Shown here: positions 1 to 64,000 of the stretch, piece after piece | How positions within the stretch are numbered: position 1 is the first letter of the stretch | How the letters are laid out: each line of letters begins with the position of its first letter | Source of the DNA: a virus | IMG/VR virus record: IMGVR_UViG_3300032214_001486 | Span: 40,975 to 104,974 of that record | Reading direction: 5' to 3' (one strand) | Length of the DNA: 64,000 nt | The notes under the pieces: model-generated | Databases searched by the model: none | Told to the model about the DNA's origin: nothing | What the model saw: the letters and a program-made list of their open reading frames with translations, nothing else | Made by a program: the position numbers and the translations under genes

Positions 1-1293
1 GACGTGCTTTTGGGCGTACAGGACGCCGCGAAGGTGGCAGAACGGACGATCAAGGCCAAGGCCAAGGGCGCAAAAGAGATCATCGACCAGACCAGCGCGA
101 CGCTGACGGTTGATTTTGCACCCGAGGCAGAAAAGGAAGCCGAGGACAAGATCAACGCCTTGAACGAAAAGTTGGCGAACCTGCGCGTTGCTCGCAAGCC
201 CCCGCCGGCTAAGCCTGCGGGTCTGAGCAAGGCTACGTTTGAGGCCAAAATCAACGCTTTGGTGGATACGATCAACAAGGGGGAACAGCACCTTGCCGAC
301 GTGGCCGGGCAGTACCAGAAGTTGAGCGAGGATTTGGCTAATCCTGGCTTGACCACCCCGCCGGCCCGCACCATCGACCCGGCGCAGGTCGAGGGGGTCA
401 TCGCCGCGGACGGAACCTATGCCTTCCACCAGCAGCACGCGGAATTGGCCCATTGTATTGTGTGCTGGCAGCCCTGGCAGCCGGGGAGCGAGGTTTTGGC
501 CGCCCGGCGTCAGACCATTTCCGGTCTGCTGACTGCGTACCGCGAGCAAGAACAGAAGATTAGTGATCAGGCGAGTTGGGTCCAGACCGCCAACACCCGG
601 ATGCAAGAGCTTATGCGGCAGGGAAACACCCTGCACCAGATGAACGTAGCCAATCGAGCCGCGGCGGAAGCCTTCGCAGCGCAGTACCAAGCTGCGGGCG
701 AGGAAGAACAAGAGCAGCCCGTTGACTTTTCCGAGATCGACCGGCAGATCAACGAAGTTATGACACAATTGGCTGATGCCCGTAAGGGGCTGACGGAAAT
801 TCAGCAGACCCGCGCGAGTTGGGCCCTGGTACGCAAGGCACAGAAGCAAATCATCGAAGCCAAGCGGGAGTCCGAGGCTGCGAAGAATTTGGCCGAGGAG
901 GCGGGTTCTGTCGCCGATGCTCTGCTCTCGCAGGGTCGCGCCGGGTTTGTTAGCCGGGTTCAAGCCTTCCTGCCGCCGGACGATGAATTCGACGTGGTGC
1001 TCAAAGACGGCAAGCGTTCCGTCTGTATGTTTGGGTTCCGGCGAAACGGGGTGCTGCACACGGCGTTGTCGGGCGCGGAATGGGCCCGGCTGACGATTGC
1101 GTTGGGCGCCGCCATCATCCCCACCGAAGGGCGGGTACTGGCTATTCTTACACCCGAAGAACGGGCGTTTGACGCCGATACGCTGGGCGAAGTCATGGAA
1201 GCCTTGAAAGCAGCCCCCGGCCAAGTTATCCTCACCTCGCCAGTAGAGCCCCCGAGCCCGATTGAGGGCTGGACGATGCTTAGACGCGGGTAG
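1..1293 (+). CDS. Rad50/SbcC (gp46-like) SMC-type ATPase, C-terminal part (5' end outside window)
   Basis: Coiled coils around a central CxxC hook (CIVC); ABC signature LSGAE; degenerate Walker B/D-loop ILTPEERAFD; terminal QVILTS strand. Confidence 0.8.
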   Translation, partial: DVLLGVQDAAKVAERTIKAKAKGAKEIIDQTSATLTVDFAPEAEKEAEDKINALNEKLANLRVARKPPPAKPAGLSKATFEAKINALVDTINKGEQHLADVAGQYQKLSEDLANPGLTTPPARTIDPAQVEGVIAADGTYAFHQQHAELAHCIVCWQPWQPGSEVLAARRQTISGLLTAYREQEQKISDQASWVQTANTRMQELMRQGNTLHQMNVANRAAAEAFAAQYQAAGEEEQEQPVDFSEIDRQINEVMTQLADARKGLTEIQQTRASWALVRKAQKQIIEAKRESEAAKNLAEEAGSVADALLSQGRAGFVSRVQAFLPPDDEFDVVLKDGKRSVCMFGFRRNGVLHTALSGAEWARLTIALGAAIIPTEGRVLAILTPEERAFDADTLGEVMEALKAAPGQVILTSPVEPPSPIEGWTMLRRG

Positions 1294-1304
1294 AGGATTG
1301 TGGG

Positions 1305-1613
1305 ATGGATACGCTTGACGCGCTTAGGTTGATCGGAATTTACAGACTAAGCGAGTCAGGCCGCGAAGATACCGCGATACTGCGCCTTCGGGATTTAATC
1401 TTAGAGAGCGTAGAAGATCAGCGCACCGACGCCATTGAGGGGATAGACCTAAGCCGTCTATCCCCTCCGATTTTGTTTTGGCTATTGGCTTTCCTGCCCA
1501 GCGTAGGGTTAAAACGGAATGTCATCTATGCACGGGTCCAGGGGCAGGTATTGAATTTCCCCCGCCCCCGCCGTGTCCTCCCCTTCACCCTCGCCGTCGT
1601 TCCCGCCCCCTAA
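1305..1613 (+). CDS. hypothetical protein
   Basis: ORF directly after the ATPase with GAGG RBS; 3' end overlaps the opposite-strand ORF. Confidence 0.45.
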   Translation: MDTLDALRLIGIYRLSESGREDTAILRLRDLILESVEDQRTDAIEGIDLSRLSPPILFWLLAFLPSVGLKRNVIYARVQGQVLNFPRPRRVLPFTLAVVPAP

Positions 1614-2012
1614 CCGCCAGCCGCAGACGGCGTGCTCGGCCCACCAGCGATCTGTTTTCAGCACGCGGAGCGCCCACAGGACCGCCCCCCGGCTCCGGTA
1701 GCCCCCGCCCTCGCCGTTCGCGCTCCGCACGAGCCTAACCCCGTCCTCCCAACGCAAGCCAAAACGGGAGGATTTGTAGCGGGCACCACAAACGCAGTTA
1801 TCCCCGTCCACCCAAGGTCCGGGCGAACGGGGCAAAGGCAGCAGCGCGTTAACGCTGCCCCGGCGGCCTAAACGGGAAGCCACATCGCCAGAAACAAAAG
1901 AGCCATGAAAAGGGCCACCCCGGCCGCGTCCTGCACGTCTTTCACGCTCACGCTCACTCCCTGGCCCGGTGGGCCCCGGCCCGGCGGGGGATTGCCGAGC
2001 GACAACACCCAC
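1509..2012 (-). CDS. hypothetical protein with acidic SSB-like C-terminal tail (true start probably downstream of the ORF-track start)
   Basis: CVC...HAVC putative metal ligands; ends ...CIDDIPF. Confidence 0.5.
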   Translation of the reverse strand: MGVVARQSPAGPGPTGPGSERERERRAGRGRGGPFHGSFVSGDVASRLGRRGSVNALLPLPRSPGPWVDGDNCVCGARYKSSRFGLRWEDGVRLVRSANGEGGGYRSRGAVLWALRVLKTDRWWAEHAVCGWRLGGGNDGEGEGEDTAGAGEIQYLPLDPCIDDIPF

Positions 2013-2057
2013 CTATCAAGCCCCCGCTGACCTGTCAAGGGGGGAAGGTAAAAGAAC

Positions 2058-2492
2058 ATGAGCGCCCCCGCAAAACAGCGTCGGCAAGCAGCTTTTGAGG
2101 CCCTGGTCCGCAAGCGGGTCACGCAGGCGGGCGCGGCCTTCCCCGACTTGCCGCTGCGCGTGTCGGTGTCGCTGGGCGATCCCGCGGAATTTCCAGAAGA
2201 TCGTAACTACGCATATTCTGCCTGGGACGGGGACTCAGCTTCTATCGTTTTCTCGCCAAAGGTGCTCGACGCGGACGCGGAGCAGCAGGACGCGCTATTG
2301 CGGCATGAATTGTCGCACGCGGTTTTGCAGCACGCCGGGCTCCCCCACAGCGAAAGGGACTGCGACGACGCAGCAGAGCGTATTTTTGGTGACCCTCTGT
2401 ATTATGATCACCGGGACGTGCAGACCTTGAACCCCCGCGCCCCCGGCGCCCGCCGGCCGCGGCCCGCCTATCTGCCGACAGGGGAGGAATAA
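2058..2492 (+). CDS. small zincin-like metallopeptidase (HExxH)
   Basis: LLRHELSHAVL followed by ERDCD; GGAAGG RBS. Confidence 0.65.
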   Translation: MSAPAKQRRQAAFEALVRKRVTQAGAAFPDLPLRVSVSLGDPAEFPEDRNYAYSAWDGDSASIVFSPKVLDADAEQQDALLRHELSHAVLQHAGLPHSERDCDDAAERIFGDPLYYDHRDVQTLNPRAPGARRPRPAYLPTGEE

Positions 2493-2953
2493 TGGTAATT
2501 GATCGGGATAGCGATGCGGGCGCTGCCGCGGGGAGCCTGGGCGGCCTGGGCGGCCTCGACACCCTGGGCGGCATTGAGCCTAACCTTGACTTTTTGGGCG
2601 CGGAGCCTGACAGCGCGGAGCCCCGGCCCGCGGAGCCTGTCTACGCCCTTGTGCAGCATGGGCCTTGCCCTGCCGTTGGTGTACCCGTGGGGGAGAGATA
2701 CCGGAATTATCTCTTTCCGCAGGCTGTCTGCGCCGATCTGAGGCTTAGGGGGCAAGTGGGGGAGATCAAGTATGGGCACGGGCTGACCGTGGGCTGGAAC
2801 GCAGCAGACACCGCGCTATATCAGGAAATTTTGGACGGCTGCCAGTATGCAGTCGCGGGGCAACGGGTTATCCTCGCCCACGTCTTAGCGTGGCTGGCTT
2901 TTTGGCTTCGATTTAGCCTGCACCACGCTTGGCTTAGGGGGAACGGTGGGTAG
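2492..2953 (+). CDS. hypothetical protein
   Basis: Translationally coupled (TAATG) in the operon with the recombinase. Confidence 0.55.
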   Translation: MVIDRDSDAGAAAGSLGGLGGLDTLGGIEPNLDFLGAEPDSAEPRPAEPVYALVQHGPCPAVGVPVGERYRNYLFPQAVCADLRLRGQVGEIKYGHGLTVGWNAADTALYQEILDGCQYAVAGQRVILAHVLAWLAFWLRFSLHHAWLRGNGG

Positions 2954-3779
2954 TGACGGCGAAAAGTTGGCCGGTTTTGACGATTATCTCAGGGACCGCG
3001 GGTTGAGCGCAAACACCCGCCGCAGCTACTTAAACGTAGCCATTCAAGCGGGGCAAGAACCAGAGGCGACGCTGCGCTGGTATACCGGCTTGCTTGCGAA
3101 ACGGGCGCCCATCGGCACAGTCCAGCAGGCTCGCTCTGCGCTGGCCCGCTGGTACACCTACCTTAAACAGCCCGAGCACATCGTCGCTCTGCCCCCAGCC
3201 CGCGGCAAACAGCGGGAGCATCGCCAAGGGCTCACCGATGGTCAGTTAGGGCTATATTTATCGGAAGCAGACAAGCAAAAAGAGCCTGCGCGCACCATTC
3301 TCGCTCTACTGCCCCGGACGGGGTTGCGTATCTCAGAGATATGCCAATTGCGGTTAGATCAAGTCAAAAGTACCGAGGAAGTTCACTACTTTAGCTTCCG
3401 AGGCAAGGGGGATAAGCCGCGCGTTGTGCCGCTCGGGGCAGAAGGCTTAGCCGTGCTGCGGGCTTACCTTGACTGGCGGGCCAAGCGAAAAGCCCTCGCC
3501 GCGTCGCCCTTCCTGTTTCCCGGCCGCGGAGGCTCGCACTACCGGCCCAATACCATCCGTAGGGTCTGCGCAGATATTCAGCAGGGTTGTCCTGACCTTG
3601 ATGGTCTGTCCCCTCACGTTCTGCGCCACACTTACGCCACCAGGGCCGTTGTCAACGGGGTCGATTTGGCCCGCCTCCAAAAACTTTTGGGTCACGGCTC
3701 TATCCGTACCACTGAGCGTTACTTGCACCCGACCGTGCAAGACCTCTCGGCGGCGGTTACAAAGGTCGCGGGACTTTGA
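2946..3779 (+). CDS. tyrosine recombinase (XerC/D-like)
   Basis: Full catalytic set: TGLRISE, GKGDK, HVLRH, LLGH, TERY; no N-terminal arm-binding domain. Confidence 0.95.
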   Translation: MGSDGEKLAGFDDYLRDRGLSANTRRSYLNVAIQAGQEPEATLRWYTGLLAKRAPIGTVQQARSALARWYTYLKQPEHIVALPPARGKQREHRQGLTDGQLGLYLSEADKQKEPARTILALLPRTGLRISEICQLRLDQVKSTEEVHYFSFRGKGDKPRVVPLGAEGLAVLRAYLDWRAKRKALAASPFLFPGRGGSHYRPNTIRRVCADIQQGCPDLDGLSPHVLRHTYATRAVVNGVDLARLQKLLGHGSIRTTERYLHPTVQDLSAAVTKVAGL

Positions 3780-3794
3780 TTAGAGGGGGGTAAT

Positions 3795-4580
3795 ATGTCA
3801 AAGGCAGAAAAGGTACGCGCTCTATTCCGCACCGCGGCTGATTTTGGGGCGACTGAGAATGAGCGGCAGGTAGCGGAACGCTTTGCGTGGGAGCTACTGC
3901 GAAAGGACGAAAGCCTAATCCAAGAAATTGCGGCCTCTGTGTTGCAGGAGGCCCAAGATCAGGGGCGGGAGCCTCAGTGGCCCTCACCGTTGTTCTTCGA
4001 CGTGTGGACCCGTACCCAGCAGGCCAAGGCGGCCCAGGCATCCGAGGCCCGCCGGCAGGAGCAGGAGCGCAAGCAAGCTGGCGCCCGCGCTCGCGCACAA
4101 GCTGCCGCTGACGCTCGCGCGGCGGGGTTGCGGGCTGCCGCGGCGGCTGCTGCTGCCTCCGCTGCCGCTGCCGCTGGGCCCCCGCCGGGTTGGGTGCCGC
4201 CGGGTCTGCCGCCGGGGCCGCCGCCGGGCCCACCACCGGGACCGCCGCCGGGTTGGGTGCCGCCGGGTTGGGCTCCGCCGGGTTGGGCCCCGCCGCCTGC
4301 TGAAAATCGGTGGGAGCGGCTGAAGAACGTGGCCGCGGAATGGATCGGGGACACCTTAGAGGAAGTCGCGGACGGGCTCAACCTTGTCGAGCAGATCAAC
4401 GAGGAAGTAAACGTCAGGATTTCCGACACAAGCAAAACGGTGACCGTCAAAGTCACCTTCCCCGTTGAATTGGTGCGGGAAATCTACGAAGAACATGGAA
4501 ATTTAGATGAATTCTCCCGGCTTGTCGGGGTGAAGATGGGCGAGGATCTGGCCCAGGCTTTCCGCGACTCGGGGTACTGA
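3795..4580 (+). CDS. protein with DUF2786-like N-terminal helical hairpin and PPG/PPGW-repeat linker
   Basis: EKVRALFRTAA...ATENERQVAERFAWELL pattern; tandem PPG(W) repeats at about 4180-4300. Confidence 0.6.
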   Translation: MSKAEKVRALFRTAADFGATENERQVAERFAWELLRKDESLIQEIAASVLQEAQDQGREPQWPSPLFFDVWTRTQQAKAAQASEARRQEQERKQAGARARAQAAADARAAGLRAAAAAAAASAAAAAGPPPGWVPPGLPPGPPPGPPPGPPPGWVPPGWAPPGWAPPPAENRWERLKNVAAEWIGDTLEEVADGLNLVEQINEEVNVRISDTSKTVTVKVTFPVELVREIYEEHGNLDEFSRLVGVKMGEDLAQAFRDSGY

Positions 4581-4609
4581 CCAAAATGTAACCGACGTGT
4601 CATCGGGGG

Positions 4610-4963
4610 TTATGGCGGGGTGTCGCCGGTCGAGTTGACAAATTGAATGGACAAGATCGGCGTACCCGCCCCGTTGTTTTTGACCCGCATGACGATAGAG
4701 CTAATGCCCCCAAAACGTCCACAGGGGCGATACTTTGCCGTGCCAATTCTCAGCGTGACAGCCGAGCCGGGAGGCACGATGACAGAATTTGCAGTCGTAA
4801 GCGCCGTGGCGGTGCTCACAAAGCCAAAGAGGGCCGAGTTTGTACCGTCCTCGTTGTAAACAATGACGGTGTGGCAGTTGTCCGAGGGTTGTGTCCCCAC
4901 GGTCGCGGTTGCCGCCCCCGTTGTGACTTCAACCGTATCCATCAGGTTCGTACTTAAAGCCAT
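4610..4963 (-). CDS. small all-beta protein, possible virion vertex or spike subunit
   Basis: 117 aa, T/V/G-rich strands (HTVIVYN...FGF...IVPPGSAVTL); ATG at 4963. Confidence 0.5.
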   Translation of the reverse strand: MALSTNLMDTVEVTTGAATATVGTQPSDNCHTVIVYNEDGTNSALFGFVSTATALTTANSVIVPPGSAVTLRIGTAKYRPCGRFGGISSIVMRVKNNGAGTPILSIQFVNSTGDTPP

Positions 4964-5018
4964 GTTGAGCCCTCGACGGGAGAATGATAGGCATAGCACA
5001 CCCTTGGAGGCCGCCGCT

Positions 5019-5468
5019 ATGCACAACGAAGATCAAAAAGTCGGTCAAGGCTCCGAGGGCGTTCTCGGGGCGACCCGCAAGCCAATGTATCACGGGGGAC
5101 TAAAAGAGCGCAAGGGCAAGGTTTTCCCGGCTAAGACCCTGGAACAAATGCGTACCGACCTTGATCTGACCGTGGAGGACTTCGCGCGCCTGCTCGGGTT
5201 GAGCTTCATGGCGGTCTACAATTGGGAACGGGGCGGCGGCATGGTGGAGGTGTCCGACCTTCAATCCCGCATCCTGACCGCCCTTAATCACATGACCGTG
5301 GCGCACCCGGACCTGTATTGGGCCGACGACGTGAGCAAGGCTGTGGTCAATCAGGGCGGTCTGTACGGGCTCTACAAGCTGTTGACGCACTACTACCGCT
5401 CCCTCGCCCAGCAGCAAGCCCAGCGTCGGGCCGCCCAGGCGCAAGCCGCCCTCGCGGACGCCCCGTAA
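5019..5468 (+). CDS. XRE/Cro-type helix-turn-helix regulator
   Basis: MRTDLDLTVEDFARLLGLSFMAVYNWERG; GGAGG RBS at 5006-5010. Confidence 0.85.
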   Translation: MHNEDQKVGQGSEGVLGATRKPMYHGGLKERKGKVFPAKTLEQMRTDLDLTVEDFARLLGLSFMAVYNWERGGGMVEVSDLQSRILTALNHMTVAHPDLYWADDVSKAVVNQGGLYGLYKLLTHYYRSLAQQQAQRRAAQAQAALADAP

Positions 5469-5503
5469 GCCACGTAAGCCCTTGATTTCATGGGTTTTTC
5501 GAT

Positions 5504-6222
5504 ATGATCGGGGCTTGAACGGTGCGTGCTGCCGGCGCGGTGTGCGCCGACGCTCGGGCGCTGCGTTCACACCCCGATCATCGTGTATGGCGATAATGTA
5601 CCCTTATCACCACACACCAGAATAGGCTGCTGGACGCTATTCTCGCACTTTCGATCCGTGATCGGGGCTTGAACGGGGCCGCCCTGCTCAGCCGGCGTGC
5701 GCGGTGTGCTGGGCGCGGTTATGCGCTCGGGTCAAGGCCCAACGTACAGAGCGTTCAAGACCCGATCATGGTGCAATTATGCCAAAGAAGAAGCCCTCAG
5801 CCACCACGTCGGCCACCACGTCGGCCACCACGCCAGAGAACAATCCGGGGGCGTGGGTGCTACGGGCCCCAGACTGGACCGGGGATGCGGAGGCGATCCG
5901 AGCGGACGGGTTGATCGTGGACGTGCGGGAGCGCGGGGCTCAGCTTACGCTTAAATCCCCCCTCGGGGACGTTGTACCCTTGACCCCTAAAGACGTAGCC
6001 GGGTTGGAGGCTTGGTTAGGGGGGCCTTTCGAGCCTTTGTTCCCCCCGGATATATCTACCCCCTGCTTCTACATTCCAGCGAAATACTACACGTCCTCCG
6101 CGCAGCTACGGGCCAAGTTAGATCAGCTTATGCCTGCCCCCCTTCGGGTGTGGGTAGCAGGCCGCGCCTGGGGTGCGTAGCCGGGCGTAGCCGGGTGCGT
6201 AGCGTTCAAGACCCGATCATGG
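5504..6222. repeat. five copies of an 18-bp motif ATGATCGGGKYKTGAACG in mixed orientation
   Basis: 5504-5521(+), 5564-5581(-), 5658-5675(+), 5752-5769(-), 6203-6220(-); last two identical over 22 bp (5750-5771, 6201-6222). Confidence 0.9.
5779..6180 (+). CDS. hypothetical protein between two direct repeats
   Basis: MPKKKPSATTSATTSATT...; begins 8 nt after one 22-bp repeat and ends 20 nt before the next. Confidence 0.55.
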   Translation: MPKKKPSATTSATTSATTPENNPGAWVLRAPDWTGDAEAIRADGLIVDVRERGAQLTLKSPLGDVVPLTPKDVAGLEAWLGGPFEPLFPPDISTPCFYIPAKYYTSSAQLRAKLDQLMPAPLRVWVAGRAWGA

Positions 6223-6274
6223 GGAAGTCAGCCAAAATGAGCCACGAAAGCCCACTTTGGCTGACCGTGCCCAT

Positions 6275-6697
6275 TCACTGACCAAAGTAGAAGCCGACCG
6301 CCGTGGTAAACGCGCCAATGAGCGCGGTGACTGCGGGGATCACAATGCTGCGTACCCGTAGCTCCGTGAGTTGGGCCCCGCGGGCTTCCCGCTGCTCGTC
6401 GAGCTTGATCCTGCGCTCCTCTAAATCGTTCCGCCGCCGTTCCTGCTCAGCCATGCGCTCCAATGCCTCCGTTGTCCGCTCCATCAGCGGTTTGAGGCTC
6501 AGCAGATTTTCCGCGGTACGTTCCTCCGCGCTGCGGCTCGCTGCCATGCTTTCGACCACTTCGCGGACAAGGGCGGTCCACGCTTCCTCGACTGATAGCT
6601 GGTCGATATGCCCCTGCAAGAGCTTTGTTTCTTCTGGAAACGCAGGTTTCATGCGTTCCAGAATGAGCGCCACGTCCACGGCTTTCATGCGGGTCAT
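6275..6697 (-). CDS. coiled-coil protein with C-terminal TM helix, holin or lysis accessory candidate
   Basis: ATGA overlap with the endolysin candidate; terminal IVIPAVTALIGAFTTAVGFYF. Confidence 0.55.
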   Translation of the reverse strand: MTRMKAVDVALILERMKPAFPEETKLLQGHIDQLSVEEAWTALVREVVESMAASRSAEERTAENLLSLKPLMERTTEALERMAEQERRRNDLEERRIKLDEQREARGAQLTELRVRSIVIPAVTALIGAFTTAVGFYFGQ

Positions 6698-7281
6698 GCG
6701 CGCTCCCCGACAAGCAGCGTGTACGAAAACGATTTCCAGCCTCGCTTGGCTGTTTGTTGCCGGCAAAGACTCAGGAAGTGTTCAAATTCCGCGTCCTGCG
6801 CCCACACTTGGCAGCCGGCTGACCATTTATCGACGTTGGTGGAATTCGTACCCGCCCGGTGAAGGTTAATGCCGAATAGACCTGTCTCTGTTTGTCTCGC
6901 GTTCATATCGTGCTGGTTGTCTTTGTCGGCGTCCCGGTATACCGTCACGGGTTTGACCTGTACCAAAGCTGGCTTTTCGCCCTTGTGTAGACCCAATTGC
7001 CAGCAGCCCCGATACTGACCTTCCTTTAGAATGGCGGTCCCCGCAACCCGTCCAGGGTTCTGTAGCCAGAACGTGCCGGGGTCCGTCGTGATGGTGTAAC
7101 GGTAGACCTTCCACGTCCCGCTGTCATCGCGGTATACTACATAGCAGCAGTCGTCAAACTTGTTTGGCTCCCCGTTCTCTTTGCGGAAACCGACGATATT
7201 CAAGTCCCAATTTCCGTTGCGGAACGCCGTGAAACCTTCACGTTCGACACGGGCTAACACTTGCTCGGCTGTCAAGGGCAT
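6694..7281 (-). CDS. putative endolysin, YkuD/L,D-transpeptidase-like Cys-His fold
   Basis: LNIVGFR...NKFDD...TTDPG...GINLHRA...WSAGCQV; GAGGTG RBS. Confidence 0.75.
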   Translation of the reverse strand: MPLTAEQVLARVEREGFTAFRNGNWDLNIVGFRKENGEPNKFDDCCYVVYRDDSGTWKVYRYTITTDPGTFWLQNPGRVAGTAILKEGQYRGCWQLGLHKGEKPALVQVKPVTVYRDADKDNQHDMNARQTETGLFGINLHRAGTNSTNVDKWSAGCQVWAQDAEFEHFLSLCRQQTAKRGWKSFSYTLLVGERA

Positions 7282-7368
7282 ATTACACCTCGCCTGATGG
7301 GGTTGTGACGCCCGAGAGTGTACCCCAAATGCTCGCCCCCAGGCAAGGGCGGCAGAGGCGCGAGGACA

Positions 7369-7851
7369 ATGAACATGACCACGGTATTTTGGGTCGCTTT
7401 GATTATCGGCGTCACCGCGGGCGGCGCGACCGGCTTTAGCGTAGGCAAGCACCGCGGGAAGGTGGAGGCAGAAGCCGATCTTGCAGCGGCGACTGCAAAC
7501 GCAGCGCAGATTGCCAAGGCGGTTGAAGGCAATACACTGGCAATTGCGGGGCTCACAGAAGCGGCGCAGAAGCCCGTCGTGCTCGACGCGGAAACGCGGG
7601 CGGCCCTTGCATCGGACGTTCCTACGGGCTGCCGGGATGAAAAAAGCAGCCTCAGCGCCGCTTGTCTCACCGCTCAATGCTGGCGTTTTCAGCAGGGCAA
7701 CGGCGGTCGGTCAGACGCAAAGACGTGTGCAGAATTGGCCGATGACGCCCGTATTCATGCCTGGGTCCAGCTTTGCGCGCAGCCTGACCGGGCGGGCCCC
7801 GATTGGGATTGTGTCGCCGCGGGCATAAAAGCAGCGCGGGAACAGGACTAA
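7369..7851 (+). CDS. N-terminally anchored Cys-rich exported protein (spanin-like or lysis-associated?)
   Basis: TM VFWVALIIGVTAGG, helical linker, six Cys; divergent from the endolysin candidate. Confidence 0.5.
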   Translation: MNMTTVFWVALIIGVTAGGATGFSVGKHRGKVEAEADLAAATANAAQIAKAVEGNTLAIAGLTEAAQKPVVLDAETRAALASDVPTGCRDEKSSLSAACLTAQCWRFQQGNGGRSDAKTCAELADDARIHAWVQLCAQPDRAGPDWDCVAAGIKAAREQD

Positions 7852-7906
7852 CCCTGCCCCCGCGCCCTTGCCGCGGCTGTCCACCGTGGGTTGCCGCCGG
7901 CCGCCC

Positions 7907-8242
7907 TCAGTCCCGGTAGACCTTTTCACCCCGCTTGGGCTTGTAGTCGTCATCGACCTGATAGTAACGGCCGATCTTGTATTCTTCGCCGTCATCGGTC
8001 ATTTTGATCACGGTGCCGGAGAAGTAGCTATCGCCGTTATGGCCGTTCCAGTCGCGGCCCATCCCTGAACCGGACAGCCGCATAAAATCGCTCAGGTGCA
8101 TGTACTCGTTCTTGTACTTCACCCACCCGTCCGCCTTGGCGTCATCGTCCAGCCAGTCATAGGCAGCGAGCACCTTTTTCGGGACTTCGTAATCATACAG
8201 AAACGGCTTAAACTTGCCGTCGCTCGATACTACAATAGCCAT
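7907..8242 (-). CDS. small phage-type hypothetical protein
   Basis: AAGGAAGG RBS; aromatic-rich; in a small-gene operon. Confidence 0.75.
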   Translation of the reverse strand: MAIVVSSDGKFKPFLYDYEVPKKVLAAYDWLDDDAKADGWVKYKNEYMHLSDFMRLSGSGMGRDWNGHNGDSYFSGTVIKMTDDGEEYKIGRYYQVDDDYKPKRGEKVYRD

Positions 8243-8245
8243 CGT

Positions 8246-8585
8246 GGGCCTTCCTTTGCACCTTAGCGCCTTAGTAGCCGTGGGCGGCTTCTTCTAACTG
8301 ACGCACAATATCTCGGGCCAATTCGTCAGAATTGCTGCTCGACTCGACCTCGACCACCGCCCAATGCGGATACAGGTAGGCGCCTCCCGTGAACGAATTG
8401 TCCCCGGTCTGGAAACTCCACGACTTCCGGCCCTTGCCGTCCGCGCCCACCGTTAGGGTGATCGCACCCTCCCCGTAGCCGCGAACGTCCTTTTTGACCT
8501 CTTTGATCAGGTCGGCAAGGTTGGAAATTGCGGGGAACACCATTTTGCCTTTCGCCATTGCGGGCCTTCCTTTGCGCCTTAGCGC
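8246..8585. repeat. 24-bp direct repeat containing the RBS of two adjacent small genes
   Basis: GGGCCTTCCTTTGCRCCTTAGCGC at 8246-8269 and 8562-8585. Confidence 0.85.
8271..8558 (-). CDS. small phage-type hypothetical protein
   Basis: Same RBS; WSFQTGDNSFTGGAY motif. Confidence 0.75.
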   Translation of the reverse strand: MAKGKMVFPAISNLADLIKEVKKDVRGYGEGAITLTVGADGKGRKSWSFQTGDNSFTGGAYLYPHWAVVEVESSSNSDELARDIVRQLEEAAHGY

Positions 8586-8788
8586 AGCTTTTTGGCTACA
8601 ACGTAGCCCAGGGTGTAGAGCAGGGTCCGGGTGACCATCGGCTGATTATTCAGCACCGGGATTTTGCGGGTCGCTTGCGCGAGCCCGAACCCGACCAGGG
8701 CCACCAGGGCCAATTCAGGCAACGGGGGCAGGTATTTTGTGACGGCAGACAAGGGGCCTCCGGGGATAGACAGAGAAAGCCCGCTCAC
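8579..8788 (-). CDS. small membrane protein
   Basis: Two hydrophobic segments, basic C-terminus. Confidence 0.55.
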   Translation of the reverse strand: MSGLSLSIPGGPLSAVTKYLPPLPELALVALVGFGLAQATRKIPVLNNQPMVTRTLLYTLGYVVAKKLR

Positions 8789-8821
8789 GTTACCGCAAGC
8801 GGGCTCTGCCCGTCAACCCCC

Positions 8822-9082
8822 TTACTTCCCCGCCGATGGGGGCGCGGGTATTTCGTGCCGGGTGCCGTCCTTTAAGGTCGCCTCCACCCTCCCGGCACGG
8901 GCCGCGGTCATGCCCGCAATTTCCGCCGGGTCAACCCCGTGCTCCATGACCGCCGCTTGCCAGTCCAGCACGCGGAGCAGCTTTTGCATTTCCGCGATCT
9001 TGGCCTGGATGGTGCCCACCAATTGCCGGGTAGCCCGGCCACGGGCGGGCAGGTCCAGCGGGGCGTCGGGGTCACCAGCCAT
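8822..9082 (-). CDS. hypothetical protein
   Basis: ATG at 9082 overlaps the end of the upstream ORF. Confidence 0.5.
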   Translation of the reverse strand: MAGDPDAPLDLPARGRATRQLVGTIQAKIAEMQKLLRVLDWQAAVMEHGVDPAEIAGMTAARAGRVEATLKDGTRHEIPAPPSAGK

Positions 9083-9353
9083 CGGGGCCGCCGTCGTCGG
9101 GGCCATCGTCGTAACAACCCCCGTAACCCCCGTCCTCGTCGTCGATGGGCTCGTCGGCCTCATACCGATCCCTAATGTCGGGCCGGAATTGGGCCAATTT
9201 CTCGTCCTCACAGTCGGGGCAGACCCGGCAGAGAGGAATTCCATACCCGTCCTTAATCCAGTAGGTTGAAAGGGTGCTGATTTTGCCGCCGACACACTTA
9301 TGCTCTTGCTTGGGCGGGGCGGGGGGATCGTAAAGGTGAACGATGGTGGACAT
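9072..9353 (-). CDS. small Zn-binding hypothetical protein
   Basis: HKC...CRVCPDC, acidic tail; GGAG RBS, TAATG coupling. Confidence 0.7.
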   Translation of the reverse strand: MSTIVHLYDPPAPPKQEHKCVGGKISTLSTYWIKDGYGIPLCRVCPDCEDEKLAQFRPDIRDRYEADEPIDDEDGGYGGCYDDGPDDGGPDGW

Positions 9354-9544
9354 TATTTCTCCTCCGTGTAGCCGTCAAACCACGGGCCGCGCTTTTGGGT
9401 GTAAGCGCGGGCCTTCGCCGTCGTCGCCGTCTTGGACGACGTTTCGGGGTCACTACAATGGGCCTGCGCTTCCGCCAGCGTCAAGCCGGTCTTGACTGTG
9501 CGCTTGCGCGAGCCATTGTAGAATTGTCGGACGATCTTATACAC
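9353..9544 (-). CDS. small phage-type hypothetical protein
   Basis: GTG at 9544; GLTLAEAQAHC...WFDGY. Confidence 0.7.
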   Translation of the reverse strand: MYKIVRQFYNGSRKRTVKTGLTLAEAQAHCSDPETSSKTATTAKARAYTQKRGPWFDGYTEEK

Positions 9545-9806
9545 CTTCCGCCTCCCATGCGGCCTCAGCCGCATCGTTTTCAGCTTCCTCGGCCTCGACC
9601 GCGGCCCACACCAGGGCCTCAACCTCGGACCACCCCGCCTCGTCGTCGCTCAGGCCAGGGTCGGCGCCCTCGGCCCACACGACGGCCCCCAATTCGGGGC
9701 CTTCGGGGGGCTGCCAGTAATTTCCGGGGTGACCGGGGCCGTATTCCGCGACCCCCCGGACCTCGACACCGCGGACGGTGCCGGAAAATTCGACCCGGCG
9801 GGCCAT
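9537..9806 (-). CDS. small acidic hypothetical protein
   Basis: TAATG coupling, GGAG RBS. Confidence 0.65.
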   Translation of the reverse strand: MARRVEFSGTVRGVEVRGVAEYGPGHPGNYWQPPEGPELGAVVWAEGADPGLSDDEAGWSEVEALVWAAVEAEEAENDAAEAAWEAEGV

Positions 9807-10102
9807 TATTTCTCCCCGGCGGGCTCGGAGGCGGCGGCCTCAGCGGCGGCGGCGAGCTGGGCGGTGGGCTGGGCGGCGAGCTGGGCGTCCAGCCACGCCG
9901 TATAGAGCGGCAACATTTCCGCCGCGGTGCGGGCTTTGAGTCCGCTGACTTCTTTCGCCGCGGCGAGCGCGCTGCCGTTGCGGGCTACCCGCATACCGGC
10001 AGCCTCCAAGCGGAGCGCGCTTTTGATCGTCACACACCGGTATAGGATCACGTCGGCGCCTGTGAAAATCACGGTGCCGTTGGGCTTTCTCTCGATAGCC
10101 AA
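9806..10102 (-). CDS. hypothetical protein
   Basis: TTG start with AGGAG RBS; first gene after a promoter. Confidence 0.65.
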   Translation of the reverse strand: MAIERKPNGTVIFTGADVILYRCVTIKSALRLEAAGMRVARNGSALAAAKEVSGLKARTAAEMLPLYTAWLDAQLAAQPTAQLAAAAEAAASEPAGEK

Positions 10103-10158
10103 GGGGGCTCCTGGGCGGGGCGTGGGGGAGAGGGGAGGGGGCCGCCGCCGACACCAAC

Positions 10159-10187
10159 CTGATAGCCGCCCCCCTGCCGGTCGTCAA
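10159..10187 (-). promoter_or_regulatory. sigma70-like promoter for the small-gene operon
   Basis: TTGACG-N17-TATCAG. Confidence 0.6.
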
Positions 10188-10282
10188 GGCTGGACCCTCA
10201 ACTTTTTGTGTGCTACGCTGTGGGCGCGGCCAGCGGCGCGTTTTGCGCTATTCCTGCGCCTTTACACACCAGGGGGCTTATC

Positions 10283-11785
10283 GTGTCGATTTATGCTTTT
10301 AGCGGAGTCAGCGCCGCGGGCGCTGCCGCCACGCCGGTCGTGATCGACGGGCCTCTCGGCGGTTTCGGCGAAGTATCTACGGAAATTCCCACGCCGGCCG
10401 CTCAGGTAGACTTCATCTATAACGTCAACGCCGTCGTTTTGGCGACCTACACCTACCTTGCGGGTGCAACGGTCGCGCAGAGCGCGGGGGAAGCCGTCGT
10501 TAGCTCAGGCACAAACGCGGCCGGCTATTCTCGCCTTTTCGCGCGTCGGGTTATCCGGTATCGGCCCGGTCAGGGCTCGCTTATCCGCATGACAGCGCGG
10601 TTTTCGGCAGGCACCGTGGGAAACCGGCAGCTAATCGGCGCCTATAACGTCATCGCCGGCTATCAATTTGGCTACGTTGACGATGTTTTTGGTATTCTGC
10701 ACACCAGCGCCGCGGGCGTTGAAATTCAAGCGTTGACCATCACCGGGTCGCCCGCAGCCCCCGGCAACGTGACAATTACCTTGGACGGCGGGACAGCAGT
10801 AACCGCCGCGGTAACGGCGTCAGGCAGCACCTCAATCTGCGCTTGGCAAATTAGTCAAGCAGATTATTCGCAGACCGCGGGCGGCTGGGATGCGATGGCG
10901 CTGGGCAACATTGTGTACTTTGTCCGCCGGATTGCGGGCCCCGCCGGGGCGTCTACCTTCGCTGCGGGGGCTACGGGCACGGTCGCGGCGTTCACGATCC
11001 CGACCATCGGCGTAGCTCCGACAGAAACTTTCATCCCGCAGGCCGCCTGGAACGGGGACAAATTCAACGGAACCGGGGCGTCAGCCGTTACTCTCAACCC
11101 GCAGAACGGCAACATCTACGCCATTCAATTCCAATACTTAGGCTACGGGGATGCGTTCTTCTACATCGAGAACCCCAAGACGGGGCGGTTTGCGCTCTGC
11201 CACACCATTCAGAACGCCAACGCGCGGACTTCGACGGTGCTCCGCAACCCGGCGGCGTACATCACTTGGGAGAGCCGGAACACCGGGTCCACCACCAGCG
11301 TAGCTGTCCGGGGCGCGTCGGGGTCGGCCTTCACCGAGGGCGATGTGCGCTTCCTTGGGCCGCGGTTTGCCTACCCGGCGACGCGGGCCGTTGGGGCCGG
11401 CGTGCTCACGCCCCTAATGACCTTGCGCTCTACGCGGGTGTACCAGAACCAAGCGGCCACAGGGCAGCTTCGCCTCGACCGCCTATCGGTTGCCTGCGAC
11501 GGCACAAAGTCAGTGGAGATCAGGCTGTATACCGGCGCAACCTTGACTGCTGCTCAATTCTCGCGGGTGTCTGCGGCTACGTCAATGACTGACGTGGACA
11601 CCGCGGCGACCGCAGTATCCGGTGGAACCTTGATCTACGCTTTCACCCTGGCAAAAACCGGAAACTCGACTGACGACCTATCCGACCTCGATATTGTCTT
11701 AGAGGCGGGTACTATCGTCACGGTGACTGCATTTTCGGCCAACGCCAACGATGTGACCGCGACCGTAACGTGGGTCGAGGACTAA
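10283..11785 (+). CDS. beta-rich virion protein (spike or receptor-binding candidate)
   Basis: 500 aa, A/T/G/V-rich, RYRPGQG and IQFQYLGYG strands, few charges; GTG at 10283. Confidence 0.6.
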   Translation: MSIYAFSGVSAAGAAATPVVIDGPLGGFGEVSTEIPTPAAQVDFIYNVNAVVLATYTYLAGATVAQSAGEAVVSSGTNAAGYSRLFARRVIRYRPGQGSLIRMTARFSAGTVGNRQLIGAYNVIAGYQFGYVDDVFGILHTSAAGVEIQALTITGSPAAPGNVTITLDGGTAVTAAVTASGSTSICAWQISQADYSQTAGGWDAMALGNIVYFVRRIAGPAGASTFAAGATGTVAAFTIPTIGVAPTETFIPQAAWNGDKFNGTGASAVTLNPQNGNIYAIQFQYLGYGDAFFYIENPKTGRFALCHTIQNANARTSTVLRNPAAYITWESRNTGSTTSVAVRGASGSAFTEGDVRFLGPRFAYPATRAVGAGVLTPLMTLRSTRVYQNQAATGQLRLDRLSVACDGTKSVEIRLYTGATLTAAQFSRVSAATSMTDVDTAATAVSGGTLIYAFTLAKTGNSTDDLSDLDIVLEAGTIVTVTAFSANANDVTATVTWVED

Positions 11786-11796
11786 GCGAAGGCGGG

Positions 11797-12483
11797 TCAA
11801 GGCGCGAGCAGAGCATCCACAAACAGGTTTAGCGATTGCTGGCCTGCTTTGCTCTCTAACCATCGTTCGCAGAACGGCTTGTCTGCGCCCGGATGCTCAA
11901 AGTAGGGGTCGTTTGTCCGCTGCCACACAAAGGCCCCATTTTCCGTGGGTACTTGGAAGTGGAACCAGCGAAAGACCTCCTGTAAGTGTGTAGCCGCGGC
12001 GAGGGATTTCCAGTGTAGACCCGCGACGATGACCCCACACCGCTTGCCGGTCATCGGGTAGGGCTCACCCCAGCTTGCGCCTCGGTTTTCCAGGGTGTCC
12101 ATGCGCTCGATGATCTTCTGCATGAGGGCTGAGTGTGAACCCCACCGGGTTGAAGTCGCAAAAAGCACGGTGTCGGCCCACGCAAGGCCATCGTAGATCA
12201 CAGGCATCTGATCGACGCCGCCGTACTTCTTGGGGTTCTTCACACTTTCGTAGTGCGCCCAGCACCGATAGGGTCCAGACTCCGGGTTCGCGCAGTCCCG
12301 CTTGCCGTTGGCATAGCAGCTTAGGTTCTGCACAATGTGCAGGTCGTTCGCGTTGATGGTGCGGATAACCGCCTGGGGATTGCGCTCTTTGATGCGAAAC
12401 AGGGCCGCCTCGGTCATCGCAACCGACGTACTCAGCTTCGCGTCATGCGTCGTCGTGCTGATCGCAAGGACATTCTTTGCCAT
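11797..12483 (-). CDS. NAD(P)H-dependent FMN reductase / iron-sulfur flavoprotein (WrbA-like flavodoxin fold)
   Basis: VLAISTT; Cys cluster SCYANGKRDC...YRC; DQMPVIYDGLAWADTVLFATSTRWG...KIIERMD. Confidence 0.85.
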   Translation of the reverse strand: MAKNVLAISTTTHDAKLSTSVAMTEAALFRIKERNPQAVIRTINANDLHIVQNLSCYANGKRDCANPESGPYRCWAHYESVKNPKKYGGVDQMPVIYDGLAWADTVLFATSTRWGSHSALMQKIIERMDTLENRGASWGEPYPMTGKRCGVIVAGLHWKSLAAATHLQEVFRWFHFQVPTENGAFVWQRTNDPYFEHPGADKPFCERWLESKAGQQSLNLFVDALLAP

Positions 12484-12528
12484 TAGCTTGCTCTCCAGAT
12501 ACCCCAGGGGCGAGCGGCGGACGGGGCT

Positions 12529-13260
12529 CTACTTGCCCCGCACGGACTCCACGAGAGCAAGGGCCAGGGCGTACTCCAATAGGTGCTCATAGGACCATGC
12601 AAGATCGGACAGCGTTGCTTTTTGAGGCACCCCGTTGACAGACCAGCCGGAATTGCCTGTCTTTTTCTTGAACTTTAGGGTTTTGAGGCTGTTCACGAGG
12701 CCGGCGACAAGATATGCGTTGATCTCACCCCATACTTCGGGTCCGTAGGACTGACCATAAGCCCGGATATTGCGGATTGTGCCCAAGGGGCCGGAGGAAA
12801 CAGGGTCGGTAGAATGAACGTGGTCGTTGCTGAACAGCCGGACCATCAGCAGGTAGGTAGAATAGGTGCCTGGGTGGGGGTTATTCCACCGTTTTGTCGT
12901 GGGGTTCAGCGTTTGCGCGACAAACCGATACCCCTTGTTCTTTTTGTACTCCAGCCAGTACCGCATGAGCGTCCGGTGTCGCCCATAGGGGTAGTCCTCC
13001 ACGACATACGCGGTGTTCTCGTCGGTATGCCCATAGAGGACTTCGCCCTTTGGGTCAAATTCAAACGGGGCCCGTTCCCACAATAGCTCTGCGGTACGGA
13101 TGGGGTTCGCCTCGATCCAGTCGAGCAGCCGGGCTTGCTCCGGGTAGGCGGCGAGCCAGTCTAATAGGTTCAAGTCGCTGCTGCCCCGCGCCGGGGTGAG
13201 CCGCCGCACAATCTTTTGGGCGGCCTTGTAGGCTAAGGGCTCGTACTTTTCGTCAGACAC
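12529..13260 (-). CDS. phage-type hypothetical protein with shared N-terminal leader
   Basis: GAGGT RBS and own promoter; leader RLLDWIEANPIRTAELL; core TAYVVEDYPYG...RYWLE. Confidence 0.75.
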   Translation of the reverse strand: MSDEKYEPLAYKAAQKIVRRLTPARGSSDLNLLDWLAAYPEQARLLDWIEANPIRTAELLWERAPFEFDPKGEVLYGHTDENTAYVVEDYPYGRHRTLMRYWLEYKKNKGYRFVAQTLNPTTKRWNNPHPGTYSTYLLMVRLFSNDHVHSTDPVSSGPLGTIRNIRAYGQSYGPEVWGEINAYLVAGLVNSLKTLKFKKKTGNSGWSVNGVPQKATLSDLAWSYEHLLEYALALALVESVRGK

Positions 13261-14274
13261 GGGATACCTCGGGGGTGTATGGGGGGAAAGGGGCCAGTCT
13301 ACCCTTTAGCGGCAGGCGCAAGCAAGCACGGGGCTCACGTTCCTGCGGCCCGCGCCGGCAGAATACCTTAACACTCAACGCTGAGCCCTTAACTGATTTA
13401 CTACCTGCCTAATCACCCCCCAAAACAGCAAGAGCTTAAATAGGTGCGCCCAAGAGTCATCGTACTCCCCAAAGTTTTCGAGGGGAAGCCCCTGCTTTTT
13501 TCTCCACATTTCTTGTTGAATTGCCCCAATTATGGGCTGGATATGGGCTGTCGGGGCAAAGTGTGCCCTCCAGACAGCAGTTTTGGGGTCATTGTCGAGG
13601 ATGCACACCCCGCAATCCTGTAGGGCTTTAAGTAGACTTTCGGGGTCATGGGCATCGTACTCGACCAGCCAAGGGTCGCGGATAACACGAGTAGAACCAA
13701 CACTGATTTCAACCCCCCTTAGTACAACAAAATCTGCGGAGCGGTGAAGTTCGGTGGGGGGTTTTGTCCTTGGGTCCATATTGTCCACAACGTCACTGAT
13801 CGACATCGTTTCGTGGTTGGGCCACTGAGACTGCAAAATCAAGAGAGACGGACTTTTGCGGGTTGCGGCTTTGGGTACAACCCAAATATCCTTTATGTTA
13901 CCTACGGATTGGCCTCCTTCTATTTCTTCCGTTTCTTTCTTTGCCTTTTTGTGCCATTTGGGCCAAGTACTCACAGGGATGGCCCGCGGGTCCGAGGGAA
14001 TGACAGGAGGAAACGCTCGAAGAAACTCGTTTACGATCAAAGTCGGCCAGCGGTTTCTGGTTTTTTCGTGCCCGTCCCCGTTCTCGGGGCTACCCTCACC
14101 ACCGGAGGCTATAAGGTCGGGCAGGACAGCCTGAAACACAGGCAGGGGCATCTTATCCACAAAGAGATCAAGAGCGGCCCAAATTTTAGGGGGGCTACGG
14201 TAGGACACGGGATACCTCGGGGGCGGGCAGGAGGAGAGGGGCCAGTCTACCCCTTGGCGGCGATAGAAAGCAAG
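13256..14274 (-). promoter_or_regulatory. duplicated 71-bp promoter+RBS+start block (13256-13326 and 14204-14274)
   Basis: Both copies read TTGCTT-N18-TAGACT-GGCCCC...CCCCCGAGGTATCCCGTGTC. Confidence 0.8.
13375..14208 (-). CDS. hypothetical protein
   Basis: GTG at 14208 defined by the duplicated block. Confidence 0.7.
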   Translation of the reverse strand: MSYRSPPKIWAALDLFVDKMPLPVFQAVLPDLIASGGEGSPENGDGHEKTRNRWPTLIVNEFLRAFPPVIPSDPRAIPVSTWPKWHKKAKKETEEIEGGQSVGNIKDIWVVPKAATRKSPSLLILQSQWPNHETMSISDVVDNMDPRTKPPTELHRSADFVVLRGVEISVGSTRVIRDPWLVEYDAHDPESLLKALQDCGVCILDNDPKTAVWRAHFAPTAHIQPIIGAIQQEMWRKKQGLPLENFGEYDDSWAHLFKLLLFWGVIRQVVNQLRAQR

Positions 14275-14276
14275 GG

Positions 14277-15392
14277 TTAGAGGGGTTCGCCGGGGCCGCG
14301 CCATACGCCGCCATAGACCGGGCCCTCGGAGCCGTCCCAGGTGCCGCCGTAGATGACAGCACCGCCGCTAATTTCGGCGTCGCCCTCAACGATGGTATCA
14401 TTGTAGAGCTTGCACGTCCCTACTTGTGCCCGGCCACCAACGTAAACCCGGTCGTGAAGCTGAGCATCATCATAAACCTGGGCTCCGTCGCACACTTGGC
14501 TATGGCCGTAAACGCAAGCACCGCCAATGACGACGGCATTATCGCCTACATAGCTATCGTCCGTCACCAGGGCTTCGTCCCCGACCTGGGCGCTGCCCGA
14601 TACCAGCGCCCGACCCGACACCGTAGCGGCCCCGGAAACCTCTGCGTCGCCCCTGATCTCAGGAGTACCCGCTAAGGTTGCGTTGTCCTTTACCACGGCA
14701 TCATCGAACACAAACGGACCTGCGGACGGGTCTAAGCCTTCAATATCGACCGTGCTCTCGATTACGCCCGCACCCTCAACGTAGCGCAGCCGGTTGAGTT
14801 TGGTATCGGTATTTTCCAGCTCGTTAAGGTACTGTAGGCATTTCTCCAAAAAATCGCCGTAGATGCTGTAGTCAACCTGTTTAGCCTTATACCCACGGCC
14901 AACTTTGTAATCTACCCATTTTTTGTGGGTGTAGGTCAAACGGGAAGCCTGATAGTCATACAATTCGTCTACGGTCTTGTCGATTGCCGCGGCTGCGTCT
15001 GCTCGGAAATCCTCGGCCCAACCCTCAGTGTACCCTTCTTCTCCTGCGGCCCAATCGAAGATATTGTCTACTTCGTTACTAATTTCGTGGTAGTCGTCGT
15101 GCTCAGACTTGAACCCCTGGATATGGGCGTTCACCTTGACCATGTATTGCTTGAACACGCCCAGGATGTAGCAGTAGGCGGCGATTGCATCCACCTTACC
15201 CTTCTGCCGCTCTTTGTCCCTCCGCTCAATCAAGCCCTTGGCGAGAAAGGCCCCGTAGTACAGCGGCTTGCTTTGGTACTTCTTGTCCTTTGGGCTGTTC
15301 GGCTTTAGCTTCTTTTGGATCTTATTTTCGCAAACGCCGTAGGCGCTGGCGCCCCGCTGAATGAGCACGCTTGGGTCTTGGGTGTAAGGCAT
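14277..15392 (-). CDS. protein with C-terminal left-handed beta-helix (hexapeptide repeats)
   Basis: Repeats such as VSGAAT, VSGRAL, VGDEAL; cap GGTWDGSEG. Confidence 0.8.
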   Translation of the reverse strand: MPYTQDPSVLIQRGASAYGVCENKIQKKLKPNSPKDKKYQSKPLYYGAFLAKGLIERRDKERQKGKVDAIAAYCYILGVFKQYMVKVNAHIQGFKSEHDDYHEISNEVDNIFDWAAGEEGYTEGWAEDFRADAAAAIDKTVDELYDYQASRLTYTHKKWVDYKVGRGYKAKQVDYSIYGDFLEKCLQYLNELENTDTKLNRLRYVEGAGVIESTVDIEGLDPSAGPFVFDDAVVKDNATLAGTPEIRGDAEVSGAATVSGRALVSGSAQVGDEALVTDDSYVGDNAVVIGGACVYGHSQVCDGAQVYDDAQLHDRVYVGGRAQVGTCKLYNDTIVEGDAEISGGAVIYGGTWDGSEGPVYGGVWRGPGEPL

Positions 15393-15421
15393 GGTGTGTG
15401 TCCTCTGGTCGAAAGCAGAAA

Positions 15422-16444
15422 TTAGCGCATAAGCATAGGCATTACCAGCATTAGCTGTTTGCCTGTGTCGGCGTCCAGTATGAGCAGCATTTCGCTTTTT
15501 GGTATCTGGTGTACTCGGAAACGGGAGTAACCCGCTTTTTTGAGCAGCGTGATAAGTTTGGCGCTTAGTGAGTATTGACCCAAGTTTATGTCTACGCTAT
15601 CTCTTGTCGCGGACACGCCCCGCACGGGCTGAGGTTGGGATAGGCGGGCCGCCGCAATATTTTCCTGAGTCGGAGAAACAAGGTTGATCTGATCTTCTGC
15701 CTTTTTGCCCGTGCGGTTGTACCCCAGCGTCCGATCACAAGCGGGGTCGAACAGGTCTACCCGGTTGCCTCGGATCTTCTGGTAAACGTCGATAGGGATG
15801 ATGTAAGAACCCGCCGCAACCGCGTTTTGCCCCATGTAGATTAGGGGGACTGACGTTCTTTCGCTTAACAGGTCAGACAGCTTTGCCCCAAAACCCTTTA
15901 TATTTGTGCGTGTGGGCCAATTGCGGTAGAGATCGGCTACGTCTTTTTCAGCCTTGTCAAAGTAGTGCGCGATGGGGCCATTCAGATCCAGCACGCGGGG
16001 GGAGGCTTCTGCCTTGCGGATTAGACTCGTTTGAGTAGCTCTATCCCGCCATTCTGTGAGGACTTCTCGCCCTACGTCGGTGAGTACAGCTTGTGTCTCG
16101 CTTAGATCGTACAAGGCTGATAACTGTTCTTTCGCGGCCTTTTCTTCCTTTCGTGTTGCTCGGGGAGCATAGGTACGGAAGGCAGACAGTAATTCCTCTG
16201 TTTTGATCGGTTCTGTTAAACCCCGAACGTACAACGCAAGTAAAGCGGTGTAGTTTCGATCTGTGCTGGCTGCGAACAAGGCCCGCATGACCCGTGCCCG
16301 TGTAGTGTCCTCGTTGCGCTTGACTTCCTCCCAGGCGAGGGCCTTTTCGACCATATCGGTTAGGTCGAAGTCACGCGCGGCGGGGAACCGGGCATTGACT
16401 TCTGCGATGACCCTTTGGGGATCAATGTTTTTGGGGGCGACCAC
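15422..16444 (-). CDS. hypothetical protein
   Basis: GAGGT RBS; promoter TCGACA-N18-TATACT at 16473-16502. Confidence 0.7.
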   Translation of the reverse strand: MVAPKNIDPQRVIAEVNARFPAARDFDLTDMVEKALAWEEVKRNEDTTRARVMRALFAASTDRNYTALLALYVRGLTEPIKTEELLSAFRTYAPRATRKEEKAAKEQLSALYDLSETQAVLTDVGREVLTEWRDRATQTSLIRKAEASPRVLDLNGPIAHYFDKAEKDVADLYRNWPTRTNIKGFGAKLSDLLSERTSVPLIYMGQNAVAAGSYIIPIDVYQKIRGNRVDLFDPACDRTLGYNRTGKKAEDQINLVSPTQENIAAARLSQPQPVRGVSATRDSVDINLGQYSLSAKLITLLKKAGYSRFRVHQIPKSEMLLILDADTGKQLMLVMPMLMR

Positions 16445-16521
16445 GGCGTACCTCGCAGGGAAAAGCCCCGCCAGTATAGCACAGGCGGGGCCGGGTTGTC
16501 GAGCGCAGTTTTCGCCCGACC

Positions 16522-17106
16522 CTAATCGTCAACCTTTGCCTTCCTCCGCTTGCTTGTCACCGGGTAGTGCTTATTCATCCAGGCTTTCACGGCTCCGTAG
16601 CGTTCACCGTAGGGTATCTGCCCGTAGTCGTGCGCGACATACATATCCTTTAGGTATTTCGCGGCGTCCTGACTCCAGATGCGACGGGCTTCTTCCTGCT
16701 GTTCGATGGTAATGGCGCCCGTATCTGCTCGGTCTGCGAGTACCCGTTGAATGTCCGAGACAAACATTCGCTTTACGAAGATGCCCTGTAGGGCGCCGTA
16801 GAAGTCTGCCGCCAAGCTACCGGGGGAAGGGGCCGAGCCGCGCACAAGGAACCCGCCATCGCCCCTTTCAGGGTAAGAGCTTTGTGCCCACGCTGCGATG
16901 TTCTCCCGCGTCGGGGGCAGCCGTAGTCCCGGCTGGGCCTCAACCGCAGCGTAGATCAGCCGGGCGGTCTTGCTTTCGTTCTGGTCTACCCATTCGCGCA
17001 GACCAGGGCTCTCCCGCTCCCGCAGCGTGATCTCCCGGTCTACCAGCCGCCACAACGCCGCCGCTTTCAGCCGCAACGCAAATTCTGTGTCTCGGTCTGT
17101 GGTCAT
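16522..17106 (-). CDS. hypothetical protein with shared N-terminal leader
   Basis: GLREWVDQNESKTARLI; ATGA coupling. Confidence 0.7.
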   Translation of the reverse strand: MTTDRDTEFALRLKAAALWRLVDREITLRERESPGLREWVDQNESKTARLIYAAVEAQPGLRLPPTRENIAAWAQSSYPERGDGGFLVRGSAPSPGSLAADFYGALQGIFVKRMFVSDIQRVLADRADTGAITIEQQEEARRIWSQDAAKYLKDMYVAHDYGQIPYGERYGAVKAWMNKHYPVTSKRRKAKVDD

Positions 17107-19565
17107 GTCGTCCTCGGTCCTTGTAGCTGCTCGTCGGTGAAGGTGCCTTCTTCTTCGCCGTTAACGTACTCAACGTACAGGCCGGGCAAGTTTTTACTTA
17201 TGCGTGTCGATCCTACGCTGACCCGATAGAACCCCAACCCGTCGTCTGTCTTGTCACCTTCGGCCCCTCTGTTCTCGTCGGTGTTATCGTCGTCGTCAGA
17301 CCTGTACTTTTTGCGAAACCCAATATCTGTGTGCCACGTTACGGGTTGCTCTGACAAAAGCTGTGTCATTCTGTTCGCATAGCCATCGCTGCCCGGCAAG
17401 TAAGGCCAATATGCCCGCCGTAGGAAGTAGTCGCTTTGGTCCTCTACGGATTGTGTGGGGAGAACCCTTCCAAACGCCTTAGTGAAGTCCGCCGCATCAG
17501 CGACAGCCCAAGAGGGTGTGTAGCGGGTCGTGTCCCGCCGCATTGAGTCAAACCGGCGTTTAAGGTAATCTGCGATATTCTCTCCCCCCTCTTTCCGGTC
17601 ACGCGCACCCCGAGCTTTCTTATACACTTCGTCTTGGATGCCGTAATACTTATGGATAAATGTTGCGAAGGTGTAGTACATATTCACGACGAGCAGAGCC
17701 AAATACTTGGCCCATCGACTACGGACGCTTTTGACCTGTTCGACTACATCGGAAGGCAGCAGATTTTCGCACAGCAGCACATCGGGGTTGACGATCCAAC
17801 CGTCCTTAGAAACGCAGAATTTCGCAAAAACATCGGCCACGACTTGCAAATCGTTATCCAGGGCCCCAAGGCGACCCGCGGCTGTATCGACACCAGACGA
17901 AAATAAGCAAGCGTCGGCCTGTCTGTAATTCAGGGCCCCCCGGCTTTCTTTCACAAGCAGGTCAAGGCAATCATTGACCTTCCGCGCTGCGGCTTGATAC
18001 TCCGCGAGTAGCTGGGGGTTACAGAAAGAGAAGGGCTGGATATTCCCCCTAAAGTTCTTTGCGTACAGCCGAGCAAAGGGGTCGTTACGCCACGTTTGCT
18101 CGTCAAGATCGTAGGAGAATGGGCCCAGCAGCAATTCATTGAGGCGGTGGAAGGCATTGAAGAACGTGTGTGGTGTCTCCCGCAAAGGATCGCCGGGTTT
18201 GGCCTTGGAGCCTTGTAGCGGGGGGTGTACGAAGTCAATAAGCACCACAGACTTCCGCTTTTTGGCTTCCTCAGACGCCCTCTTGTAGAATTCCTCGCTC
18301 CGATAATTGTTAGGGGCGATCATAAAGGACAGGCGCAGCGAGGGTAGCCCCCGCTCCAAAGCGAGGCGATCAACGTGGTCTAAGCCCTTAGAGAATTTCT
18401 CTTTAGCGTCCTGCCGGAGCATGGGCCCAAAGTAGTAGTGAGCGGCGCCCTGCTTCCCCTTGAATTCATTTTGCCAGGAGAGCAGAGGGTTTGCACGGTA
18501 GCCGTTGGCCCGCGTTTTCGATTGCGTGTCGGGGGCGACCTTGCGGAAGCCACTATCCCCCTCATAAGGGATGAATTTCTTGTCAAAGAGGTTAGGTAGG
18601 TCCAGCCGGATACGGTAGCCCGACTTCGTGGCCTTTGTCGCTTCGATGACACCGCAAATCTGCGCTTCGGTAAATCCACCAAGTCTCTTAATGACAGCGC
18701 AGACGCGATCTCCGGCCGCTATCCCCTGACTCGACATACGCCCCGCGATCTTGTCTTTGTGTTCTTGCAGGTAAGCGTTGATCAGCAGGTCAATCTTGGT
18801 TTGGTTCTTTTCAAGGAATACCTTGTACTCAGGGCTGCTTAGGTACTGATTGCGTCCGCCATATTCCTCGTATTTCCCCTCCATGTAGGCTAAGTATTCT
18901 GTGTAGGACTGTAGGCTCGGCTGTTTTTCCGGTATGACACCGGGTACACCTGGGCGCAACCGTTCTTCTGTGAACCCAGCATTGAAGGCAGTATACTGAT
19001 CAATTGAGGTGCCGGCCGTGAATACCACGCAGGGACCGCTGGTGAGGCGGTCTATTGCGATATTCTGAGCAGGAACGTGAGACAGACCCGCCTTGCCGGA
19101 CAGGAGGCCGATTTCGCGCGCAGCCCGTTTCGTTTCATCCAGGCTGAGCTTGCCTTGGGGTGTGACCGTAGCAGCGAGGGTGTTCACCAGCATCTTTAGG
19201 TCAGCAGCTAAGCCTTTGTACTGGCCCCGAGCCGACCCCACAGACCACTCCCTGTTTCCCAGGATCAAGGTGCGGCCCGCCTTGCCATCCCGCATGACGC
19301 TGGGCGGGTTTGGGATGAATTCGTAAAGGCCGTCTGCCTGCGGGTCTGGACTTAGGTCCACACCATAGGCCAGCAGGACCGGGCGCAGCAGCAGAGGCAG
19401 GAACGGGTCAAGCCCTACAGCATCCCGCGCGTCCAAGGCGTCTGCGATTAGATCAAAGGTACGGGGTATATTTTGATCTACCCACGCTTTCAGCGCAGGT
19501 TTACCCTTGATCTTGGTCGATAACCGCCTGTAGACGCGGCCTTGTGTTTCGTTGACGGCTTTCAT
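17103..19565 (-). CDS. large multidomain hypothetical protein with shared leader and internal RANGYRANP linker
   Basis: ALKAWVDQNIPRTFDLI; 820 aa; GAGG RBS. Confidence 0.75.
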   Translation of the reverse strand: MKAVNETQGRVYRRLSTKIKGKPALKAWVDQNIPRTFDLIADALDARDAVGLDPFLPLLLRPVLLAYGVDLSPDPQADGLYEFIPNPPSVMRDGKAGRTLILGNREWSVGSARGQYKGLAADLKMLVNTLAATVTPQGKLSLDETKRAAREIGLLSGKAGLSHVPAQNIAIDRLTSGPCVVFTAGTSIDQYTAFNAGFTEERLRPGVPGVIPEKQPSLQSYTEYLAYMEGKYEEYGGRNQYLSSPEYKVFLEKNQTKIDLLINAYLQEHKDKIAGRMSSQGIAAGDRVCAVIKRLGGFTEAQICGVIEATKATKSGYRIRLDLPNLFDKKFIPYEGDSGFRKVAPDTQSKTRANGYRANPLLSWQNEFKGKQGAAHYYFGPMLRQDAKEKFSKGLDHVDRLALERGLPSLRLSFMIAPNNYRSEEFYKRASEEAKKRKSVVLIDFVHPPLQGSKAKPGDPLRETPHTFFNAFHRLNELLLGPFSYDLDEQTWRNDPFARLYAKNFRGNIQPFSFCNPQLLAEYQAAARKVNDCLDLLVKESRGALNYRQADACLFSSGVDTAAGRLGALDNDLQVVADVFAKFCVSKDGWIVNPDVLLCENLLPSDVVEQVKSVRSRWAKYLALLVVNMYYTFATFIHKYYGIQDEVYKKARGARDRKEGGENIADYLKRRFDSMRRDTTRYTPSWAVADAADFTKAFGRVLPTQSVEDQSDYFLRRAYWPYLPGSDGYANRMTQLLSEQPVTWHTDIGFRKKYRSDDDDNTDENRGAEGDKTDDGLGFYRVSVGSTRISKNLPGLYVEYVNGEEEGTFTDEQLQGPRTT

Positions 19566-19581
19566 GGTCGGTGTCCTCGAC

Positions 19582-20637
19582 TTAGGCGGGGCGCTTGGCC
19601 TTGTGGGCTTTCAGGGCGGCTTGTGCTGCTTGGTACTGCTGCGTAGCCGATTGTAATTGTTGCTCTAAAGCCCTATACTCTGTCATGCTTTTTTTGTGGC
19701 TCCTGTCCGGCCCCCCAACTCTATCCCAAGCCTTGAGTCTCCCGTGTAGTGCTGACCGGGTGCGGTCAAGCTCGCGGGCCTGCTCTTGGAGTCGCGTAAA
19801 CTCTGCCTCCCAAGCCGTGTTTGCCTCGGGTGCGGGGGACTCTACTCGTTTGGTCGGCAGCATTTCGCGTAAGCCTGGGAGTAAGACGGCGTTGAGCCAA
19901 TTTTGGGCTTCCGCCCGCGTCGGGTTGTCTTGTAGCTTCCCGCACAAAAAGGAATAGTTCATATTCCAATTAGAAAGGGTTGGGCCTCCGTACTTCCCTG
20001 GGGGGAGGGCTAAGTATGCGGTTTGCATCGCCACCACCTCGGGGTGCTTAGGTAGGGCCCCCCAGGCAGCATTTAGCCGGTCACGGTTGTACCGATCAAC
20101 GCCGGGGGGCAGCGGAGGCGGCCAATCGCTTGCGTCTGTCTGAGGCAAAAGCAAGGGGGCCGGGGCAGACCGGGTGTGCGCCCACCGGGGGCTAAGGGCA
20201 TTAGACACCAGCGCCCCGGCAAAACGGTCCCGTACCGCTTTGAGAATGACTTGATCTTTGAGTTGATTAGAGGGAGAGTAGATTAGGCTGGGGGGATAGT
20301 TGTCAAAGATTTTGATGATAACGGTGTCTGTGTATTCTGTCGGCTGGATAAACCGATCAGCAGGCACCGTTACTCCCGGTACTTTGCGATAAACGGTCAC
20401 GGGGCTACCGCTGTAAGTGTTGGGATGAAAGGGGGCTTGTGCGGGCAGATACCAGAGCTTCGTCTGCACGGCGGGAAGTGGGGCTGTCTCCAACCCAATT
20501 CCGCGGCGTCTTAGCTCTGTTTCAACCCAGCCGAGTAGAATGTCCTTGGGGGGAACAGTCTCCCAGCCTAATTTGTGGTCTATGTGTTTAGCGGCATTGG
20601 CAAGAACGTGGGCTAAGTACAATTTGCGCGTCGTCAT
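19582..20637 (-). CDS. hypothetical protein with C-terminal coiled coil
   Basis: Same 18-bp RBS/start element as the downstream gene (19562-19579, 20634-20651). Confidence 0.7.
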   Translation of the reverse strand: MTTRKLYLAHVLANAAKHIDHKLGWETVPPKDILLGWVETELRRRGIGLETAPLPAVQTKLWYLPAQAPFHPNTYSGSPVTVYRKVPGVTVPADRFIQPTEYTDTVIIKIFDNYPPSLIYSPSNQLKDQVILKAVRDRFAGALVSNALSPRWAHTRSAPAPLLLPQTDASDWPPPLPPGVDRYNRDRLNAAWGALPKHPEVVAMQTAYLALPPGKYGGPTLSNWNMNYSFLCGKLQDNPTRAEAQNWLNAVLLPGLREMLPTKRVESPAPEANTAWEAEFTRLQEQARELDRTRSALHGRLKAWDRVGGPDRSHKKSMTEYRALEQQLQSATQQYQAAQAALKAHKAKRPA

Positions 20638-20664
20638 GGTCGGTGTCCTCGGCGGGTTTGGGCC

Positions 20665-21255
20665 TTAGCGGCGTTGTCCGTTTTTGCGTTCCAGCGTCGG
20701 GTAGGGGGAGCGGGGGCCGAGCCAGCGCCCCGACGTGACCTCCCCTTCGGAGCCATCCCAGGTGCCCCCAAGGATCACGGCTGTACCCCCGATCTTTGCT
20801 TTGCCTGTGATGCGGGCGCGCCCGCCGACGTGGGCCTCTCCTGACACAATCGCGTGTCCGCCGACCTGAGCGACCCCTTTAACGGTTGCCCGCCCGCCAA
20901 CGTGCGCGTTATCAGCGACGATAGCTTGCCCGCCGACGTTGGCTTGATCGGTGACCCGAGCGTTGCCGTAGATTTGGGCCCGCTCCAACGCGCGAGCGTT
21001 GCCGTCAAGGGTTGCAGCCCCGTAGATTAGGGCTTCTCCCTGCGTGGTTGCGTTGCCCTTCACGGTGCCCCGTTCCCACACATGGCGGAAGCGGGAGATC
21101 CCTAATGCCCGGCGGATCTCCCGTTGAACCCAATAAAACCTACGGTATGCGTACTGCCACAACCGGGGGCGGCCGGCTAACTTCGCCCCCAGGGCTTCCC
21201 AGGCGCGCACGTCCCGGTCATCCTCGGGGGCGAACGGGGTTTTGATCGAAGGCAT
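20665..21255 (-). CDS. left-handed beta-helix protein, paralogous C-terminus to 14277..15392
   Basis: Hexapeptide repeats; same cap GGTWDGSEGxVxxGxWxGP. Confidence 0.8.
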   Translation of the reverse strand: MPSIKTPFAPEDDRDVRAWEALGAKLAGRPRLWQYAYRRFYWVQREIRRALGISRFRHVWERGTVKGNATTQGEALIYGAATLDGNARALERAQIYGNARVTDQANVGGQAIVADNAHVGGRATVKGVAQVGGHAIVSGEAHVGGRARITGKAKIGGTAVILGGTWDGSEGEVTSGRWLGPRSPYPTLERKNGQRR

Positions 21256-21303
21256 CCATCACCCTAAACAGCGTGAGCGAGCCTGCGAGGGCCAGCGCGG
21301 TAT

Positions 21304-21687
21304 TTAGCGAAGCCAAGCCCAGCCGGCTTCTGCGTTGCGCCAGCATAGCACAGGGCCGTTGGTGCTGATCCAAATTTCTTCTGTTGTCCCCCCGTTCTTG
21401 TCGGCCCAGGTATCGCAGCGGGCTTTGAGGCCGTCCAAGTATTCCGGGGTCAAGGCCGCTTTTAGCTCAGAGAACCGACCCTGACAGTCTCGGCAATAGA
21501 GGCGGCCGTCCTTTCGCCAAGTCAAAATCAAGCGGGCCATCTGCGGGGCGTGCGTTTCGACAATCTCCCGCGCCTTTGCCTCCACCGTTGGGCCGCTCAA
21601 TCCATGCTTACGGCTCATTTTCTGCGCGAGCAGTACAGCAGCGTTGGGCGCCACACCGAAGGAGACAAAGGGCTTGGGATCATACAT
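21304..21687 (-). CDS. hypothetical protein with leader-like segment and CxxC
   Basis: AREIVETHAPQMARLI; YCRDC. Confidence 0.6.
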   Translation of the reverse strand: MYDPKPFVSFGVAPNAAVLLAQKMSRKHGLSGPTVEAKAREIVETHAPQMARLILTWRKDGRLYCRDCQGRFSELKAALTPEYLDGLKARCDTWADKNGGTTEEIWISTNGPVLCWRNAEAGWAWLR

Positions 21688-21694
21688 TAGGCAC

Positions 21695-22165
21695 CTACGG
21701 GCCCACGGGGCCGGGGAGAGGGGCAGGGGCAGAGTCAGGAAGGGGGGATAGCCGCCCGCTATGCGGGTAGGACGCGGCGATCAGGACACCGGGGGGCGAG
21801 GGGAAGCTAAGCGGTTGATCGTGCAGAACGATCAAAACGCGGCTCTCAGCGAGATAACCGATACACCTCCCCTGGTAGCGCGTAATTGTGTCGATCACCC
21901 GGTCCACCGGGCTCGGCCGGTCATCGTCCCAGGCCAGCAGAAACCGGCTTTGATATTCGTGAATTCGTGAGATTGTGCGGATCGCGTGGTCCTTGTCTAC
22001 TTCAATCACGTCGCCCACATGGACGCCGTGAACCTCGGCGTTGAGGGCGTTTTCGCTAAAGAGCACCAGCACAAAGTTACCGTCTAAGCGCAGGCCGGGG
22101 AACACTTCACCCCCGCAATAGACGTTGACCTCGGCGTTTTCGCGGGGGGATACGGACTCAGACAT
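21695..22165 (-). CDS. hypothetical protein
   Basis: ATG at 22165 with GGAG RBS. Confidence 0.6.
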   Translation of the reverse strand: MSESVSPRENAEVNVYCGGEVFPGLRLDGNFVLVLFSENALNAEVHGVHVGDVIEVDKDHAIRTISRIHEYQSRFLLAWDDDRPSPVDRVIDTITRYQGRCIGYLAESRVLIVLHDQPLSFPSPPGVLIAASYPHSGRLSPLPDSAPAPLPGPVGP

Positions 22166-22233
22166 AACGTGCGCTCCGGGTATTGTCAAGCGACAATAGG
22201 TTAGTGTAAGGGGGCGAGCGGGGCAGGGCGGGA

Positions 22234-24048
22234 TCAAAGGCGCTTTGCGCGCAATACCTTGGGTTTAACCTTGCGGTTGGAGAGAACGGACACCCCGCGC
22301 CGCTTGCGCTCGGCCCGGACCAGACGCATACGGGCGGCTGCATCGGCGGTGTTCAACGGCTTGCCGATCTCCAAAATAATACCCTCGGCCAGCTTCACCC
22401 GGCGAATGGTGTTGGGGGCAAAGCTGGTCAAGCTACGCACGATGATCTGCATGACATTGTTCTGTCGGTTGATCTTGCGGGTTCTGTATCTATTGCGGCG
22501 TAGGTGGCGCTGTAGCGCGTCAATCGGCCATCGGGTAGCGTCGAAGATGACGCTACGGACGATCTTCTCGTTGTCCGGTAGCGGAGGCAGGTCGAGCGCC
22601 GCCTTGGGGTTGTGGCTCACCAGGGGTACACCCTTGGATAGCTCTTTGATCTTCCGCCAGACGCTCAGTGTCTCGGGCGAGGATTGGTGCTCAATCGTCG
22701 CGGTCCCGATATGCTGGGCCACCAGCGTCCGCTTGCGCTCCACAATATCAGTGATCCGGTCGTCTAAGGTGCCCTCGGCGTGCAGATACCAGATGGTCGT
22801 CGGCCGCTTCTGGCCCAACCGACGAATTCGATCTTCTGCCTGTTCCTCCGCAGCCGGGGTCCACCAGCGTTCCAAAAAGAGCAGGTTCGCGGCCCGCACC
22901 AGCGTAATGCCTTCCGCCGCGGCGCGGGAACCGATGAATACATCGACCTGCCCGGACTTGAAAGCATCGACTGACGCTTGCCGCTGTTCCGTGCTCGATG
23001 ACCCGTCAAGGCGGGTGTAGGTCACACCGAGCTTGGAGAGATACTGTCCCAAAAGGTCCAGTACGTCGGTGTATTGACCAAAGATGACGACGGGTTCGCC
23101 CTTCTTGATCATGCTGAGTGTCCAGGCAACGGCCGCAGGGATCTTCCCTCGCCCAATAATCCGCCGCAGATAGGTCAGCTTTGACAAGGGTTCCGACGAC
23201 GTGGCCCGCTCTGCCGCCGCTTCCACGTCAATCGGATCGTCCATGATTTTAGGCAGATAGGACTCCAACCACTGTTCGTACAGCGCGACGACCTCTCGAT
23301 ACTCGTGCAGGATCTCGTCGGGCACTTCAACGGTGAGCGTGATCCGCTTTTTCGGAGGAATGTCCGGGGCCACGTCCTCTAACAGCCGGCGCAGCATCGG
23401 CGGGCTCTCTGTTCCAAACAAGCCCCGCAGGACTTCCAATTCGTCTACGGTGTTGACCAGGGGAGTACCCGTCAGCAGCAGCATGTGATTAACGCTCTCT
23501 GCGACGGCTCCGACCGCCTGTGTCCGCTGAGCCTTTGGGTTCTTCGCATAATGCGCTTCGTCTGCGATCAGCAGCCGGTAGGTGTATTCGATGAATTCCT
23601 CCTGCCGCGAGGCGAGAACGTCCCAGGTGGTGATCGTTAGGTGGTGATTTCGCTCCAGCGGCGCGTTCACGTCCGCGGCGATCTGCACGCGGACGCCGGG
23701 TATCCACATTTCCGCTTCGTTTCGCCAGTTTTGGACAACGCTGGCAGGCACGACCGCCAGCGCGGGGCAGAGCTTTCGCACATTCTCTTTGATCGCGGTG
23801 AGCACTTGGCCGGTCTTGCCGCACCCCGGCGCGTCGGCCAGCAGTACCCGCCAGTTATGCTCGGCTAAGAAGTCCACCCCGTCGCGCTGAAACGGGCGCA
23901 GGGCGGGCGTCGGGGGCGGCGGCGGTCTGCGGGGCGGGGCCTTGGCCTTGCGCGGCGCTGGGATGCGCGCGTAGCCCGCGCTGCGCTTCTTGGGTACACG
24001 CACCCCGCTCGACCATGACTTTGCCTTTTTCAGCCTTGCCTTTTTCAC
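22234..24048 (-). CDS. SNF2-family (HARP/SMARCAL1-like) helicase, compact
   Basis: LRPFQ, DAPGCGKT, DEAH, LTGTP, EGITL, QAEDRIRRLGQ; GTG at 24048. Confidence 0.92.
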   Translation of the reverse strand: MKKARLKKAKSWSSGVRVPKKRSAGYARIPAPRKAKAPPRRPPPPPTPALRPFQRDGVDFLAEHNWRVLLADAPGCGKTGQVLTAIKENVRKLCPALAVVPASVVQNWRNEAEMWIPGVRVQIAADVNAPLERNHHLTITTWDVLASRQEEFIEYTYRLLIADEAHYAKNPKAQRTQAVGAVAESVNHMLLLTGTPLVNTVDELEVLRGLFGTESPPMLRRLLEDVAPDIPPKKRITLTVEVPDEILHEYREVVALYEQWLESYLPKIMDDPIDVEAAAERATSSEPLSKLTYLRRIIGRGKIPAAVAWTLSMIKKGEPVVIFGQYTDVLDLLGQYLSKLGVTYTRLDGSSSTEQRQASVDAFKSGQVDVFIGSRAAAEGITLVRAANLLFLERWWTPAAEEQAEDRIRRLGQKRPTTIWYLHAEGTLDDRITDIVERKRTLVAQHIGTATIEHQSSPETLSVWRKIKELSKGVPLVSHNPKAALDLPPLPDNEKIVRSVIFDATRWPIDALQRHLRRNRYRTRKINRQNNVMQIIVRSLTSFAPNTIRRVKLAEGIILEIGKPLNTADAAARMRLVRAERKRRGVSVLSNRKVKPKVLRAKRL

Positions 24049-24110
24049 GACAAACCCCCGACCAGAGTGTAACCCGGTCGGGGGCAAGGGGCATGGGGCG
24101 TGGGGGCGGG

Positions 24111-24437
24111 CTACCGACGCCGTGTGCTCAGGCTCGGGCCTTGCTGCCCGTCCAGGGTGAATATGTACTCGATCCCGCTCCACACAAGGTAGAACGCAGG
24201 AACCCCCCGGTAAACGCCGCGGTAGTAGCCTACATGCCAATCCGTTGTGATACGGAAATCTTTTCTGTACCCCAACTGATACTGTATCCAGGCCCATTCC
24301 TCGGGGCCGAGCGCCCGTGCGAAGGTCTGCCGGCTGACTTCCTCCCCCGTCTCTTTGAGGGCGGAAATATCCTCCTCGGTAGATCCAATACAATTGGTCA
24401 CAAAGCGGTATCGATCAGTGATGGGTGTCCGGGCCAC
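24111..24437 (-). CDS. small phage-type hypothetical protein
   Basis: FVTNCIGS...DWHVGYYRG...SGIEYIF. Confidence 0.7.
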   Translation of the reverse strand: MARTPITDRYRFVTNCIGSTEEDISALKETGEEVSRQTFARALGPEEWAWIQYQLGYRKDFRITTDWHVGYYRGVYRGVPAFYLVWSGIEYIFTLDGQQGPSLSTRRR

Positions 24438-24438
24438 G

Positions 24439-26337
24439 CTATGCGTCCTCGTCGGTATCGGGTTTAGACGCCAGCTTCTCCTGCACCAAAACGACCATCT
24501 GTTCTATGTCGCCGGTTCTGTTCACATAGTCAAGGCGCTGGCTATCTGCCCAACGGATTGCTTCGTAATGGGCATTTTTGTCCCGATGGGGTACAGGCAT
24601 AGCCCCAGGTAGCTCCTCCGCTACACGGTCGTAGGCTTCAACAAATTTTTCCAGGGGAGCAACACGACCTTGCGTGTAGTCGCGCGGGCAGCGACTTCCG
24701 ATTGCATCTAATAGCGGCCAGAAGCCCTGCTTTGTTTTTGCCTCTTTGGGTAAAGGTAAGTACCAGCCCCCATTAACGTAGAATATGTAGTTCTTTGTGG
24801 ATTTCAGTGCCTTGCTCACGTCTACGGGGGGATAGCTCTCGATCCAAGCCTGCATACGTTCTTTGATCTCCCGCAGGACTCGGGGCCGCCGCTCATTCCG
24901 CTCTTTTCGTTCCCGTTCTTCGCGTTCTTCGCGCTCCCTCCGCTCCACATTTTCTGGCATATTGTGGTATTTGCCATGTAAGTCCTCCACCGCCGCTTCT
25001 CGCACGGCGTATACACGCTCGCCGTACTTCTGCGCTTCGTCGTGACCCAAGTGTAGGTGATTTATGACAGCCGCAACAGGAACGGCCATAGAATAGGTCT
25101 GATCGAAGTAGATATTGGCTGCTGCATAGGGGTAGAAGCGATCTTCTTCCTTTAAGCCCCTCTGATCCCAGCCCCTTTGTTCCCACAGGGCTAACTTCCG
25201 CTTTGCTTCCCGATCTTCCCTGATCATCTTCTCGACTTTCAGCTTTCTTCCTCCTTCGCTGTCAGTAGCCAAATGCGTAGTACGCAAAAATACGTCTACG
25301 ATGCTACGGGCAAAGTCTGAGACAGAGCCTCGGCCGAGGATGATAGTGGGGTCTTGGCGTGCGAGGAAAGCCAACGCGCCCGTAACCGCTTGGGCATACT
25401 CAGGGGGCGGCTTAGCCGGATCATACTGTAGCTCTTTTTTCCCGTAAATATTCTTGGGGATCATGTACGGGTAGCCGAGCGTGAGTAGGTTCTGGTAGCC
25501 CTGCTCGGTCAGACCGATGGCCTCGGCGTCAGCCTCGACCTGACCACCAGACAAGATCGCCTTACGTCCCTTGGCTCTGGCGGCCTGCTCTGCGCGTTCC
25601 GCCTTCTCCGCGGCCCGTGCTTCGTTCAGGTTCAGCACGCCCTTGGGGTAAGTGACCCCATCGGGCTTCACAACGGCGTAATTGTCACGAATTCTCAGGT
25701 ATTTCGTCTTTATCTCCTCTGGTATGTATACGCTGGACTTCCGCATCTGCGCGTCCCAATAGGGGAAATCCCCGGTCAACGGGTGCGCGGGGTCGCCGAT
25801 ATGGAGCACCACCAATACAGGCAACGTGCCGCTCTGCACAATGGGCTTAGCCCCCGGCAGGAAGTCAAAAAGGTAAAGCCCCCTGTCTGTAAAGAGGGGC
25901 CGATAGCCCCGCTCGTATCCCTCCTCGACGATACGCCCAATTTCCGGCGGAACGGCGATATACCATTGGTTAGCGAAGGCTTCTTTGCAACCTAAACGCC
26001 CTATCGCTTCCGTATACCGCTCGATGGGGAAGTCGGGGTCGCCGCTGCCTTTTACATATTTCACTTCGCTTGTGTCAGCGAAAAAGTAGGGGTTAAAGTA
26101 GAATTCTCTACCCCCCGCGGTGCCGTACACCAAAAAGTCGCCCAGGTTAGGCTTCGTCTTGGCCTTCGTGAGCGGTGCGGGCGGGAACACACCCACGGGG
26201 GCTGTCATACCGATAATAACCCGCAAGACTACATCAAGGTTGTATAGGCCAAGCCGTTCAAGCCTGCCTCGGGCTGTGGCGAATACTCCCTCAAAGGTCA
26301 GTACCTTGGAGTAGACGTAGGTTACCTTGTCGGTCAT
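24439..26337 (-). CDS. hypothetical protein, paralogue of 26334..28325
   Basis: ATGA coupling at 26334-26337; GALAFLARQDP block. Confidence 0.7.
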   Translation of the reverse strand: MTDKVTYVYSKVLTFEGVFATARGRLERLGLYNLDVVLRVIIGMTAPVGVFPPAPLTKAKTKPNLGDFLVYGTAGGREFYFNPYFFADTSEVKYVKGSGDPDFPIERYTEAIGRLGCKEAFANQWYIAVPPEIGRIVEEGYERGYRPLFTDRGLYLFDFLPGAKPIVQSGTLPVLVVLHIGDPAHPLTGDFPYWDAQMRKSSVYIPEEIKTKYLRIRDNYAVVKPDGVTYPKGVLNLNEARAAEKAERAEQAARAKGRKAILSGGQVEADAEAIGLTEQGYQNLLTLGYPYMIPKNIYGKKELQYDPAKPPPEYAQAVTGALAFLARQDPTIILGRGSVSDFARSIVDVFLRTTHLATDSEGGRKLKVEKMIREDREAKRKLALWEQRGWDQRGLKEEDRFYPYAAANIYFDQTYSMAVPVAAVINHLHLGHDEAQKYGERVYAVREAAVEDLHGKYHNMPENVERREREEREERERKERNERRPRVLREIKERMQAWIESYPPVDVSKALKSTKNYIFYVNGGWYLPLPKEAKTKQGFWPLLDAIGSRCPRDYTQGRVAPLEKFVEAYDRVAEELPGAMPVPHRDKNAHYEAIRWADSQRLDYVNRTGDIEQMVVLVQEKLASKPDTDEDA

Positions 26338-28325
26338 TGGAAATCCTTGCGATTTAGGGTGGGAGGGATACCGAAGCGGGCGGGCCATTGGATCAAGGGT
26401 TCTTGATCCTGTAGGTGGTTTCGGTACATAAGGACGCGGTACATATCTTCTAACGCTGTGGGCTGATGCTCGCCCCGATAACTTCCCACAAGGAAGGACA
26501 CAACGCCATTCCTTTCGTCCCCCCGATCCCCCGTATAAGCGAAAAGCGGGTATTGCTGCATGAGTCTTTGATACCCCGCGATGAAATCGGAGAGGGGCAG
26601 ACCTAATTTCTCTGCGGGGGTATTGTAGGTTCTCACTCGGCGCCCCGTCCATTCCCCAATATCGTTTGTCCCAGCTTTGTGGATGACGTAATCCCCCCTC
26701 TCCTTTTCGCCCTCTAAGTAGTAAGGCTTCTCTCCGATAAACAGGATGGCCTCTAAGGGGCCTTTTTGGGCGCGGTTGAACGCCTTGCGTTGGGTCCATG
26801 AGGTTGCGTGTTGGGTGACGTACTCGGTCAGCTTCCGCAAACCCTCTTGGCGCAGGTCATCCAGAGCGTCCTTGTTTGCTTCGATCTTTGTCCGAATTTC
26901 AGTGTTTCGGGCTGTTTTTTGGGCTTGGATCTCACGCTCACGCTCACCCCGTTTACGCTGTTCCTCCTTTTGCCGCTTCCGCTCTATCCCCGCGGGGCTT
27001 GCATCGAATTCTCGTTGTGCTTCGTCCTCTGCTTGCTTCCTTGCGGCGTCTGCGTAGGCTTGGTACTCGTCCTTTTGTTTGTCGGACAGCCCGTAGGTAT
27101 TGAGCAAAAGGGCGGCGCTGTCCCAGGGTGTGTAGTAGAACGGGGCCCGGTCCCCGCTAAGAACGTAGCCTCGTTCCTTTGCTTCCTCCTGCTCTCTCTC
27201 TCGGTTTTGTAACTTCTGCTGTATGAATTTTGCGATCATACCGGGGTTACTCTCGGGAGAATACACGTCAGCCACGGGGTACAGACTCTTGATAATGCTT
27301 CTGGTCTGCTTGCCCGCGGTGCCGCCCGCAAAGGCGAGCACGGGGTTCTGTTCCGCAAGGTAAGCCAAGGCCCCCGCCACGGCATCCCAATCCGGGGTGT
27401 CTCCAAGGTGTATGTCGCCCTCTAAGCCAAACAGCACGCGCAGTCCGTGATCGGTCAAGTGCAGCTTTTTGGCCCACCGCTGCACATCTTCGTTCTCGGG
27501 GCCCTCCTCTTTCCAGGCTGCTCGCTCTTTGGTCCCCTCTTTTTTCTGTACGGCGAGGTTTTGCCAATCTTCTGGTGTCATGCCTTCGGGGTAGCGCACC
27601 CGCCACGGGCCGAGGACCGTTTCTAAGTCGATGATTGTTCCCTGCGTGTCCCGCACCGGCTCATACCCGTAATTAGCGATTTCCGCATAGTCTCTGTTGG
27701 CGTATACGGTGTGGCCCGCTTTGCTGGTCAATACTGCGATGACGGGGCCTATCCCGGCCTTATCCGCGGTGACCACGATGCGGGGGTAGTAAGCGTAAGG
27801 GTATATACTTATTCCGTACCCCAACTCGACGGCCTGGAGCAAGAAATTGGCGTAAGGCAAAAGCAGATAGAACGATACTTGACCCTCGGCCTTTGTGTGG
27901 GGCCTCACCCTGTCATACAAACCCCGGTGTGTAGCCTCAATCCACATATTCGCGGTGCCGTCACTCATAGCGGGCTTCTCTACCCGTTTCAGCCCGAAGG
28001 CAGACGGAAAGTACCGTACATCAAAGATCAAATCACGGTCTTTGTCAATAAACACGTTTTCTGCTACCGGCTTGACCTTGGGCTTAGGGTAGGGGGCGTC
28101 AGCATAGGTCTGATCTCCCTTGCGTTGTGCCATAGCGCGCGTGATCATCAAAGCGAGGTGGCTATCGTGCCCCATCACGCCTTGCCCCGACTTGTACCGC
28201 TTACGCAGAAACGCACCCAAGGGGGTGTTCTCCGGGCAAAGATCCAGTAGAGCTTGGAGGATGCGGTAAGGTGTAATCGGGGCGATATGTAGGGGCTTAG
28301 GCCACGGGTAGTCTACGCGCAGCAT
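26334..28325 (-). CDS. hypothetical protein, paralogue of 24439..26337
   Basis: GALAYLAEQNP block followed by coiled coil. Confidence 0.7.
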   Translation of the reverse strand: MLRVDYPWPKPLHIAPITPYRILQALLDLCPENTPLGAFLRKRYKSGQGVMGHDSHLALMITRAMAQRKGDQTYADAPYPKPKVKPVAENVFIDKDRDLIFDVRYFPSAFGLKRVEKPAMSDGTANMWIEATHRGLYDRVRPHTKAEGQVSFYLLLPYANFLLQAVELGYGISIYPYAYYPRIVVTADKAGIGPVIAVLTSKAGHTVYANRDYAEIANYGYEPVRDTQGTIIDLETVLGPWRVRYPEGMTPEDWQNLAVQKKEGTKERAAWKEEGPENEDVQRWAKKLHLTDHGLRVLFGLEGDIHLGDTPDWDAVAGALAYLAEQNPVLAFAGGTAGKQTRSIIKSLYPVADVYSPESNPGMIAKFIQQKLQNREREQEEAKERGYVLSGDRAPFYYTPWDSAALLLNTYGLSDKQKDEYQAYADAARKQAEDEAQREFDASPAGIERKRQKEEQRKRGEREREIQAQKTARNTEIRTKIEANKDALDDLRQEGLRKLTEYVTQHATSWTQRKAFNRAQKGPLEAILFIGEKPYYLEGEKERGDYVIHKAGTNDIGEWTGRRVRTYNTPAEKLGLPLSDFIAGYQRLMQQYPLFAYTGDRGDERNGVVSFLVGSYRGEHQPTALEDMYRVLMYRNHLQDQEPLIQWPARFGIPPTLNRKDFQ

Positions 28326-29243
28326 TTAGGGCTCCGTAGGCGGGAATTCGACGCGCCAAGCCTGGGTTGTGCCGACAGCGGCCTTCGCTTTGTGTGAGTT
28401 GGTGCCGGACTCTATCGTAACACCGACCAGATCCTTGTGGGCGCCGGCTATGACCCGTACCGTTGTGCCGATGGCGATGTTTTTGTCTTTCCCGTCCTCC
28501 CGCTTCAATTCATCCTTGCGTATCCAGCGGGTGTAGCCGAGCAAGGCTTCCAACCGCCGTTCTGCGTGCTCTGCGAAAGGCGGCTTCACCCGCATCGGTT
28601 TGATCGGACGGTAGTTAGCGACGAGGCGCAGAAATTCGGTGTCTCTGGACCCCAGGATTTCAGCGTTGACGCTCCGTACCCAGGCCCGATCTTCGTCCGA
28701 CATGCGGGGCATAGAGAGCATCGCCCGCGCCCCACGATCAAACCAGTCGGCTATCTTCTGCTCTGTCTCGTCTTGGCTCTGCTCGTCCTTCCGTACATAC
28801 AGGGTTTTCGCTACCCCTGCTTCGGTGACCCGTTTGAGGGCGCCGTCGCTGGTCAGCGCGATCAGCAGCCACTTCGCTTGGGTTTCGTCCATCCATTCCG
28901 GGTTCTTGCCCGACCGGATGATCGCCCGGACTTTGTGCTTGTCTCGGTCTGAGAACAGGGCGGGCAGCGTTGCCGGGGAGAATTCAAAGCTACGCCCGGC
29001 CTGCAAGGCAGGGCCGGGCGAGTAAAGGAACAGATCGTACACGTCGGCGTACTTGTCATCGAGCTTGTCTAAAGCGTGGGCCAGCCCTTCCTTTGCGTCA
29101 AGCCGATCTTCAACAAACTTATACAACCGGGTTCTATGCGTCTGCATCCAAGCAAGCAACCGCTGCGAGCGGTCGTCTTGCCGCGAGCTAAGCAGCTTTT
29201 GGACTTTTTCCAGCACACTATCGGGAGTCAAAGCAGCGGGCAT
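28326..29243 (-). CDS. hypothetical protein with leader-like N-terminus and C-terminal KOW/SH3-like motif
   Basis: RLLAWMQTHRTRLYKFV; IGTTVRVIAGAHKDLVG. Confidence 0.65.
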   Translation of the reverse strand: MPAALTPDSVLEKVQKLLSSRQDDRSQRLLAWMQTHRTRLYKFVEDRLDAKEGLAHALDKLDDKYADVYDLFLYSPGPALQAGRSFEFSPATLPALFSDRDKHKVRAIIRSGKNPEWMDETQAKWLLIALTSDGALKRVTEAGVAKTLYVRKDEQSQDETEQKIADWFDRGARAMLSMPRMSDEDRAWVRSVNAEILGSRDTEFLRLVANYRPIKPMRVKPPFAEHAERRLEALLGYTRWIRKDELKREDGKDKNIAIGTTVRVIAGAHKDLVGVTIESGTNSHKAKAAVGTTQAWRVEFPPTEP

Positions 29244-29272
29244 GGTGGCGGACCTCGATGGGCTTGGGGGGC

Positions 29273-29301
29273 AACGTAGCCCGACCCTTGCCGTTCGTCA
29301 A
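29273..29301 (-). promoter_or_regulatory. sigma70-like promoter
   Basis: TTGACG-N17-TACGTT. Confidence 0.6.
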
Positions 29302-29399
29302 GGGTAGTCGAACGCAATAATACCCGCCCATGATACCAGAAGGCACCGCGGGCGGGTAGGGGGATCGTCGGGCGCCGCGCTTAGCGGTTCATGTATTCG

Positions 29400-29846
29400 T
29401 TACCCGTTCCGGTACTTCTCCAGGGCCAAGCGAAGGCAGGGCATAACGCCCGGCGCGAGGGGATAGTGTGGCAAATCTTCCACCGCCACCCAGGCGAAAG
29501 CGTCGTGTTCGCCGTCCGCGAGAACAGTAGCTTGGCCGTTGTCGTAAGTCAAGTAGATGGCCCACGACCGTACTGTGCCGGCGTACCACAAGGCCCGAGG
29601 CCCCGAGGCCCCGATTTCCTCAGCCATTTCGCGCAGCGCCGCGGCCGGCGGCGCCTCCCCCCGCTTCACATGCCCACCGGGCAGGCCCCACAGCCCCGGC
29701 GCCCAGGGGGCGGTCTTTCCCCGCAGCAGAAGCAGTACCCGCAAGGGCGCGCCGCCCTGGACGATGACGACCAGGGCGGCGGTTGCGGCTGCGGGAGCCT
29801 GGGCGGCGGCTGCGGCAGCCTGGGCGGCGGCAGCCCTGGGGTTCAT
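29400..29846 (-). CDS. Nudix hydrolase
   Basis: WGLPGGHVKRGEAPPAAALREMAEEIG Nudix box; ATGA-coupled to the large SNF2 gene. Confidence 0.9.
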   Translation of the reverse strand: MNPRAAAAQAAAAAAQAPAAATAALVVIVQGGAPLRVLLLLRGKTAPWAPGLWGLPGGHVKRGEAPPAAALREMAEEIGASGPRALWYAGTVRSWAIYLTYDNGQATVLADGEHDAFAWVAVEDLPHYPLAPGVMPCLRLALEKYRNG

Positions 29847-32800
29847 CGGTGCCGCTTCGGGACTAAGGCGCTGACCCGCCGGGGGTTCTCAGTCACCTTC
29901 CGGTCAACGATCTGGCGCAGCTTAAACTGCCCCGGCTGGACCTTAAACTTGGGAATGTCAGCCAAGGTCAAGGGGGGCACTACAAAAGACCCATCGTTAT
30001 CATCCGTCCGCACCAATCCGTTGTTTTTGAGCACACGCGGGATTGTAACTACCTTAAAGTACCCCGCTTCAATTCCAGCCTTAGCTCTTTCAGCGGGTAA
30101 CCCAGCGGCCTCTAAAGCAGCGTAAGTGGCGGAACCCCCCACACTTTGCAGATACTTGTAGATTTCTCTTTGTTTGGGTCGGGACGTACCGGGATCACGG
30201 ATCGCCTGCACCCCCTTGTCCGTGAACGCATCGTCCTCGGCGGCGGCGTCCCGCACCATCTGTTCGTCAATGATGGTATCTTCTTCTGTTAGACCACTGA
30301 GCCCCTCGATATTGGCCCGCAGAGTCTCCATAAGGTCGGTAGCGTATTCCTCCTCTACTACCTTATCCCCCTTCTCCTGTAATTCTTCAAACTTATCCTC
30401 ACCTACAACGTCACCGATGATCTGCCGCTTCCGCTCGATAAGGGCGTTTAGCTGCTCGTCAATCGTATCCTTGACGACCAAGAATTCAATCGTCACGTCA
30501 CGGGTCTGCGTGTACCGATAAGTACGGTCCTCAGCCTGTTCTTCCCAGGCCGGGACATACCAACGGTCCACAAACAGGGTGTAGTTAGCGCGGGTGAGGG
30601 TGATACCCTCGCGCGCCGCCCGTGTCCCGATGAACACCTTGACCTTGGAGTTATCCCGGTCCTTCTGGAACGCTTCTACTCGACGACGGCGCTCCAAGGG
30701 GGGCACCTTCCCGTCAATATAGACATAGGGGATGCTGCGGGCGTCCAGGGCTTGCCGAATGAGTCCCATATTCTCGTCAAACTCAACAAACACCACAACG
30801 GGGTCGTTAGGGTGCTCTTTCAGCCGCGTAACGATAGTCTCGATGGCGAACGGCGTCTTGACCTTCGCTACTGCCTGCCGGGCAATCAGGTAGACGACAA
30901 AGGCGGTGCCGGCGATCTTCTTGGGGTTGTATTCAAGCTCGTTTGCCATTTCGGTCGCTTGGTAGACCGTAATTTTGCCCTTTCCATCATGGATGAATTT
31001 GAGAGCGGCGTCGATACGCTTCTCCCGAATTCGCTGGATTACTACCTCCAGCACCTTAGCCATTTCTGTGTCGTAAATCTTCCGCTGCGCCGGAGTCAGC
31101 AGGACTTCCCGGTACACACGGGTCTTTTCTCCCAGGCCCAGGGGCACTTGATTTTTCAGGCGGCGGACCATGTAGCACCGGAGCATGACGCCAAGGCGCT
31201 TCCGCAGGTTGTCCACCGTATCAAGCGTGGGGATATTGCCCTTGAAGGACGTGTTTTTCTCCGAGGGTACAAAGTTGTTCGTGTACTTGTAGTAGCCCTC
31301 CCCGTCTAAGGCTTCACCAAAGGCTACCGGGTCCACCATCGAAAGCTGGGGCCACAATTCCTCCAGCTTAGCGTTATCCAGGGCGGTGCCCGACATAACG
31401 ATTGAATACTCGGCCTGATAGGACAGCTCTCGGGCGCCAATGCTGCGAACGCTATCAAATTTCTTGCCGTAGTGAGACTCGTCTACGATCAAGGTCTTGA
31501 TACGGTCGTAGTAACGGGGGCCGTACTTGCTGGTGCTCGACCAACCCATGATGATGAAGTCAGCGTTGCGCTCAGCATCGGTTAGCTCTCCATCCCCTAA
31601 CTTACCCAAAATGGGCCCTGTACCTACGAAAACCTTAGCGCCGGGATACCAACGATCAATCTCCGCAGCCCAATTGTAGAGCACGCTGGACGGGCACACG
31701 ACTACAACGGGGAGTGTTTGCGGCGCCCTCATGCGGACAGCCGTGATCGCCTGCACGGTCTTACCTAAGCCCATCGCGTCGCCGATCAACGCCCGGCCCC
31801 CGCGCAGCCATACATACGCAGCCCCGATCTTCTGATACTCCATAAGGCCCATCATTTTAGGCCCGCCGGGGTAGTCTTTGTTAAGGTACTGCATCTTGTC
31901 CCAATCATACATATTCTCAATCTGAGCACGCTCCGGTTGAGGTATATCGGAGAATTTGGCCGCAGCGGCCACAGGGAACGCCTTGGGGCAATTGAGCATA
32001 TAGGCGGACAACAGAGCAATCCGCATCGTGTAGGACAACACGAATTCATTAGACAAGTCAAGGGCGCGGGCAAGGCGCGGCACATAGCCGGCCCGGATCT
32101 CACCCAGAACAACCGGGACCGGAAACGGCGCATACTTCAGGTTTTCTTTCAAGTCAATTCGCTTGCCCCAGCCGGGCATGAGTTCATATGTATCTTCCCC
32201 ATACCCGGTCTGAGCCAAGTTAGCCGAGTAGTAGTTGAGAATGACCTCCTTTTGGTACTGCCCTGTCTCCTTGTCTACTATCTTGTTCCCCCTAATGTCT
32301 GTCCGGTACTTGGCGTACAGGAACCAACCGCAAATTTCACTCACGTTGTCTGTGCCAATAATGACGATCTTACTCTTTGTCGCGTCTGTAGCAGCCGCCA
32401 GAGCACGCAAACCCCAGGCGTCCCCCAATTGCGGTATGAAATCGGTGCCCACCATAGAGGTAGGTACGACAAACACACCCCGACAGGCAGAGAACGAAGG
32501 TTCTGTCAATTCTTTGGCTACAGCAGCAATTGTGTCAATCGACCGACTCCAAGAAGGCAGGGGAGTTTCACCCTTAAACCCGGAGGATTGAATTTTGCTT
32601 TGGCTCTGCTCTCGCGCGTCTCCCCCTTTAATCCGTACCATTTCTGCGGCCTTGTCCTCCTTGGGCAGAAGGCGGGACCACTGGTACACAAACGAAAGAT
32701 CGCGCACAATCTGTTTGCTGTCCCCACTCACCAATTCTTCCCAGGTGTCGTGGAGCTTGGGTGTCATTGTGCTCAAATCAACAGTTTCTCCTCCACCCAA

Positions 32801-34273
32801 CGCAAGGCGCCGGGGCGCCCTGGCTGTGTATACTTCCTTCTCGATCCCCTGGGGAGTGACCATCTGCCCAGGGCTTAGCTGTACCTGGGCATCGAGCCCG
32901 GCCTTTTCCCAAGCCTCGGCAAGAGCAGGCAGGTAAGCGAAAACGGCCGGGATCTCTTTCAAGTCCCCCTCAGAGTCCGCGCCTTCTCGCCATTCTTGCA
33001 GGAATACGGCAAGCTGCGTGGGCGTTGTCGGGACAAGCACCTTATACTTGTCTACCGTCAGGCGCTTACCATATCGGTTAAAATAGCCAGAGAACGAAAA
33101 CAGCGCCGATACCGACTCACCGGGTAGACCGCCCCGCTTTTGGAACCGATCTCGGGTTGTGAGCCCGACCATAACCCCCGCGGGGGTTACCTCCCAAGAA
33201 AAGGCCGGGTGCCTTTGGTCAGGCGCGTAGTATTCGCCCTGGTGCAAGGCACCAGTAACCTTCCCCGTCGCGGGCCGGGGTAGCCGGGCAGATTGCTTAC
33301 TCCCCTTTTTGATCTGCCGGGGCGCAGGAGCCTTAGCTGCTTGCTCAGTCCACCCTTCCCAAGAAGTCTGCAAGCGATCAGCGGCGTTGGGGTATTGATC
33401 CCGCAGGTAGTCAATAAGTAGCGGTACTTCCTTGATCGAAATGTCGAGATACCAATTCTTGTATCCGCCCTTCTCCTCGGCTCGGGGCACGGCGTTGCCC
33501 CCAGCCTCGTTGATGGCGTTTTGAGCGGTAAACAGGTCTAAGGTCTTTGTAGATAGCGACAAGTACCCTGTTTTGGGGTCATAGCGCCAATTGAGGTTCC
33601 CGGTCTTGGTCAGAGGGATAGAGCCTCGGGCCAACGGTGTCCGCGAATAGATGTGGAAGTCCTGCTCGTCGGGCTTCTTGGCCCCAGGTTTCGTCAGCCG
33701 TGCGGGCTTTAAGTAATTCTCTAAGGTGCGGACAGCCCCCATCACCGCTTGGCGGGGTAGCTGAGTCTTGCTGTGTGTAATCAGCAGCCGGGCTGCGTAC
33801 AGATAATCTTGATCGTCTGCATAGCCGCCGGCCACGCGGGAGAGGAAAGCCCGCAGCGCCCCGTTTGTGGCTAAAGAGAACCCAGCGTCATCGTTATACG
33901 GCTTGGGTAGCGGGGGCGGGAGAACTGCAAGGTCAGCTACCATCCCGACAACCGCATCCTTTGCGGCTTGCACGTTAGGGTAAGTGTAGACCGCCTCGTT
34001 GGACACCTGAGCAATCGAGCCCGTAGTCTTGCGAATTACCCGCTTTTCGCGTAATTCATTCTTCTTCTCTTTCAAGGCATTAAACAGCGCCTTTTGAATT
34101 CGCTCTTGGTGTGCAAAGTAGTACGCCCTTAGTGGGCCGGTCAACCTCGACTCTAACCGCTCGATTAGATCCAGAACGGTTACAGAGAACAAGGCCGGGG
34201 GATTATGGCCCGGAATGGAGGGAACGGGGGGCTCCCCCACGGGGCTTTCCATTTCGCTGTCGTTGCGGCGCAT
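29843..34273 (-). CDS. large multidomain SNF2-family helicase with about 800-aa N-terminal extension
   Basis: LMEYQ, DAMGLGKT, DESH, MSGT, EGITL, QAEDRTYR; ATG at 34273 with GGAG RBS (MRRND...). Confidence 0.9.
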   Translation of the reverse strand: MRRNDSEMESPVGEPPVPSIPGHNPPALFSVTVLDLIERLESRLTGPLRAYYFAHQERIQKALFNALKEKKNELREKRVIRKTTGSIAQVSNEAVYTYPNVQAAKDAVVGMVADLAVLPPPLPKPYNDDAGFSLATNGALRAFLSRVAGGYADDQDYLYAARLLITHSKTQLPRQAVMGAVRTLENYLKPARLTKPGAKKPDEQDFHIYSRTPLARGSIPLTKTGNLNWRYDPKTGYLSLSTKTLDLFTAQNAINEAGGNAVPRAEEKGGYKNWYLDISIKEVPLLIDYLRDQYPNAADRLQTSWEGWTEQAAKAPAPRQIKKGSKQSARLPRPATGKVTGALHQGEYYAPDQRHPAFSWEVTPAGVMVGLTTRDRFQKRGGLPGESVSALFSFSGYFNRYGKRLTVDKYKVLVPTTPTQLAVFLQEWREGADSEGDLKEIPAVFAYLPALAEAWEKAGLDAQVQLSPGQMVTPQGIEKEVYTARAPRRLALGGGETVDLSTMTPKLHDTWEELVSGDSKQIVRDLSFVYQWSRLLPKEDKAAEMVRIKGGDAREQSQSKIQSSGFKGETPLPSWSRSIDTIAAVAKELTEPSFSACRGVFVVPTSMVGTDFIPQLGDAWGLRALAAATDATKSKIVIIGTDNVSEICGWFLYAKYRTDIRGNKIVDKETGQYQKEVILNYYSANLAQTGYGEDTYELMPGWGKRIDLKENLKYAPFPVPVVLGEIRAGYVPRLARALDLSNEFVLSYTMRIALLSAYMLNCPKAFPVAAAAKFSDIPQPERAQIENMYDWDKMQYLNKDYPGGPKMMGLMEYQKIGAAYVWLRGGRALIGDAMGLGKTVQAITAVRMRAPQTLPVVVVCPSSVLYNWAAEIDRWYPGAKVFVGTGPILGKLGDGELTDAERNADFIIMGWSSTSKYGPRYYDRIKTLIVDESHYGKKFDSVRSIGARELSYQAEYSIVMSGTALDNAKLEELWPQLSMVDPVAFGEALDGEGYYKYTNNFVPSEKNTSFKGNIPTLDTVDNLRKRLGVMLRCYMVRRLKNQVPLGLGEKTRVYREVLLTPAQRKIYDTEMAKVLEVVIQRIREKRIDAALKFIHDGKGKITVYQATEMANELEYNPKKIAGTAFVVYLIARQAVAKVKTPFAIETIVTRLKEHPNDPVVVFVEFDENMGLIRQALDARSIPYVYIDGKVPPLERRRRVEAFQKDRDNSKVKVFIGTRAAREGITLTRANYTLFVDRWYVPAWEEQAEDRTYRYTQTRDVTIEFLVVKDTIDEQLNALIERKRQIIGDVVGEDKFEELQEKGDKVVEEEYATDLMETLRANIEGLSGLTEEDTIIDEQMVRDAAAEDDAFTDKGVQAIRDPGTSRPKQREIYKYLQSVGGSATYAALEAAGLPAERAKAGIEAGYFKVVTIPRVLKNNGLVRTDDNDGSFVVPPLTLADIPKFKVQPGQFKLRQIVDRKVTENPRRVSALVPKRHR

Positions 34274-34339
34274 AGGCACTCCAGGGTAAGACAAGGGCAA
34301 GGCAGGGCCTTTCGCGGTTACCCTACCATAGACGCATAT

Positions 34340-34371
34340 AGCCCGCAACCCCCTTTCGAGGGCTGCGGGCT
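34340..34371 (-). terminator. hairpin downstream of the GHKL gene
   Basis: AGCCCGCA...TGCGGGCT stem. Confidence 0.45.
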
Positions 34372-34394
34372 GCGGGCTTAGGGGCAGACTTGGC

Positions 34395-37064
34395 TTAGGC
34401 CCTTTTCAGCCATTCGATTGTGTCAAGGCGGCCGTCCTGCTCCAGCGTTTCGATCAATTGCTGGTAGCACTTGGGGCACGACTGCGCGACCTTTAGCTCT
34501 TGGCGTAGCTTCTGCTCTGCGGTCTGGATCGACTGACGCTCGGGGTCAGGTATATCCAAAACCACAGACAACAGGCGGCTGAACGCCGGGATCAAGGGGT
34601 AGGTGCGGAAAGCTATATCCTCTCGGATAATCGAAAATCCCTCGTCGTGACCCTCCCCGTGACTAACTCCGTAGACGTAGTGGGCTAACTCGTGGCAGAT
34701 CAGGCCGTGCAGGTACGCTGCTAAGTCCCGAGAGTTGTTATACCCTTTTTTCGCCTCCTTGAAGAAGAAGGGGTTTACTCCAATTGTGCTGATCTTGGAG
34801 ATGTAGATAGCAATAACATCGTCGTTAAGGACGAAGCCGGGGTATACCCGTCCCGTCACCTGCCCATAAGTGTCGATCACCATGCGAAGAAGTTGATCCC
34901 ATAGAACAAGCACAGGAAGATACTTAGCGTACTCTTTCTTGAATTTCCGGGCGCCCTCCGAATTATACTTGCCGTCTTTGTTGAGAAATTGCTTTCGACT
35001 AATCAGTAAGCCCGCGAAAGCCCCAAAGGGGTTGCCAAAGAGGCGCTGACGTTTCGCGTCGTCAATATCGTATTGATCTACCAGACCAAAGCGCAGCAGG
35101 TCGTTTAGAACGTCTGTCAAGGCGGACTCAACGCTGAGGGCGAAGCTGATACCGCCTACTTCCGGCCGCGCTGCGTTGTCCTGTACGGTATCCAATGCCT
35201 GATACAGCAGATTTAGATCAGCCAGATATAGGTGGTATGGGTGTCTTAGTTGCTCGGCCAAGATAGAGAATACATCGCGGTGTATCTCGCTATACCGTTT
35301 TTTGCCTGCAATTTCATTGTACGCTTTGAGGTAGTCCGTCAGAACAGTGACGCTGATCCGGTAAATTTCTATGGGGTCCACTCTCCGCTGCTCTGCTTCC
35401 CTGATTTCGTCCTCTTGGTCTAAGGCTTTATCCATCGCCTTTTCAGTCGGCGTGGCTACCCGTTGTGGGCTTTGGGGTGTCTCTGGCACATGATCCGACG
35501 CTACATCACCGGCTTTTTCTTCGCGTACTTGTGCTTTGAGCTTAGCCCCCAGCTTTCGCTCCCCCCCTGCGGCTTGTTCTTTGCGGAAATCGCGGGCAAC
35601 CTTAGCTCCCGCCTGAACAATGCTAAGTAAGTCAGCGTCGCCCAAAGCCTCAGCGACTTTTTTCTGAATTTCCTCTTGTTCCGGCGGCATAGTCGAAGAT
35701 GCGCGCGGGTCGTACATTTCGTCCTCTTTGTCCTCTTTGACCGTTACTTTCTTCTCACAGAAGTCACGGAAAGAGTTAAAGGCGCTATGCTCGGCGCGTG
35801 TGTTGAATTTGTCCCGCCCGGTGTTAAAGGGGTATCCCTCGGTCCCCGGCACACCCGACCTTCCTTGCAGCGCGGACAGCCCCGGAGAGTCTAAATCTAC
35901 TGTCATCCCTCGACGCCCATCAAAGTAAGGGGTGACAACCTCACCATTAAGGGTTAAGGTAATGTCCGGCAGATTATTGAGGGCCAGCAGTCTGCGAATT
36001 CGGACTTCAATGGGGTCATAATCCTCAACGACGGTGTAACCGTCTTTATTTAGGTAACTCACTCGGTCAAAGTGAGGCACCTTAAAGACAGTTAGCTCTA
36101 CGCCGGCAACGTAGGGCATACCCGTTTCAATGGGTTCCTGCTTGTTTAACTGCTCAGAAGTAACGAACAAGTCTTGGGTCCGAATTTCCCACGACCTGTC
36201 CGCAGAGCAGCCAAGGATAACAGCCTTGGCTACACCAAAACCTCCCGTTGTGCCCGAAGTCGCATAGTCCAGCGTATAGTCATAATCTAAGGTCTTGTCA
36301 TAAGACTTTTTTGGCTGCTGGAATTGAAGCAAGCCATTGAGCCTAATGTAGTAAGCGCCGTCATTTGCGTTGAGCCCCCGCTTGTATCTCCGCACAGCTA
36401 AACTAATGGAGGCATCAAAGTCCCCGCGGGCCAAGGCTTCGTTGTACTTATCGCTTTCCCCGATGCTAAGGAAAGATTGGATAATCTTTGCGTCCATGCC
36501 CGTGCCGTTGTCTCGAAAGATCAACGCGTTTTGGGTACGGTCTACCACCACATCAAAACGGCCCTCTCCCTTCTTGATTTTGCGCTGCTCGACCGCTTTG
36601 CGTATCGCATCCACAGAATTTTGTAGGGCCTCGCGCACCGCGAGTAGAGGTAGGTCTTTGCTTTCGTAGGTATTTTTAGTAAGTAGCTCCCACATGCGCG
36701 GTATGTTCGCCCCGTAAGCCAAAACCGGGCCCTTACCGTTGCGGCGCAGGCGGCGCAGGTGGCGCAGGACGGCGACCGGGTTGGTGCGGGCGTCTACCGC
36801 TGCGGCTGCTTGCTTGGGCGTGCGGCGTACACCCGCCTTCACCACCTCGATATGCTGCTGGCGAGTCAACGCAGGGGCCATGCCCCGCAGACGAGCACGA
36901 GCCCGGACGCGAACCGGGTCCATCTGATCCAACATCGCTTGCAGCAGCCCCAGGTAGGGCTTTAACTCAGGATTGGTCGAGATACCGGGGATCTCCCGCT
37001 CGGCGTACTGCAAAAACTCTTGCGTCGTCATCGCACGGGTGTCTTGTGCTGGTGTCCAAGCCAT
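34395..37064 (-). CDS. GHKL (HSP90/MORC-like) ATPase fused to a C-terminal HExxH metallopeptidase-like domain
   Basis: REALQNSVDA, DNGTGM, SIGESDK, GGFGVAK; C-terminal ICHELAH...HDEGF. Confidence 0.88.
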   Translation of the reverse strand: MAWTPAQDTRAMTTQEFLQYAEREIPGISTNPELKPYLGLLQAMLDQMDPVRVRARARLRGMAPALTRQQHIEVVKAGVRRTPKQAAAAVDARTNPVAVLRHLRRLRRNGKGPVLAYGANIPRMWELLTKNTYESKDLPLLAVREALQNSVDAIRKAVEQRKIKKGEGRFDVVVDRTQNALIFRDNGTGMDAKIIQSFLSIGESDKYNEALARGDFDASISLAVRRYKRGLNANDGAYYIRLNGLLQFQQPKKSYDKTLDYDYTLDYATSGTTGGFGVAKAVILGCSADRSWEIRTQDLFVTSEQLNKQEPIETGMPYVAGVELTVFKVPHFDRVSYLNKDGYTVVEDYDPIEVRIRRLLALNNLPDITLTLNGEVVTPYFDGRRGMTVDLDSPGLSALQGRSGVPGTEGYPFNTGRDKFNTRAEHSAFNSFRDFCEKKVTVKEDKEDEMYDPRASSTMPPEQEEIQKKVAEALGDADLLSIVQAGAKVARDFRKEQAAGGERKLGAKLKAQVREEKAGDVASDHVPETPQSPQRVATPTEKAMDKALDQEDEIREAEQRRVDPIEIYRISVTVLTDYLKAYNEIAGKKRYSEIHRDVFSILAEQLRHPYHLYLADLNLLYQALDTVQDNAARPEVGGISFALSVESALTDVLNDLLRFGLVDQYDIDDAKRQRLFGNPFGAFAGLLISRKQFLNKDGKYNSEGARKFKKEYAKYLPVLVLWDQLLRMVIDTYGQVTGRVYPGFVLNDDVIAIYISKISTIGVNPFFFKEAKKGYNNSRDLAAYLHGLICHELAHYVYGVSHGEGHDEGFSIIREDIAFRTYPLIPAFSRLLSVVLDIPDPERQSIQTAEQKLRQELKVAQSCPKCYQQLIETLEQDGRLDTIEWLKRA

Positions 37065-37068
37065 AGGA

Positions 37069-37542
37069 TTAGGCCCCCATCTGAGTAGCAAGGTCAAACA
37101 AACGAGAAACAGCAGACGGCGCGCTGGCGACCTCCGCCGGGACAGTCACTTGGCCCCGCTTGCGTTCACCGGGGGTCATATTGCGTATGTCTGTGAAGAT
37201 ACTGAGTACCTGGGCAGCCTTTGTGGGGTCTTGCTCCCACATACCCAAGGTCACTTCCGCCAGCTTATCCAGCCGTTTGAGCAGCGCAGCATCGACGGGC
37301 AGCGTGCCTCGACTCACAGCCAGCCGGAGAGCCTGTACGTTGCTCAGCATGGACGGAAGCGTGGTCGGGGGCCGACCGCGCAGGCTGACAATATCCTTGG
37401 GGGCTGCGGTGCGGGCTTCCCAGGTAGTCTTGACGTACTTGGCCCAATACGCCTTGTTTTGCTGCAAATGAGCAGACAAGTAAGGCGCGCGTTGGGCGAC
37501 CGTAGCCAATACAGCATTGACTTGATCTTTGGTGAGGATCAT
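37069..37542 (-). CDS. hypothetical protein
   Basis: AGGAG RBS; promoter TTGACC-N18-TATGAT at 37562-37591. Confidence 0.7.
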   Translation of the reverse strand: MILTKDQVNAVLATVAQRAPYLSAHLQQNKAYWAKYVKTTWEARTAAPKDIVSLRGRPPTTLPSMLSNVQALRLAVSRGTLPVDAALLKRLDKLAEVTLGMWEQDPTKAAQVLSIFTDIRNMTPGERKRGQVTVPAEVASAPSAVSRLFDLATQMGA

Positions 37543-37612
37543 GGAGCACTCCTGAGCCCGCATCATAGCCCAGCGGTGGGTTTTAGGTCAAGGGGTACGG
37601 CTAAAACAGAAT

Positions 37613-37640
37613 AACGCCCGCGGTTTGTGCCGCAGGCGTT
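37613..37640 (-). terminator. rho-independent terminator ending the structural operon
   Basis: AACGCC-GCGG/CCGC-GGCGTT stem followed by ATTCTGTTTT on the minus strand. Confidence 0.6.
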
Positions 37641-37676
37641 ACCTGGGGGTCTATGCCCTGGGGGCTATCTCTGCAA

Positions 37677-39146
37677 TCAGCGACGACGGCGGGGGTTCGA
37701 CTTGACGTTCTCGCCCAGCATTTCGTCAATGACTTCGTTGATCAGCTTCTTGATCTCCGCTTCCAATTGAGCGTCGCTCATGCCCTCGCCCGACACAGCC
37801 GGGCCGCGGGAAACCGGCGCGACGACCGGAGCGGAGACAACGGGCGACGGCGCAGGCGCGGGAGCCTCGGGGATAACCGGGGCCGGCGGCGTTGTCTCGA
37901 TGATCGCCTTGGCGACTTCGGGCGAACCCGCAGCAGCAGGACGAATGGCGGCCAGCAGAAGTACAATGTTCTTTTTGATGTTTTCGATAAACTCTTTTTG
38001 GAATTCCGCTTTGGTCTGGTTTTCTTTGGGCGCAGCCTTGGCCGCGTAACGGGCAAGACCAGCATAAACCTTATCTACCTCAGAAGGTGTACCCCCCTTC
38101 CGTTTGATCATTTCGCGTAGGGCGGCCTCGATTGCGGGTGTAATATCCACAGGATTACGCCGGGCACCGTTAGAACGTGTCAGACGGTTACGGGGGTTCC
38201 CCAGGATCTTAGCAAAGGCCGCGTCAATCTCAGCCTGTTCGCGCTCGGCCTCTGTCATTTCCGGCGCAGCCGCAGGGGCAGGTACAGCAGACGACTCATT
38301 CATAGCAGCCAAAAGGAGATCAGACCCGTCATCTTCCTCGACGGCTTCGGCCTCGGGGGGCAGCGGCGAAGGCTGGGAGTCTACAATGTCCACGTCTACG
38401 CCGGCCTTATTGGCGATCTGCTCCACCGTATCGGCCACGTTCTCGGAAATGGCCTGGGCCTGCTCGGCGGCGGCCGTCGCATCCTGGGCCGCAGCTACGG
38501 TCACCGGGACCGCATCGGCGGGCTTTTGCTTGCGGGTCCGGGTGACCTTTTCCGCACCCTCCACGACAGCGGCGGCGTTGTTCGTCACGCCCTGTAGACG
38601 CTTGGCCGCCTCTAACTGCGTTTTAAGATCCTCCAACGCCTGCGAGTACGCCACGGGAGGGCGGCCAACACGGGCAGGGAGGGCAGTCCAATCCTTGCCT
38701 GCGCTCGTCTTAAAGACCTTTTTTTGCAGCTCAGCGATGTTCCGCTCGATAGCCGCTACCGAGTCGGTCGTGTCCTGCTGCTTTGTCTCAACGACCGCCG
38801 CGGCGGCCTTTGTAATCTTGGCCGCAGCCTTTTGACCCTGGGCCTCGGTCAGATTGACGGTCGGAGTCGGCGGAGGGGAAACAGCCTCCTGCACCGCGGG
38901 GCTTTGCATACCCCCAGCCATAAAGTCCCTGTGGTATTCGCCGCCGGGAAGGAAGGCATTTTCGTCCAGGTTATTGTACGCGGCCAGCCACTTTAGGTAG
39001 GTCGCAACCGCACCAGGGGCCGGGTTGCGGCGGCTCTTTGGGTTGGCGCGGGGTATCCAAGAGGGCGGCGGCTGGGCCGTCCAGGCCGAGCTAACCGACA
39101 CCCACCGCTCTCCACGCTGTTCGTGACTGCTGTTCCGACGAGCCAT
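37677..39146 (-). CDS. putative virion core protein with multiple RxN(P) motifs
   Basis: RRNS, RANP, RRNP, RSNG, RRNP, KSNPRRRR; AT-hook-like VGRPP; GGAGGT RBS. Confidence 0.65.
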   Translation of the reverse strand: MARRNSSHEQRGERWVSVSSAWTAQPPPSWIPRANPKSRRNPAPGAVATYLKWLAAYNNLDENAFLPGGEYHRDFMAGGMQSPAVQEAVSPPPTPTVNLTEAQGQKAAAKITKAAAAVVETKQQDTTDSVAAIERNIAELQKKVFKTSAGKDWTALPARVGRPPVAYSQALEDLKTQLEAAKRLQGVTNNAAAVVEGAEKVTRTRKQKPADAVPVTVAAAQDATAAAEQAQAISENVADTVEQIANKAGVDVDIVDSQPSPLPPEAEAVEEDDGSDLLLAAMNESSAVPAPAAAPEMTEAEREQAEIDAAFAKILGNPRNRLTRSNGARRNPVDITPAIEAALREMIKRKGGTPSEVDKVYAGLARYAAKAAPKENQTKAEFQKEFIENIKKNIVLLLAAIRPAAAGSPEVAKAIIETTPPAPVIPEAPAPAPSPVVSAPVVAPVSRGPAVSGEGMSDAQLEAEIKKLINEVIDEMLGENVKSNPRRRR

Positions 39147-39205
39147 AAGTACCTCCAAAGCGAAATCGAAGTGTCCCTAACCCGGTTCAGGGCGCACGCA
39201 AGGCA

Positions 39206-39715
39206 TCATCGCACCCGCGAGGCCCGGCGTCTATACCCTTTGCGGGCCTTGTTTGCCTTGACGGTCGCAGTTTTAGGGCCCCCGGCCTTCGCTTGCACCG
39301 CTAATGCCGCCGCTTGGATTATTTCGTCCCCGTGCTCTTTTAACTGCTCGGCGACTAAGGAAGCAAGGGCCTTGGCCCGGTCGTCGTCAGACAGAAACAG
39401 CCGCGCAGCCGGGTTGAGGGTCGAGAGCTTGCGTAAAATCTCAATCTGCCTTTCCGGGGTCGCTGCTACGAATTCATCCACATGCCCCTGTACTTTCTTG
39501 ATTACTGTGGGCAGAACAAGGGGGAGAATTGCACGCGCCGCTGCGACTAAGGCAGGATGGTTGGCACGAACCGGGGGAAGGGGGGAGCCCACCACGATCA
39601 CATCAAGACCAGGGCGTTTAAGGGCGGCGGCGTCTAACAAGGCATCGGCCTTGTTTTTGTACGGGCCGACGTTCCCGTAAGCGTTCCCATTTTTTCTGAT
39701 CTCGATGCGATACAT
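39206..39715 (-). CDS. putative basic core protein
   Basis: RKNG, RANH, KANK motifs; basic tail. Confidence 0.6.
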   Translation of the reverse strand: MYRIEIRKNGNAYGNVGPYKNKADALLDAAALKRPGLDVIVVGSPLPPVRANHPALVAAARAILPLVLPTVIKKVQGHVDEFVAATPERQIEILRKLSTLNPAARLFLSDDDRAKALASLVAEQLKEHGDEIIQAAALAVQAKAGGPKTATVKANKARKGYRRRASRVR

Positions 39716-39744
39716 GGTGGGCTCCCAAGGTGCGACGGCTTACT

Positions 39745-40917
39745 TTACTTCCGGGCGCGGAAGCTGATTTTGCGACCATCGCGGGTACGGAAGCTCACGT
39801 TGCTGTTGCGACGGCTGTTCGCACGGAGCGCCATCGACTGCACGCGCTCACCCGCCGGCAGGACGTTATCGAGCAGGGCCCGGCTGGTGGCCGGCTTGCG
39901 GCTGCTGACGCGGTAGACCCACGCTTCCCAATTGCGACCGTTGACCGCCCCATCCACAATGAAGCCGTCCACGACTTCACCCAGACCGGCGTTCTTGAAT
40001 TCGGCAAGGCTTTCATCACCATCGTCGATCATGTCCAACGCCATTTTCTGACTAATCCGGTGATCCGCGACCTTCGCCGCAGTACGGAGCAGAGTCTTGG
40101 CGTCAATGGCCGCCGCGCGAGCGGTCGCGTAAGGCCCGAGATCGGCCCCGCGGTTGAGGTCGAATTCACCGTTTACCAGCACGGCGACGCGGTAGATACC
40201 CACGCCGGCCCGCCGACCGCCCTTCGCCTTGTGCTTCTCGCTGATTTTCACCCGAGTAGCAGTAGAGGGCACAATCCCCTTGCGCGAAGCACGGCCCTTG
40301 GGGGCCTTGCGCTCCGCAGGAAATGCCTCTTTCATTCCCGCGCGCACAATAGCCAGCCGTAGCTCCTCGGCCGTCAATTGCGAGTAGCTCGGGATCTTCA
40401 GACTCTTAGCCTCCTTCAGCAGACCTTTACGGTCCAGCCCGCTGATCTCCTCTTGAATTTCTTGGCGCGTTTGAGCCCGCTCACTCTTGGGGGCTTTGTC
40501 CGGCAGCGGGTAGGAAACATCCACCTCAGCCTTGACAACGGCCGCCAGCAGATCCTTCGCGCCCATCTTCGATAGGCCGGTCAGGCCCAGATCTTTTGCA
40601 TCTGTGCGAAGGATATTTAGCTTTTCTTCCCCCTTGTACTTAGCGTAAGCAGCACGGACTTCCGCCCGATACTGCTTGCGCTGCTCCTTGATTTCACTCA
40701 AAGTAAAACCGCCGGAGACAGCCTGAGCGGCGGGCTTCGAGGCGGCAGGCTTCGGAGCCGGGGCGGGGGCGGGGGCGGGCGCCGCGACCGGGGCCTTGGG
40801 GGCCTTGGGGGCAGCGGAGGCGGCAGCGGCTTGAGCCTTTGAGGGGCGGTCGCGCTTCTTTTTTTCGCCGGCCTTAGCCTCGGTTTTGGTGTCGGTGCTG
40901 TTTCGGAAAACCAACAT
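39745..40917 (-). CDS. basic nucleic-acid-binding core protein with two Rho-N/HEH-like motifs
   Basis: AKDLGLTGLSKMGAKDL and AKSLKIPSYSQLTAEEL; FRNS, RANSRRNS. Confidence 0.65.
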   Translation of the reverse strand: MLVFRNSTDTKTEAKAGEKKKRDRPSKAQAAAASAAPKAPKAPVAAPAPAPAPAPKPAASKPAAQAVSGGFTLSEIKEQRKQYRAEVRAAYAKYKGEEKLNILRTDAKDLGLTGLSKMGAKDLLAAVVKAEVDVSYPLPDKAPKSERAQTRQEIQEEISGLDRKGLLKEAKSLKIPSYSQLTAEELRLAIVRAGMKEAFPAERKAPKGRASRKGIVPSTATRVKISEKHKAKGGRRAGVGIYRVAVLVNGEFDLNRGADLGPYATARAAAIDAKTLLRTAAKVADHRISQKMALDMIDDGDESLAEFKNAGLGEVVDGFIVDGAVNGRNWEAWVYRVSSRKPATSRALLDNVLPAGERVQSMALRANSRRNSNVSFRTRDGRKISFRARK

Positions 40918-40949
40918 TACAGTCTCCTGTCGGTGCGGGGGTGTGGGGG

Positions 40950-41333
40950 TTACTGCGAAACCATCAGAGCCAATTCGACGGTCACCGCATTTCCGGCGGG
41001 TGCTGTGACGGCGAGCCGGATAAACTTGCTCGGCACGACCGCCACAGGAATTACGGTTGGAACCCCCGGTGGAAGTACAGTAGCAGATACCTCTAAGGGG
41101 ATCAAGGTCTGAACCGCGTTGGCGTCAGAAATTGAGGCTTGAACCGAAACGGTCGCCCCCGCAGCCCCCGCCGTCTGACTCGCATAGACCAGAAGGCGCG
41201 GGGCGCCTCGGTTTTGGAGATAGGTGAAGAACGTGGTAGCCCCCGCATTGATCACGCGCGCTTCCCAATACTGAGAAAGCTGCGTGGCTGCGACGACTAT
41301 AGCGCCCGTGGCGGTTGCGTTTACATGCGACAT
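40950..41333 (-). CDS. small all-beta jelly-roll-like virion protein (penton or vertex candidate)
   Basis: 127 aa of alternating beta strands ending SKFIRLAVT...VTVELAL. Confidence 0.55.
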   Translation of the reverse strand: MSHVNATATGAIVVAATQLSQYWEARVINAGATTFFTYLQNRGAPRLLVYASQTAGAAGATVSVQASISDANAVQTLIPLEVSATVLPPGVPTVIPVAVVPSKFIRLAVTAPAGNAVTVELALMVSQ

Positions 41334-41342
41334 ACTGCCCCC

Positions 41343-42029
41343 TTAGTAGTACGACGCCATGAGTCGGAAATTGTTACTCGGGACGCCGGCCACAAGCCAG
41401 CCCGGCTCGTCTATGAGAGGCGAGCTACGGTACTGAAAGCGAAGCTCGCAGCGCCAGTAACGGATGGGGTAGCCCCCACCAGTCGGCATGAATTGGGCGA
41501 CGGCGGAAGGCATCGTGCCGACAAAATCGGTCGTTATGTCCTCGTCGTCGGACACCTGCTGAATGGCGTTGGGGTCGTTGATGCTTGCGTATTCCCGCGC
41601 AAGCACCCGGAACCCAAAGGACCGAGCCCATGTGCGGAAATTCAGGTTGTAAATCTGGACCCACAGCTTGCCCGCAGCCCCCAACGGCCGCCAGATCGGG
41701 TATGTACCCGTGTTCTGGACGACCGTTGGCGTGGCTACAGGGGGCCCAAACGTCTGCGGCGAACCCGTCAGATAGGCTTGACCCTGGCCCCGGTCCATCG
41801 CTGCGCCACGAAGCTCGGGGCGCAGGTCGAAGGTAGCAGAGCGCCAAACCGCCTGGGCGTAGACCAGGGGCTCGGCAAGCTCCAGCGCGTACTGCAATTC
41901 GATGGGGGTGATATTCCACAACGCCGTAGGCATGTTTGCCGGATACGGGTAGGGAATGGCCCCCAGCGGATTTGCGAGGAACGCAGCATCCGAAAATTGG
42001 TCGGGATTGCGACCGGGGATTTTTGTCAT
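41343..42029 (-). CDS. putative minor capsid or vertex protein
   Basis: Beta-rich, aromatic (WRSATFDLRP...IRYWRCELRF); in the capsid block. Confidence 0.55.
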   Translation of the reverse strand: MTKIPGRNPDQFSDAAFLANPLGAIPYPYPANMPTALWNITPIELQYALELAEPLVYAQAVWRSATFDLRPELRGAAMDRGQGQAYLTGSPQTFGPPVATPTVVQNTGTYPIWRPLGAAGKLWVQIYNLNFRTWARSFGFRVLAREYASINDPNAIQQVSDDEDITTDFVGTMPSAVAQFMPTGGGYPIRYWRCELRFQYRSSPLIDEPGWLVAGVPSNNFRLMASYY

Positions 42030-42031
42030 GC

Positions 42032-42727
42032 TTATTGACCGACGGTGTAGTTGCTGGGCGCGCGAACCTCGACACAATGCAGAGAAATGTCGATCCGCAG
42101 AGAGGCGAGCAGCGGCGTGATCCCAAGCTGGACGGACGCGCCCGGCTGAATGACATAGCCCGTGCCGCCGACTTCGCCGGGGTTAAAGCCGTCACCGATA
42201 CAGGTTGTCGCCAACCGCGGGCCGGTCATCAGCTTGTCGCCTGTCGAATACTCGATGCGGAACAGGTACGTTCCGTTGGCTTGCACGCCCAGCGGGAAAG
42301 CGTTGCCGACCCCCGTATTGAACGCACCGCCGTTCATGGCGATAAGGTAACAGGGAATGTCAAAGTTGACAATTCGAATAGCCTCCTGCCCAACCGTATA
42401 GTCCGGGTCACCCGACGACAAAGTAGCGCCGTAGAACCGGGTCTGTGTGCCGATATTGCCGGAAGTAGGCAGATACGGGGCGGTCGGGAACACCGGGACA
42501 CGAACAGCGCGAGGGGTCTGCGGCTTTTGCGCGGCCTGCTGCGTCACCTGCAAGAGCGCCTGCAATTGCTGGCCCTGGGCCGCAACCTGCTGGGCTTGAA
42601 TATGTAGCTGGGCCTGTAGGGCTGCGATGTAATTACCGACCGCACCGCTATTCCCGTAGGGGTCAGCCCCGGCAACCAGCGCGCCCATGCCGGGCATTTG
42701 CGTAACCGCGGATCGAAAGTCAGACAT
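42032..42727 (-). CDS. second single-jelly-roll-like capsid protein candidate
   Basis: Short N-terminal coil then about 150-aa beta sandwich (FDIPCYLIAM...VIQPGASVQL...IDISLH). Confidence 0.6.
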   Translation of the reverse strand: MSDFRSAVTQMPGMGALVAGADPYGNSGAVGNYIAALQAQLHIQAQQVAAQGQQLQALLQVTQQAAQKPQTPRAVRVPVFPTAPYLPTSGNIGTQTRFYGATLSSGDPDYTVGQEAIRIVNFDIPCYLIAMNGGAFNTGVGNAFPLGVQANGTYLFRIEYSTGDKLMTGPRLATTCIGDGFNPGEVGGTGYVIQPGASVQLGITPLLASLRIDISLHCVEVRAPSNYTVGQ

Positions 42728-42864
42728 GATTTACCCCTTTGTGGGAGTACGGAGAGGGAGACAGGGGGGAGTATACCCCAAGGGGGGCCCCGAGGGGAAT
42801 AGGCAAACCGGGGCGGGCCTGGGGGCCTGGAGGCTTGGGGCCTGGGGGCCTGGGGTGTAAATGC

Positions 42865-42906
42865 ACAAAAGTAAGACGGCCCGCCCGCGGAGTCCGGGGC
42901 GGGCCG
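42865..42906 (-). terminator. rho-independent terminator after the major capsid candidate
   Basis: CGGCCCGCCC/GGGCGGGCCG stem plus TCTTACTTTT on the minus strand. Confidence 0.7.
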
Positions 42907-42954
42907 AATGGGGAGTATCGGAAGGGGAAACCGACCCTCCACCGGGGGTACAGA

Positions 42955-43647
42955 TCAGCCGATCTCGATCACGTTCTTGTAATAGCCCAGGAGAGCGACC
43001 TTGATCGCCAGGGCGAAGTTCGCGCCTACGGCCGGGGCGCGGCTACCAAAGCGGAGGATGGTCGAGAAGGTCGTGGTGGCCGGGAGGGCGACCGCGTGCT
43101 TCCGGTACATCCAAACGCTACCAGCACCGTTGTTCATCGCGCCGCTGTTCGCGCCGGCCGCGTTCTGCGACACGGAACCAAACGCGCCGCCACCAGCGCC
43201 GATCATGTGGATCGGGCTAATGTCAACGGTGGTCTGGGTGAAGTCCCAGCTCAGTACGCCGTTGTTGAGCACGTTCTGGAGGTTGCCGATCTTCTCGGGG
43301 GTGTCCAGGGGAGCCGCGAGGGAGCTATCGAGGCCCGTGCCGCAGTAGACGTGGCACGAAATGCCGAATACGTCGAACGCGACACCGGCCGGGATACGAC
43401 CGCCTTCCTTCAGAGAGGTTTCGGCGATTGTCAAGGCTTGGCCGAAGCCTTGCCCCTGCTGCCCGAGCGGGGTCGCAAACAGACGGTTGGTGCTGTTGGC
43501 GAGCGCCGCGGTCGCCGCAAAGCCCTGGGTACTCCAAATACTTTGCTCGCCGTAGCGGAAAAGCTGGGTGGGTTGGCGGAACGGAACCGGGGGGATCGAA
43601 ATGTCGGGCGGGGCCACGAGGGCCATGCCGGGAGTGCCGTAGGACAT
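42955..43647 (-). CDS. putative major capsid protein, single jelly-roll type
   Basis: 230 aa, beta-rich; LFATPLGQ...TIAETSLKEGGRIPAGVAFDVFGI motif and terminal IKVALLG strand, a pattern I associate with SJR capsid proteins; GGAG RBS, own terminator. Confidence 0.7.
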   Translation of the reverse strand: MSYGTPGMALVAPPDISIPPVPFRQPTQLFRYGEQSIWSTQGFAATAALANSTNRLFATPLGQQGQGFGQALTIAETSLKEGGRIPAGVAFDVFGISCHVYCGTGLDSSLAAPLDTPEKIGNLQNVLNNGVLSWDFTQTTVDISPIHMIGAGGGAFGSVSQNAAGANSGAMNNGAGSVWMYRKHAVALPATTTFSTILRFGSRAPAVGANFALAIKVALLGYYKNVIEIG

Positions 43648-43718
43648 GGGAAATCTCCAAGGGGGGAAGGAGCGAGGGGGAGGGGTTGCACCGAGTACCA
43701 ATTACCCGGCGCAGAGGG

Positions 43719-45131
43719 TCAGAACGCCGAGCCCGCAAAGAGGGTAGCACCAAGCTCCCCGCTGCTGAGGGCCAAGCCGTTCATATCGAGCGCCAAACCG
43801 GCGGTTTCACCCGCGGTCGCGGCAGAGGGGGTAACAACGGAGGCCGGTACAGTGGTCTGCGCGCCGGGGTTGGTCCCCGCCGAAGCAGCCGCCGCGGCGG
43901 TCTGCTGCTCAACCGTGGCGATAGCCTGGGCCTTGATTTGCTCCAAGAGAGCGACGCGCTTCTCGGGGGAGAGCGCCGCGATCTTCGCAAACCGTTCCCA
44001 GCCGACCAGACAGATCAACCAACCGAAACGGTGACCGGGGCGGCCCGCGAGCGAGCTAATACCCTGACCGTTATAGTTGATCGCCTGCGTCGGAGCGTCC
44101 CCGAAGGTGCGGTGCCAAGCGTGCTGACCCGAAAGGGCAGCTTGGCCCTCCTGTACGGAGAGATCGGCGGGGGCGTAGTAGGCATCGGCAAGGCTGGCTC
44201 CGCTGTAATCTACAGCGGAGCCCTTACCGAAAGGGACGACATCATAGGCCATCCCGTCGCCAAAGCCGGCAGTATCGGTGAGGGCAAGGCCCGACATATC
44301 GGTGAGAGCGAGGCCCGACATATCAGTGAGGGCGAGGCCATCAAGGTCGTCGTCGTCACCCGACAGATCATCGTCGTCGTCACCGTCAAGGTCGAGATCG
44401 CCAAGATCGCCGGCCTTGTCGGACAGGAAGCGGTAAATGTCGAGCGCGCCGCCTACAAGCAGAGCGCCGACCGCAACCTGATTACGAAGCTCTTTGGAGC
44501 CGACCGGGACAAAATTCAGGACAGTGGCGACAGCGGCGCCCTGTACGGTGAACTTGACCGGCGAAATGGCGCGGAGGGCCGACTTAACAGCCGGGACCGC
44601 GCTCAGACCGCGCATCAGGCCGTAGTGGACAGCGCCCACCGCGACACCGACGAGGATCGGAGAAATGTACCCCGCGACAGTGTTACCGACGACCGGGATC
44701 TTGCGGGCCAAGCCCTCGACCGGAGCGGTAAACTGGTTGCTGAACGCGCCAAAAGCGTTCCGGCGTACAACCTTCTTACCCCGGCGGCGGTTGCCGTGGA
44801 GGTTCATCAGAAGGGTGTTCCGGCGCATACGGCGCATACCGTTCCGGTGCATACCGCGCAGCCCATTCCGGCGGCCGTTGCCGTGAAGGTTCATCAGCAG
44901 GGTGTTCCGGCGCACACCGCGGCGGGCGTTGCGGCGACCGTTGCCGTGAAGGTTCATCAGCAGCGTGTTCCGGCGGTGGGAAGTGTTCCGCCGACGAGCA
45001 GCCCCCTTCCGCTTGCGGTTGGTACGCAGCTTTAACCCAGCGAGAGCGCGAGCAGCGCCCCGCTTCGGGTTAGACTTGGATACGAACAACGCGCCGCTGA
45101 GCGGTGCGCCGTTACGGAACATGAGGGGCAT
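43719..45131 (-). CDS. putative major core/membrane protein: Arg-rich RRN-repeat N-terminus, hydrophobic middle, acidic C-terminal region
   Basis: RRNTLLMNLHGN x3; TM-like segments; GLALTD x3; AAGGAG RBS; immediately upstream of the capsid candidate. Confidence 0.7.
   Translation of the reverse strand: MPLMFRNGAPLSGALFVSKSNPKRGAARALAGLKLRTNRKRKGAARRRNTSHRRNTLLMNLHGNGRRNARRGVRRNTLLMNLHGNGRRNGLRGMHRNGMRRMRRNTLLMNLHGNRRRGKKVVRRNAFGAFSNQFTAPVEGLARKIPVVGNTVAGYISPILVGVAVGAVHYGLMRGLSAVPAVKSALRAISPVKFTVQGAAVATVLNFVPVGSKELRNQVAVGALLVGGALDIYRFLSDKAGDLGDLDLDGDDDDDLSGDDDDLDGLALTDMSGLALTDMSGLALTDTAGFGDGMAYDVVPFGKGSAVDYSGASLADAYYAPADLSVQEGQAALSGQHAWHRTFGDAPTQAINYNGQGISSLAGRPGHRFGWLICLVGWERFAKIAALSPEKRVALLEQIKAQAIATVEQQTAAAAASAGTNPGAQTTVPASVVTPSAATAGETAGLALDMNGLALSSGELGATLFAGSAF
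44790..44975. repeat. three copies of a 36-bp coding repeat (RRNTLLMNLHGN)
   Basis: 44790-44825, 44877-44912, 44940-44975. Confidence 0.9.
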
Positions 45132-45219
45132 GAGGTAACTCCTTTTTTGGAGGTCCAGAGGGGCATGGATGATCTTTGCACAGTCGAACCCGGTTGGGTA
45201 TGTGGTACAACAACACCGG

Positions 45220-45258
45220 AGGCCCTTCGAGGGCCCGCCGAGGGCCCTCAAAGGGCCT
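45220..45258. promoter_or_regulatory. double palindrome, candidate operator
   Basis: AGGCCCTTCGAGGGCCC-GCCGA-GGGCCCTCAAAGGGCCT between divergent genes. Confidence 0.6.
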
Positions 45259-45304
45259 TCACCCCGACCGCATCCCCCTCAATTTCGTGCCGTAGGTGAC
45301 AGAT

Positions 45305-45574
45305 ATGAGCCCAAGCGCCGCTGCAAAGACAGTTACAAAGCCCGTAACGGCGGAGAAGCCAAAAAAGGATGACTGGATTACGGTGAAGCTGCGCCTAAAG
45401 CCCCATGTAGTCGCCGCGCTGCATCAGGCCGCAGAGCAGGAGAGCGAAAATACAGGCAAGCGGGTGTATGCCACTGATATACTTAGGGCTGCGCTCAAAG
45501 CCTACTGTACGACGCACAATATCGACATTAGAAAAAAAGAATTCCTCCCGTCTACCCTCAGTGAGAGAGCTTGA
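45305..45574 (+). CDS. ribbon-helix-helix-like regulator
   Basis: ITVKLRLKPHVVAALHQAA...ATDILRAALKAY. Confidence 0.65.
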   Translation: MSPSAAAKTVTKPVTAEKPKKDDWITVKLRLKPHVVAALHQAAEQESENTGKRVYATDILRAALKAYCTTHNIDIRKKEFLPSTLSERA

Positions 45575-45620
45575 CGAGAGGAACGGAAAGATCGGCGTTG
45601 CGGGCCGGCTTATGCCGGTT

Positions 45621-46256
45621 TTAGTGCGTGATGCCGTTATTGGGGCAGGTGTATCCGCCGCCGACAATCCAGAAATTGCCGTCCGCAGAAACCGCCAGGG
45701 CCGGCTCGATCCCGCCTTCCTCCCCCATCCGGTGAATGTACTTGCTCGCCGGGTCATCACCCTTTTTGTGGGTGAAGTAGGTGACGTAGTAGAGGATACC
45801 CAGCGGCTTGACGGTCACATCGGGGTAACCGTGCAGGTGGTGCCCGCCAATTTCCTTCGCCAAGTCTTTCAGCTTGATCCGCGAGCTTGACGGCAGCGCG
45901 TTCCATAGCTGCTGCGCGTCCCGCTTGGACGTTTGAGAGAGCAGAATATAGAGGCGCTGATACTTGTGCTTAGGGTCGAAACTCAGGTGATTGTTATTGT
46001 AATCTTCAGGAGGTACTTCAATCAAAGCCAGGGTAGAAGGCTCATTTCCCATGCGGGCCGCTTCCTCGTGAAGCGACTTGGTTTTCACCATACGCAGGTT
46101 GAGCCCTTCTACCGGGTCGAAGTGTAGCTCGGTGAGCAGCCCACACTCCATGAGCGGGTGCTTAGCCGACAAGCCGGGAACATCAAATTCCCGCTTGTGC
46201 GTGGCGGGATTGCCCCAATGCCAATCTTGGTAGATTTCGTTGTACTTGCGCGACAT
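45621..46256 (-). CDS. virion-associated hypothetical protein
   Basis: YQDWHWG...YVTYFTHKKGD...YIHRMGEE...GGGY; last gene of the membrane-protein operon. Confidence 0.65.
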   Translation of the reverse strand: MSRKYNEIYQDWHWGNPATHKREFDVPGLSAKHPLMECGLLTELHFDPVEGLNLRMVKTKSLHEEAARMGNEPSTLALIEVPPEDYNNNHLSFDPKHKYQRLYILLSQTSKRDAQQLWNALPSSSRIKLKDLAKEIGGHHLHGYPDVTVKPLGILYYVTYFTHKKGDDPASKYIHRMGEEGGIEPALAVSADGNFWIVGGGYTCPNNGITH

Positions 46257-46258
46257 AG

Positions 46259-47038
46259 TTAGACTCCCTTGAAAGCCAGCAGGACCAGACCAAGAACGGC
46301 GACGGTGCCGACCCCACCATACACCATCAACCGCTGTTTACGGGCACGCGCTCGCCGCGCTTTCACTCGCTGGTTTTTGCGTTTCTTCTTTTTTTCTTCC
46401 TCGGAAGCGCCCGGTGTGAGGGCGTCCTTGGTCGCGGCCTCCTCTGCGCTGGGGTCCAGCTTGTACTTTTGCTGGTCAGCGACCATTTGCGGTAAGCCGG
46501 TGCCCCCCTTGGGCCGCTCACCAAAGTAGACCGACAACGCTCGCAATTGAGGGTCAGACACAATCTGAGGGCCGCTGACGGCTTGAACAGCAGCCCACCC
46601 TTGACCCATGATCGAAACGATAGCCCCTATGTCCTTTGAATTGATTTTCAGAGAGTCAACGCGGCCCAAGGTAGCCTTCGCCGCGGAGGCAAGGCCGGGA
46701 TTTTTGAGATACCGGGCGGCCAACGCCATGAGATAGGCGGATTTAACGTAGGCTTGCGCCATATCCGTAGGCGCCTTCTGGACCCGGTTCGCAGCAGGCC
46801 CCATGAAACCGATGATGGTGTTGAGCCAAGCCTGATTTTCAGCCAAGCCGATCTGCTCTAAGGCTTCGTCGGGCTTGACCGAAGTGAAGTCGTATTTTTC
46901 GTTTAAGTGCTCTGCGTACTTCCCGGCTGCCGCGCCAATGACGTAGCGCCCCCCATAATAGGTGCCGACCGCCAGCGGAATGAGAGGCACCCCATACCCG
47001 CCGTCAGAGTGGGCAGAGGGCCGAAAAAAGGTCGTCAT
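46259..47038 (-). CDS. C-terminally anchored membrane protein
   Basis: Basic run then TM helix; ATGA coupling. Confidence 0.7.
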   Translation of the reverse strand: MTTFFRPSAHSDGGYGVPLIPLAVGTYYGGRYVIGAAAGKYAEHLNEKYDFTSVKPDEALEQIGLAENQAWLNTIIGFMGPAANRVQKAPTDMAQAYVKSAYLMALAARYLKNPGLASAAKATLGRVDSLKINSKDIGAIVSIMGQGWAAVQAVSGPQIVSDPQLRALSVYFGERPKGGTGLPQMVADQQKYKLDPSAEEAATKDALTPGASEEEKKKKRKNQRVKARRARARKQRLMVYGGVGTVAVLGLVLLAFKGV

Positions 47039-47997
47039 GGTTGGGTTTCCTTCCGGCCTTTGCCGTGCGGGGCTTTGTTTGCCTGGGAGTATAGCACAGC
47101 CCCCACACCCAAAACACCCAAACTCAGCCAACCCCACACAGGTACACCGCCGACCTTGCGGGCCATTTGGCCTTGAAAAGACGCTGCTTCTACAGCTTTG
47201 GCCGTATCGACCTGCGCCTGTTGTGCCTGTTGTGCCTGTTCTTGTGCCTGCCGCCGCGCTTCTGCCCGCCGTTCCTTTCGTTCCTCCCGCCGTTCGTCAT
47301 AAGACGCTTCCAACGCTTCGATAAGGGCGATTTTGGCCTCTAACCGCGTCCGTTGCTTTTTGAGCCGGTTCGGGCCGCGCATGATACCAAAAGAGAGGAC
47401 TTGAAGCGTGCGGCGAGCACCGGGGCGGCGCTTCCATTTGCGCTGACGCTCCTTTACTTTGCTCAGGCGTTTCTTGTATACGCCCAACTTTTTGAGCCGC
47501 CAATCTTTCGGTTTGCGCGCTAATTTGATGACAAAGCCCGGTACTTCCTCGGGGTCGGGCAGCCCGAGCTTCTTTGCCCAGGCGATTGCCCGCTTCTTAT
47601 TGACCTTGCGCTGGCGAATACCTTTGACCAGGGCGATTGTGCCCGCGGTCGCCGCGAGCACCCCGCCGACAATCCAACCCACAACCGGGACGGTCGCAGA
47701 CGCCCCCGCCGCTGTGAGAAGGCCCGTGGTGGCCCCGCCGGCAGCTACAGCCCCACCAGCCCCCGCAGCGGCAGCCGCGCCACCCGCGGCAGCAGCCCCG
47801 CCGGCAGCCGCAACGCCGCCCGCAGCCGCGCCGCCCCCGCCGGCAAGCAAGGCGCCGATTTTCAGCCCTTGAACGCCCATGCTGGCCGTATTGGCTACGC
47901 CCTCGGCGGCCATCGCGGCATTTTCGCCGCCAGAGCTAACACCGCCCCGGCCCCAATCCGGGCTGGGCTCGCTGTACGGGGATGGAAGAAAAGCCAT
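47035..47997 (-). CDS. membrane protein with Gly/Ala-zipper N-terminus, basic coil and C-terminal TM
   Basis: GGAAAGG repeats, VPVVGWIVGG, terminal VPVWGWLSLGVLGVGAVLY. Confidence 0.7.
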   Translation of the reverse strand: MAFLPSPYSEPSPDWGRGGVSSGGENAAMAAEGVANTASMGVQGLKIGALLAGGGGAAAGGVAAAGGAAAAGGAAAAAGAGGAVAAGGATTGLLTAAGASATVPVVGWIVGGVLAATAGTIALVKGIRQRKVNKKRAIAWAKKLGLPDPEEVPGFVIKLARKPKDWRLKKLGVYKKRLSKVKERQRKWKRRPGARRTLQVLSFGIMRGPNRLKKQRTRLEAKIALIEALEASYDERREERKERRAEARRQAQEQAQQAQQAQVDTAKAVEAASFQGQMARKVGGVPVWGWLSLGVLGVGAVLYSQANKAPHGKGRKETQP

Positions 47998-48000
47998 AGC

Positions 48001-48792
48001 TCACCCGGTTGCGCGCTGTCGGCGCACGAAGCGGGCTGTTAGACCCAATAAGAGCAAAACGCCGCCCACAACGGTTACTTGGCCGAGTGTCCGCCATGTG
48101 CGCCGGGCGCTCTCTTGTTCCCGCTGTAGCTCGACGCGGCGCTCGGCCGCTTTTAGCTTGGCTTTCAGGACACGAAGCCGGGCCTGTAACGGGCCCCGCA
48201 GAAGGGGCGGGGCCCGCTTGATCATTTTTTGGGTATTCTTGATCCGTGCCCGCAGTACCTCTTGCTGCTGCGTCGGGTCAAGGACTTGTTCTAAGCCCGT
48301 CTTGACCAACGGCGCATACTCTTGGATCATGGCTTCCGTAGAAGCCGAGGACGATGCAGCCTTATCCCCGGCGGGCGCCGCTTCCCCTTCCCCGTAGTCA
48401 GACAGAACAGACGCCCGGAAAGCTCCCCCGGCAGAGCCCGCAAGGTCTGTGGGCGCCCCCGGCTGATCTTCTTCGATCTTGTACTGCAAGTAATTACGGA
48501 CCTTGGCTACATCGTGAGCCGCGGTCGCAATTTTGTAGTGGTTCCATTGGGGGATAACGTCACCGTCCTGTAACAGACGGCGCAGGACGCCCGCATCCCG
48601 CTGGATCTGCGCGAGCGCCGACTTTGCCATTTTGCCTTGATACGGCATAGGGTAGTCGAAATTCCGCACAACCGGGATGGGGGTCGGCATGGTGCCCAGG
48701 CGGGTAACGCCGCTCGGGCCGGCGAAACCGGCGAGGCCGGGGTTAGAAAACACACCGGACAGGTGGGCAAGGTGGCGAGAGCGGTAAGACAT
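48001..48792 (-). CDS. C-terminally anchored membrane protein with an internal helical module
   Basis: YQGKMAKSAL...IPQWNHYKI...VRNYL module bracketed by LAGFAG and LAG/YG; terminal TM. Confidence 0.7.
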   Translation of the reverse strand: MSYRSRHLAHLSGVFSNPGLAGFAGPSGVTRLGTMPTPIPVVRNFDYPMPYQGKMAKSALAQIQRDAGVLRRLLQDGDVIPQWNHYKIATAAHDVAKVRNYLQYKIEEDQPGAPTDLAGSAGGAFRASVLSDYGEGEAAPAGDKAASSSASTEAMIQEYAPLVKTGLEQVLDPTQQQEVLRARIKNTQKMIKRAPPLLRGPLQARLRVLKAKLKAAERRVELQREQESARRTWRTLGQVTVVGGVLLLLGLTARFVRRQRATG

Positions 48793-49175
48793 TACTGTTT
48801 TCCCTTACGCTTTTTGAGTACAACGTAGCCGCCGATCAAAGCCAACCCCAGCACCCCACCGATAATGAGGGGCCAGGGGGTAGCCGCGGGGGGCGCCGCC
48901 GGGGCTGCGACCGCGGGGGCTTGGGCCGGACGGGCCCGCCGACGCCCCCGGCGACGACGGCGACGGCGCAGGGATGCAATCTGCGTGCCCGCGCCGACAG
49001 CCGACGACGTGAGCGTTGACAATGCCCCGGCCCGTTCCTCCGTAAGCCACGGTGTTTTCGCTGTTTTAGTAGCAGCGGCGGCAGCGGCAACGGCCGGCGC
49101 AGCTTCCCCTAAAGCCAGAAAGCCAAAGTGACCTTCCGCCACGGGGAAGCTGTACGGGCTCGGGTTAAAGCGCAT
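48792..49175 (-). CDS. small C-terminally anchored membrane protein with poly-Arg
   Basis: RRRRRRRGRRR, Ala/Pro linker, PWPLIIGGVLGLALIGGYVVL-KKRK. Confidence 0.75.
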   Translation of the reverse strand: MRFNPSPYSFPVAEGHFGFLALGEAAPAVAAAAAATKTAKTPWLTEERAGALSTLTSSAVGAGTQIASLRRRRRRRGRRRARPAQAPAVAAPAAPPAATPWPLIIGGVLGLALIGGYVVLKKRKGKQ

Positions 49176-50596
49176 TAGCTCTGCTTACCCTCTTTCTTGC
49201 CGCTCATGGTGACGAAAAGCAGGATAGCGGCACCAACGCCGACCGGAATGGCCCAGGAGGGCAGACCGCTGGTTTCTTCCGCGGGAATTTCACCTTCCGG
49301 GGCGGGCGCCTCGACCACGACCGGAGCAGCGGCAGCCGCCGCCTTCCGCCGCTTTTTGCCCTTCCGGCGCTTCTTTCGCCCGATAGCACCCGCGACGTTG
49401 GTTGCCAGCCCCGCGGCAAGGGCGACGCCCTTTCCAATGGCTTTGCGCCGAGCTTCCCGGTAGCTTTCCCAAGTACCAATCTCACCCGTGATCGCGTTCC
49501 ACTTCTTCGCGTCCGATTTCTTGATCAAGGTGCCGGTGGGCAGCGCCTTGACGTTGCCACTGACACGAATTTCAATGGTGCCGTCCATAAACTGCCGATA
49601 AACGTAGCCCCCCGAGCCCGCCACATCGCGGTACTGGCTCTTTTTGGGGGCCTTGTAGAGATCGGAGGGGTCCGCGGGCGCGGCAGGCTCGGCGGCCCCC
49701 AGGACCATATCGAGATCGGCAAGGTCAACGCCCGCGTATCCCGCGAAACGCGGTTGATCCTGGCGGATATAGGTGCCCGACCCCATGTAGGGGTAGGTGC
49801 CCCCGGTCAGATCGCGGGGAACCTTGGGGGCCGCCGCGTAGGCGCTCACGTTGGGGTCGCCCCGGCGCATGGGGCTTGTACCTTCCGGCCCGTCAAACAT
49901 TTGCGGGGGAAATTGGTGGCCCTGGGCGGGGTAGGGCGGAACGCGGTGCGGAGCCGGAACAGCGGGCGGGGGAGTCCGCAGGATTAGGCCCGAAAGGTCG
50001 CCGGGCGTGCCGGGCGTGCCGACGGTGCCGGGATTGCCAAAGGCGGCAACCGGCGTGCGCTGCACCATCGCGTTTGCATAGGGTTGAACCGCCGATTGCT
50101 GGGCAGCCTGCTGGGCGGCCTGCTGCTCAAACGCATAGAGCGGGCGTACATTGGTGTCTTGGAAAATCGGCGTGCCGCCCGGCATCTTGTAGAGCGGCTG
50201 GGCGGCGGGGGGCCGATAGAGGTTTTCAGTCGGCTTGACCGCAAAAACAGGGCGAGCGTTCGGCGTAAACATCGCCTGCTCGGCCGATGCTGCCCGGACA
50301 ACCGCGGCGGGCGCAGAAGTCGAGGACAGAGCCGCGGCAGCGGCTTGGGTAACACCCGCCGCTGCGTTGGCCCGCTGTTGGAGCACTTGTAGCTGTACTT
50401 CCCCCTGAACGGCGGACTTTGCAGCTTGTGCGCTCTGTTTTTCTTCGTATTCAGGCGATCCATCGGAGCTTGGCACTTCACCAAACCCCCATTGACCGTC
50501 GAAAGCGTTGATAGCAGTTAGCTCCCCGTTTTGCAGGTCAAAGCCATACACACGGGGGTCCGCGTCAGTGTCATAGGTCGGTACAGAACTGCTCAT
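49175..50596 (-). CDS. C-terminally anchored membrane protein
   Basis: Low-complexity N-terminus, FAGYAG, basic run, LPSWAIPVGVGAAILLFV. Confidence 0.72.
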   Translation of the reverse strand: MSSSVPTYDTDADPRVYGFDLQNGELTAINAFDGQWGFGEVPSSDGSPEYEEKQSAQAAKSAVQGEVQLQVLQQRANAAAGVTQAAAAALSSTSAPAAVVRAASAEQAMFTPNARPVFAVKPTENLYRPPAAQPLYKMPGGTPIFQDTNVRPLYAFEQQAAQQAAQQSAVQPYANAMVQRTPVAAFGNPGTVGTPGTPGDLSGLILRTPPPAVPAPHRVPPYPAQGHQFPPQMFDGPEGTSPMRRGDPNVSAYAAAPKVPRDLTGGTYPYMGSGTYIRQDQPRFAGYAGVDLADLDMVLGAAEPAAPADPSDLYKAPKKSQYRDVAGSGGYVYRQFMDGTIEIRVSGNVKALPTGTLIKKSDAKKWNAITGEIGTWESYREARRKAIGKGVALAAGLATNVAGAIGRKKRRKGKKRRKAAAAAAPVVVEAPAPEGEIPAEETSGLPSWAIPVGVGAAILLFVTMSGKKEGKQS

Positions 50597-50603
50597 GGCG
50601 TTC

Positions 50604-50861
50604 TCACGGGGTTTTGGTGAGGTTGCAGGCGATCCCCGCGAGGAAGCGGGCGGCGGCTTTTCTGGTCGCCGGGTCTGCGAGAGGCCGACCTTTGAGGGTT
50701 GGGTGCCAGTCTACCATAGAGGCGTGGAGCCAGTCAGCCAAAACATCCGGGTCGGTCTGCACACCATTCATTTTGTCAGCCAACGCCTTTTCGATGGCGT
50801 TTTGCCCGTACTCGCCCAACTTTGCGAGAAGCGACATAATTGCAGGAGAAACACCAAACAT
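50604..50861 (-). CDS. hypothetical protein
   Basis: GGGGG RBS; co-oriented in the operon. Confidence 0.6.
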   Translation of the reverse strand: MFGVSPAIMSLLAKLGEYGQNAIEKALADKMNGVQTDPDVLADWLHASMVDWHPTLKGRPLADPATRKAAARFLAGIACNLTKTP

Positions 50862-50886
50862 AAACCCCCCTTAGTGCGTTGCAAAT

Positions 50887-50921
50887 AGGGGTTAGAGGTC
50901 GTGGATAGACCCCTAACCCCT
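50887..50921 (-). terminator. intergenic hairpin
   Basis: AGGGGTTAG-GGTC/GACC-CTAACCCCT. Confidence 0.55.
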
Positions 50922-50935
50922 GAATTGAGTGTCAA

Positions 50936-52396
50936 TCAGGCCGCGGAAGTAGCGCCGCTGGCCTTCTTGTCTTTGCCGTCCTTGCCCTTCTTCTTGGTGT
51001 AGATGTACCCGGCGGCAGCGCCGGCAATCAGAAGGAAGAAAATGGGCTTTTTGTAGAACGGGGTGTCCTCGCCCGCCTCCGGGGCGCCGGCATCCTCGCC
51101 GCCCTCAGCGCCCTCGCCGCCCTCGGCATCCTCGGCATCCTCGGCGCCTTCCGCACCCTCGGCGCCTTCATCCCCTTGCGGAGCGTAGCCGGGGCCCGCC
51201 GCCGGGCCGGGGCCCTGCTCCAACGGTGTCGAATTCGGGAAGGCTTGGAAAGCCCCGCCGCGCTCACTCACCTGCGAAGGCTGGAAAGCCGACGTTTGCG
51301 GAGGAATATACATCGGGCTGGACGGGGCAGAGAATTGGGCCATCTGCTGACGCATCGCCGCCAATTGCTGCTGGTACTGCGCCTGCTGGGCGGCCAAAGC
51401 CTGCGCCTGAGCGGCAGAAGCCGCCTGGGCCTGCTGCTGGGCCAAAGCCTGCTGCTGCGCTTGCATCTGAGCAAGCTGAGCCTGCAAAGCCGCCCGGCGG
51501 GCGAGCCGAGCCTGCATAATCGCGCCGGGTACACCAGGGAGGACAGGGGCCGGCATCCCCGGCATCCCCGGCAGAACAGGACGGGCACCCGCGGCGACAA
51601 CGGCCGGGAGCGCGGCAGCGGCAGCCGCGGGGAACGCAGCCGATGCACCGGGCGCACCCTTTAACCATTGGCCGATGTAAGCCGTCCGGTTCTTACGGAA
51701 ATGGGCAATCGCGCCGGCCTTAGACGCGGCGTTGGGCGCCGGCAGCGCGCTGACGACCTGCGAAACCGCAGCATCATAGCGGGCAACGGCTACACCCGTC
51801 ATGGGACCAGCCGCAAACAGCGGGCGGGTTGTCGCATAAATCCGCGGTTCAAGGCTGCGAATATACTGGACATACCGACCGTGGCGAACGCCCTTAATCG
51901 CGTCAATGCCGACCTTGCCCTTGGCTTCCGCGCGAGCCTTGGCCCGATCTTCCTTCTTATCCTTGCGCGACTTCAATAGCTCCAACGCCGCCTTTTGGCG
52001 CCGGGTTAGCTCCTTACCCTTGCTCTGCCGGCGCTCGACCCGGCGCTCGACCTTATCCTCGGCTCGACCTAATTTCTTCTCTAACCGTTCAATACGGCGA
52101 CCGTAACGACGCTTTTGCCCCTCCGTCTTAGCGTACTTTAGCTTTGCTTTGAGCTTGCGTAGACGACCTTGAAGGCGGGCGATATTCCGGGGGGTAACCG
52201 AGACACCAAGATCGGCGGACAATTCAAGGCCGTCGATCTCCTGCTCGATCTGACCCAATTCCAGGGACATTTTATCCGCGTCGAAATCGGACAGACCCAA
52301 GGCGTTGCCGAGCGGGCCGCGAATGTTAATCGCCCCCGCAAAGTCCATGAGGGCCAAGCCGCTTAGCGAGTAAACGGCGGGGAGTAGGTTCACCAT
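50936..52396 (-). CDS. C-terminally anchored membrane protein with basic coiled coil
   Basis: LSG/FAG/LG-rich N-terminus, K/R coil, Q/A region, acidic EGA repeats, terminal TM. Confidence 0.75.
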   Translation of the reverse strand: MVNLLPAVYSLSGLALMDFAGAINIRGPLGNALGLSDFDADKMSLELGQIEQEIDGLELSADLGVSVTPRNIARLQGRLRKLKAKLKYAKTEGQKRRYGRRIERLEKKLGRAEDKVERRVERRQSKGKELTRRQKAALELLKSRKDKKEDRAKARAEAKGKVGIDAIKGVRHGRYVQYIRSLEPRIYATTRPLFAAGPMTGVAVARYDAAVSQVVSALPAPNAASKAGAIAHFRKNRTAYIGQWLKGAPGASAAFPAAAAAALPAVVAAGARPVLPGMPGMPAPVLPGVPGAIMQARLARRAALQAQLAQMQAQQQALAQQQAQAASAAQAQALAAQQAQYQQQLAAMRQQMAQFSAPSSPMYIPPQTSAFQPSQVSERGGAFQAFPNSTPLEQGPGPAAGPGYAPQGDEGAEGAEGAEDAEDAEGGEGAEGGEDAGAPEAGEDTPFYKKPIFFLLIAGAAAGYIYTKKKGKDGKDKKASGATSAA

Positions 52397-52422
52397 GTGA
52401 TCTCCAGGCAGAGTGTGTGGGC

Positions 52423-52451
52423 ACTATACAGAACGGTGGAACGAAAGGCAA
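52423..52451 (-). promoter_or_regulatory. sigma70-like promoter of the membrane-protein operon
   Basis: TTGCCT-N17-TATAGT with extended -10 TG. Confidence 0.65.
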
Positions 52452-52494
52452 GAGGCACGGTCAACCACCCCCACGGCGGACCTACTCCCCGACC

Positions 52495-52860
52495 TCAGTA
52501 CCCCGCAAGGTAGGCGGCAGCGCCGTAAATCCAGCAGAAGTTATACAACGGCTGGCCCTCGTCGCACAAGCGGAAAGCCTCACGGAATAGTGTATACTCG
52601 GTCAAGTCAGCCTTTTCGCCCTCAGTCGAGCCCCACGACCGTTGTGTGCGGCCAATTTGATCCTCCTGACGGACATGCAGGATCTCAGCCGCCTTCTCCA
52701 AAACAAGCAACAGCCGCGGATCTCGGGATCGGGCTGCGCGCATCCCCTTCTCAGAGAAGGTGTGATTACGCATTTCCATCGCTTCCATCGCCTTGCGGTA
52801 CGCACGCTCTACCGAGTGCAGCGTGATCGGCTCAGGTAGCTCAATTCCAGCGGTCCCCAT
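52495..52860 (-). CDS. hypothetical protein
   Basis: GGGGGG RBS; helical composition. Confidence 0.55.
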   Translation of the reverse strand: MGTAGIELPEPITLHSVERAYRKAMEAMEMRNHTFSEKGMRAARSRDPRLLLVLEKAAEILHVRQEDQIGRTQRSWGSTEGEKADLTEYTLFREAFRLCDEGQPLYNFCWIYGAAAYLAGY

Positions 52861-52886
52861 AGTGAATACCCCCCTTTGATTGTGGT

Positions 52887-53777
52887 CTATGTGCTTGACT
52901 TCGACCGCTTCGTTGCCAGGGTCTTAATCCCGGTGCGAAGGCGGTCCACTACAAACCCGGAAATCAAACCGACAATGATGATCGGAAAAAAATTGCGCGG
53001 GTGCAGCTTTGTAGTAACCTCTTTCCGTACATGCTGCACAAACGGAAGCGCCGGCCCCGCAGGGATGGGCGGAAGGGCCTCTTGGGCCTCCGAGGCCATC
53101 GCGCTCGCCGCTGCCGGCATGAGGCTGGTGAATAGGGAGGAAGCGGCCCCGTAGCTGATAGAGGGGCCAGCAAGCTCCGGCAGAATTGAAGTCTTTTTCT
53201 TCTTGTGGTGCTGGACAACATCCCACCCTAAAGGAACACCCTGTAGCGTCGGCTCGGCATAGGCCCATTGTTTCGGTACATACGGGGGCCACCCGACCAC
53301 GACATAAATATGCGACCACGAGGCACGCTTTTTGGGTGTGCCTTCAATCCAGCGCACCATTTCGTTGCCGCGCTTTCCCGATAGCACATAACGCCAGGGA
53401 AGTCGCATACTTTCGTAGAGCGCGGCCAAAAGTATCGCCATATCGTCACAATCGCCGTGGCCCACGTCCAGGGTCACCAACGGGTCTTGTAGCCGCTCCC
53501 CGCTTTCATTGGCGTAGTAGATCGACCCTTGAACCCAAGCAAGCATCGCCTCGGCCTGCTGCTTGTACTGTCGGGGCGGGATCTTCGCCGCCTTGCAAAT
53601 GTCAACGGCCAGCTTCGCAATCCGGGGGTCTTTGCCCCCTTTAAGGGCGATCTCCCGCAACGCCGCGATGCGCGTAGGGTCATCCTGATTTTTCCAAGTG
53701 GGAAGGTGGTACACCTTTGTCGTCGCGTCGAGATCGACTTGACGAGTAGGAAACACACCCAATTGCTGCATGGTCAT
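52887..53777 (-). CDS. transglutaminase-like cysteine enzyme (candidate maturation protease) with C-terminal TM
   Basis: GDCDDMAILLAAL (Cys), SHIYV (His), AEPT (acid); ATG at 53777. Confidence 0.85.
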   Translation of the reverse strand: MTMQQLGVFPTRQVDLDATTKVYHLPTWKNQDDPTRIAALREIALKGGKDPRIAKLAVDICKAAKIPPRQYKQQAEAMLAWVQGSIYYANESGERLQDPLVTLDVGHGDCDDMAILLAALYESMRLPWRYVLSGKRGNEMVRWIEGTPKKRASWSHIYVVVGWPPYVPKQWAYAEPTLQGVPLGWDVVQHHKKKKTSILPELAGPSISYGAASSLFTSLMPAAASAMASEAQEALPPIPAGPALPFVQHVRKEVTTKLHPRNFFPIIIVGLISGFVVDRLRTGIKTLATKRSKSST

Positions 53778-54055
53778 AGGGTCGCTCCGGTCTGGACAGC
53801 GGGAGAAGCGAGAACAGCGGCGGCTTCTGCCTTCTTTTTGCGTCGGGTCAGGACCAGCAGGACCACGCCGCCGAGCAAAAGAACGCCAGAGCCCGCCAAG
53901 GCAGGTACGAGCCAAACGGAGGGCTTCTTCTTCGGCTTCTTCTTCGGTTTCTTTTTCGCCGGGGTCGGAGCCGGGGCCGGGGGAGTGTTCCCCCAAGACT
54001 CAGACTGCGCGGAGGGCTGAAACTGAATGGGGGGCTGAAAAATGGCTTGTGGCAT
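53774..54055 (-). CDS. small membrane protein
   Basis: KKKP x3, TM helix, RRKKK. Confidence 0.7.
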   Translation of the reverse strand: MPQAIFQPPIQFQPSAQSESWGNTPPAPAPTPAKKKPKKKPKKKPSVWLVPALAGSGVLLLGGVVLLVLTRRKKKAEAAAVLASPAVQTGATL

Positions 54056-54129
54056 ATCCTCACCTTATCGTGGTGAAGATATGCCACAGGGGACCGGGGA
54101 AGTCAAGGGGGCTCCCCGGTGGGCCCCGC

Positions 54130-54717
54130 CTACTTCCGCCGACGCTTGCGCCGAACGACCAAACCTTGCGGTGTACCGACCATTTCCTCTTGATCGTTCT
54201 CGACCAGAGGCCCCGTCGTCACCGCTTCCGCAAGGTTGCTCGATGCCTCCTGCTGCATCTGCTCGGCCATCTGTGCAAGGTCATCCTCGGACACAAACGG
54301 TTCAATGCCGAGCGATTGCAATAGGTTCTGCGCCTTGCGGGCCACCTTCAAGTCGCGCTCGGCCGGGCTGACATAGACGGCTTCCTGCTCAATAATGCTC
54401 GGGGCATAGGCAGGGTCCAGGGTCAAACCCGCGTGCAGGGCGTCAACTTGGATCGTGATTGCCCGCAAGGCTTCGGCCGTTTGATCGGCCTGAGAGAGCG
54501 CGTCATAATTCTGGCGGATCAAGCCGTCCTTGACCTGCTGCAATTCCGTAAAGGCCGGGTTGACCTTCCGGTACTCCACCGTCACCTTCATCCACCCCAA
54601 GGGTAGCTCGGGCACCTCGTCGTCGCGGTTGGTGAAAATGTCCATCAAGTCGAGATCATCGTCGGTGGGCGACGACCCGTTGAGGGCGCAGGCGATATTC
54701 AGCCGCATCTTAGGCAT
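54130..54717 (-). CDS. hypothetical protein
   Basis: GGAAGGGG RBS; acidic body, basic tail. Confidence 0.7.
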   Translation of the reverse strand: MPKMRLNIACALNGSSPTDDDLDLMDIFTNRDDEVPELPLGWMKVTVEYRKVNPAFTELQQVKDGLIRQNYDALSQADQTAEALRAITIQVDALHAGLTLDPAYAPSIIEQEAVYVSPAERDLKVARKAQNLLQSLGIEPFVSEDDLAQMAEQMQQEASSNLAEAVTTGPLVENDQEEMVGTPQGLVVRRKRRRK

Positions 54718-54758
54718 GTGTTTCCCCTTCCTTCCGTGTGTTAGGCCCGCTCAGCGGG

Positions 54759-55502
54759 CTACTCGGCGGCCGGATCAGCATCGTCGGGCAGCCGGCACCA
54801 ATTGATATAGGGCGTGGTGTACTCCAAGTGATCTGCGAATTCTCGGTAGGCGAGGGCCGAGGCCACCTGCACGATATTTTCAGTCACTTGGCGGGCGCGC
54901 TTTTTGCCCCAATGCGGCACCAAAGCGAAGATCGCCTGGGTTAAGCCAGGGAAAGCGCGAATGTAGATCCAGGGAGCCTGCCCACCAAAATTGAGCATAT
55001 CCATCAAAGCCTTTGCCCGGTCAGGCTGGGGCTCCCCCTCAATGCCAAAATTGGTGTTCCATGTGTGGAGCAGCCCGTACCACGCATTGAGCCCTTCTTG
55101 GTAGAGCGGGTGTCGGTGCGTTGTCGGTTCCCCGATATTGCGAACGGACTCCGGGTTGAAAGGCGGCTCCCCGTCCCAGGACTTCGGTTCATTCCACACG
55201 TCCAAATCCGGCTTGATAGGCGGGGCCCCGGAAAGGGCCCTGGTCAGCGTAGGATAAGGATCGGGGGCGGGGTGTTTATCGGCGTGGCTGCCCGCTGCGT
55301 GTGCCTTGGGTGCGCCTTGGGTGCTGTAGGGTGCGCCTTGGGTGCTGTAGGGGTTGGGTGCATCAAGGCCGGCAGAAGCGGGGGGAGCCCCCCTTTCCTC
55401 GCGGGGAGCGCCAAAATTGGGGGGCGGTTCCCACCGCATTAGGGACTCCATGATCAGCACTAACTCTGCGATATTGTCGGTTTCAACGATAAAGAGCCTC
55501 AT
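54759..55502 (-). CDS. hypothetical protein
   Basis: ATGA coupling; PYSTQGA duplicated. Confidence 0.7.
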   Translation of the reverse strand: MRLFIVETDNIAELVLIMESLMRWEPPPNFGAPREERGAPPASAGLDAPNPYSTQGAPYSTQGAPKAHAAGSHADKHPAPDPYPTLTRALSGAPPIKPDLDVWNEPKSWDGEPPFNPESVRNIGEPTTHRHPLYQEGLNAWYGLLHTWNTNFGIEGEPQPDRAKALMDMLNFGGQAPWIYIRAFPGLTQAIFALVPHWGKKRARQVTENIVQVASALAYREFADHLEYTTPYINWCRLPDDADPAAE

Positions 55503-58216
55503 TCCTCACCTTCCTCGGCGTCGTCGCCGTCGTCGTCGTCGTCATCATCATCATCGTCGTCACCGTCGTCATCGTCCTCGTCGTCAAAGACAATGCCCCA
55601 ATTCATATCGGGAACCAACGGATGCTCTTGGAGCAATTCTACCACGTCGAGGGCCGTGTCCTCGGTGGCCCCTGCGCGCAGTAAGCCCTGATAGACGGTA
55701 TCCTCTTGGAGTAGGACGTAAATACGCTTCTCCGCAGTCAGGGCGCGAATGATCAAGGCTTCCCAAGTGTCTTGGGGCTGCGACTGACACTGTTGTACCA
55801 ACGCGACAAGGGCCGCCTGCGCGGCGTTGCGATCCGAGGGGGACATGCGCTGGGGGCCGGCATTTTGGGCCGGAGCCTGCGCTGGGGCTTGGGCTGGTGC
55901 CTGAGCCTGGGCCGGGATGGACGGGGCTTGAACGGCCTGGGCCGGCTGTACCTGCTGAGCCGGCTGGGCCTGCTGGACCTGCTGAGCCTGGGGAGCAGCC
56001 TGCTGAACGGGTCGGGCTTGCGGAGCGGGGGAAACACCGACAAACGGGGCTTGAACGGGCCTTTGTTGCATCGGCGGCGGCTGCATGGGCGGCTGCTGCA
56101 TCGGCCGGGGCTGCTGCGGGGGCAGAACCCGCGGCATAGTCGGGTTCTGAACGCCCCCGACCATCCCCGGTGCCGGGAGGGCCATGCGGGTTTGCGGGGC
56201 GGGAAGGGCCCGTTGGGGTTGCGTACCCCCCTGGGCACGGCGCTGAGCGGCACCCGAGATCATCTTGGCCTTGGCTACCTCCCCCACGGTCATCATCACC
56301 TTGCCGGCAAGGTCCGCCCAAATTGGGGTATTGTCAGGCTCGGGGGGCGGCGGCGGGTTGAGGAACCGATCTACCAATTGCTTAGGCTCGACGCCCACCG
56401 CGGCCAGTAGGGCGGTCGCCTTTGCAATAGCTTCCTCGACAGAAGTACCCTTGACCGATTGCGCCGCTTGAACGGCCAATTGTAGCTGCATCTGCTGTAG
56501 CTGAGCCATCGCCTGCTCATGCTCCCGCTTCGCTACCTTTTCGTCCTCCAGCCGCTTTAGCTCTAACTCATGGGCGCGCTGGTCGGCCTTCTCTTTCCGC
56601 TCACGCTCGGCCTGCTCGATTTTCTCCTTTCGCTCCCGATCTTCCCGCTCTATCCGCTCCTTTCGCTCTCGCTCCTCTCGATCCAAACGCTCCCGCCGGT
56701 CCCGCTCCTCGCGCTCTGTGCGGTTACGTTCTTCTCGTTCACGCTGCTCAGCCTCAAAACGGCGGGTACGTTCCTCCCGCTCCATTTGCCGTTCCTGCTG
56801 AAATTCTTGGGCGCGGCGCAAAAGCTCGGCCTGAATACTCTCCGCTTGGGATTTCATCTGCGCGACTTGCAGCTCAATTCCCTGCTGCTGTAGCTTCGTC
56901 TGCGCCTCTAAGCGCATACGCTCCGCTTCAATCGAAGTCTTAGCCTCAGCCCGCTGCTTCTCAGCGTCAATCCGCATCTGTTCCAGACGGGCCTTAACTT
57001 CCGCCTCGACTACGGCTTGCCTGCGGTCATGCTCCGCCTGCTGGCGCTGGGCCGCCGCGGCATCGTCGGCCAATTGCTTCGCCAGCTTGCGATCAAACTC
57101 AGCCTGCTCACGGGCAAGCCGGGCGTTGATCGCGGCTTCCTCACGGGCAAGCCGGGCCTGCTCCCGCTCGATTTCAGACTGGAACCGCTTTTCCGTTAGC
57201 TCTTTGTCCAGCCGGGCCCGTTCCGCCTCTTTGTCCGCAGCGATCCGCGCAGACTGTACTTCACGGTCAGCGGCCTGCCGGGAAGCCTCTAAAGTCTGCT
57301 GGAAGAACGCGGCGCTATTGTCCGATAGCTGCTGGCTCTGCGCCCGCATTTGTTCCAAGGCCAGCCGTGCGCGTTCCTGCTCAGCCTGCATCGACTTTTC
57401 AGCGAGCGACTGAATTGCATTGGTGGTAACCGCGTTATTCTGCGCCTGTAGCTCGACCTCGCGGGAAGCGTTGAGGCGCGAACGCTCCTGCTCGGCTTGG
57501 GTCATCTGAAAAGTACGATCCATCGCACTCTGCATCAGGCCGAAAACGCTGTCAGGCACGGGGGGCGGGGCCGCCGGAGGCTGCGGGTAGCCGGGGTAGC
57601 CGGGGTAGCCAAAACCCCCACCGGGTACACCCAACATGCGAAGCTGGCGCTGCCGTTCTTCTTCTTCTTCGCGGGCTCGGAGGGCCTGCAATACCACATG
57701 GTCGGCGCCGATGGTCTTTTCAGTCTCGTGGCCGATCTCTTTGCCATCCCGGCCCAGCGGCCAAATCTTGAATATGGCCCGATCATCACCAGGGCGAGGC
57801 ATTGAGTTACGGAATTTCTTGACGAAATCTTCCTCCGTAGCCTCAGCCGGAATGGTGCCAAGGGACACCCAGGCGCCGTTATCGAGCTTATGTACCTGCA
57901 AACCCAGGACAGCCGGGTAGTTACCCCCCTGGACAAACAGCCGGGGAGAGGACGACCGGCCCGCAAGGGTAGAAATGCGGCTGTCGATGGGCGACTCGGT
58001 AGATACACCGCTAATCTCTACCGGGGCGTTGAGATTTTCTAACGGGGTGTCAAAACCTTCACCGTCGCCCCCTTCCTCAGAATTCTCGTCGTCCTCCTCC
58101 TCAAAAGCAGAGCGAAACCGGGGGGCCGGCGTCGGGCGCTCTGGCCTGGGTCGCCCCCTTGCAGGCCGAGTATCCTCAAAGGCGTTGTCGAGATCATCCC
58201 TACCGCGGATCGGCAT
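55499..58216 (-). CDS. large coiled-coil protein with P/Q-rich region and poly-Asp tail
   Basis: About 350 aa of E/R/Q/A heptads; terminal D-run; ATG at 58216. Confidence 0.8.
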   Translation of the reverse strand: MPIRGRDDLDNAFEDTRPARGRPRPERPTPAPRFRSAFEEEDDENSEEGGDGEGFDTPLENLNAPVEISGVSTESPIDSRISTLAGRSSSPRLFVQGGNYPAVLGLQVHKLDNGAWVSLGTIPAEATEEDFVKKFRNSMPRPGDDRAIFKIWPLGRDGKEIGHETEKTIGADHVVLQALRAREEEEERQRQLRMLGVPGGGFGYPGYPGYPQPPAAPPPVPDSVFGLMQSAMDRTFQMTQAEQERSRLNASREVELQAQNNAVTTNAIQSLAEKSMQAEQERARLALEQMRAQSQQLSDNSAAFFQQTLEASRQAADREVQSARIAADKEAERARLDKELTEKRFQSEIEREQARLAREEAAINARLAREQAEFDRKLAKQLADDAAAAQRQQAEHDRRQAVVEAEVKARLEQMRIDAEKQRAEAKTSIEAERMRLEAQTKLQQQGIELQVAQMKSQAESIQAELLRRAQEFQQERQMEREERTRRFEAEQREREERNRTEREERDRRERLDREERERKERIEREDRERKEKIEQAERERKEKADQRAHELELKRLEDEKVAKREHEQAMAQLQQMQLQLAVQAAQSVKGTSVEEAIAKATALLAAVGVEPKQLVDRFLNPPPPPEPDNTPIWADLAGKVMMTVGEVAKAKMISGAAQRRAQGGTQPQRALPAPQTRMALPAPGMVGGVQNPTMPRVLPPQQPRPMQQPPMQPPPMQQRPVQAPFVGVSPAPQARPVQQAAPQAQQVQQAQPAQQVQPAQAVQAPSIPAQAQAPAQAPAQAPAQNAGPQRMSPSDRNAAQAALVALVQQCQSQPQDTWEALIIRALTAEKRIYVLLQEDTVYQGLLRAGATEDTALDVVELLQEHPLVPDMNWGIVFDDEDDDDGDDDDDDDDDDDGDDAEEGEE

Positions 58217-58269
58217 TTGTACCCCCCTTTTTGGCTTGTGAACAATGCCAATCCCACCCCTAACCGCCT

Positions 58270-58298
58270 TTGACAATAAGGCAAGAGTAGGTTACATT
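58270..58298 (+). promoter_or_regulatory. sigma70-like promoter
   Basis: TTGACA-N17-TACATT. Confidence 0.65.
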
Positions 58299-58316
58299 TA
58301 TAGTGAGAGGTACTCT

Positions 58317-59006
58317 ATGTCTATACTAAAAAAAGTCAATGAGAACCTGCGAGCTAAGTCACAGAGTGACCAAGCCCTTGATAAGCCTGCGATTGGTATT
58401 AGTACGATTGCCCCCGGCTCTGCTGTCATTACGGAGGTCTTTCGGCCCTACGCTCCCTTGCCGGCGGCGCCGGTCGTGGCCGAGCAGCCTATCACGGGCC
58501 CGCCGGGCGAGTCAAACGCCCCCAAGAAACGGCGTGTGGGTAGACCCATGAAAGAGGCCGATCTTGTGCCGGGAGAAAAGCTGAAACGCGGCGTTGCGTC
58601 AGCCGTCCCCGGCGTTGTCCGAGACAAGATCGTGTCCTTTGGTGCGACCGCCTATGAACGGGCTGTACTTGTCGAAGAAGCCCTGCGGCTCGACATGAGC
58701 TTGTCGGCGATGCTGCGTCAAGCCGTGTTCGCGGGCTTGAACATCCCCCCACCACACCCCGAGAAGATCGAGATCCAGGGCCAAGGCCCGCTGGTCCGGG
58801 GAGCGTGGCTGGACAAACTAAAGAACCTAAATACGATGGATGATGTGACCCGGTTGATGAAAACCCTGGAAGTGATGATGAAATCAGAGGGAGGGCGAGA
58901 ACGGGTCGAACAGATCCTCAAAGAGCAGACCCGGAAACGAAAAAAGCTAAAGTCGCAGGAAGGCGAGAAATCGAAAAAACCTAAAGTCAAGGGGAAAGGA
59001 ACGTGA
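58317..59006 (+). CDS. putative DNA-binding regulator (AT-hook-like plus RHH-like)
   Basis: RRVGRPMK; IVSFGATAYERAVLVEEALRLDMSLSAMLRQAV. Confidence 0.6.
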   Translation: MSILKKVNENLRAKSQSDQALDKPAIGISTIAPGSAVITEVFRPYAPLPAAPVVAEQPITGPPGESNAPKKRRVGRPMKEADLVPGEKLKRGVASAVPGVVRDKIVSFGATAYERAVLVEEALRLDMSLSAMLRQAVFAGLNIPPPHPEKIEIQGQGPLVRGAWLDKLKNLNTMDDVTRLMKTLEVMMKSEGGRERVEQILKEQTRKRKKLKSQEGEKSKKPKVKGKGT

Positions 59007-59314
59007 GTGACGGCAAAAAGGTCATCGACCTCAACGAAGTACAGCGATTGTTTACGAAAGCCTGGGTCGGAGTGCTGCGGGACAAACCTGAATTTCTCCC
59101 CACCTTCGACCAGAGCTTCCCCGGCTTCTACAGCCGGAAGGAAGATATAGGTATTGCGGTCAGCGGCGAGCTTTACGTCATCGGACACATGGACTTGAAG
59201 GGTAACTTTGTGCCCAACGCAGGCCCCTTCACGTCTGCGGCGGGGGCGGCTATCGCGGCGGTGGGGATGGTTGCCAATAGTCAAGCAAGCCGGGCCCTCC
59301 AGCACGGGGATTGA
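59003..59314 (+). CDS. hypothetical protein
   Basis: GTGA coupling. Confidence 0.6.
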   Translation: MSDGKKVIDLNEVQRLFTKAWVGVLRDKPEFLPTFDQSFPGFYSRKEDIGIAVSGELYVIGHMDLKGNFVPNAGPFTSAAGAAIAAVGMVANSQASRALQHGD

Positions 59315-59374
59315 CCCAGGCTCGCTCTTGGAGTACCCTGCCCACACTTCCCCCCACCACCAATGAGGCAGACC

Positions 59375-59998
59375 ATGAGCGATCTCGGCTTTCCCACCAT
59401 CCCCGGCACGGAACCCGCATACAACGTCGATAATCTCCAATTCGACACTGACCCCGAGACTATGCGCCGGCAATACTACGCGCAGACTCTCGCCGCGCAG
59501 CAGCAGCAGCAGCCGCAAACCTTCATCCCGTCTGCCGCGGAAACACCGGGAACAGCCGTGGTGGCCCCTGCCCCCGTCTCTATCGAGGCGTCCGCAGACA
59601 CCGGGTATTATGGGGGTATGTACGACGACGATTATGGCGATCCCGGCGAAAGCAACGACTTCTATGACAGTGTGCAGCAGGGTAGTGTTCTCGTCGGGTT
59701 CGCCCTAATCGGGCAGGTTGCCGATCAATGGCTCAAAGAGCGCACCGGGGCCGCTGGCTACGGCCCGATTTTGGGCGCGGCTACCGGAAACGCCCTCAAC
59801 ACCGTCATCGCGGCGAGCGACGGCGGGGCCAAGGCCAGCGCGAAGGCGCTGGGCGGCGCCCTTCTGCCAATGCTGCCGCTGGTGGCCGCGGTGGGCCTAA
59901 AGAAAGAGATTAGCGGGGGTACTCGGATTGCCCTTCTCCTTAGTAGTGCGGGGCTGCTCGGCGCCTCCCTCTACATGAAAAAGCAGGGGAAGAAGTAA
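59375..59998 (+). CDS. multi-pass membrane protein with acidic N-terminus
   Basis: Promoter TTGACC-N17-TACCCT at 59311-59339; several hydrophobic helices, basic tail. Confidence 0.7.
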   Translation: MSDLGFPTIPGTEPAYNVDNLQFDTDPETMRRQYYAQTLAAQQQQQPQTFIPSAAETPGTAVVAPAPVSIEASADTGYYGGMYDDDYGDPGESNDFYDSVQQGSVLVGFALIGQVADQWLKERTGAAGYGPILGAATGNALNTVIAASDGGAKASAKALGGALLPMLPLVAAVGLKKEISGGTRIALLLSSAGLLGASLYMKKQGKK

Positions 59999-60000
59999 TC

Positions 60001-60690
60001 ATGGGAAAGGGGATTTTGGACGAAATCAAGGCGGACGCCGCTGAAAACTGGCTATCTCTCGCCGAGGTAGAAGCCGCAATCCCCGCCATGAAAGCCAAAG
60101 GTGTGTCGGCCGTTGCCCGCGGAGAACAGCGGTCAAAGGTGACAGGGGGCGGGTTTATCGGCGCATACCGGCTCGCGGAGGGCGACCCCGGCACAATGGC
60201 CGATCTACTCGCAACCGCTAATCAAAGCTGGGCAAAACGGCGCATGGACTTTGTTTCTCGCCATATGGCCCAGCTTATCAACCGGGGAGAAGCCCTGTAT
60301 GACGGCAAGGGCAACCCTAAAGGCCGACACTTAGCCCTGATCGCCTGGGCATACACCCCGGACTATGACGGGTTTAAGGCGTGGCTGCGCCGTTCTCGCG
60401 GCGGACTGACGCGGAACGGTAGCCCCTGGAACCCCTGGAAAAAGGTCAATCGACCCGGCTCCGAAGTACAGACCCTCCTATTTGACCGTGACAAGTGGAA
60501 GCTGGGGGAAGCGCGGGACTGGCTCAAAGGTCACGGGTTTAACGGGCTCGGTGTAGACGCTAAGCCTAACAATCTACGGTTCCGGCAGCGGGAACCCTCT
60601 GAATTCCACCCTAATACCTTCCGCACCATTCCGTTTGGCCCGGATAGCGGAATACAAGCCGTTGTCGGAATTCCCTATGAAAAAGCCTAA
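60001..60690 (+). CDS. two-module hypothetical protein joined by LTRNGSPWNP
   Basis: Module 1 GVSAVARG...RHLALIAWAY; module 2 VQTLLFD...RFRQREP...GIQAVVG. Confidence 0.72.
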   Translation: MGKGILDEIKADAAENWLSLAEVEAAIPAMKAKGVSAVARGEQRSKVTGGGFIGAYRLAEGDPGTMADLLATANQSWAKRRMDFVSRHMAQLINRGEALYDGKGNPKGRHLALIAWAYTPDYDGFKAWLRRSRGGLTRNGSPWNPWKKVNRPGSEVQTLLFDRDKWKLGEARDWLKGHGFNGLGVDAKPNNLRFRQREPSEFHPNTFRTIPFGPDSGIQAVVGIPYEKA

Positions 60691-61294
60691 GATCGAGCAT
60701 GTGCGCCCGGACGGCTTCGATACCTACCGCTGGTGGGCGCCGCAACGGCTCAAACCGGGCCCGACGTGGTTCTATGCGACGTTGGAGCATGGGTATCACC
60801 GGCCGGGCAAGGTAGAATTGGCGACGGTGGACGCGCCGCTGCGGCCGTTGGTGGCGAACATGGTGAACTATGGCGTGCCGACGCTCCCCTCGTGTGCGGG
60901 TCATTTCCCGTCCGATCAAGAGCTTTGGCGCCTGTACGAAGGTCTAATGCGGGACGCGGAATGGGTCAGAAGCTACGGTCTGACGCTAAAGTGTGTGGAA
61001 ACCGGCGCCCTGGACGTTCACCGTGACCCTTCCTGGCGATTGCCCCTCTATGAAACCTGGGCAACAGAAACGAAAAAATACAGCGGGGTTGGCCGCATCG
61101 GGCTGGTGGTGTGTCCAGCCGACGCCGCCGGTATCTGCGAGGACTTGACCGACATTCCCGGTGTCCGCGTTGAAGTGAAGGCAGCCGAGGACGGGCAAGG
61201 TAATGAAATCGCCACGATTATCACAAAGGCGAACGACTTGGGCCACAGGGACCAGCTTTGGGGTACAATCACCCATCGACTAACCCTGGAGTAA
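60677..61294 (+). CDS. hypothetical protein
   Basis: VDAPLRPLV...TLPSCAGH; overlaps the upstream stop. Confidence 0.65.
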   Translation: MKKPKIEHVRPDGFDTYRWWAPQRLKPGPTWFYATLEHGYHRPGKVELATVDAPLRPLVANMVNYGVPTLPSCAGHFPSDQELWRLYEGLMRDAEWVRSYGLTLKCVETGALDVHRDPSWRLPLYETWATETKKYSGVGRIGLVVCPADAAGICEDLTDIPGVRVEVKAAEDGQGNEIATIITKANDLGHRDQLWGTITHRLTLE

Positions 61295-61297
61295 AAT

Positions 61298-61942
61298 ATG
61301 GCGACAGGCAAATCACAGAACGGCTGGCCCGCGTCGCCCAACGCCGCAAGTGTAGGGATTAGGCCCTTTTCGTTTGTGCTGCGGGGGGTTCCCCGTAAGC
61401 TGATGCTGGCAGAGTCCGTCGCACCTCAGCTTATTGAGATCATTCAATGGTGGGACCAGAACATCGAGCCCGTCACGCAGTTAGGTAGCTGGAATTACCG
61501 GGAGATCCGCGGTAAAGAGGGAACAGGGGTTCTATCTAACCATTCCAGCGGAACAGCGGTTGACATTAATTGGGATAAGCACCCGCTCGGGGCGGTGGGG
61601 ACCATTCCGGCGGACAAAGCAGCAGCGTTGCGGGCCAAGGTGTCGAGCCTCGGGCTGCGCTGGGGCGGCGACTACAAGCGCAGGAAAGACGAGCACCACG
61701 TTGAAGTCGCATACGGGCCCCTACAGCACACGGCGGTCGTGCGGGTCCAGCAGGCGCAGCAGGCGATCACGGGTGGAAAAAAAGCCGGTACTGCCGGGGC
61801 CCGGCGAGCCGCAAGACGGCTTTACAAGGAGAGGCGCGCTGTCTATACTGTTACTGCTATCGTATCTGCGATTTTTGTGGTAGGCTTAGGTGGTCTGCTA
61901 CTTCAACGCAAAAAGACAGCGCCGCCGGGAGGGCTGAAATGA
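61298..61942 (+). CDS. M15-family Zn peptidoglycan peptidase with C-terminal membrane anchor
   Basis: SQNGWPA, YREIRG, SNHSSGTAVD, RWGGDY, DEHHVE; terminal TM plus basic tail. Confidence 0.88.
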   Translation: MATGKSQNGWPASPNAASVGIRPFSFVLRGVPRKLMLAESVAPQLIEIIQWWDQNIEPVTQLGSWNYREIRGKEGTGVLSNHSSGTAVDINWDKHPLGAVGTIPADKAAALRAKVSSLGLRWGGDYKRRKDEHHVEVAYGPLQHTAVVRVQQAQQAITGGKKAGTAGARRAARRLYKERRAVYTVTAIVSAIFVVGLGGLLLQRKKTAPPGGLK

Positions 61943-62706
61943 ACGAGGACAATGTTTGCGAAGTTACCCTTGTACGGACTCCGCAAGGGGACTACACGCT
62001 GGCCGGTATTGACGACTACCTCAACGAAGTCGGGGATATGGGCGACGCCGCCAGCCGACGCAAGCGGCGGACAGAGCGGAAAAAGAAGCGGTACTCCAAA
62101 GCCAGCAAAAGCACCCGGAAGGCCGCGATTGCCGCCCGCGTAGCTACCCGGATGGCGATCCGAGCGGGCAAAGTGAAAAAGGGCCGGGTTAGCAAGGCCG
62201 CACGAAACGCCCGGCGGGCTGCCCGTAAGGGTTCGAGCGTGCTGGCGTCGGTTGTCGCCGGTCTAATGGCGGTCGGCCTATCCAAAAAGACCGCTACGGC
62301 CTACGCTAAGCGGGCGATTGCGCTGCTCAGCGGCAAAAAGAGCAAGAGCAAAGGCAAGAGCAAGGGTAAGAGCACCGCGAAGCCCACGGCGGACGAAAAG
62401 CTGGTCGCCGCTGCCACCAACGAGGAGAACGCCGCGGAAGCATCGGGTGAAACCGAGGAGGACGAAGCGGAGGACGAAGGGGAAGGCGAGGACGACCTTG
62501 AGGGTGAAGATGCAGAATTTGACGAGGAATATGACTCGGGCCCCGGCGGTACAGAAGTCGCGGGCTACGGTGCAATCCCCACAATTGATCGCGTCAAGCC
62601 TTTCATCCCCTGGATTGTGCTCGGGGTTGGCGCCCTGGCTATCTGGAAATTCAGCGCGTCCGATGCTCCGGCGGCCGACAAAGCCCCGGCCCGAAAGAAG
62701 CGGTGA
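61939..62706 (+). CDS. C-terminally anchored membrane protein with basic and acidic blocks
   Basis: LAG...MGD, K/R-rich block, E/D block, VAGYG, FIPWIVLGVGALAIW. Confidence 0.72.
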   Translation: MNEDNVCEVTLVRTPQGDYTLAGIDDYLNEVGDMGDAASRRKRRTERKKKRYSKASKSTRKAAIAARVATRMAIRAGKVKKGRVSKAARNARRAARKGSSVLASVVAGLMAVGLSKKTATAYAKRAIALLSGKKSKSKGKSKGKSTAKPTADEKLVAAATNEENAAEASGETEEDEAEDEGEGEDDLEGEDAEFDEEYDSGPGGTEVAGYGAIPTIDRVKPFIPWIVLGVGALAIWKFSASDAPAADKAPARKKR

Positions 62707-62775
62707 TCGAGGGGTAGACCTCCCTCGACCCCCTGTGGTACGATCTGCCGACCCCCATTTCCCCTGGAGAAAACA

Positions 62776-64000
62776 ATGTCCCAAGCTATCCGGTTAGGTG
62801 CGCGACCCGTCGATGATCGGGTGAACGTAGAGCGGGCCTTAGAAGCCTTCAACCGTTTCATGTTCCTAAAGCGCATGGGCGCGCCGCAGTCGGTGACCCT
62901 GCCCGTCGCGCAGCAGGTTGTGCATTACCTGCAAATTGCGCGCCGCTATGTCAACGGCTACGCCCTGGTCAGCGCCTACAGCGGCCCGCACCGGCTGATC
63001 TGGTACAACTTTGTCCGCCGCGCTACCTTTCGCGCATTTAGCGGCGCGGAGTTAGGGGCTGCCGGCGAGCGCAAGAATATCTCGCAAGCCCTGGCCCTGT
63101 TCAGCCAATGGAAGGCTCTGCCGCGGGGAAGCGCGGAGCGCAAGGCGATTGCCCGTCAGATTGTGAGCAACCTGCGCGTTGCGATCAATCAGGACAACGT
63201 ACAGATCGACGAGATCATCAGCGCGTGGACAAACGGTTCTGCTCCGAAGGCATGGCGCGGCTTCGCCCGCCGGGCCCAGGATCGTTCGCGCCGCCAGCAG
63301 GGCCGGGGCCAATACAGCGGCCTGGAATTGTCGGGTCCGCCCGCGCTGAGCAAGCGCCCGAATATCGCGCAGGCTTTGTCTCTCTACAATCAGTGGAAAG
63401 CTCTGCCCAAGGGTAGCTCGGAGAAGCGGACGGTTGCCCGTCAGATTGTGAGCAACCTGCGCGTTGCCGTAAGCAAGGAACGAATTGGGTACGCCGATCT
63501 GGTCAGGGCTTGGCCCCTCGCTATTCCGGGCGGCCAGCCCCCGAAGTCGTGGGTAGGTTTCGCCCGCCGCGCGGCCACACGTTCGACCACGAAGGGCTCG
63601 TACAGCGGCATCGGCATCTACAACAACGCCGACCTACCCATGATGGCCGGGTCCGATCTTAGCCTCGACGGCTTAGGTGACCTCGGGGCCGGCGGTGCCC
63701 GCCTGCGGGCCGCCTCCGAAATGAAGGCCAAGATCGCGGCGTACAAGAAGGATATTTCTGTGTTTGAGGGCCTTCTGAAAGAGGAAGGCTTGGATGCAGA
63801 CGAGAAGGCCAAATACCAGGATAAGATCGACTTCCGCAAGGAACGGATCAAGAAGCTGGAGAAGGGCCTAAAGGAGAAGGCCGAGCGGAAGGCCGGTCGG
63901 CGCCGCTGGGCAAAGTCTGCCGCCGCGACCCTCAACCCCTACGGCTTTGCGGGCGATGATCTCGACGGCGACGATATGGGGTTTTTGGATGACCTCAGCG
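62776..64000 (+). CDS. polyprotein-like protein with three tandem ~90-aa helical repeats (runs off the window; absent from ORF track)
   Basis: GGAG RBS, ATG at 62776, open to window end by my translation; WKALP...ARQIVSNLRVA...W..FARRA repeats; 34-bp identity at 63149-63182 and 63434-63467. Confidence 0.8.
   Translation, partial: MSQAIRLGARPVDDRVNVERALEAFNRFMFLKRMGAPQSVTLPVAQQVVHYLQIARRYVNGYALVSAYSGPHRLIWYNFVRRATFRAFSGAELGAAGERKNISQALALFSQWKALPRGSAERKAIARQIVSNLRVAINQDNVQIDEIISAWTNGSAPKAWRGFARRAQDRSRRQQGRGQYSGLELSGPPALSKRPNIAQALSLYNQWKALPKGSSEKRTVARQIVSNLRVAVSKERIGYADLVRAWPLAIPGGQPPKSWVGFARRAATRSTTKGSYSGIGIYNNADLPMMAGSDLSLDGLGDLGAGGARLRAASEMKAKIAAYKKDISVFEGLLKEEGLDADEKAKYQDKIDFRKERIKKLEKGLKEKAERKAGRRRWAKSAAATLNPYGFAGDDLDGDDMGFLDDLS

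Follow-up and report, generated by a model that had tools for sequence, protein, structure and literature searches.

An uncultured freshwater phage, known from a 105-kb record, carries one N-terminal helical module of 45-60 residues on three, and probably four, otherwise unrelated proteins. We hypothesize that this lineage-specific leader is a common adaptor, by which various C-terminal domains are docked to a single partner that they share, a reading drawn from sequence comparison that we favor while giving it somewhat less than even confidence. The carriers are proteins of 243 (12529), 194 (16522), 820 (17103) and, probably, 305 aa (28326), named here by the first position of their genes in the window, the whole stretch of 64,000 nucleotides that was analyzed. 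All four genes lie on the minus strand in one long operon, with their leaders, and the body of the first protein, located as follows.

13063..13260, minus strand: leader of the 243-aa protein (gene 12529..13260), residues 1-66, recognized by regular expression and PSSM
12529..13062, minus strand: body of the 243-aa protein, a widespread uncharacterized domain
16927..17106, minus strand: leader of the 194-aa protein (gene 16522..17106), residues 1-60, core motif GLREWVDQNESKTARLI at 16954..17004
19422..19565, minus strand: leader of the 820-aa protein (gene 17103..19565), residues 1-48, core motif ALKAWVDQNIPRTFDLI at 19446..19496
29088..29243, minus strand: probable leader of the 305-aa protein (gene 28326..29243), residues 1-52, motif RLLAWMQTHRTRLYKFV at 29112..29162

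The leader opens with a basic amphipathic helix, which a linker joins to a Trp-containing helix that ends in N/H-x-(P); a third helix starts from [RK]-T. In 12529, 16522 and 17103 the basic helix is followed by the core L-x-x-W-[IV]-[DE]-x-N-x-x-[RK]-T-x-x-L-[LI], which starts at residue 24-44 and lies 24-48 residues from the N-terminus. We defined the family by an N-terminal basic helix together with the pattern L-x-x-W-[IVLM]-[DEQ]-x-[NH]-x-x-[RK]-[TV]-x-x-[LF]-[LIV], kept in orthologues; these three proteins belong to it, 28326 is borderline, and 21304, 20665, 29843 and 37069 fall outside. The upstream helix (KIVRRL, LWRLVDREI or RVYRRL) had already been noticed in a sequence-only reading of this DNA, and it can indeed be aligned across the leader families. 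In 12529 the order is basic helix A, LLDWLAAYP, a second W-helix (LLDWIEANPIRTAELL, 13081..13131), WERAP and then the body. The W-helix is tandemly duplicated here and in close relatives, with a single copy in three others (P0017-19), and such a duplication fits what would be expected of a binding unit. The stop codon of 17103 overlaps the start codon of 16522 (ATGA), which suggests coupled synthesis of these two proteins.

Judged by several comparisons of sequence, the leader is homologous across the three core members. The regular expression W[IVLM][DE].N..[RK]T..L[ILV], applied to the called proteins and to all six frames of the 105-kb genome, matches only 12529 (residue 48), 16522 (residue 39) and 17103 (residue 28), and not one of 300 shuffled controls contains any match. 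An ungapped PSSM gives the same proteins 49.6, 44.3 and 42.8, the highest score of any shuffled proteome being 26.8; the motif proposed in the sequence-only reading is significant for these three. Family profiles compared with hhalign link 16522 to 17103 at P 8e-7, 12529 to 16522 at P 5e-4 (52 aligned columns, upstream helix included), and 12529 to 17103 at P 1e-3; cross-family HMMs also connect 16522 and 17103 (E 2e-6 and 1.6e-3). Plain leave-one-out HMMs link 12529 to the other two weakly (E 0.25-1.2), and this, together with the fact that half of the eight members once proposed are indeed chance matches, is what would speak for a chance resemblance of amphipathic helices that have no common origin. 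However, such an origin would have to account for the shuffles, the PSSM scores and the profile alignments, as well as for members that are alike in position, operon and conservation among orthologues; it is refuted for the three core members, and as a general explanation its probability is close to negligible.

The likeness ends with the leader. When full-length profiles of 16522 and 17103 are compared, only residues 29-63 align with 18-52, and all-vs-all BLAST finds no other resemblance among the leader-bearing proteins, in agreement with the earlier statement that the downstream domains are unrelated. The signal exists at the protein level only, as an alignment of the four 5' regions reveals neither a DNA repeat nor any excess of nucleotide identity. 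Beyond the three or four members, no further copy is found in the 105-kb genome by regular expression or HMM, whichever frame is read, and the motif is restricted to N-termini.

The fourth carrier, 28326, is probable on sequence grounds. Its HMM match (E 0.0024-0.0066) falls at residues 14-52, the expected position, its hhalign P of 9.6e-4 is the best for a non-member among 139, and its PSSM score of 22.7 is the highest for a non-member and falls close to the 5% point of the maxima from shuffles. The motif is nearest to the single-copy form of the 12529 family (LLGWLDAHMVRFAELL), and the C-rich header with GAGG upstream is the same as in 12529. For 28326 alone, chance resemblance is possible.

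The sequence-only reading had assigned the leader to up to eight proteins. All eight of the strings that it quoted occur in the genes named, at a distance of 24-72 residues from the predicted start of the protein, and its ranking of three convincing and several tentative cases proved sound by regular expression, PSSM and hhalign, but the number of carriers falls to three, probably four, with the remainder at chance. The protein at 21304..21687 (minus strand, KAREIVETHAPQMARLI) yields an HMM E of 1.9, an hhalign P of 0.12 (rank 18 of 139) and a PSSM score of 14.0, which is below the median best shuffle score; that at 37069..37566 (minus strand, YLSAHLQQNKAYWAKYV) ranks 68 of 139 (P 0.45). The leader claimed for the beta-helix protein (20665..21255, minus strand) and for the large SNF2 helicase (29843..34348, minus strand) is absent from both, at hhalign ranks of 90 and 52 (P 0.35) of 139, both at chance level. 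The former is a left-handed beta-helix (YdcK/LbH-like) protein by Pfam and PHROG and is paralogous to the C-terminus of 14277..15392 (BLAST E 1e-21); the latter is an SNF2 helicase of phrog_62 by Pfam and PHROG. A second SNF2 protein, 22234, ranks 82 of 139 against the leader profile, again at chance level, and the phage matches of both SNF2 proteins are generic SNF2 helicases. Three candidate extra copies, at the C-terminus of 16522 (VKAWMNKHYPVT), in 19582 (LLGWVETELRRR) and in 34395 (ANIPRMWELL), have PSSM scores at chance.

Comparison of orthologues indicates that the leader is under purifying selection. Identity in the leader and in the body is about equal in the three core families (75 vs 85%, 80 vs 72% and 60 vs 68%), the second pair being that of 16522, where the leader is the best-conserved part of the orthologues (P0006-P0009). 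Among the orthologues of 17103 (P0001-P0003), W28, V29, D30, N32, R35, T36, L39 and I40 are invariant. The relatives of 12529 (P0012-P0019) keep the leader, which is recognizable in P0017-19 even at about 50% body identity, the relatives compared spanning 50-86% identity. Relatives occur in several freshwater metagenomes (contigs of four runs), and diverged ones lie on contigs of 57.8 kb (P0006/P0014), 38.5 kb (P0007/P0012) and 16 kb (P0017).

By these sequence searches, the leader appears to be confined to this virus lineage. A search for it on other bodies had been suggested as a check, and an exhaustive hmmsearch of 1.84 billion representatives with the leader profile found no further body that bears it, recovering two orthologue families only and one spurious repeat translation (P0010); the reach of this profile is short, because the same search missed even the 12529 family. 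Against Pfam the leader gives only noise at E up to 10, its profile has no significant match among PDB sequences (best E 0.06), and none of the four leader-bearing proteins has a PHROG match. Searches of viral contigs returned nothing, whether the query was P0017 or a protein of 820, 900 or 1501 aa, a metagenome search returned one 5.5-kb contig (L001), and phage GenBank yielded nothing by megablast or by tblastn with the 820-aa protein. For the proteins themselves, phmmer against the PDB gave no match with 17103 and 26334 and, with 34395, a weak Hsp90-like ATPase as the sole match, and nothing usable came from protein-atlas look-ups of 12529 and 17103.

The body of 12529 has a much wider distribution. 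It is marked by the signature LYGHT..TAYVVEDYPYG..RYWLE..RFVxQTxNP..WNxP..STY and is modeled by AF2 as a beta core with C-terminal helices, for which neither Foldseek (PDB, BFVD) nor a VIA-wide comparison finds a convincing known fold (best Z 6.2, generic helical). Leaderless homologues, which the earlier reading had suggested looking for, were found in P0020-26 and at more than 90 loci (13 bacterial, 80 viral), and neither 1.25 Mb of these loci nor five complete large viral records contain a match to the leader HMM. One such homologue lies in a prophage region of the recombination type (SbcCD, RecT), not in a structural region. In three huge-phage records (G001-G003) a 12529-type body is preceded, at the same junction (..KPLYGHT), by a 28-residue tag, LRSxxIRLAHxKPELRxxLLPLL, and two of the three records hold 12 and 8 copies of it on open frames of 84-565 aa, mostly directly after the first Met or at the extreme C-terminus. 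Like the leader, this tag is attached to the 12529-type body at that junction and is common to many otherwise different proteins of one virus; unlike the leader, with which it shares no sequence, it is shorter, mostly strictly terminal (N or C), and present in 8-12 or more copies per partial genome as opposed to three or four. It is absent from the 105-kb phage genome, Pfam gives no hint of function for ten of its carriers, and nothing relevant on the IRLAH motif was found in the papers searched. A 53-aa N-terminal extension of two further loci (L020/L029) is single-copy, not multi-copy, within their own records. A body family that occurs bare, with the leader, or with another multi-copy tag at the same junction is a natural experiment, and makes the address-tag idea testable by tag swaps on a single well-modeled protein.

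Homology among its carriers, purifying selection, and its absence from most homologues of one body together mark the leader as a portable module, one that duplication and domain shuffling carried through the operon. Given that unrelated bodies can bear it, the leader is most likely autonomous in function, and its most likely job would be that of an adaptor for a shared partner, for which a virion assembly intermediate or a common protein complex are candidates; loading into the virion would be one possible version of such docking. A portable address or docking module is also supported because the 12529 body is found elsewhere either bare or with a different tag. What counts against it is that three or four members are few for an address system, that the huge-phage tag is an analogy of different sequence, that the exhaustive profile search, short as its reach was, found no further body, that no capsid, portal, terminase or protease gene was recognized among the proteins scanned, and that the leaderless prophage homologue has a recombination-type setting, not a structural one; the rigid placement of the leader in the AF2 model of 12529 points the same way. 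It is conceivable, if decidedly improbable, that the leader and the IRLAH/PELR tag are interchangeable, lineage-specific address tags, each of which loads its own set of proteins, including the widespread, structurally novel DYPYG-domain protein, into the particle, from which they would be delivered together with the DNA. If this analogy held, the injected protein set of a phage could be read from sequence through its own tag.

Alternatively, the module could act in cis, as a structural or regulatory subdomain (a cap, an autoinhibitory lid or the completion of a bundle) that was inherited through local duplications and has neither a common partner nor an address function. In the AF2 model of 12529 (pLDDT 92, pTM 0.86) the leader is as rigid as the body, with helices at residues 9-21, 32-38, 40-51 and 53-63 and a pLDDT of 92-96 over residues 30-70, and VIA alignments of this model to single helical bundles (Rsd, vinculin-like chains) cover residues 4-243, taking in both the leader and the C-terminal helices; for these reasons the 12529 leader may pack in cis. 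The 16522 protein is predicted to be all-helical, in a low-confidence model (pLDDT 53) used for its secondary structure only, and paralogous pieces abound in the operon, where BLAST shows an LbH pair, an SNF2 pair and the 24439/26334 pair. However, a cis subdomain would need a co-adapted surface and would thus be hard to move among four unrelated bodies, and against it stand also the many leaderless homologues of the 12529 body and the other phages in which exactly this junction bears a different multi-copy terminal tag; we consider this reading unlikely, but a serious competitor. A single co-fold of the 17103 and 16522 leaders scored 0.02, which weighs neither for binding nor against it. Far less probable is a nucleic-acid-binding, helix-turn-helix-like domain that brings different enzymes to phage or host DNA. 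The leader does have three helices, the first of them basic, its W-helix, turn and [RK]-T-helix resemble, in our reading, the first two helices of winged-helix domains, and neighboring genes encode DNA enzymes (SNF2), but a cutoff as loose as E 10 still yields no Pfam or PDB sequence match, by our count two of the three leaders are about net neutral, and neither a recognition helix nor a wing can be aligned.

The earlier reading had instead compared the leader with the T4 capsid-targeting sequence, and a signal of that type (T4/P1 DarB-like) would load up to eight effectors, SNF2 helicases included, for co-injection, possibly being removed by a head protease. Capsid targeting by an N-terminal signal is established for T4 and P1 DarB (PMC9024508), the operon encodes large phrog_62 helicases, and huge phages place a multi-copy terminal tag on the same body. 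Yet four of the eight proposed members fail every test, both helicase-related claims among them, the motif lies inside a folded domain, and the alignments show neither a shared motif nor a conserved cleavage motif after the leader. In addition, Pfam and PHROGs recognized no capsid, portal, terminase or prohead protease gene among the proteins scanned in the 105-kb record, which is about 85% complete. Capsid targeting in this form is improbable, and of the modular tag first proposed, the portable helical N-terminal module on unrelated proteins survives while the short T4-like terminal peptide does not.

Several known systems share parts of this design. The T4 signal is common to several unrelated proteins and sends them to one place, and the first 30 residues of P1 DarB are enough for capsid targeting (PMC9024508). 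Both resemble the leader as N-terminal elements of phage proteins that are separable from the body, but they are short, with about 10 to fewer than 30 residues, and lie at the extreme N-terminus, a head protease removes the T4 signal, and the DarB signal sits on a large antirestriction helicase/methylase, whereas the leader is a helical domain of 45-60 residues for which neither cleavage site nor protease was found, and the SNF2 proteins 29843 and 22234 lack it. P22/Sf6-type head-binding domains are conserved N-terminal anchors of tailspikes and fibers with exchangeable C-terminal domains, and they are like the leader in joining one N-terminal docking domain to unrelated C-terminal modules within a lineage; here, the searches run found no receptor-binding or beta-helical domain in the leader-bearing bodies, and the beta-helix proteins of the operon (14277 and 20665) are without the leader. 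On three or four members alone the finding is modest. Nevertheless, shared terminal tags on unrelated phage proteins offer a means of predicting which of these proteins share a route or an assembly, and to our knowledge experiments have tested only a few such tags, for example those of T4 and P1 DarB. The cargo peptides of encapsulins and bacterial microcompartments, short amphipathic helical tags that dock unrelated proteins to one shell protein, have 10-40 residues and serve cellular compartments, in contrast to a longer phage leader with no known shell protein; to the shared terminal tags of phage proteins, the present case adds a folded helical form of 45-60 residues whose sequence signature is clear.

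A portable, selected and lineage-specific N-terminal domain, the leader, is carried by three to four unrelated protein bodies encoded within one operon of this phage. The genes, named by their start coordinates, are:
12529..13260 (-), leader-bearing protein
16522..17106 (-), leader-bearing protein
17103..19565 (-), leader-bearing protein
28326..29243 (-), probable leader-bearing protein
A GAGG ribosome-binding site lies 8-11 nt upstream of each of the four.

All eight strings quoted in the sequence-only reading are present, 24-72 residues from the predicted starts, but from the up to eight members it proposed, profile and PSSM tests retain three as certain and one as probable and reject the other four. 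Among the leaders, all-versus-all BLASTP connected only 16522 with 17103, through their N-termini (E 0.002-0.003). A regular expression built from this pair using conservative residue classes, W[IVLM][DE].N..[RK]T..L[ILV], matched exactly one more protein in the genome, 12529, with no further match in six frames and none in 300 shuffled proteomes. With family profiles that included orthologues of 17103 (P0001-3), 16522 (P0006-9) and 12529 (P0012-19), hhalign gave P = 8e-7 for 16522 against 17103, 5e-4 for 12529 against 16522 (52 columns, upstream helix included) and 1e-3 for 12529 against 17103. With an ungapped PSSM the three reached 43-50, while no shuffled proteome scored above 26.8.

The top non-member throughout these tests was 28326 (HMM E 0.0024 over aa 14-52, hhalign P 9.6e-4, PSSM 22.7). 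Its leader is nearest to the single-copy leader of diverged 12529 relatives (LLGWLDAH.VRF.ELL vs LLAWMQTHRTRLYKFV), and we regard it as probably the fourth member. Candidates 21304, 20665, 29843 and 37069 ranked 18, 90, 52 and 68 of 139 proteins by hhalign, with PSSM scores under the median best shuffled-proteome score, and are chance matches; 29843 is the large SNF2 helicase named in the sequence-only reading.

A C-rich header, CCCCCCA-N(4-10)-GAGG, occurs four times against 0.53 expected:
13267..13286 (-), immediately upstream of the 12529 start
29253..29271 (-), immediately upstream of the 28326 start
19985..20005 (-), C-rich header
59350..59368 (+), C-rich header
The two most similar leaders, those of 12529 and 28326, are both preceded by it, a pairing that hints at a 5' UTR copied along with the leader. 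A segment at the C-terminus of the 194-aa protein (aa 172-184; 16522..16590, -), VKAWMNKHYPVT, resembles the core of the leader encoded next door, LKAWVDQNIPRT. Orthologues keep its W, K, H, Y and P without exception; its PSSM score lies inside the chance range.

The leader common to the members spans 45-60 residues, in four parts:
Part 1, basic amphipathic helix, consensus KAA..hh.RRL[ST]
Part 2, variable linker
Part 3, Trp helix, L-x-x-W-[IV]-[DE]-x, ending N/H-x-(P)
Part 4, third helix, starting [RK]-T-x-x-L-[LI]
The AF2 models place helices at these positions, with low confidence for 16522 and high confidence for 12529 (pLDDT 92, pTM 0.86; helices 9-21, 32-38, 40-51 and 53-63). 12529 and its close orthologues carry the Trp helix as a tandem duplicate; relatives of ~50% identity have it once. 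In a full-length profile comparison of 16522 with 17103 only residues 29-63 align with 18-52; the likeness ends with the leader, and the bodies are, as had been claimed, unrelated. Nucleotide identity in the motif region does not exceed what protein identity demands, and the 5' regions of the leader genes could not be aligned at the DNA level; the conservation is accordingly old and at the level of protein, rather than a repeat of recent origin. Leader and body are conserved to a similar degree inside each set of orthologues.

The source record is a single linear contig of 104,974 bp (CheckV completeness ~85%), of which the window forms the last 64 kb, and many freshwater metagenome runs, from ~15 studies, contain near-identical and 80-95% similar sequences. 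Its left 42 kb holds replication functions (family A DNA polymerase, methyltransferases, a Sak4-like protein, an exonuclease and a helicase). Window positions 1-12 kb hold an SbcC-like gene, a tyrosine integrase, an endolysin-like gene and phrog_1645 ('virion structural protein'). From ~40.9 kb to ~11.8 kb the minus strand forms one long operon, and nearly all of its products lack a Pfam or PHROG match; those with one are:
22234 and 29843 (-), SNF2 helicases
34395, weak HATPase_c match
14277 and 20665 (-), left-handed beta-helix proteins
Among proteins scanned from 41-64 kb, only transglutaminase-like and M15 peptidase matches appeared.

Proteins 14277..15392 and 20665..21255 (-) share a C-terminal left-handed beta-helix (YdcK/LbH-like; phrog_5070/7964; BLAST E 1e-21) and differ in their N-terminal parts, a second example of domain shuffling in the operon; the two SNF2 helicases form a further paralogous pair, as do 24439/26334 (E 1e-7). 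Contigs of three independent runs join across 13283..14236 over a 948-949-bp gap, so the 309-aa gene 13375..14304 is missing from relatives and is a strain-variable insertion that separates 12529 from 14277. A related JGI contig (L001:881-2467) has an additional, leaderless 528-aa gene between its homologues of 19582 and 17103, with no counterpart at that place in the window. The starts of the longest ORFs, 22234..24393 and 24439..26799 (-), are probably overcalled: the first ~110 aa of the former (SNF2) have a non-protein-like composition, and the latter (786 aa) shares 465 nt with the 663-aa gene upstream of it. A ~350-nt gap also lies in this region.

The body of 12529 (12529..13062, -; LYGHT..TAYVVDDYPYG, RYW.E, RFVSQT.NPK, WNKPK.STY) defines a widespread uncharacterised family of phages and bacteria. 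Although modelled at pLDDT 92, it matched no Pfam family and gave no convincing PDB or BFVD fold match, which makes it a candidate new fold. Homologues comprise P0020-26, 13 bacterial loci (Actinomycetota, Bradyrhizobium, Chloroflexota and an Elusimicrobia MAG, where the copy adjoins SbcCD and RecT genes) and 80 IMG/VR loci. Leaderless homologues, which the sequence-only reading proposed to look for, are many: none of these carries the leader, and scanning with the leader HMM gave no hit either in 1.25 Mb of flanking sequence or across five large viral records taken whole. The majority begin directly at the core; in a few cases the domain forms the C-terminus of a giant protein. The leader profile had no match among Pfam families and PDB sequences, and an exhaustive search of 1.84 billion representatives returned the 16522 family, the 17103 family, a single spurious translation of a repeat and nothing else. 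That search also missed the 12529 family, so the reach of the profile is short.

In three huge-phage records of IMG/VR a sequence-unrelated 28-residue tag, LRSxxIRLAHxKPELRxxLLPLL, precedes the body core at the same junction, ..KPLYGHT, as the leader does in 12529. Copies of the tag were located at the following positions, and in the whole records G001-G003:
L018:9159-9242
L019:8782-8865 and 9704-9787
L051:9905-9988 and 11455-11538
A 248-kb record has 12 copies and a 222-kb record has 8, both records being partial genomes. The copies sit on open frames of 84-565 aa, one of them the 12529-body homologue, and most either follow the initiator Met directly or close the C-terminus. It was not found in the genome of this phage, nor was its motif found mentioned in a literature search. 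One body family thus exists in three states: bare, headed by the leader, or joined to a multi-copy tag private to another virus. The modular-tag part of the earlier interpretation is supported.

We propose that the leader most likely acts autonomously, as a putative adaptor to one common partner, because it moves between unrelated bodies and other phages put their own multi-copy tag at the same position. The 17103/16522 pair, probably coupled in translation, and the duplicated Trp helix are both in keeping with this role. The main rival is that the leader is a subdomain packing in cis against its own protein: in the 12529 model its predicted rigidity equals that of the body, and where the model aligns with single helical bundles the match covers leader and C-terminal helices together. 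Loading into the virion, proposed for up to eight effectors, might still hold for the three to four real members but has no direct support. Structural or protease genes were not recognised in searches, a Pfam search in six frames found no terminase or HK97-type capsid, and no cleavage motif was found; moreover, the helicases lack the leader, and a leaderless 12529-body homologue sits in a recombination-type region.

The nearest tested analogues of the putative adaptor are the capsid-targeting signals, namely the N-terminal 30 residues of P1 DarB and the T4 capsid-targeting sequence (PMC9024508). Those are short peptides at the extreme N-terminus, whereas the leader described here, at its 45-60 residues, is neither that short nor confined to the extreme N-terminus and so falls outside that class.

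What the first reader, a model, noticed from the sequence alone, without database searches (positions are those of the whole stretch)
17103..45131. Second motif, R/K-x-N(P/G), marks core proteins and domain borders of large enzymes
Seen: about ten copies in the N-terminus of 43719..45131; six in 37677..39146; several each in 39206..39715 and 39745..40917; RTNP...RRNG just before the GHKL domain; MRRND at the start and KNNG...TENP at the end of the large SNF2; RANGYRANP splitting the 820-aa protein; TRNG...WNP between the two modules of 60001..60690; RKNG at the end of 20665..21255. It is largely absent from the Gly-motif membrane proteins. Inference: a second sorting or cleavage signal for proteins in the DNA-containing lumen, implying that the SNF2 and GHKL enzymes are packaged.
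Basis: partly seen in the sequence, partly recalled or inferred. Interest (0 to 1): 0.8.

Follow-up and report, generated by a model that had tools for sequence, protein, structure and literature searches.

The report
Basic Asn-Pro motif in phage proteins
A short basic peptide centred on one asparagine (Arg/Lys-Arg/Lys-Asn-Pro) recurs at the ends and joints of DNA-associated late proteins in a large group of uncultured phages; it is real and under selection, but nobody knows yet whether it is cut, bound or a DNA hook.

Summary
The motif is real, but it is narrower than described and weak in this window. Here, strict [RK]-x-N-[PG] exceeds shuffles only in four basic core-like proteins (8 vs 1.3). 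Several of the roughly ten copies in 43719-45131 come from a DNA tandem repeat. The large-enzyme block is not enriched (8 vs 4.4).

Relatives settle the question. In 80 related metagenome loci, [RK]-x-N-P occurs 265 times against 40.8 expected, at GC from 32 to 72%. The central residue is Asn, not Ser, Thr or Asp. Six unrelated viral loci show no excess.

The enzyme copies are conserved:
- The Asn before the GHKL domain is invariant in 15 viral-type homologues. All 15 carry the motif there; 0 of 89 remoter homologues do.
- MRRND and ENPRR are kept in 5 of 5 copies of the large SNF2.

Some listed copies are different things: a beta-turn in a small domain, the GHKL catalytic DNG, and a chance MRFNP.

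Function is untested. My odds are: cleavage site 0.35, DNA hook 0.3, docking tag 0.15. The scan has noted this motif before in at least eight other genomes.

The parts
43719..45131 (-). Membrane-anchored protamine-like protein encoded just upstream of the capsid-like genes. Its N-terminal basic region holds ten R-N-x copies between 44754 and 45116: FRNG, KSNP, RRNT x4, RRNA x2, RRNG, HRNG.
   Evidence: Tandem DNA repeats at 44817-44975. 55 homologues found in 80 loci; 30 of the 49 that are at least 250 aa long carry an N-terminal hydrophobic-x-NP-basic element, and the median is 6 loose copies.
37677..39146 (-). Core-like basic protein with six copies: RRNS 39129-39140, RANP 39039-39050, RRNP 39021-39032, RSNG 38166-38177, RRNP 38151-38162, KSNP 37692-37703 (followed by RRRR and the stop codon).
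   Evidence: Strict count 5 vs 0.38 in 2000 shuffles. No homologue was found in the fetched loci, so conservation is untested.
39745..40917 (-). Basic protein with Rho_N/SAP-like helices. Copies: FRNS at the N-terminus (40897-40905), RANS 39814-39825, and RRNS 39802-39813 just before a C-terminal VSF..G..SF tail.
   Evidence: Pfam Rho_N, weak. In all 9 homologues printed, an [RK]-x-N stands at the start of the C-terminal tail, followed by S, P or K.
39206..39715 (-). Small basic protein. RKNG at 39686-39697 is a turn inside a conserved small N-terminal domain, not a linker copy.
   Evidence: The same ..[RK]-[RK]-N-G..G.LGPY.. domain occurs in 5 of 5 homologues, and in L005 13841 and L009 12330.
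36735..36788 (-). RTNP (36777-36788) and RRNG (36735-36746), bracketing a basic linker just N-terminal of the GHKL ATPase domain of 34395-37064.
   Evidence: N120 is invariant and R119 is at least 90% conserved in 15 viral-type homologues of 30-95% identity. The motif lies upstream of the ATPase in 15 of the 15 closest homologues and in 0 of 89 others.
29843..34273 (-). Large SNF2 protein. Copies: MRRND at the N-terminus (34259-34270), KNNG (30017-30028), and ENPR plus a basic tail (29879-29893).
   Evidence: MRRND is kept in 5 of 5 copies and ENPRRV in 5 of 5 (49-100% identity); RVLKN is kept in 5 of 5. Pfam SNF2-rel_dom and Helicase_C.
18486..18512 (-). RANG-Y-RANP in the middle of the 820-aa protein 17103-19565.
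   Evidence: R, N, R, N and P are kept while four neighbouring residues vary, in 4 of 4 homologues. Three are 82-86% identical and the fourth is an identical fragment.
60412..60435 (+). RNG..WNP between the two modules of 60001-60690.
   Evidence: The N-module is a separate gene in L010 and L004. In L004 323-1489 the C-module is preceded by RKNP and followed by RRNP. In L007 it has no clear motif.
20677..20688 (-). RKNG near the C-terminus of the beta-solenoid protein 20665-21255.
   Evidence: Present. As a single copy it is within chance (1 vs 0.18; 17% of 2000 shuffles reached this count). No homologues were examined.
52887..53996 (-). Membrane-anchored transglutaminase-like (papain-fold) enzyme: the only conserved protease-type candidate of the late module.
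   Evidence: Pfam Transglut_core 3.5e-10. Homologues occur in 7 of 9 related contigs; the other two are fragments. It carries no motif copy itself.

Best explanation
Shown: [RK]-[RK]-N-P, with small residues tolerated after the Asn, is a selected, Asn-centred short linear motif. It sits in basic linkers, after short leaders, just after membrane helices, and at the extreme ends of late, mostly DNA-associated proteins. It is found across a large, undescribed lineage of uncultured phages to which this 105-kb genome belongs. Inferred: a trans-acting factor reads it, most likely a maturation protease that cuts after the Asn (P3-P2-P1 = basic-basic-Asn, small or Pro at P1'). That cutting would chop bead-on-a-string core proteins into modules and basic peptides, and trim the viral-type N-terminal extensions of the GHKL and SNF2 enzymes. 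This would resemble the way T4 gp21 or adenain process core and internal proteins (recalled). Whether the enzymes are packaged is a further inference.
For: - Enrichment: 265 vs 40.8 (sd 6.2) in 80 related loci, at low, middle and high GC. It is 2-8 fold in each of 9 IMG/VR loci and 14 vs 3.4 in L020.
- Tight coupling: P follows [RK][RKH]N in 43 of 98 cases, and N fills [RK][RKH]xP in 43 of 93. In six unrelated viral loci the figures are 0 of 10 and 0 of 27.
- Asn is not interchangeable: 65 copies against 9 for Ser, 9 for Asp, 10 for Thr and 6 for Gln at the same position. This fits P1 specificity.
- The basic residues lie mainly upstream: 44% against 31% downstream.
- The Asn is invariant while the next residue varies among G, S, N, A and P in 15 GHKL homologues. 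The motif and the extension are absent from 89 remoter homologues.
- Gene ends and starts fall at the motif. L010 13224 ends where L009 12330 continues with RRNP, and stand-alone genes start M-x-RRNP.
- Modules of 20-150 aa lie between copies.
- A papain-fold enzyme is conserved in the late module.
Against: - No cleavage product has been seen.
- No protease with known Asn specificity was found.
- From own knowledge, Pro at P1' is disliked by most proteases.
- Copies at residues 2-6 (MRRND, MMRRNP) or 5 residues from the stop codon (NPRRRR) would release only tiny peptides.
- There is an NP-then-basic form, with 14 cases that have no basic residue before the Asn.
- Copies stand 6-7 residues apart in protamine-like arrays.
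- The other N-terminal leader, shared by 16522, 17103 and 28326, is not followed by the motif.
- By my reading of the sequence, the transglutaminase-like enzyme's catalytic domain lies on the opposite membrane face from the basic tails that carry KKNP.
Confidence: 0.35

Rival explanations
1. An uncut DNA (or acidic-lipid) hook. An Asn-Pro turn flanked by Arg/Lys acts like the SPKK/SPRR or AT-hook motifs. It punctuates protamine-like segments and tethers DNA enzymes and membrane-protein tails to the packaged genome.
For: - The flanks are basic (18-24% against 12%) and poor in acidic residues (3.6-5.9% against 9.6%).
- The richest carriers are protamine-like. The family upstream of the capsid gene has up to 74 R+K in its first 150 residues.
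- Basic residues occur on both sides of NP.
- The carriers are DNA proteins: SNF2, GHKL, a Rho_N/SAP-like protein, and by eye a Dps-like protein starting MMRRNP in L004.
- Terminal copies make sense as arms.
- SPK(K/R) arrays in sperm histones compact DNA (PMC9903204; abstract start seen).
Against: - A turn cap should accept Ser, Thr or Asp, but these are 6-7 times rarer than Asn at this position although they are commoner residues.
- MRRND in the SNF2 is followed by an acidic stretch.
- The Asn is more conserved than the arginines in the GHKL alignment.
Confidence: 0.3
2. A docking tag. The motif binds a pocket of a hub protein, such as the capsid-like protein or another conserved late protein. 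The multi-copy membrane protein would then tether capsomers, and tagged modules and enzymes would be recruited into the particle.
For: - It shows Asn specificity and sits in accessible termini and linkers.
- The multi-copy carrier is always encoded next to the capsid-like genes and is co-conserved with them.
- Each stand-alone module keeps its own N-terminal copy.
Against: - No partner has been identified.
- In the window's closer relatives the multi-copy protein has lost Pro after the Asn (1 of 97) while other proteins keep it (26 of 95). This argues against one strict shared pocket.
Confidence: 0.15
3. A passive seam. The motif is a favoured linker, and perhaps a microhomology at which modules recombine, and nothing reads it.
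For: Modules are shuffled at the motif among relatives.
Against: - Copies at extreme N- and C-termini link nothing.
- Codons at the copies vary, so there is little DNA microhomology.
- The Asn is invariant at 30% protein identity.
Confidence: 0.1
4. A protease-free separation during translation, like the 2A peptides of picornaviruses.
For: Asn-Pro, with Pro as a poor acceptor, lies at module joints.
Against: - NPGP occurs in only 2 of 245 NP dipeptides.
- Many copies have G, S, T or A after the Asn.
- Copies at residue 3-6 could not act through the exit tunnel (own reasoning).
Confidence: 0.03
5. Chance or Arg-rich composition.
For: Within the window, single copies in the enzyme block, the membrane proteins and the left arm are at chance level. 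In MRFNP of 48792-49175 the Asn is not kept in L005 and L006 homologues (by eye).
Against: Shuffles that keep each protein's composition never reach the observed counts in the core proteins or in relatives. Unrelated high-GC viral loci show no excess.
Confidence: 0.02

Closest known systems
Consensus cleavage codes of virion maturation proteases: T4 gp21 (L/I-x-E), phiKZ gp175 (S/A/G-x-E), adenovirus adenain ((M/I/L)XGG-X). All recalled; the adenain consensus is also quoted in scan note e1-5347757.
   Same: A 3-4 residue code with one invariant residue recurs in many late proteins. There are several copies in core proteins and single copies after short leaders of internal enzymes.
   Different: Here the invariant residue is Asn, with basic residues before it and usually Pro after it. 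No cognate protease has been identified and no cut has been observed. Copies also sit at the very ends of proteins.
SPKK / SPRR-type basic turn motifs of sperm histones and protamine-like proteins (PMC9903204, abstract start seen; the mechanism is recalled).
   Same: A turn-forming residue plus Pro next to Arg/Lys, repeated in very basic DNA-compacting tails.
   Different: The residue is Asn, not Ser or Thr, with almost no interchange. The basic residues are mostly upstream. The motif also occurs singly on enzymes and after membrane helices.
Polyvalent proteins and packaged anti-restriction proteins of phages, such as P1 DarB and DdrB (Iyer et al. 2017, PMC5512222; passages read).
   Same: Large late-encoded proteins with SWI2/SNF2 ATPase, Rho-N and zincin-like HExxH domains are thought to be packaged and delivered with the DNA. 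DdrB is processed before packaging.
   Different: In the passages I read, that paper describes no Asn-Pro joint motif (the term 'linker' has 0 occurrences). Here the modules are mostly small basic domains, and the enzymes are separate genes.
Asparagine peptide lyases: self-cleavage at Asn, for example N-PTH in FlhB/YscU and Asn42-Pro43 in reovirus mu1 (recalled).
   Same: Asn before the scissile bond, often followed by Pro; used in virus maturation.
   Different: Those need one folded catalytic site per protein. Here there are many copies in basic, probably disordered stretches, and NPTH occurs 0 times.

Membership tests
Maturation-protease cleavage code (T4 gp21 / adenain type) | A short consensus with one invariant residue, recurring in many virion or late proteins beyond chance | tested here: met
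Maturation-protease cleavage code (T4 gp21 / adenain type) | Sites at leader or propeptide borders, and several sites in core proteins | tested here: inconclusive
   Met for the GHKL protein, the SNF2 ends and the core proteins. Not met for the leader shared by 16522, 17103 and 28326. Many copies sit at the extreme termini.
Maturation-protease cleavage code (T4 gp21 / adenain type) | A cognate protease encoded with the morphogenesis genes | tested here: inconclusive
   Transglut_core is conserved in 7 of 9 related contigs, but its specificity is unknown. No other protease family was found in 100 ORFs.
Maturation-protease cleavage code (T4 gp21 / adenain type) | Cleaved products in particles | not testable with these tools
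   The virus is uncultured and no proteome tool is available.
SPKK / AT-hook type DNA-binding turn motifs | An S/T-P-[KR]-[KR] or R-G-R-P core | tested here: not met
   The core is [RK][RK]NP. Ser and Thr at the Asn position are 9 and 10 against 65.
SPKK / AT-hook type DNA-binding turn motifs | Repeats in very basic tails of DNA-compacting proteins | tested here: met
SPKK / AT-hook type DNA-binding turn motifs | Binding to DNA | not testable with these tools
   Needs a bench assay.
Asparagine peptide lyases | A single self-cleaving Asn in a folded catalytic context (for example NPTH) | tested here: not met
   NPTH occurs 0 times. There are up to 13 copies per protein in repeat arrays.
2A-type ribosome skipping | An N-P-G-P core | tested here: not met
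   2 of 245 NP dipeptides.
Polyvalent / packaged effector proteins | Several effector domains in one late-encoded polypeptide, often with SNF2 and a zincin-like peptidase | tested here: inconclusive
   The SNF2 and the GHKL+HExxH proteins are late-strand genes, and multi-module basic proteins occur in relatives. Packaging is untested.

The most novel reading that the evidence does not exclude
R-R-N|P is the cut-site code of an undescribed, Asn-specific maturation system in a widespread lineage of large uncultured phages that lack any recognisable terminase, portal or known capsid family. The system would convert bead-on-a-string precursors into protamine-like peptides and small DNA-binding modules. 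It would also release SNF2 and GHKL enzymes from their viral leaders inside the particle.
Probability: 0.3. Interest if true: 0.8.

Novelty: new variant of a known kind. Interest (0 to 1): 0.6.

Why it matters
If the motif is read by a protease or a docking partner, it gives a sequence rule for listing the internal and delivered proteins of a whole uncultured phage lineage directly from metagenomes. That lineage has 183 relatives in one scan, from fresh and sea water, at GC 32-72%. The rule could also point to a new Asn-directed enzyme. If the motif is a DNA hook, it would be a prokaryotic-virus counterpart of the SPKK-type motifs. Either way it separates viral-type from cellular-type versions of the same enzyme (GHKL: 15 of 15 against 0 of 89).

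Tried and rejected
- A DNA-level motif is rejected: Arg, Asn and Pro codons differ among the copies, and six-frame counts were uninformative.
- Composition is rejected by within-protein shuffles.
- A twin-arginine export signal is rejected by eye: the N-terminal copies printed are not followed by a hydrophobic stretch.
- A genome-wide shift of the residue after the Asn, which would have pointed to a co-evolving reader, is rejected. The loss of Pro is confined to the multi-copy family in the window's closer relatives (1 of 97 against 26 of 95 in other proteins).
- The conserved 45621-46256 family is not supported as a hidden protease. It has no invariant Cys or Ser in 8 sequences, and the atlas model is poor.
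- The GHKL protein is absent from five related contigs, so its HExxH domain cannot be a lineage-wide protease.
- PHROGs gave nothing for 20 proteins apart from one weak hit.
- PDB sequence profiles gave nothing.
- GenBank phages hold no relative of the capsid-like protein.
- The atlas gave only weak leads to PM2 P2 and PRD1 P3 (0.75-0.77).
- TerL_ATPase and FtsK family searches were empty in the four viral records searched, including the window's genome and one complete relative.
- Literature searches found no description of the motif or of this lineage: 'RRNP' + 'motif', 'Asn-Pro' + bacteriophage + cleavage + virion, and jelly-roll/internal membrane/uncultivated. Only listings and abstract starts were seen. 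Supplementary files were not opened.
- In one search I trimmed several ORF starts to likely start sites. Two of them (22234-23961 and 24439-26352) are in-frame guesses.
Full report
**Context.** The window is the right 64 kb of a single 104,974-bp viral contig.
- Pfam finds a tyrosine recombinase, three SNF2 helicases, a weak GHKL ATPase, a family A DNA polymerase, methylases, an M15 peptidase and a membrane-anchored transglutaminase-like enzyme.
- It finds no terminase, portal or known capsid family. In all, 100 ORFs were scanned.
- PHROGs gives nothing for 20 late proteins apart from one weak hit.
- The capsid-like protein 42955-43701 has 187 representative relatives and none in GenBank phages.
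- The protein atlas offers only weak leads to PM2 P2 and PRD1 P3.
- TerL_ATPase and FtsK family searches are empty in the four viral records searched, which include the window's genome and one complete relative.
- The virion type therefore stays open.

**Observation in the window.** The pattern was applied loosely, however. Of the ten copies in 43719-45131, two fit [RK]-x-N-[PG] and the rest are RRNT, RRNA, HRNG or FRNG. Several lie in 63-bp and 24-bp tandem DNA repeats.

Within-protein shuffles give these counts:

| Class | Observed | Expected | Shuffles reaching observed |
|---|---|---|---|
| Four core-like basic proteins | 8 | 1.3 | 0 of 1000 |
| 16 large proteins of 12529-37566 | 8 | 4.4 | 76 of 1000 |
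| Capsid-like proteins | 0 | 0.4 | n/a |
| Membrane-anchored proteins | 1 | 1.3 | n/a |
| Left arm of the genome | 7 | 5.8 | n/a |

Two of the eight enzyme-block hits are the catalytic DNG and LNG of the GHKL fold, which are invariant in all homologues. So counts support the claim only for the core-like proteins, and the absence from membrane proteins is what chance predicts. Codons at the copies vary, so the signal is at the protein level.

**Relatives.**
- Nine IMG/VR loci that share the capsid-like gene all show an excess of [RKH]-x-N-[PG]. The observed/expected counts are 33/4.1, 13/3.2, 7/2.8, 11/3.8, 10/2.7, 11/3.2, 8/3.1, 11/2.7 and 6/3.1. A tenth locus from a metagenome-assembled genome (MAG) gives 14/3.4.
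- In 80 metagenome loci (the best 80 of 183 relatives; GC 32-72%; 693 called proteins), [RK]-x-N-P occurs 265 times against 40.8 expected (sd 6.2; maximum 57 in 100 shuffles).
- The excess holds in low-, middle- and high-GC loci: 100/11.2, 19/3.5 and 146/26.1.
- The four residues are tightly coupled. P follows [RK][RKH]N in 43 of 98 cases, and N fills [RK][RKH]xP in 43 of 93. In six unrelated viral loci of similar GC the figures are 0 of 10 and 0 of 27, and those loci show no enrichment.
- The central residue is specifically Asn: 65 copies against 9 Ser, 9 Asp, 10 Thr and 6 Gln.
- Basic residues stand within two positions upstream of 44% of all NP pairs, against 12-18% for other x-Pro pairs. 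They stand downstream of 31%.
- N-G pairs show no such link overall.
- The real motif is therefore [RK]-[RK]-N-P, with a weaker NP-then-basic form (14 cases).

**Conservation of the enzyme copies.**
- *GHKL.* Among 114 homologues, the 15 closest (29-95% identity) all carry one or two copies in the 90 residues before the ATPase domain. None of the other 89 that have the ATPase anchor do. In the alignment of the window's protein with 14 of these homologues, the Asn of RRNG is one of only three invariant columns of the N-terminal extension. The next residue varies among G, S, N, A and P. Cellular-type homologues, such as one named for Nannocystis pusilla, lack the extension.
- *Large SNF2.* MRRND, RVLKN and ENPRRV are each kept in 5 of 5 sequences down to 49% identity.
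- *820-aa protein.* R-x-N-[GS]-x-R-x-N-P keeps R, N, R, N and P in 4 of 4 homologues (three close, one an identical fragment) while four neighbouring residues change.
- *39745-40917.* All 9 homologues printed have an [RK]-x-N at the start of the C-terminal tail, followed by S, P or K.

**Copies that are something else.**
- RKNG of 39206-39715 lies in a conserved small domain (..[RK][RK]NG...G.LGPY..) shared by 5 of 5 homologues. It is probably a hairpin turn.
- MRFNP of 48792-49175 reads MRFQP and MRFVP in relatives (by eye).
- RKNG of 20665-21255 could not be tested.
- The junction of 60001-60690 has partial support. In L004 the same C-module is flanked by RKNP and RRNP, but in L007 it has no clear motif.

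**Anatomy of the motif across the lineage.**
- It precedes modules. In multi-module basic proteins, domains of 20-150 aa are separated by RRNP-type copies.
- A gene in L010 ends exactly where its L009 homologue continues with RRNP, and stand-alone genes begin M-x-RRNP.
- In relatives it follows the membrane helix of eight membrane proteins, at the head of a basic tail.
- The gene upstream of the capsid-like gene encodes a membrane protein with a protamine-like N-terminus. It has up to 74 R+K in 150 residues and a median of 6 loose copies. An N-terminal LFV-x-NP-[RK][RK] element is present in 30 of 49 homologues.
- In the window's closer relatives this family has almost lost Pro after the Asn (1 of 97), while other proteins keep it (26 of 95). 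So the window shows the motif in a degenerate form, and there is no genome-wide change of rule.

**Mechanism.** The data show selection on a specific Asn in accessible basic segments. They do not show what reads it.
- *Cutting after Asn (0.35).* It best explains the Asn specificity, the directionality, the tolerance for small residues after the Asn, the seams and the viral-type leaders. It has precedents in T4, phiKZ and adenovirus (recalled). A papain-fold enzyme is conserved in the late module. Against it stand Pro after the cut, the copies at the extreme termini, and the lack of any known Asn protease.
- *An uncut DNA hook of the SPKK kind (0.3).* It explains the basic context, the protamine-like carriers, the DNA-related carriers and the terminal copies. 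It does not explain why Ser or Thr never replace Asn.
- *A docking tag (0.15), a passive seam (0.1), 2A-like skipping (0.03) and chance (0.02).* These rank lower.
- *Packaging of the enzymes.* That the SNF2 and GHKL enzymes are packaged is plausible by analogy with the P1 Dar proteins and polyvalent proteins (PMC5512222; passages read), but it is untested.

**Prior notes and novelty.**
- The scan's earlier notes list the same kind of Asn-Pro motif in at least eight other genomes. These are unchecked AI notes.
- My tests agree that the motif is real and that cutting is unproven.
- My tests add the GHKL split (15 of 15 against 0 of 89), the independence from GC, and the family-restricted loss of Pro.
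- Three literature searches found no description of the motif or of this lineage.

Noticed in passing
window 34395-37064 (C-terminal part, about residues 790-830 of the 900-aa ORF): The GHKL protein ends in an HExxH...H...RE motif that is invariant in 19 aligned homologues, including cellular-type ones. This looks like a zincin-type peptidase domain fused to the ATPase.
   Followed up: partly
window 2058-2492 (+): A small 144-aa protein with an HExxH motif. One member of the 50-protein batch gave a weak Pfam eCIS_core hit (5.8e-4). I only infer from the motif that it is this protein.
   Followed up: partly
window 44273-44339 and homologues (L005 8537, L007 3454, L008 2700): A second repeat, G-hydrophobic-A-hydrophobic-[TD]-[DNS]-x-G (GLALTDMS here, a 24-bp unit x2.8), recurs in the acidic C-terminal half of the family upstream of the capsid gene. 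In L008 it merges with the Asn-Pro motif (GLALTNP).
   Followed up: partly
window 39802-39745 and L027, L033, L036, L042, L043, L048: A roughly 20-residue basic mini-module, VSF-x-T-x-x-G-x-x-VSF, closes 39745-40917. In relatives it stands between two motif copies inside longer proteins.
   Followed up: partly
window 16522-17106, 17103-19565, 28326-29243: The N-termini share a short helical stretch (L..W[VI][DE].N....[LI]I). BLAST E is 4e-5 between the first two and 0.013 between the second and third. It is not followed by the Asn motif.
   Followed up: partly
window 60436-60690; L004 323-1489; L007 13789-15429: A roughly 80-residue module (..LLFD...W...A..WL..HG....VD......FRQ..P..F....FRTI) moves between a two-module protein, a multi-module basic protein and the C-terminus of an SNF2 helicase.
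   Followed up: partly
L004 1486-1848: A small protein starting MMRRNP looks by eye like a Dps/ferritin-type DNA-binding protein. No family search was run.
   Followed up: no
whole genome G000 and relative G005 (92.7 kb, terminal repeats, rated complete): No TerL_ATPase or FtsK-type packaging ATPase by family search, and no portal or capsid family by Pfam. The capsid-like family is widespread: 183 metagenome relatives, fresh and sea water, GC 32-72%.
   Followed up: partly
L019-L022: Relatives of the capsid-like gene sit in metagenome-assembled genomes (MAGs) labelled Gemmatimonadota, proteobacterium, Solibacteraceae and Planctomycetota. These are probably binning of viral contigs, so the host remains unknown.
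   Followed up: no

Follow-up and report, generated by a model that had tools for sequence, protein, structure and literature searches.

Which kind of particle, if any, is formed by a virus whose genome exceeds 64 kb and in which no hallmark of a tailed phage can be recognised? To our knowledge, the tailless, membrane-containing viruses of bacteria are all small (~10-20 kb, with archaeal counterparts of up to ~30 kb), and all known bacterial viruses above ~50 kb are tailed phages with the trio of HK97 capsid protein, terminase and portal. The question is raised by a window of 64,000 nucleotides, which forms the last 64 kb of the 104,974-bp IMG/VR virus contig IMGVR_UViG_3300032214_001486. An earlier note, made from the sequence, had described it as part of a large tailless virus with an internal membrane, related to the single-jelly-roll viruses P23-77, SH1 and HHIV-2 and infecting a high-GC bacterium.

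The contig seems to be close to a complete genome and appears to close on itself. Its most conspicuous element is a minus-strand block of ~20 genes at 37.7-58.3 kb, and the order of these genes recurs in 88 related loci of lake, ocean and groundwater origin, in which gene presence was scored by tblastn. A collinear 73-kb relative (G001) ends in a 127-bp direct terminal repeat, on which its completeness is based, the CheckV rating being 53%. Complete or nearly complete genomes of the lineage are 73 kb and ~105 kb in size, and the longest related metagenome contigs reach 134-163 kb; the genome of more than 64 kb postulated before is borne out and lies far above that of any known jelly-roll phage. 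The assumed high-GC host fits the present member but not the family, whose GC content ranges from 32 to 72%. The contig and the 73-kb relative share the replication and recombination set, a tyrosine recombinase, the minus-strand block and a 148-aa gene at 29400-29846; the remaining shared items are a few short ORFs or partial matches. Since so little is shared beyond the block and the replication and recombination genes, the virion genes, if a particle exists, must be located in the block. We lean, at slightly better than even chances, towards the reading that the block is the virion module of a new lineage of tailless, membrane-containing large dsDNA viruses of bacteria. Literature searches yielded no description of such a lineage, an absence which is not proof.

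The candidate shell genes lie in the downstream half of the block:

42955..43647, minus strand: gene 1, 230 aa, predicted jelly-roll fold, candidate for the major capsid protein (AlphaFold model; in 88/88 loci)
42863..42906, minus strand: terminator-like G+C hairpin followed by a U-rich tail, ~50 nt past the gene 1 stop
42032..42727, minus strand: gene 2, 231 aa, long N-terminal helix (28-65) and jelly-roll sandwich (93-222) (AlphaFold model; 66/88 loci)
41343..42029, minus strand: gene 3, 228 aa, small conserved protein (56/88 loci, directly after gene 2)
40950..41333, minus strand: gene 4, 127 aa, small, Ala/Val/Thr-rich (28/88 loci, after gene 3)

These are the four consecutive small beta-rich genes of the earlier note, the first of which was said to have its own terminator, as the hairpin confirms. 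The four genes are real, and their order is invariant wherever they are found among the 88 loci (tblastn); the beta-rich character holds for genes 1 and 2, the two proteins covered by AlphaFold models, both of which are predicted to have the proposed jelly-roll fold. The gene 1 model is of middling confidence (pLDDT only 72.7), which counts against the virion-module reading. The best structural matches of gene 1 are shell proteins, and a Foldseek search of BFVD returned jelly-roll matches that were only weak and mixed. Gene 1 has 759 homologs and a median identity of 60.6% over the 88 loci, compared with 55% for the polymerase between the two genomes, and it shows the strongest codon bias among the 49 genes of the window (GC3 0.818, ENC 36.9). 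Its invariant motifs include RYGEQxxWS and YYKNVIEIG, no longer or fused versions were found, and the protein lacks a hydrophobic segment or membrane-attachment signal. In 11 loci, gene 1 is present as two to three tandem paralogs, whose copies differ at the same few alignment stretches. Homing-endonuclease-like ORFs are inserted beside gene 1.

Homology lends no support to a set of paired capsid genes: no paralogy was detectable among genes 1 to 4, and true paralog pairs are confined to the tandem gene 1 duplicates of some relatives. Profile-profile comparison of genes 1 to 4 and a 211-aa protein of the same block revealed no relationship, profiles of genes 1 and 2 found nothing meaningful among PDB sequences, and the two are related in sequence neither to each other nor to any solved structure. 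A predicted complex of gene 1 with residues 66-231 of gene 2 scored 0.00, which is uninformative in either direction. For gene 3, a word-based search found 11 homologs; the leads from Atlas searches with gene 3 and with the 211-aa protein did not rise above chance level.

Upstream of gene 1, the block encodes putative membrane, core and enzyme proteins:

43719..45251, minus strand: 510-aa protein with Arg-rich repeat N-terminus, hydrophobic middle and acidic repeat (72/88 loci, directly upstream of gene 1)
45621..46256, minus strand: 211-aa conserved soluble protein (43/88 loci; no family match, no Atlas lead)
46259..47137, minus strand: 292-aa protein, C-terminal membrane anchor (Kyte-Doolittle)
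47035..47997, minus strand: 320-aa protein, two hydrophobic segments and basic coiled middle (19 loci)
48001..48792, minus strand: 263-aa protein, C-terminal membrane anchor (15 loci)
48792..49175, minus strand: 127-aa protein, poly-Arg stretch and C-terminal membrane anchor (Kyte-Doolittle)
49175..50596, minus strand: 473-aa protein, C-terminal membrane anchor (13 loci)
50604..50861, minus strand: 85-aa conserved protein (16 loci)
50936..52396, minus strand: 486-aa low-complexity protein, weaker C-terminal anchor (Kyte-Doolittle; tblastn over loci)
52495..52860, minus strand: 121-aa conserved protein (15 loci, median identity 50%)
52887..53996, minus strand: transglutaminase-core (papain-like) enzyme, C-terminal membrane anchor (PF01841 Transglut_core, E 3.5e-10)
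54130..54717, minus strand: 195-aa acidic conserved protein (tblastn over loci; contig versus 73-kb relative)
54759..55502, minus strand: 247-aa conserved protein (tblastn over loci; contig versus 73-kb relative)
55499..58276, minus strand: first gene of the block, 925-aa protein with long coiled coil, Pro/Gln-rich part and acidic tail

The Arg-rich membrane or core gene, the roughly ten membrane-anchored proteins and the transglutaminase-like enzyme of the earlier note were all recovered. The 510-aa protein contains 62 Arg/Lys, three RRNTLLMNLHGNGRRN-type repeats and one hydrophobic segment, its gene has the joint second lowest ENC of the 49 window genes (40.7), and it is a candidate link of genome, membrane and shell. 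A plus-strand ORF (43428-45035) overlaps it but was judged not to be coding, since conservation across the 72 loci follows the minus-strand frame. C-terminal hydrophobic anchors were found by Kyte-Doolittle analysis in six minus-strand genes (46259-47137, 47035-47997, 48001-48792, 48792-49175, 49175-50596 and 52887-53996) and in three genes of the plus strand (59363-59998, 61298-61942 and 61939-62706), which gives a total of ~10 when the weaker anchor of 50936-52396 is counted. Their concentration in the block favours the virion-module reading. The Cys/His/Glu catalytic triad of the transglutaminase-fold enzyme is conserved in relatives. The 925-aa protein, whose homolog in the 73-kb relative has 675 aa, is a candidate scaffold or size- or length-determining protein.

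Further basic proteins are encoded downstream of gene 4, and a cell wall enzyme lies outside the block:

39745..40917, minus strand: 390 aa, very basic, carrying two helix-extension-helix (Rho_N-like) motifs (follows gene 4 in 17 loci)
39206..39715, minus strand: 169-aa basic protein (13 loci)
37677..39158, minus strand: 493-aa low-complexity protein, module membership uncertain
61298..61942, plus strand: M15 D-Ala-D-Ala peptidase, C-terminal membrane anchor (PF13539, E 1.6e-11)

With 76 Arg/Lys and a weak Rho_N match (E 2.8e-4), the 390-aa protein is a candidate DNA-condensing core protein. For the 493-aa protein, neither the 88 related loci nor the 73-kb relative yielded a homolog, and its place in the module is therefore uncertain. 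The M15 peptidase is predicted to act on the cell wall during lysis or entry.

So many membrane proteins, together with several very basic candidate DNA-binding proteins, would also suit an enveloped or pleomorphic virus, in which a membrane wraps a nucleoprotein core and the tail-anchored and jelly-roll proteins serve as spikes or matrix. The coiled helix and jelly-roll head of gene 2 resemble a common spike design, and the missing packaging ATPase would likewise be in line with such a virus. However, gene 1 carries no signal that would attach it to a membrane, its conservation, tandem paralogy and expression signals are typical of a lattice-forming shell protein, and shell proteins are its best structural matches; we therefore consider an enveloped particle quite unlikely.

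The hallmarks of tailed phages were searched for in several ways. No family of terminases, portals, HK97 capsids or tail proteins was detected by Pfam and PHROGs among the larger ORFs of the window or of the remaining 41 kb. When four related virus records were searched in six frames, the large terminase families PF03237 and PF03354 had no match at E <= 1, and the portal PF04860, HerA PF01935 and the HK97 capsid PF05065 had none either; no PHROG head family was found, structure models covering genes 1 and 2. The sole match to FtsK PF01580 in these records was the Walker-A motif of an SbcC-like gene and was rejected. Large terminase, sheath, tube and neck proteins of S-T4 were not detected by phmmer over 903 kb of family DNA. 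In the large ORFs of both genomes, PHROGs and Pfam revealed no head, tail or packaging family except that of an ORF outside the block (10208-11785, plus strand), which matches a cyanomyovirus 'virion structural protein' family whose role is not known; this homology counts against the virion-module reading. The 73-kb relative contains one weak PHROG tail match (E 6.4e-4, 50 residues). Each Walker-A motif detected by scanning the two genomes could be assigned to a helicase, Sak4, thymidine kinase or the SbcC-like protein. Two further candidates for a packaging ATPase were discarded: a 311-aa Walker-A ORF (C1 26470-27405) is Sak4-like, and a 619-aa P-loop gene that flanks the block in low-GC relatives encodes a UvrD/PcrA-type helicase. 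The earlier statement that terminase, portal, tail and tape-measure genes are missing thus stands for the window, with that ORF and the 925-aa coiled-coil protein as caveats, and the trio was likewise not found in the rest of the 105-kb contig or in the 73-kb relative. As far as the models of genes 1 and 2 and these profile searches reach, the refuting outcomes named in the earlier note thus did not occur.

These absences rest on profile searches, which extreme divergence could escape. The lineage might accordingly be very divergent tailed phages, with HK97, portal and terminase genes beyond profile reach or on unassembled DNA and with genes 1 and 2 as cement or decoration proteins or fibre knobs. 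In fold, gene 1 matches jelly-roll cement proteins of the KHP40, Pam1, GP4 and Bbp16 type at equal Z (6.3-7.2); however, these are accessory proteins of 117-155 aa sitting on an HK97 shell, whereas gene 1 encodes 230 aa, is the best conserved and most codon-biased gene, which is unlike an accessory protein, and no HK97 shell gene was found here. All P-loops are accounted for, nothing beyond the block resembles a structural module conserved between the two genomes, and, as the contig appears self-closing, there is no room for a missing 20-kb module. Moreover, a dense series of tail-anchored membrane proteins is foreign to tailed-phage head modules. A hidden tailed phage is therefore unlikely.

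It might also be asked whether the block has a virion function at all. A plasmid-like or other mobile element, with the block serving a membrane or cell-surface function, would explain why no virion hallmark gene is recognisable; the 127-bp terminal repeat is equally compatible with a circular replicon, the tyrosine recombinase is conserved, related contigs were binned with MAGs of several unrelated phyla, and the gene 2 domain weakly matches bacterial surface proteins (E about 1e-5). However, no conjugation or partition genes appeared in any family search, and the contig, itself recorded as a virus, carries replication and recombination genes of phage type (PolA-UDG, SNF2 helicase, PD-(D/E)XK exonuclease, Sak4 and methylases, with a primase in the relative), 10 tRNAs and a tmRNA as well as the peptidoglycan peptidase, which support a viral nature. 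The homing-endonuclease-like ORFs also speak against a mobile element, the binning to unrelated phyla is better explained by free viral DNA, and one related contig stems from a groundwater sample whose label, '01um', apparently denotes a 0.1-um filter fraction. An element without a virion seems very unlikely.

How does the putative virion module compare with known systems? Two-capsid-protein single-jelly-roll viruses such as P23-77, SH1, HHIV-2 and HCIV-1 (Sphaerolipoviridae, Simuloviridae and relatives) have genomes of 16-30 kb (PMC12643093, PMC12642351), and most members of the wider PRD1-adenovirus jelly-roll lineage possess an FtsK/HerA-type packaging ATPase (10.1101/741942). The genome described here is far larger, and because the ATPase expected of a P23-77-type relative was found neither in the window nor in the rest of the contig, the proposed membership in the P23-77/SH1 lineage is unsupported. 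Double-jelly-roll membrane phages (PRD1/PR772, PM2 and Autolykiviridae) likewise differ, having two jelly rolls per protein instead of one, an FtsK/HerA ATPase and genomes 5-10 times smaller. In Sulfolobus polyhedral virus 1 (SPV1, Portogloboviridae), a jelly-roll shell and a lipid layer surround a nucleoprotein core, and a packaging ATPase is not among the assigned functions (PMC8459092). Candidates for such core proteins are here the basic proteins encoded at 43719-45251, 39745-40917 and 39206-39715, and the ~10 predicted tail-anchored proteins would be consistent with an internal membrane.

The genes and their order are conserved, genes 1 and 2 yield jelly-roll models, membrane anchors and enzyme motifs are present, and profiles detect no hallmarks; from this, we infer a particle with gene 1 as shell, an inner membrane and a route of DNA entry as follows. 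The jelly-roll protein of gene 1, made in the largest amount with the help of its own terminator and strong codon bias, would form the outer shell lattice; gene 2, with its jelly roll and coiled N-terminal helix, and the two small proteins after it may be minor shell, vertex or spike parts. The tail-anchored proteins, including the papain-like transglutaminase-fold enzyme, would reside in a lipid layer beneath the shell. Basic proteins would condense the DNA, these being the Arg-rich membrane protein of 510 aa and the two proteins of 390 and 169 aa, and no terminase or FtsK-type motor would pump it, as described for archaeal SPV1. Thus, a widespread, previously undescribed lineage lacking tailed-phage hallmarks probably encloses a protein-rich membrane in a jelly-roll shell. 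For a shell that takes up 70-105 kb of DNA or more without a motor, we know of no bacterial precedent, which counts against this model. It is tempting to speculate, at clearly less than even chances, that these viruses represent a global, realm-level group with genomes of 73 and ~105 kb, a counterpart of the SPV1 design at several-fold genome size, in which a jelly-roll shell covers a membrane, DNA is condensed without a motor, the 925-aa protein acts as a ruler and gene 1 paralogs form mixed capsomers in some lineages.

The lineage is distinctive in encoding tRNAs, a tmRNA and a replication machinery of its own, yet no recognisable member of the HK97-terminase-portal trio, and it marks a blind spot of virus-finding pipelines built on hallmark genes; the gene 1 motifs provide a sharp marker for the survey and isolation of these viruses. 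If the virion-module reading is true, a lineage of 70-105 kb or more without hallmarks would break the size rule, raise the question of how a large genome is enclosed without a packaging motor, and amount to a further major branch among the viruses of bacteria.

Four consecutive small genes, which the earlier note had read as the capsid block of a large tailless virus with an internal membrane, are real and conserved among 88 related loci, comprising four IMG/VR contigs, four MAG contigs and 80 of 228 metagenome stretches. They lie in a block of about 20 minus-strand genes (37.7-58.3 kb of the window), and gene order is constant in the 88 loci, as far as each contig reaches:

Genes of the conserved block in the order kept (minus strand)
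247-aa protein, then 195-aa protein
52887-53996, transglutaminase-like enzyme
121-, 486-, 85-, 473-, 263-, 320-, 292- and 211-aa proteins, in this order
43719-45251, 510-aa protein
42955-43647, gene 1, 230 aa
42032-42727, gene 2, 231 aa
41343-42029, gene 3, 228 aa
40950-41333, gene 4, 127 aa
39745-40917, 390-aa protein
39206-39715, 169-aa protein

In a collection of 5.8 billion proteins, 759 homologs of gene 1 were found, the best 120 of which have 59-98% identity; the longest contigs with such homologs measure 134-163 kb. The MAG contigs are labelled Alphaproteobacteria, Gemmatimonadota and 'proteobacterium', and the 228 metagenome stretches (JGI and other) originate from lakes, oceans and groundwater. 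The GC content of the loci ranges from 32 to 72%, and the hosts of the family are therefore very different; gene 1 still has a median identity of 60.6%. A relative of 72,988 bp with a 127-bp direct terminal repeat, G001, is collinear with the contig studied here, C1, if circularised. Besides the tyrosine recombinase and the replication/recombination set, C1 and G001 share the block and a 148-aa gene (29400-29846); a few more matches are partial or concern short ORFs. The coiled-coil protein opening the block has 925 aa in the 105-kb genome (55499-58276, minus strand) and 675 aa in G001 (38569-40596, minus strand), a size difference from two genomes only, which fits a ruler or scaffold.

Conservation within the element is highest for gene 1, with 62% identity between C1 and G001 compared to 55% for the polymerase, and gene 1 also has the strongest codon bias among the 49 window genes (GC3 0.818 vs. 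a median of 0.688; ENC 36.9 vs. 49.1). A terminator of its own lies downstream, as had been noted before, in the form of a G+C-rich hairpin and a U-rich tail (42863-42906, minus strand). The product is only ever found as a stand-alone protein of around 230 aa, and two or three tandem paralogs are present in 11 of the 88 loci. When L008 and L067 are compared, each paralog type pairs with its counterpart, and the types differ in the same few alignment stretches. Homing-endonuclease-like ORFs directly follow gene 1 in several relatives, and some of the inserts between genes 1 and 2 appear to start with a NUMOD4/HNH homing endonuclease-like motif (e.g. YxxSNLGRxxx).

Tandem paralogs of gene 1 and inserts of 1-2.6 kb between genes 1 and 2
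L008:7777-9205, tandem paralogs
L067:9197-10663, tandem paralogs
L068:6047-8208, tandem paralogs
L086:4-2148, tandem paralogs
seven more loci, tandem paralogs
L006:10727-13282, insert
L088:10895-13336, insert
L031:3099-4946, insert
L079:3923-5758, insert
L011:11147-12037, insert

Based on its conservation, codon bias, own terminator, stand-alone form, tandem paralogs and adjoining homing-endonuclease-like ORFs, gene 1 most likely encodes the shell protein, as such features are typical of a major capsid protein that forms a lattice and not of an accessory protein. Past the terminator, the spacer between genes 1 and 2 (42740-42860, minus strand) contains a run of short repeats of the CCCCAGG/CCCAAGC type.

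Jelly-roll folds, as proposed earlier, are predicted for genes 1 and 2. The gene 1 model, obtained with a 78-row alignment, has a middling pLDDT of 72.7 and comprises eight to nine strands and one helix. Foldseek searches against the PDB gave weak matches only (best E 1.6e-3), nearly all of which are viral jelly-roll capsid proteins. Among the structural matches are the cement proteins of the tailed phages KHP40 (Z 7.2), Pam1 (6.9) and GP4 (6.3), alongside which satellite-virus coats and nucleoplasmin-type cores rank; HCIV-1 (5.6), HHIV-2 (5.4) and VP17 and VP16 of P23-77 (4.8) follow lower in the ranking. The model of gene 2, for which a diverse 71-row alignment was used, reaches a pLDDT of 86, and more than 95 in the sandwich, and combines a long helix (residues 28-65) with a jelly roll (93-222). 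Profile comparison revealed no relation of genes 1-4 to each other, and none of them has a sequence relation to any solved structure; no PHROG was matched by any of the 71 sequences in the gene 2 family alignment. Two giant bacterial surface proteins, P0219 and P0221, one of which is T9SS-sorted and carries Flg_new, Big_2 and LRR_5 repeats, gave weak multi-copy matches to the gene 2 sandwich (E ~1e-5), which could reflect a shared beta-sandwich module or a mere composition effect.

HK97 capsid, terminase and portal genes, whose presence elsewhere on the contig would have refuted the reading according to the earlier note, were not found there. Six-frame profile searches of four records gave no match to TerL (PF03237, PF03354), the HK97 capsid protein (PF05065), portal (PF04860) or HerA (PF01935). 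The same searches also failed to recover the FtsK/HerA packaging ATPase that a relative of P23-77 and SH1 should carry, which leaves the proposed kinship unsupported. Two packaging candidates were discarded: the single weak FtsK match falls on the Walker-A motif of the SbcC-like gene, and the P-loop gene adjoining the block in low-GC relatives encodes a UvrD/PcrA-type helicase. The P-loop proteins of C1 and G001 are only helicases, Sak4, a thymidine kinase and the SbcC-like protein. A search of 903 kb of family DNA with Synechococcus phage S-T4 proteins (terminase, sheath, tube and neck) gave no match, and comparison of the large ORFs of both genomes with PHROGs and Pfam yielded no structural family besides the 'virion structural protein' match of ORF 10208-11785, the sole link to tailed-phage virion proteins. 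This ORF (plus strand, 525 aa) is a homolog of a cyanomyovirus protein (phrog_1645; ~30% identity over 90%), whose gene in S-T4 is flanked by those for the small and large terminase subunits. A hyper-divergent tailed phage would agree with the phage-type replication genes and with the cement-protein matches, which score equally; however, hallmark signals and unassigned P-loops are absent from what seem complete genomes, and the status of gene 1 also argues against this reading, which we consider unlikely.

C1 is a linear IMG/VR virus record of 104,974 bp, which CheckV estimates to be 85% complete; the window covers its last 64 kb. Its first 46 kb are mostly plus-strand and carry the replication/recombination set identified with Pfam and PHROGs:

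Replication/recombination set and RNA genes of C1
SNF2-type helicase
PD-(D/E)XK exonuclease
Sak4-like annealing protein
two N6/N4 DNA methylases
family A polymerase fused to a uracil-DNA glycosylase domain
Rad50/SbcC-like ATPase, C1:40447-42267 (window 1-1293), plus strand
tyrosine recombinase
C1:10974-17766 (upstream of the window; L001), plus strand, single cluster of ten tRNA genes and a 425-nt tmRNA gene (tag ANNNNHFGNAVPVLVAVAA)

The nearest polymerase among 50,697 phage records, that of Virus Rctr197k, shares only 27% identity. A tmRNA is unusual on a virus and could aid host identification. That the DNA belongs to an element without a virion is very unlikely, as the tRNAs, tmRNA, peptidase and homing-endonuclease-like ORFs fit this poorly, and so does the presence of such contigs in MAGs from unrelated phyla. 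The Rad50/SbcC-like ATPase gene adjoins the polymerase and recombinase genes and is kept in three related genomes; no SbcD-like partner was seen nearby. As the sole conserved ATPase besides the helicases, Sak4 and thymidine kinase, the SbcC-like protein is a candidate for a part in genome condensation.

Genes between about 11.8 and 58.3 kb of the window are nearly all encoded on the minus strand, and hardly any of them has a Pfam or PHROGs match. A run of large minus-strand genes (12529-37097) encodes proteins of 820, 786, 663, 900 (weak GHKL ATPase match), 1501 (SNF2) and 719 aa (SNF2) and includes the beta-helix proteins 14277-15392 and 20665-21255. As a whole, it is not conserved in G001, and a few other loci have matches for the SNF2 genes only; other giant ORFs of 1379-1870+ aa occupy the same position after the capsid block in relatives. 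These giant genes may encode packaged or host-takeover proteins. C1 probably closes on itself, since it begins with a 5'-open frame with a long acidic tail at its end (C1:2-175, plus strand) and stops inside an open frame (62776-63999, plus strand), and since the 925-aa and helicase genes, measured across the contig ends, lie 8.4 kb apart, similar to the 7.2 kb in G001. Probably, the genome is circular or permuted, and the assembly broke within one of its genes. Acidic Asp/Glu tails also terminate the 925-aa and 208-aa proteins.

Further elements of the earlier reading, namely an Arg-rich membrane/core gene, membrane-anchored proteins and a transglutaminase-like enzyme, were recovered as well. 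Arg-rich repeats make up the N-terminus of the 510-aa protein, which also has a hydrophobic middle part and an acidic repeat. A hydropathy scan detected C-terminal anchors in six consecutive genes (46.2-54.0 kb) and in three plus-strand genes near the window end, and a weaker one in 50936-52396. The enzyme matches the transglutaminase core (E 3.5e-10), and relatives retain its Cys, His and Glu residues. Two Rho_N-like helix-extension-helix motifs are present in the basic 390-aa protein. We infer a particle in which gene 1 would build the shell and genes 2 (helix and jelly roll), 3 and 4 would provide minor, vertex or spike parts. A lipid layer beneath the shell would hold the tail-anchored proteins, the papain-like transglutaminase-fold enzyme among them, and possibly the anchored M15 peptidase (61298-61942), which may digest the wall at entry or exit. 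The genome would be condensed by the Arg-rich 510-aa and the basic 390-aa and 169-aa proteins. An enveloped or pleomorphic particle, which would account for the missing motor and the membrane proteins but is a poorer fit to the lattice-protein behaviour of gene 1, seems quite unlikely. The archaeal virus SPV1 provides a precedent for the layered design: its single jelly-roll hexamers and pentamers enclose an inner lipid layer with sub-capsomer proteins and a nucleoprotein core, and an ATPase is absent from its assigned functions (PMC8459092).

In its proposed working, the module comes closest to SPV1 and to the two-capsid-protein single jelly-roll viruses. In contrast to these, it shows no sequence similarity and no packaging ATPase, has a bacterial host and its own replication machinery, and resides in genomes that are 3-5 times larger (73 and ~105 kb vs. 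20-30 kb); it is therefore not a member of either group by any test run. A full-text literature search found no description of such a lineage. A new group at realm level with motor-less packaging is possible, though doubtful, and we rate the lineage as a variant among membrane-containing jelly-roll viruses.
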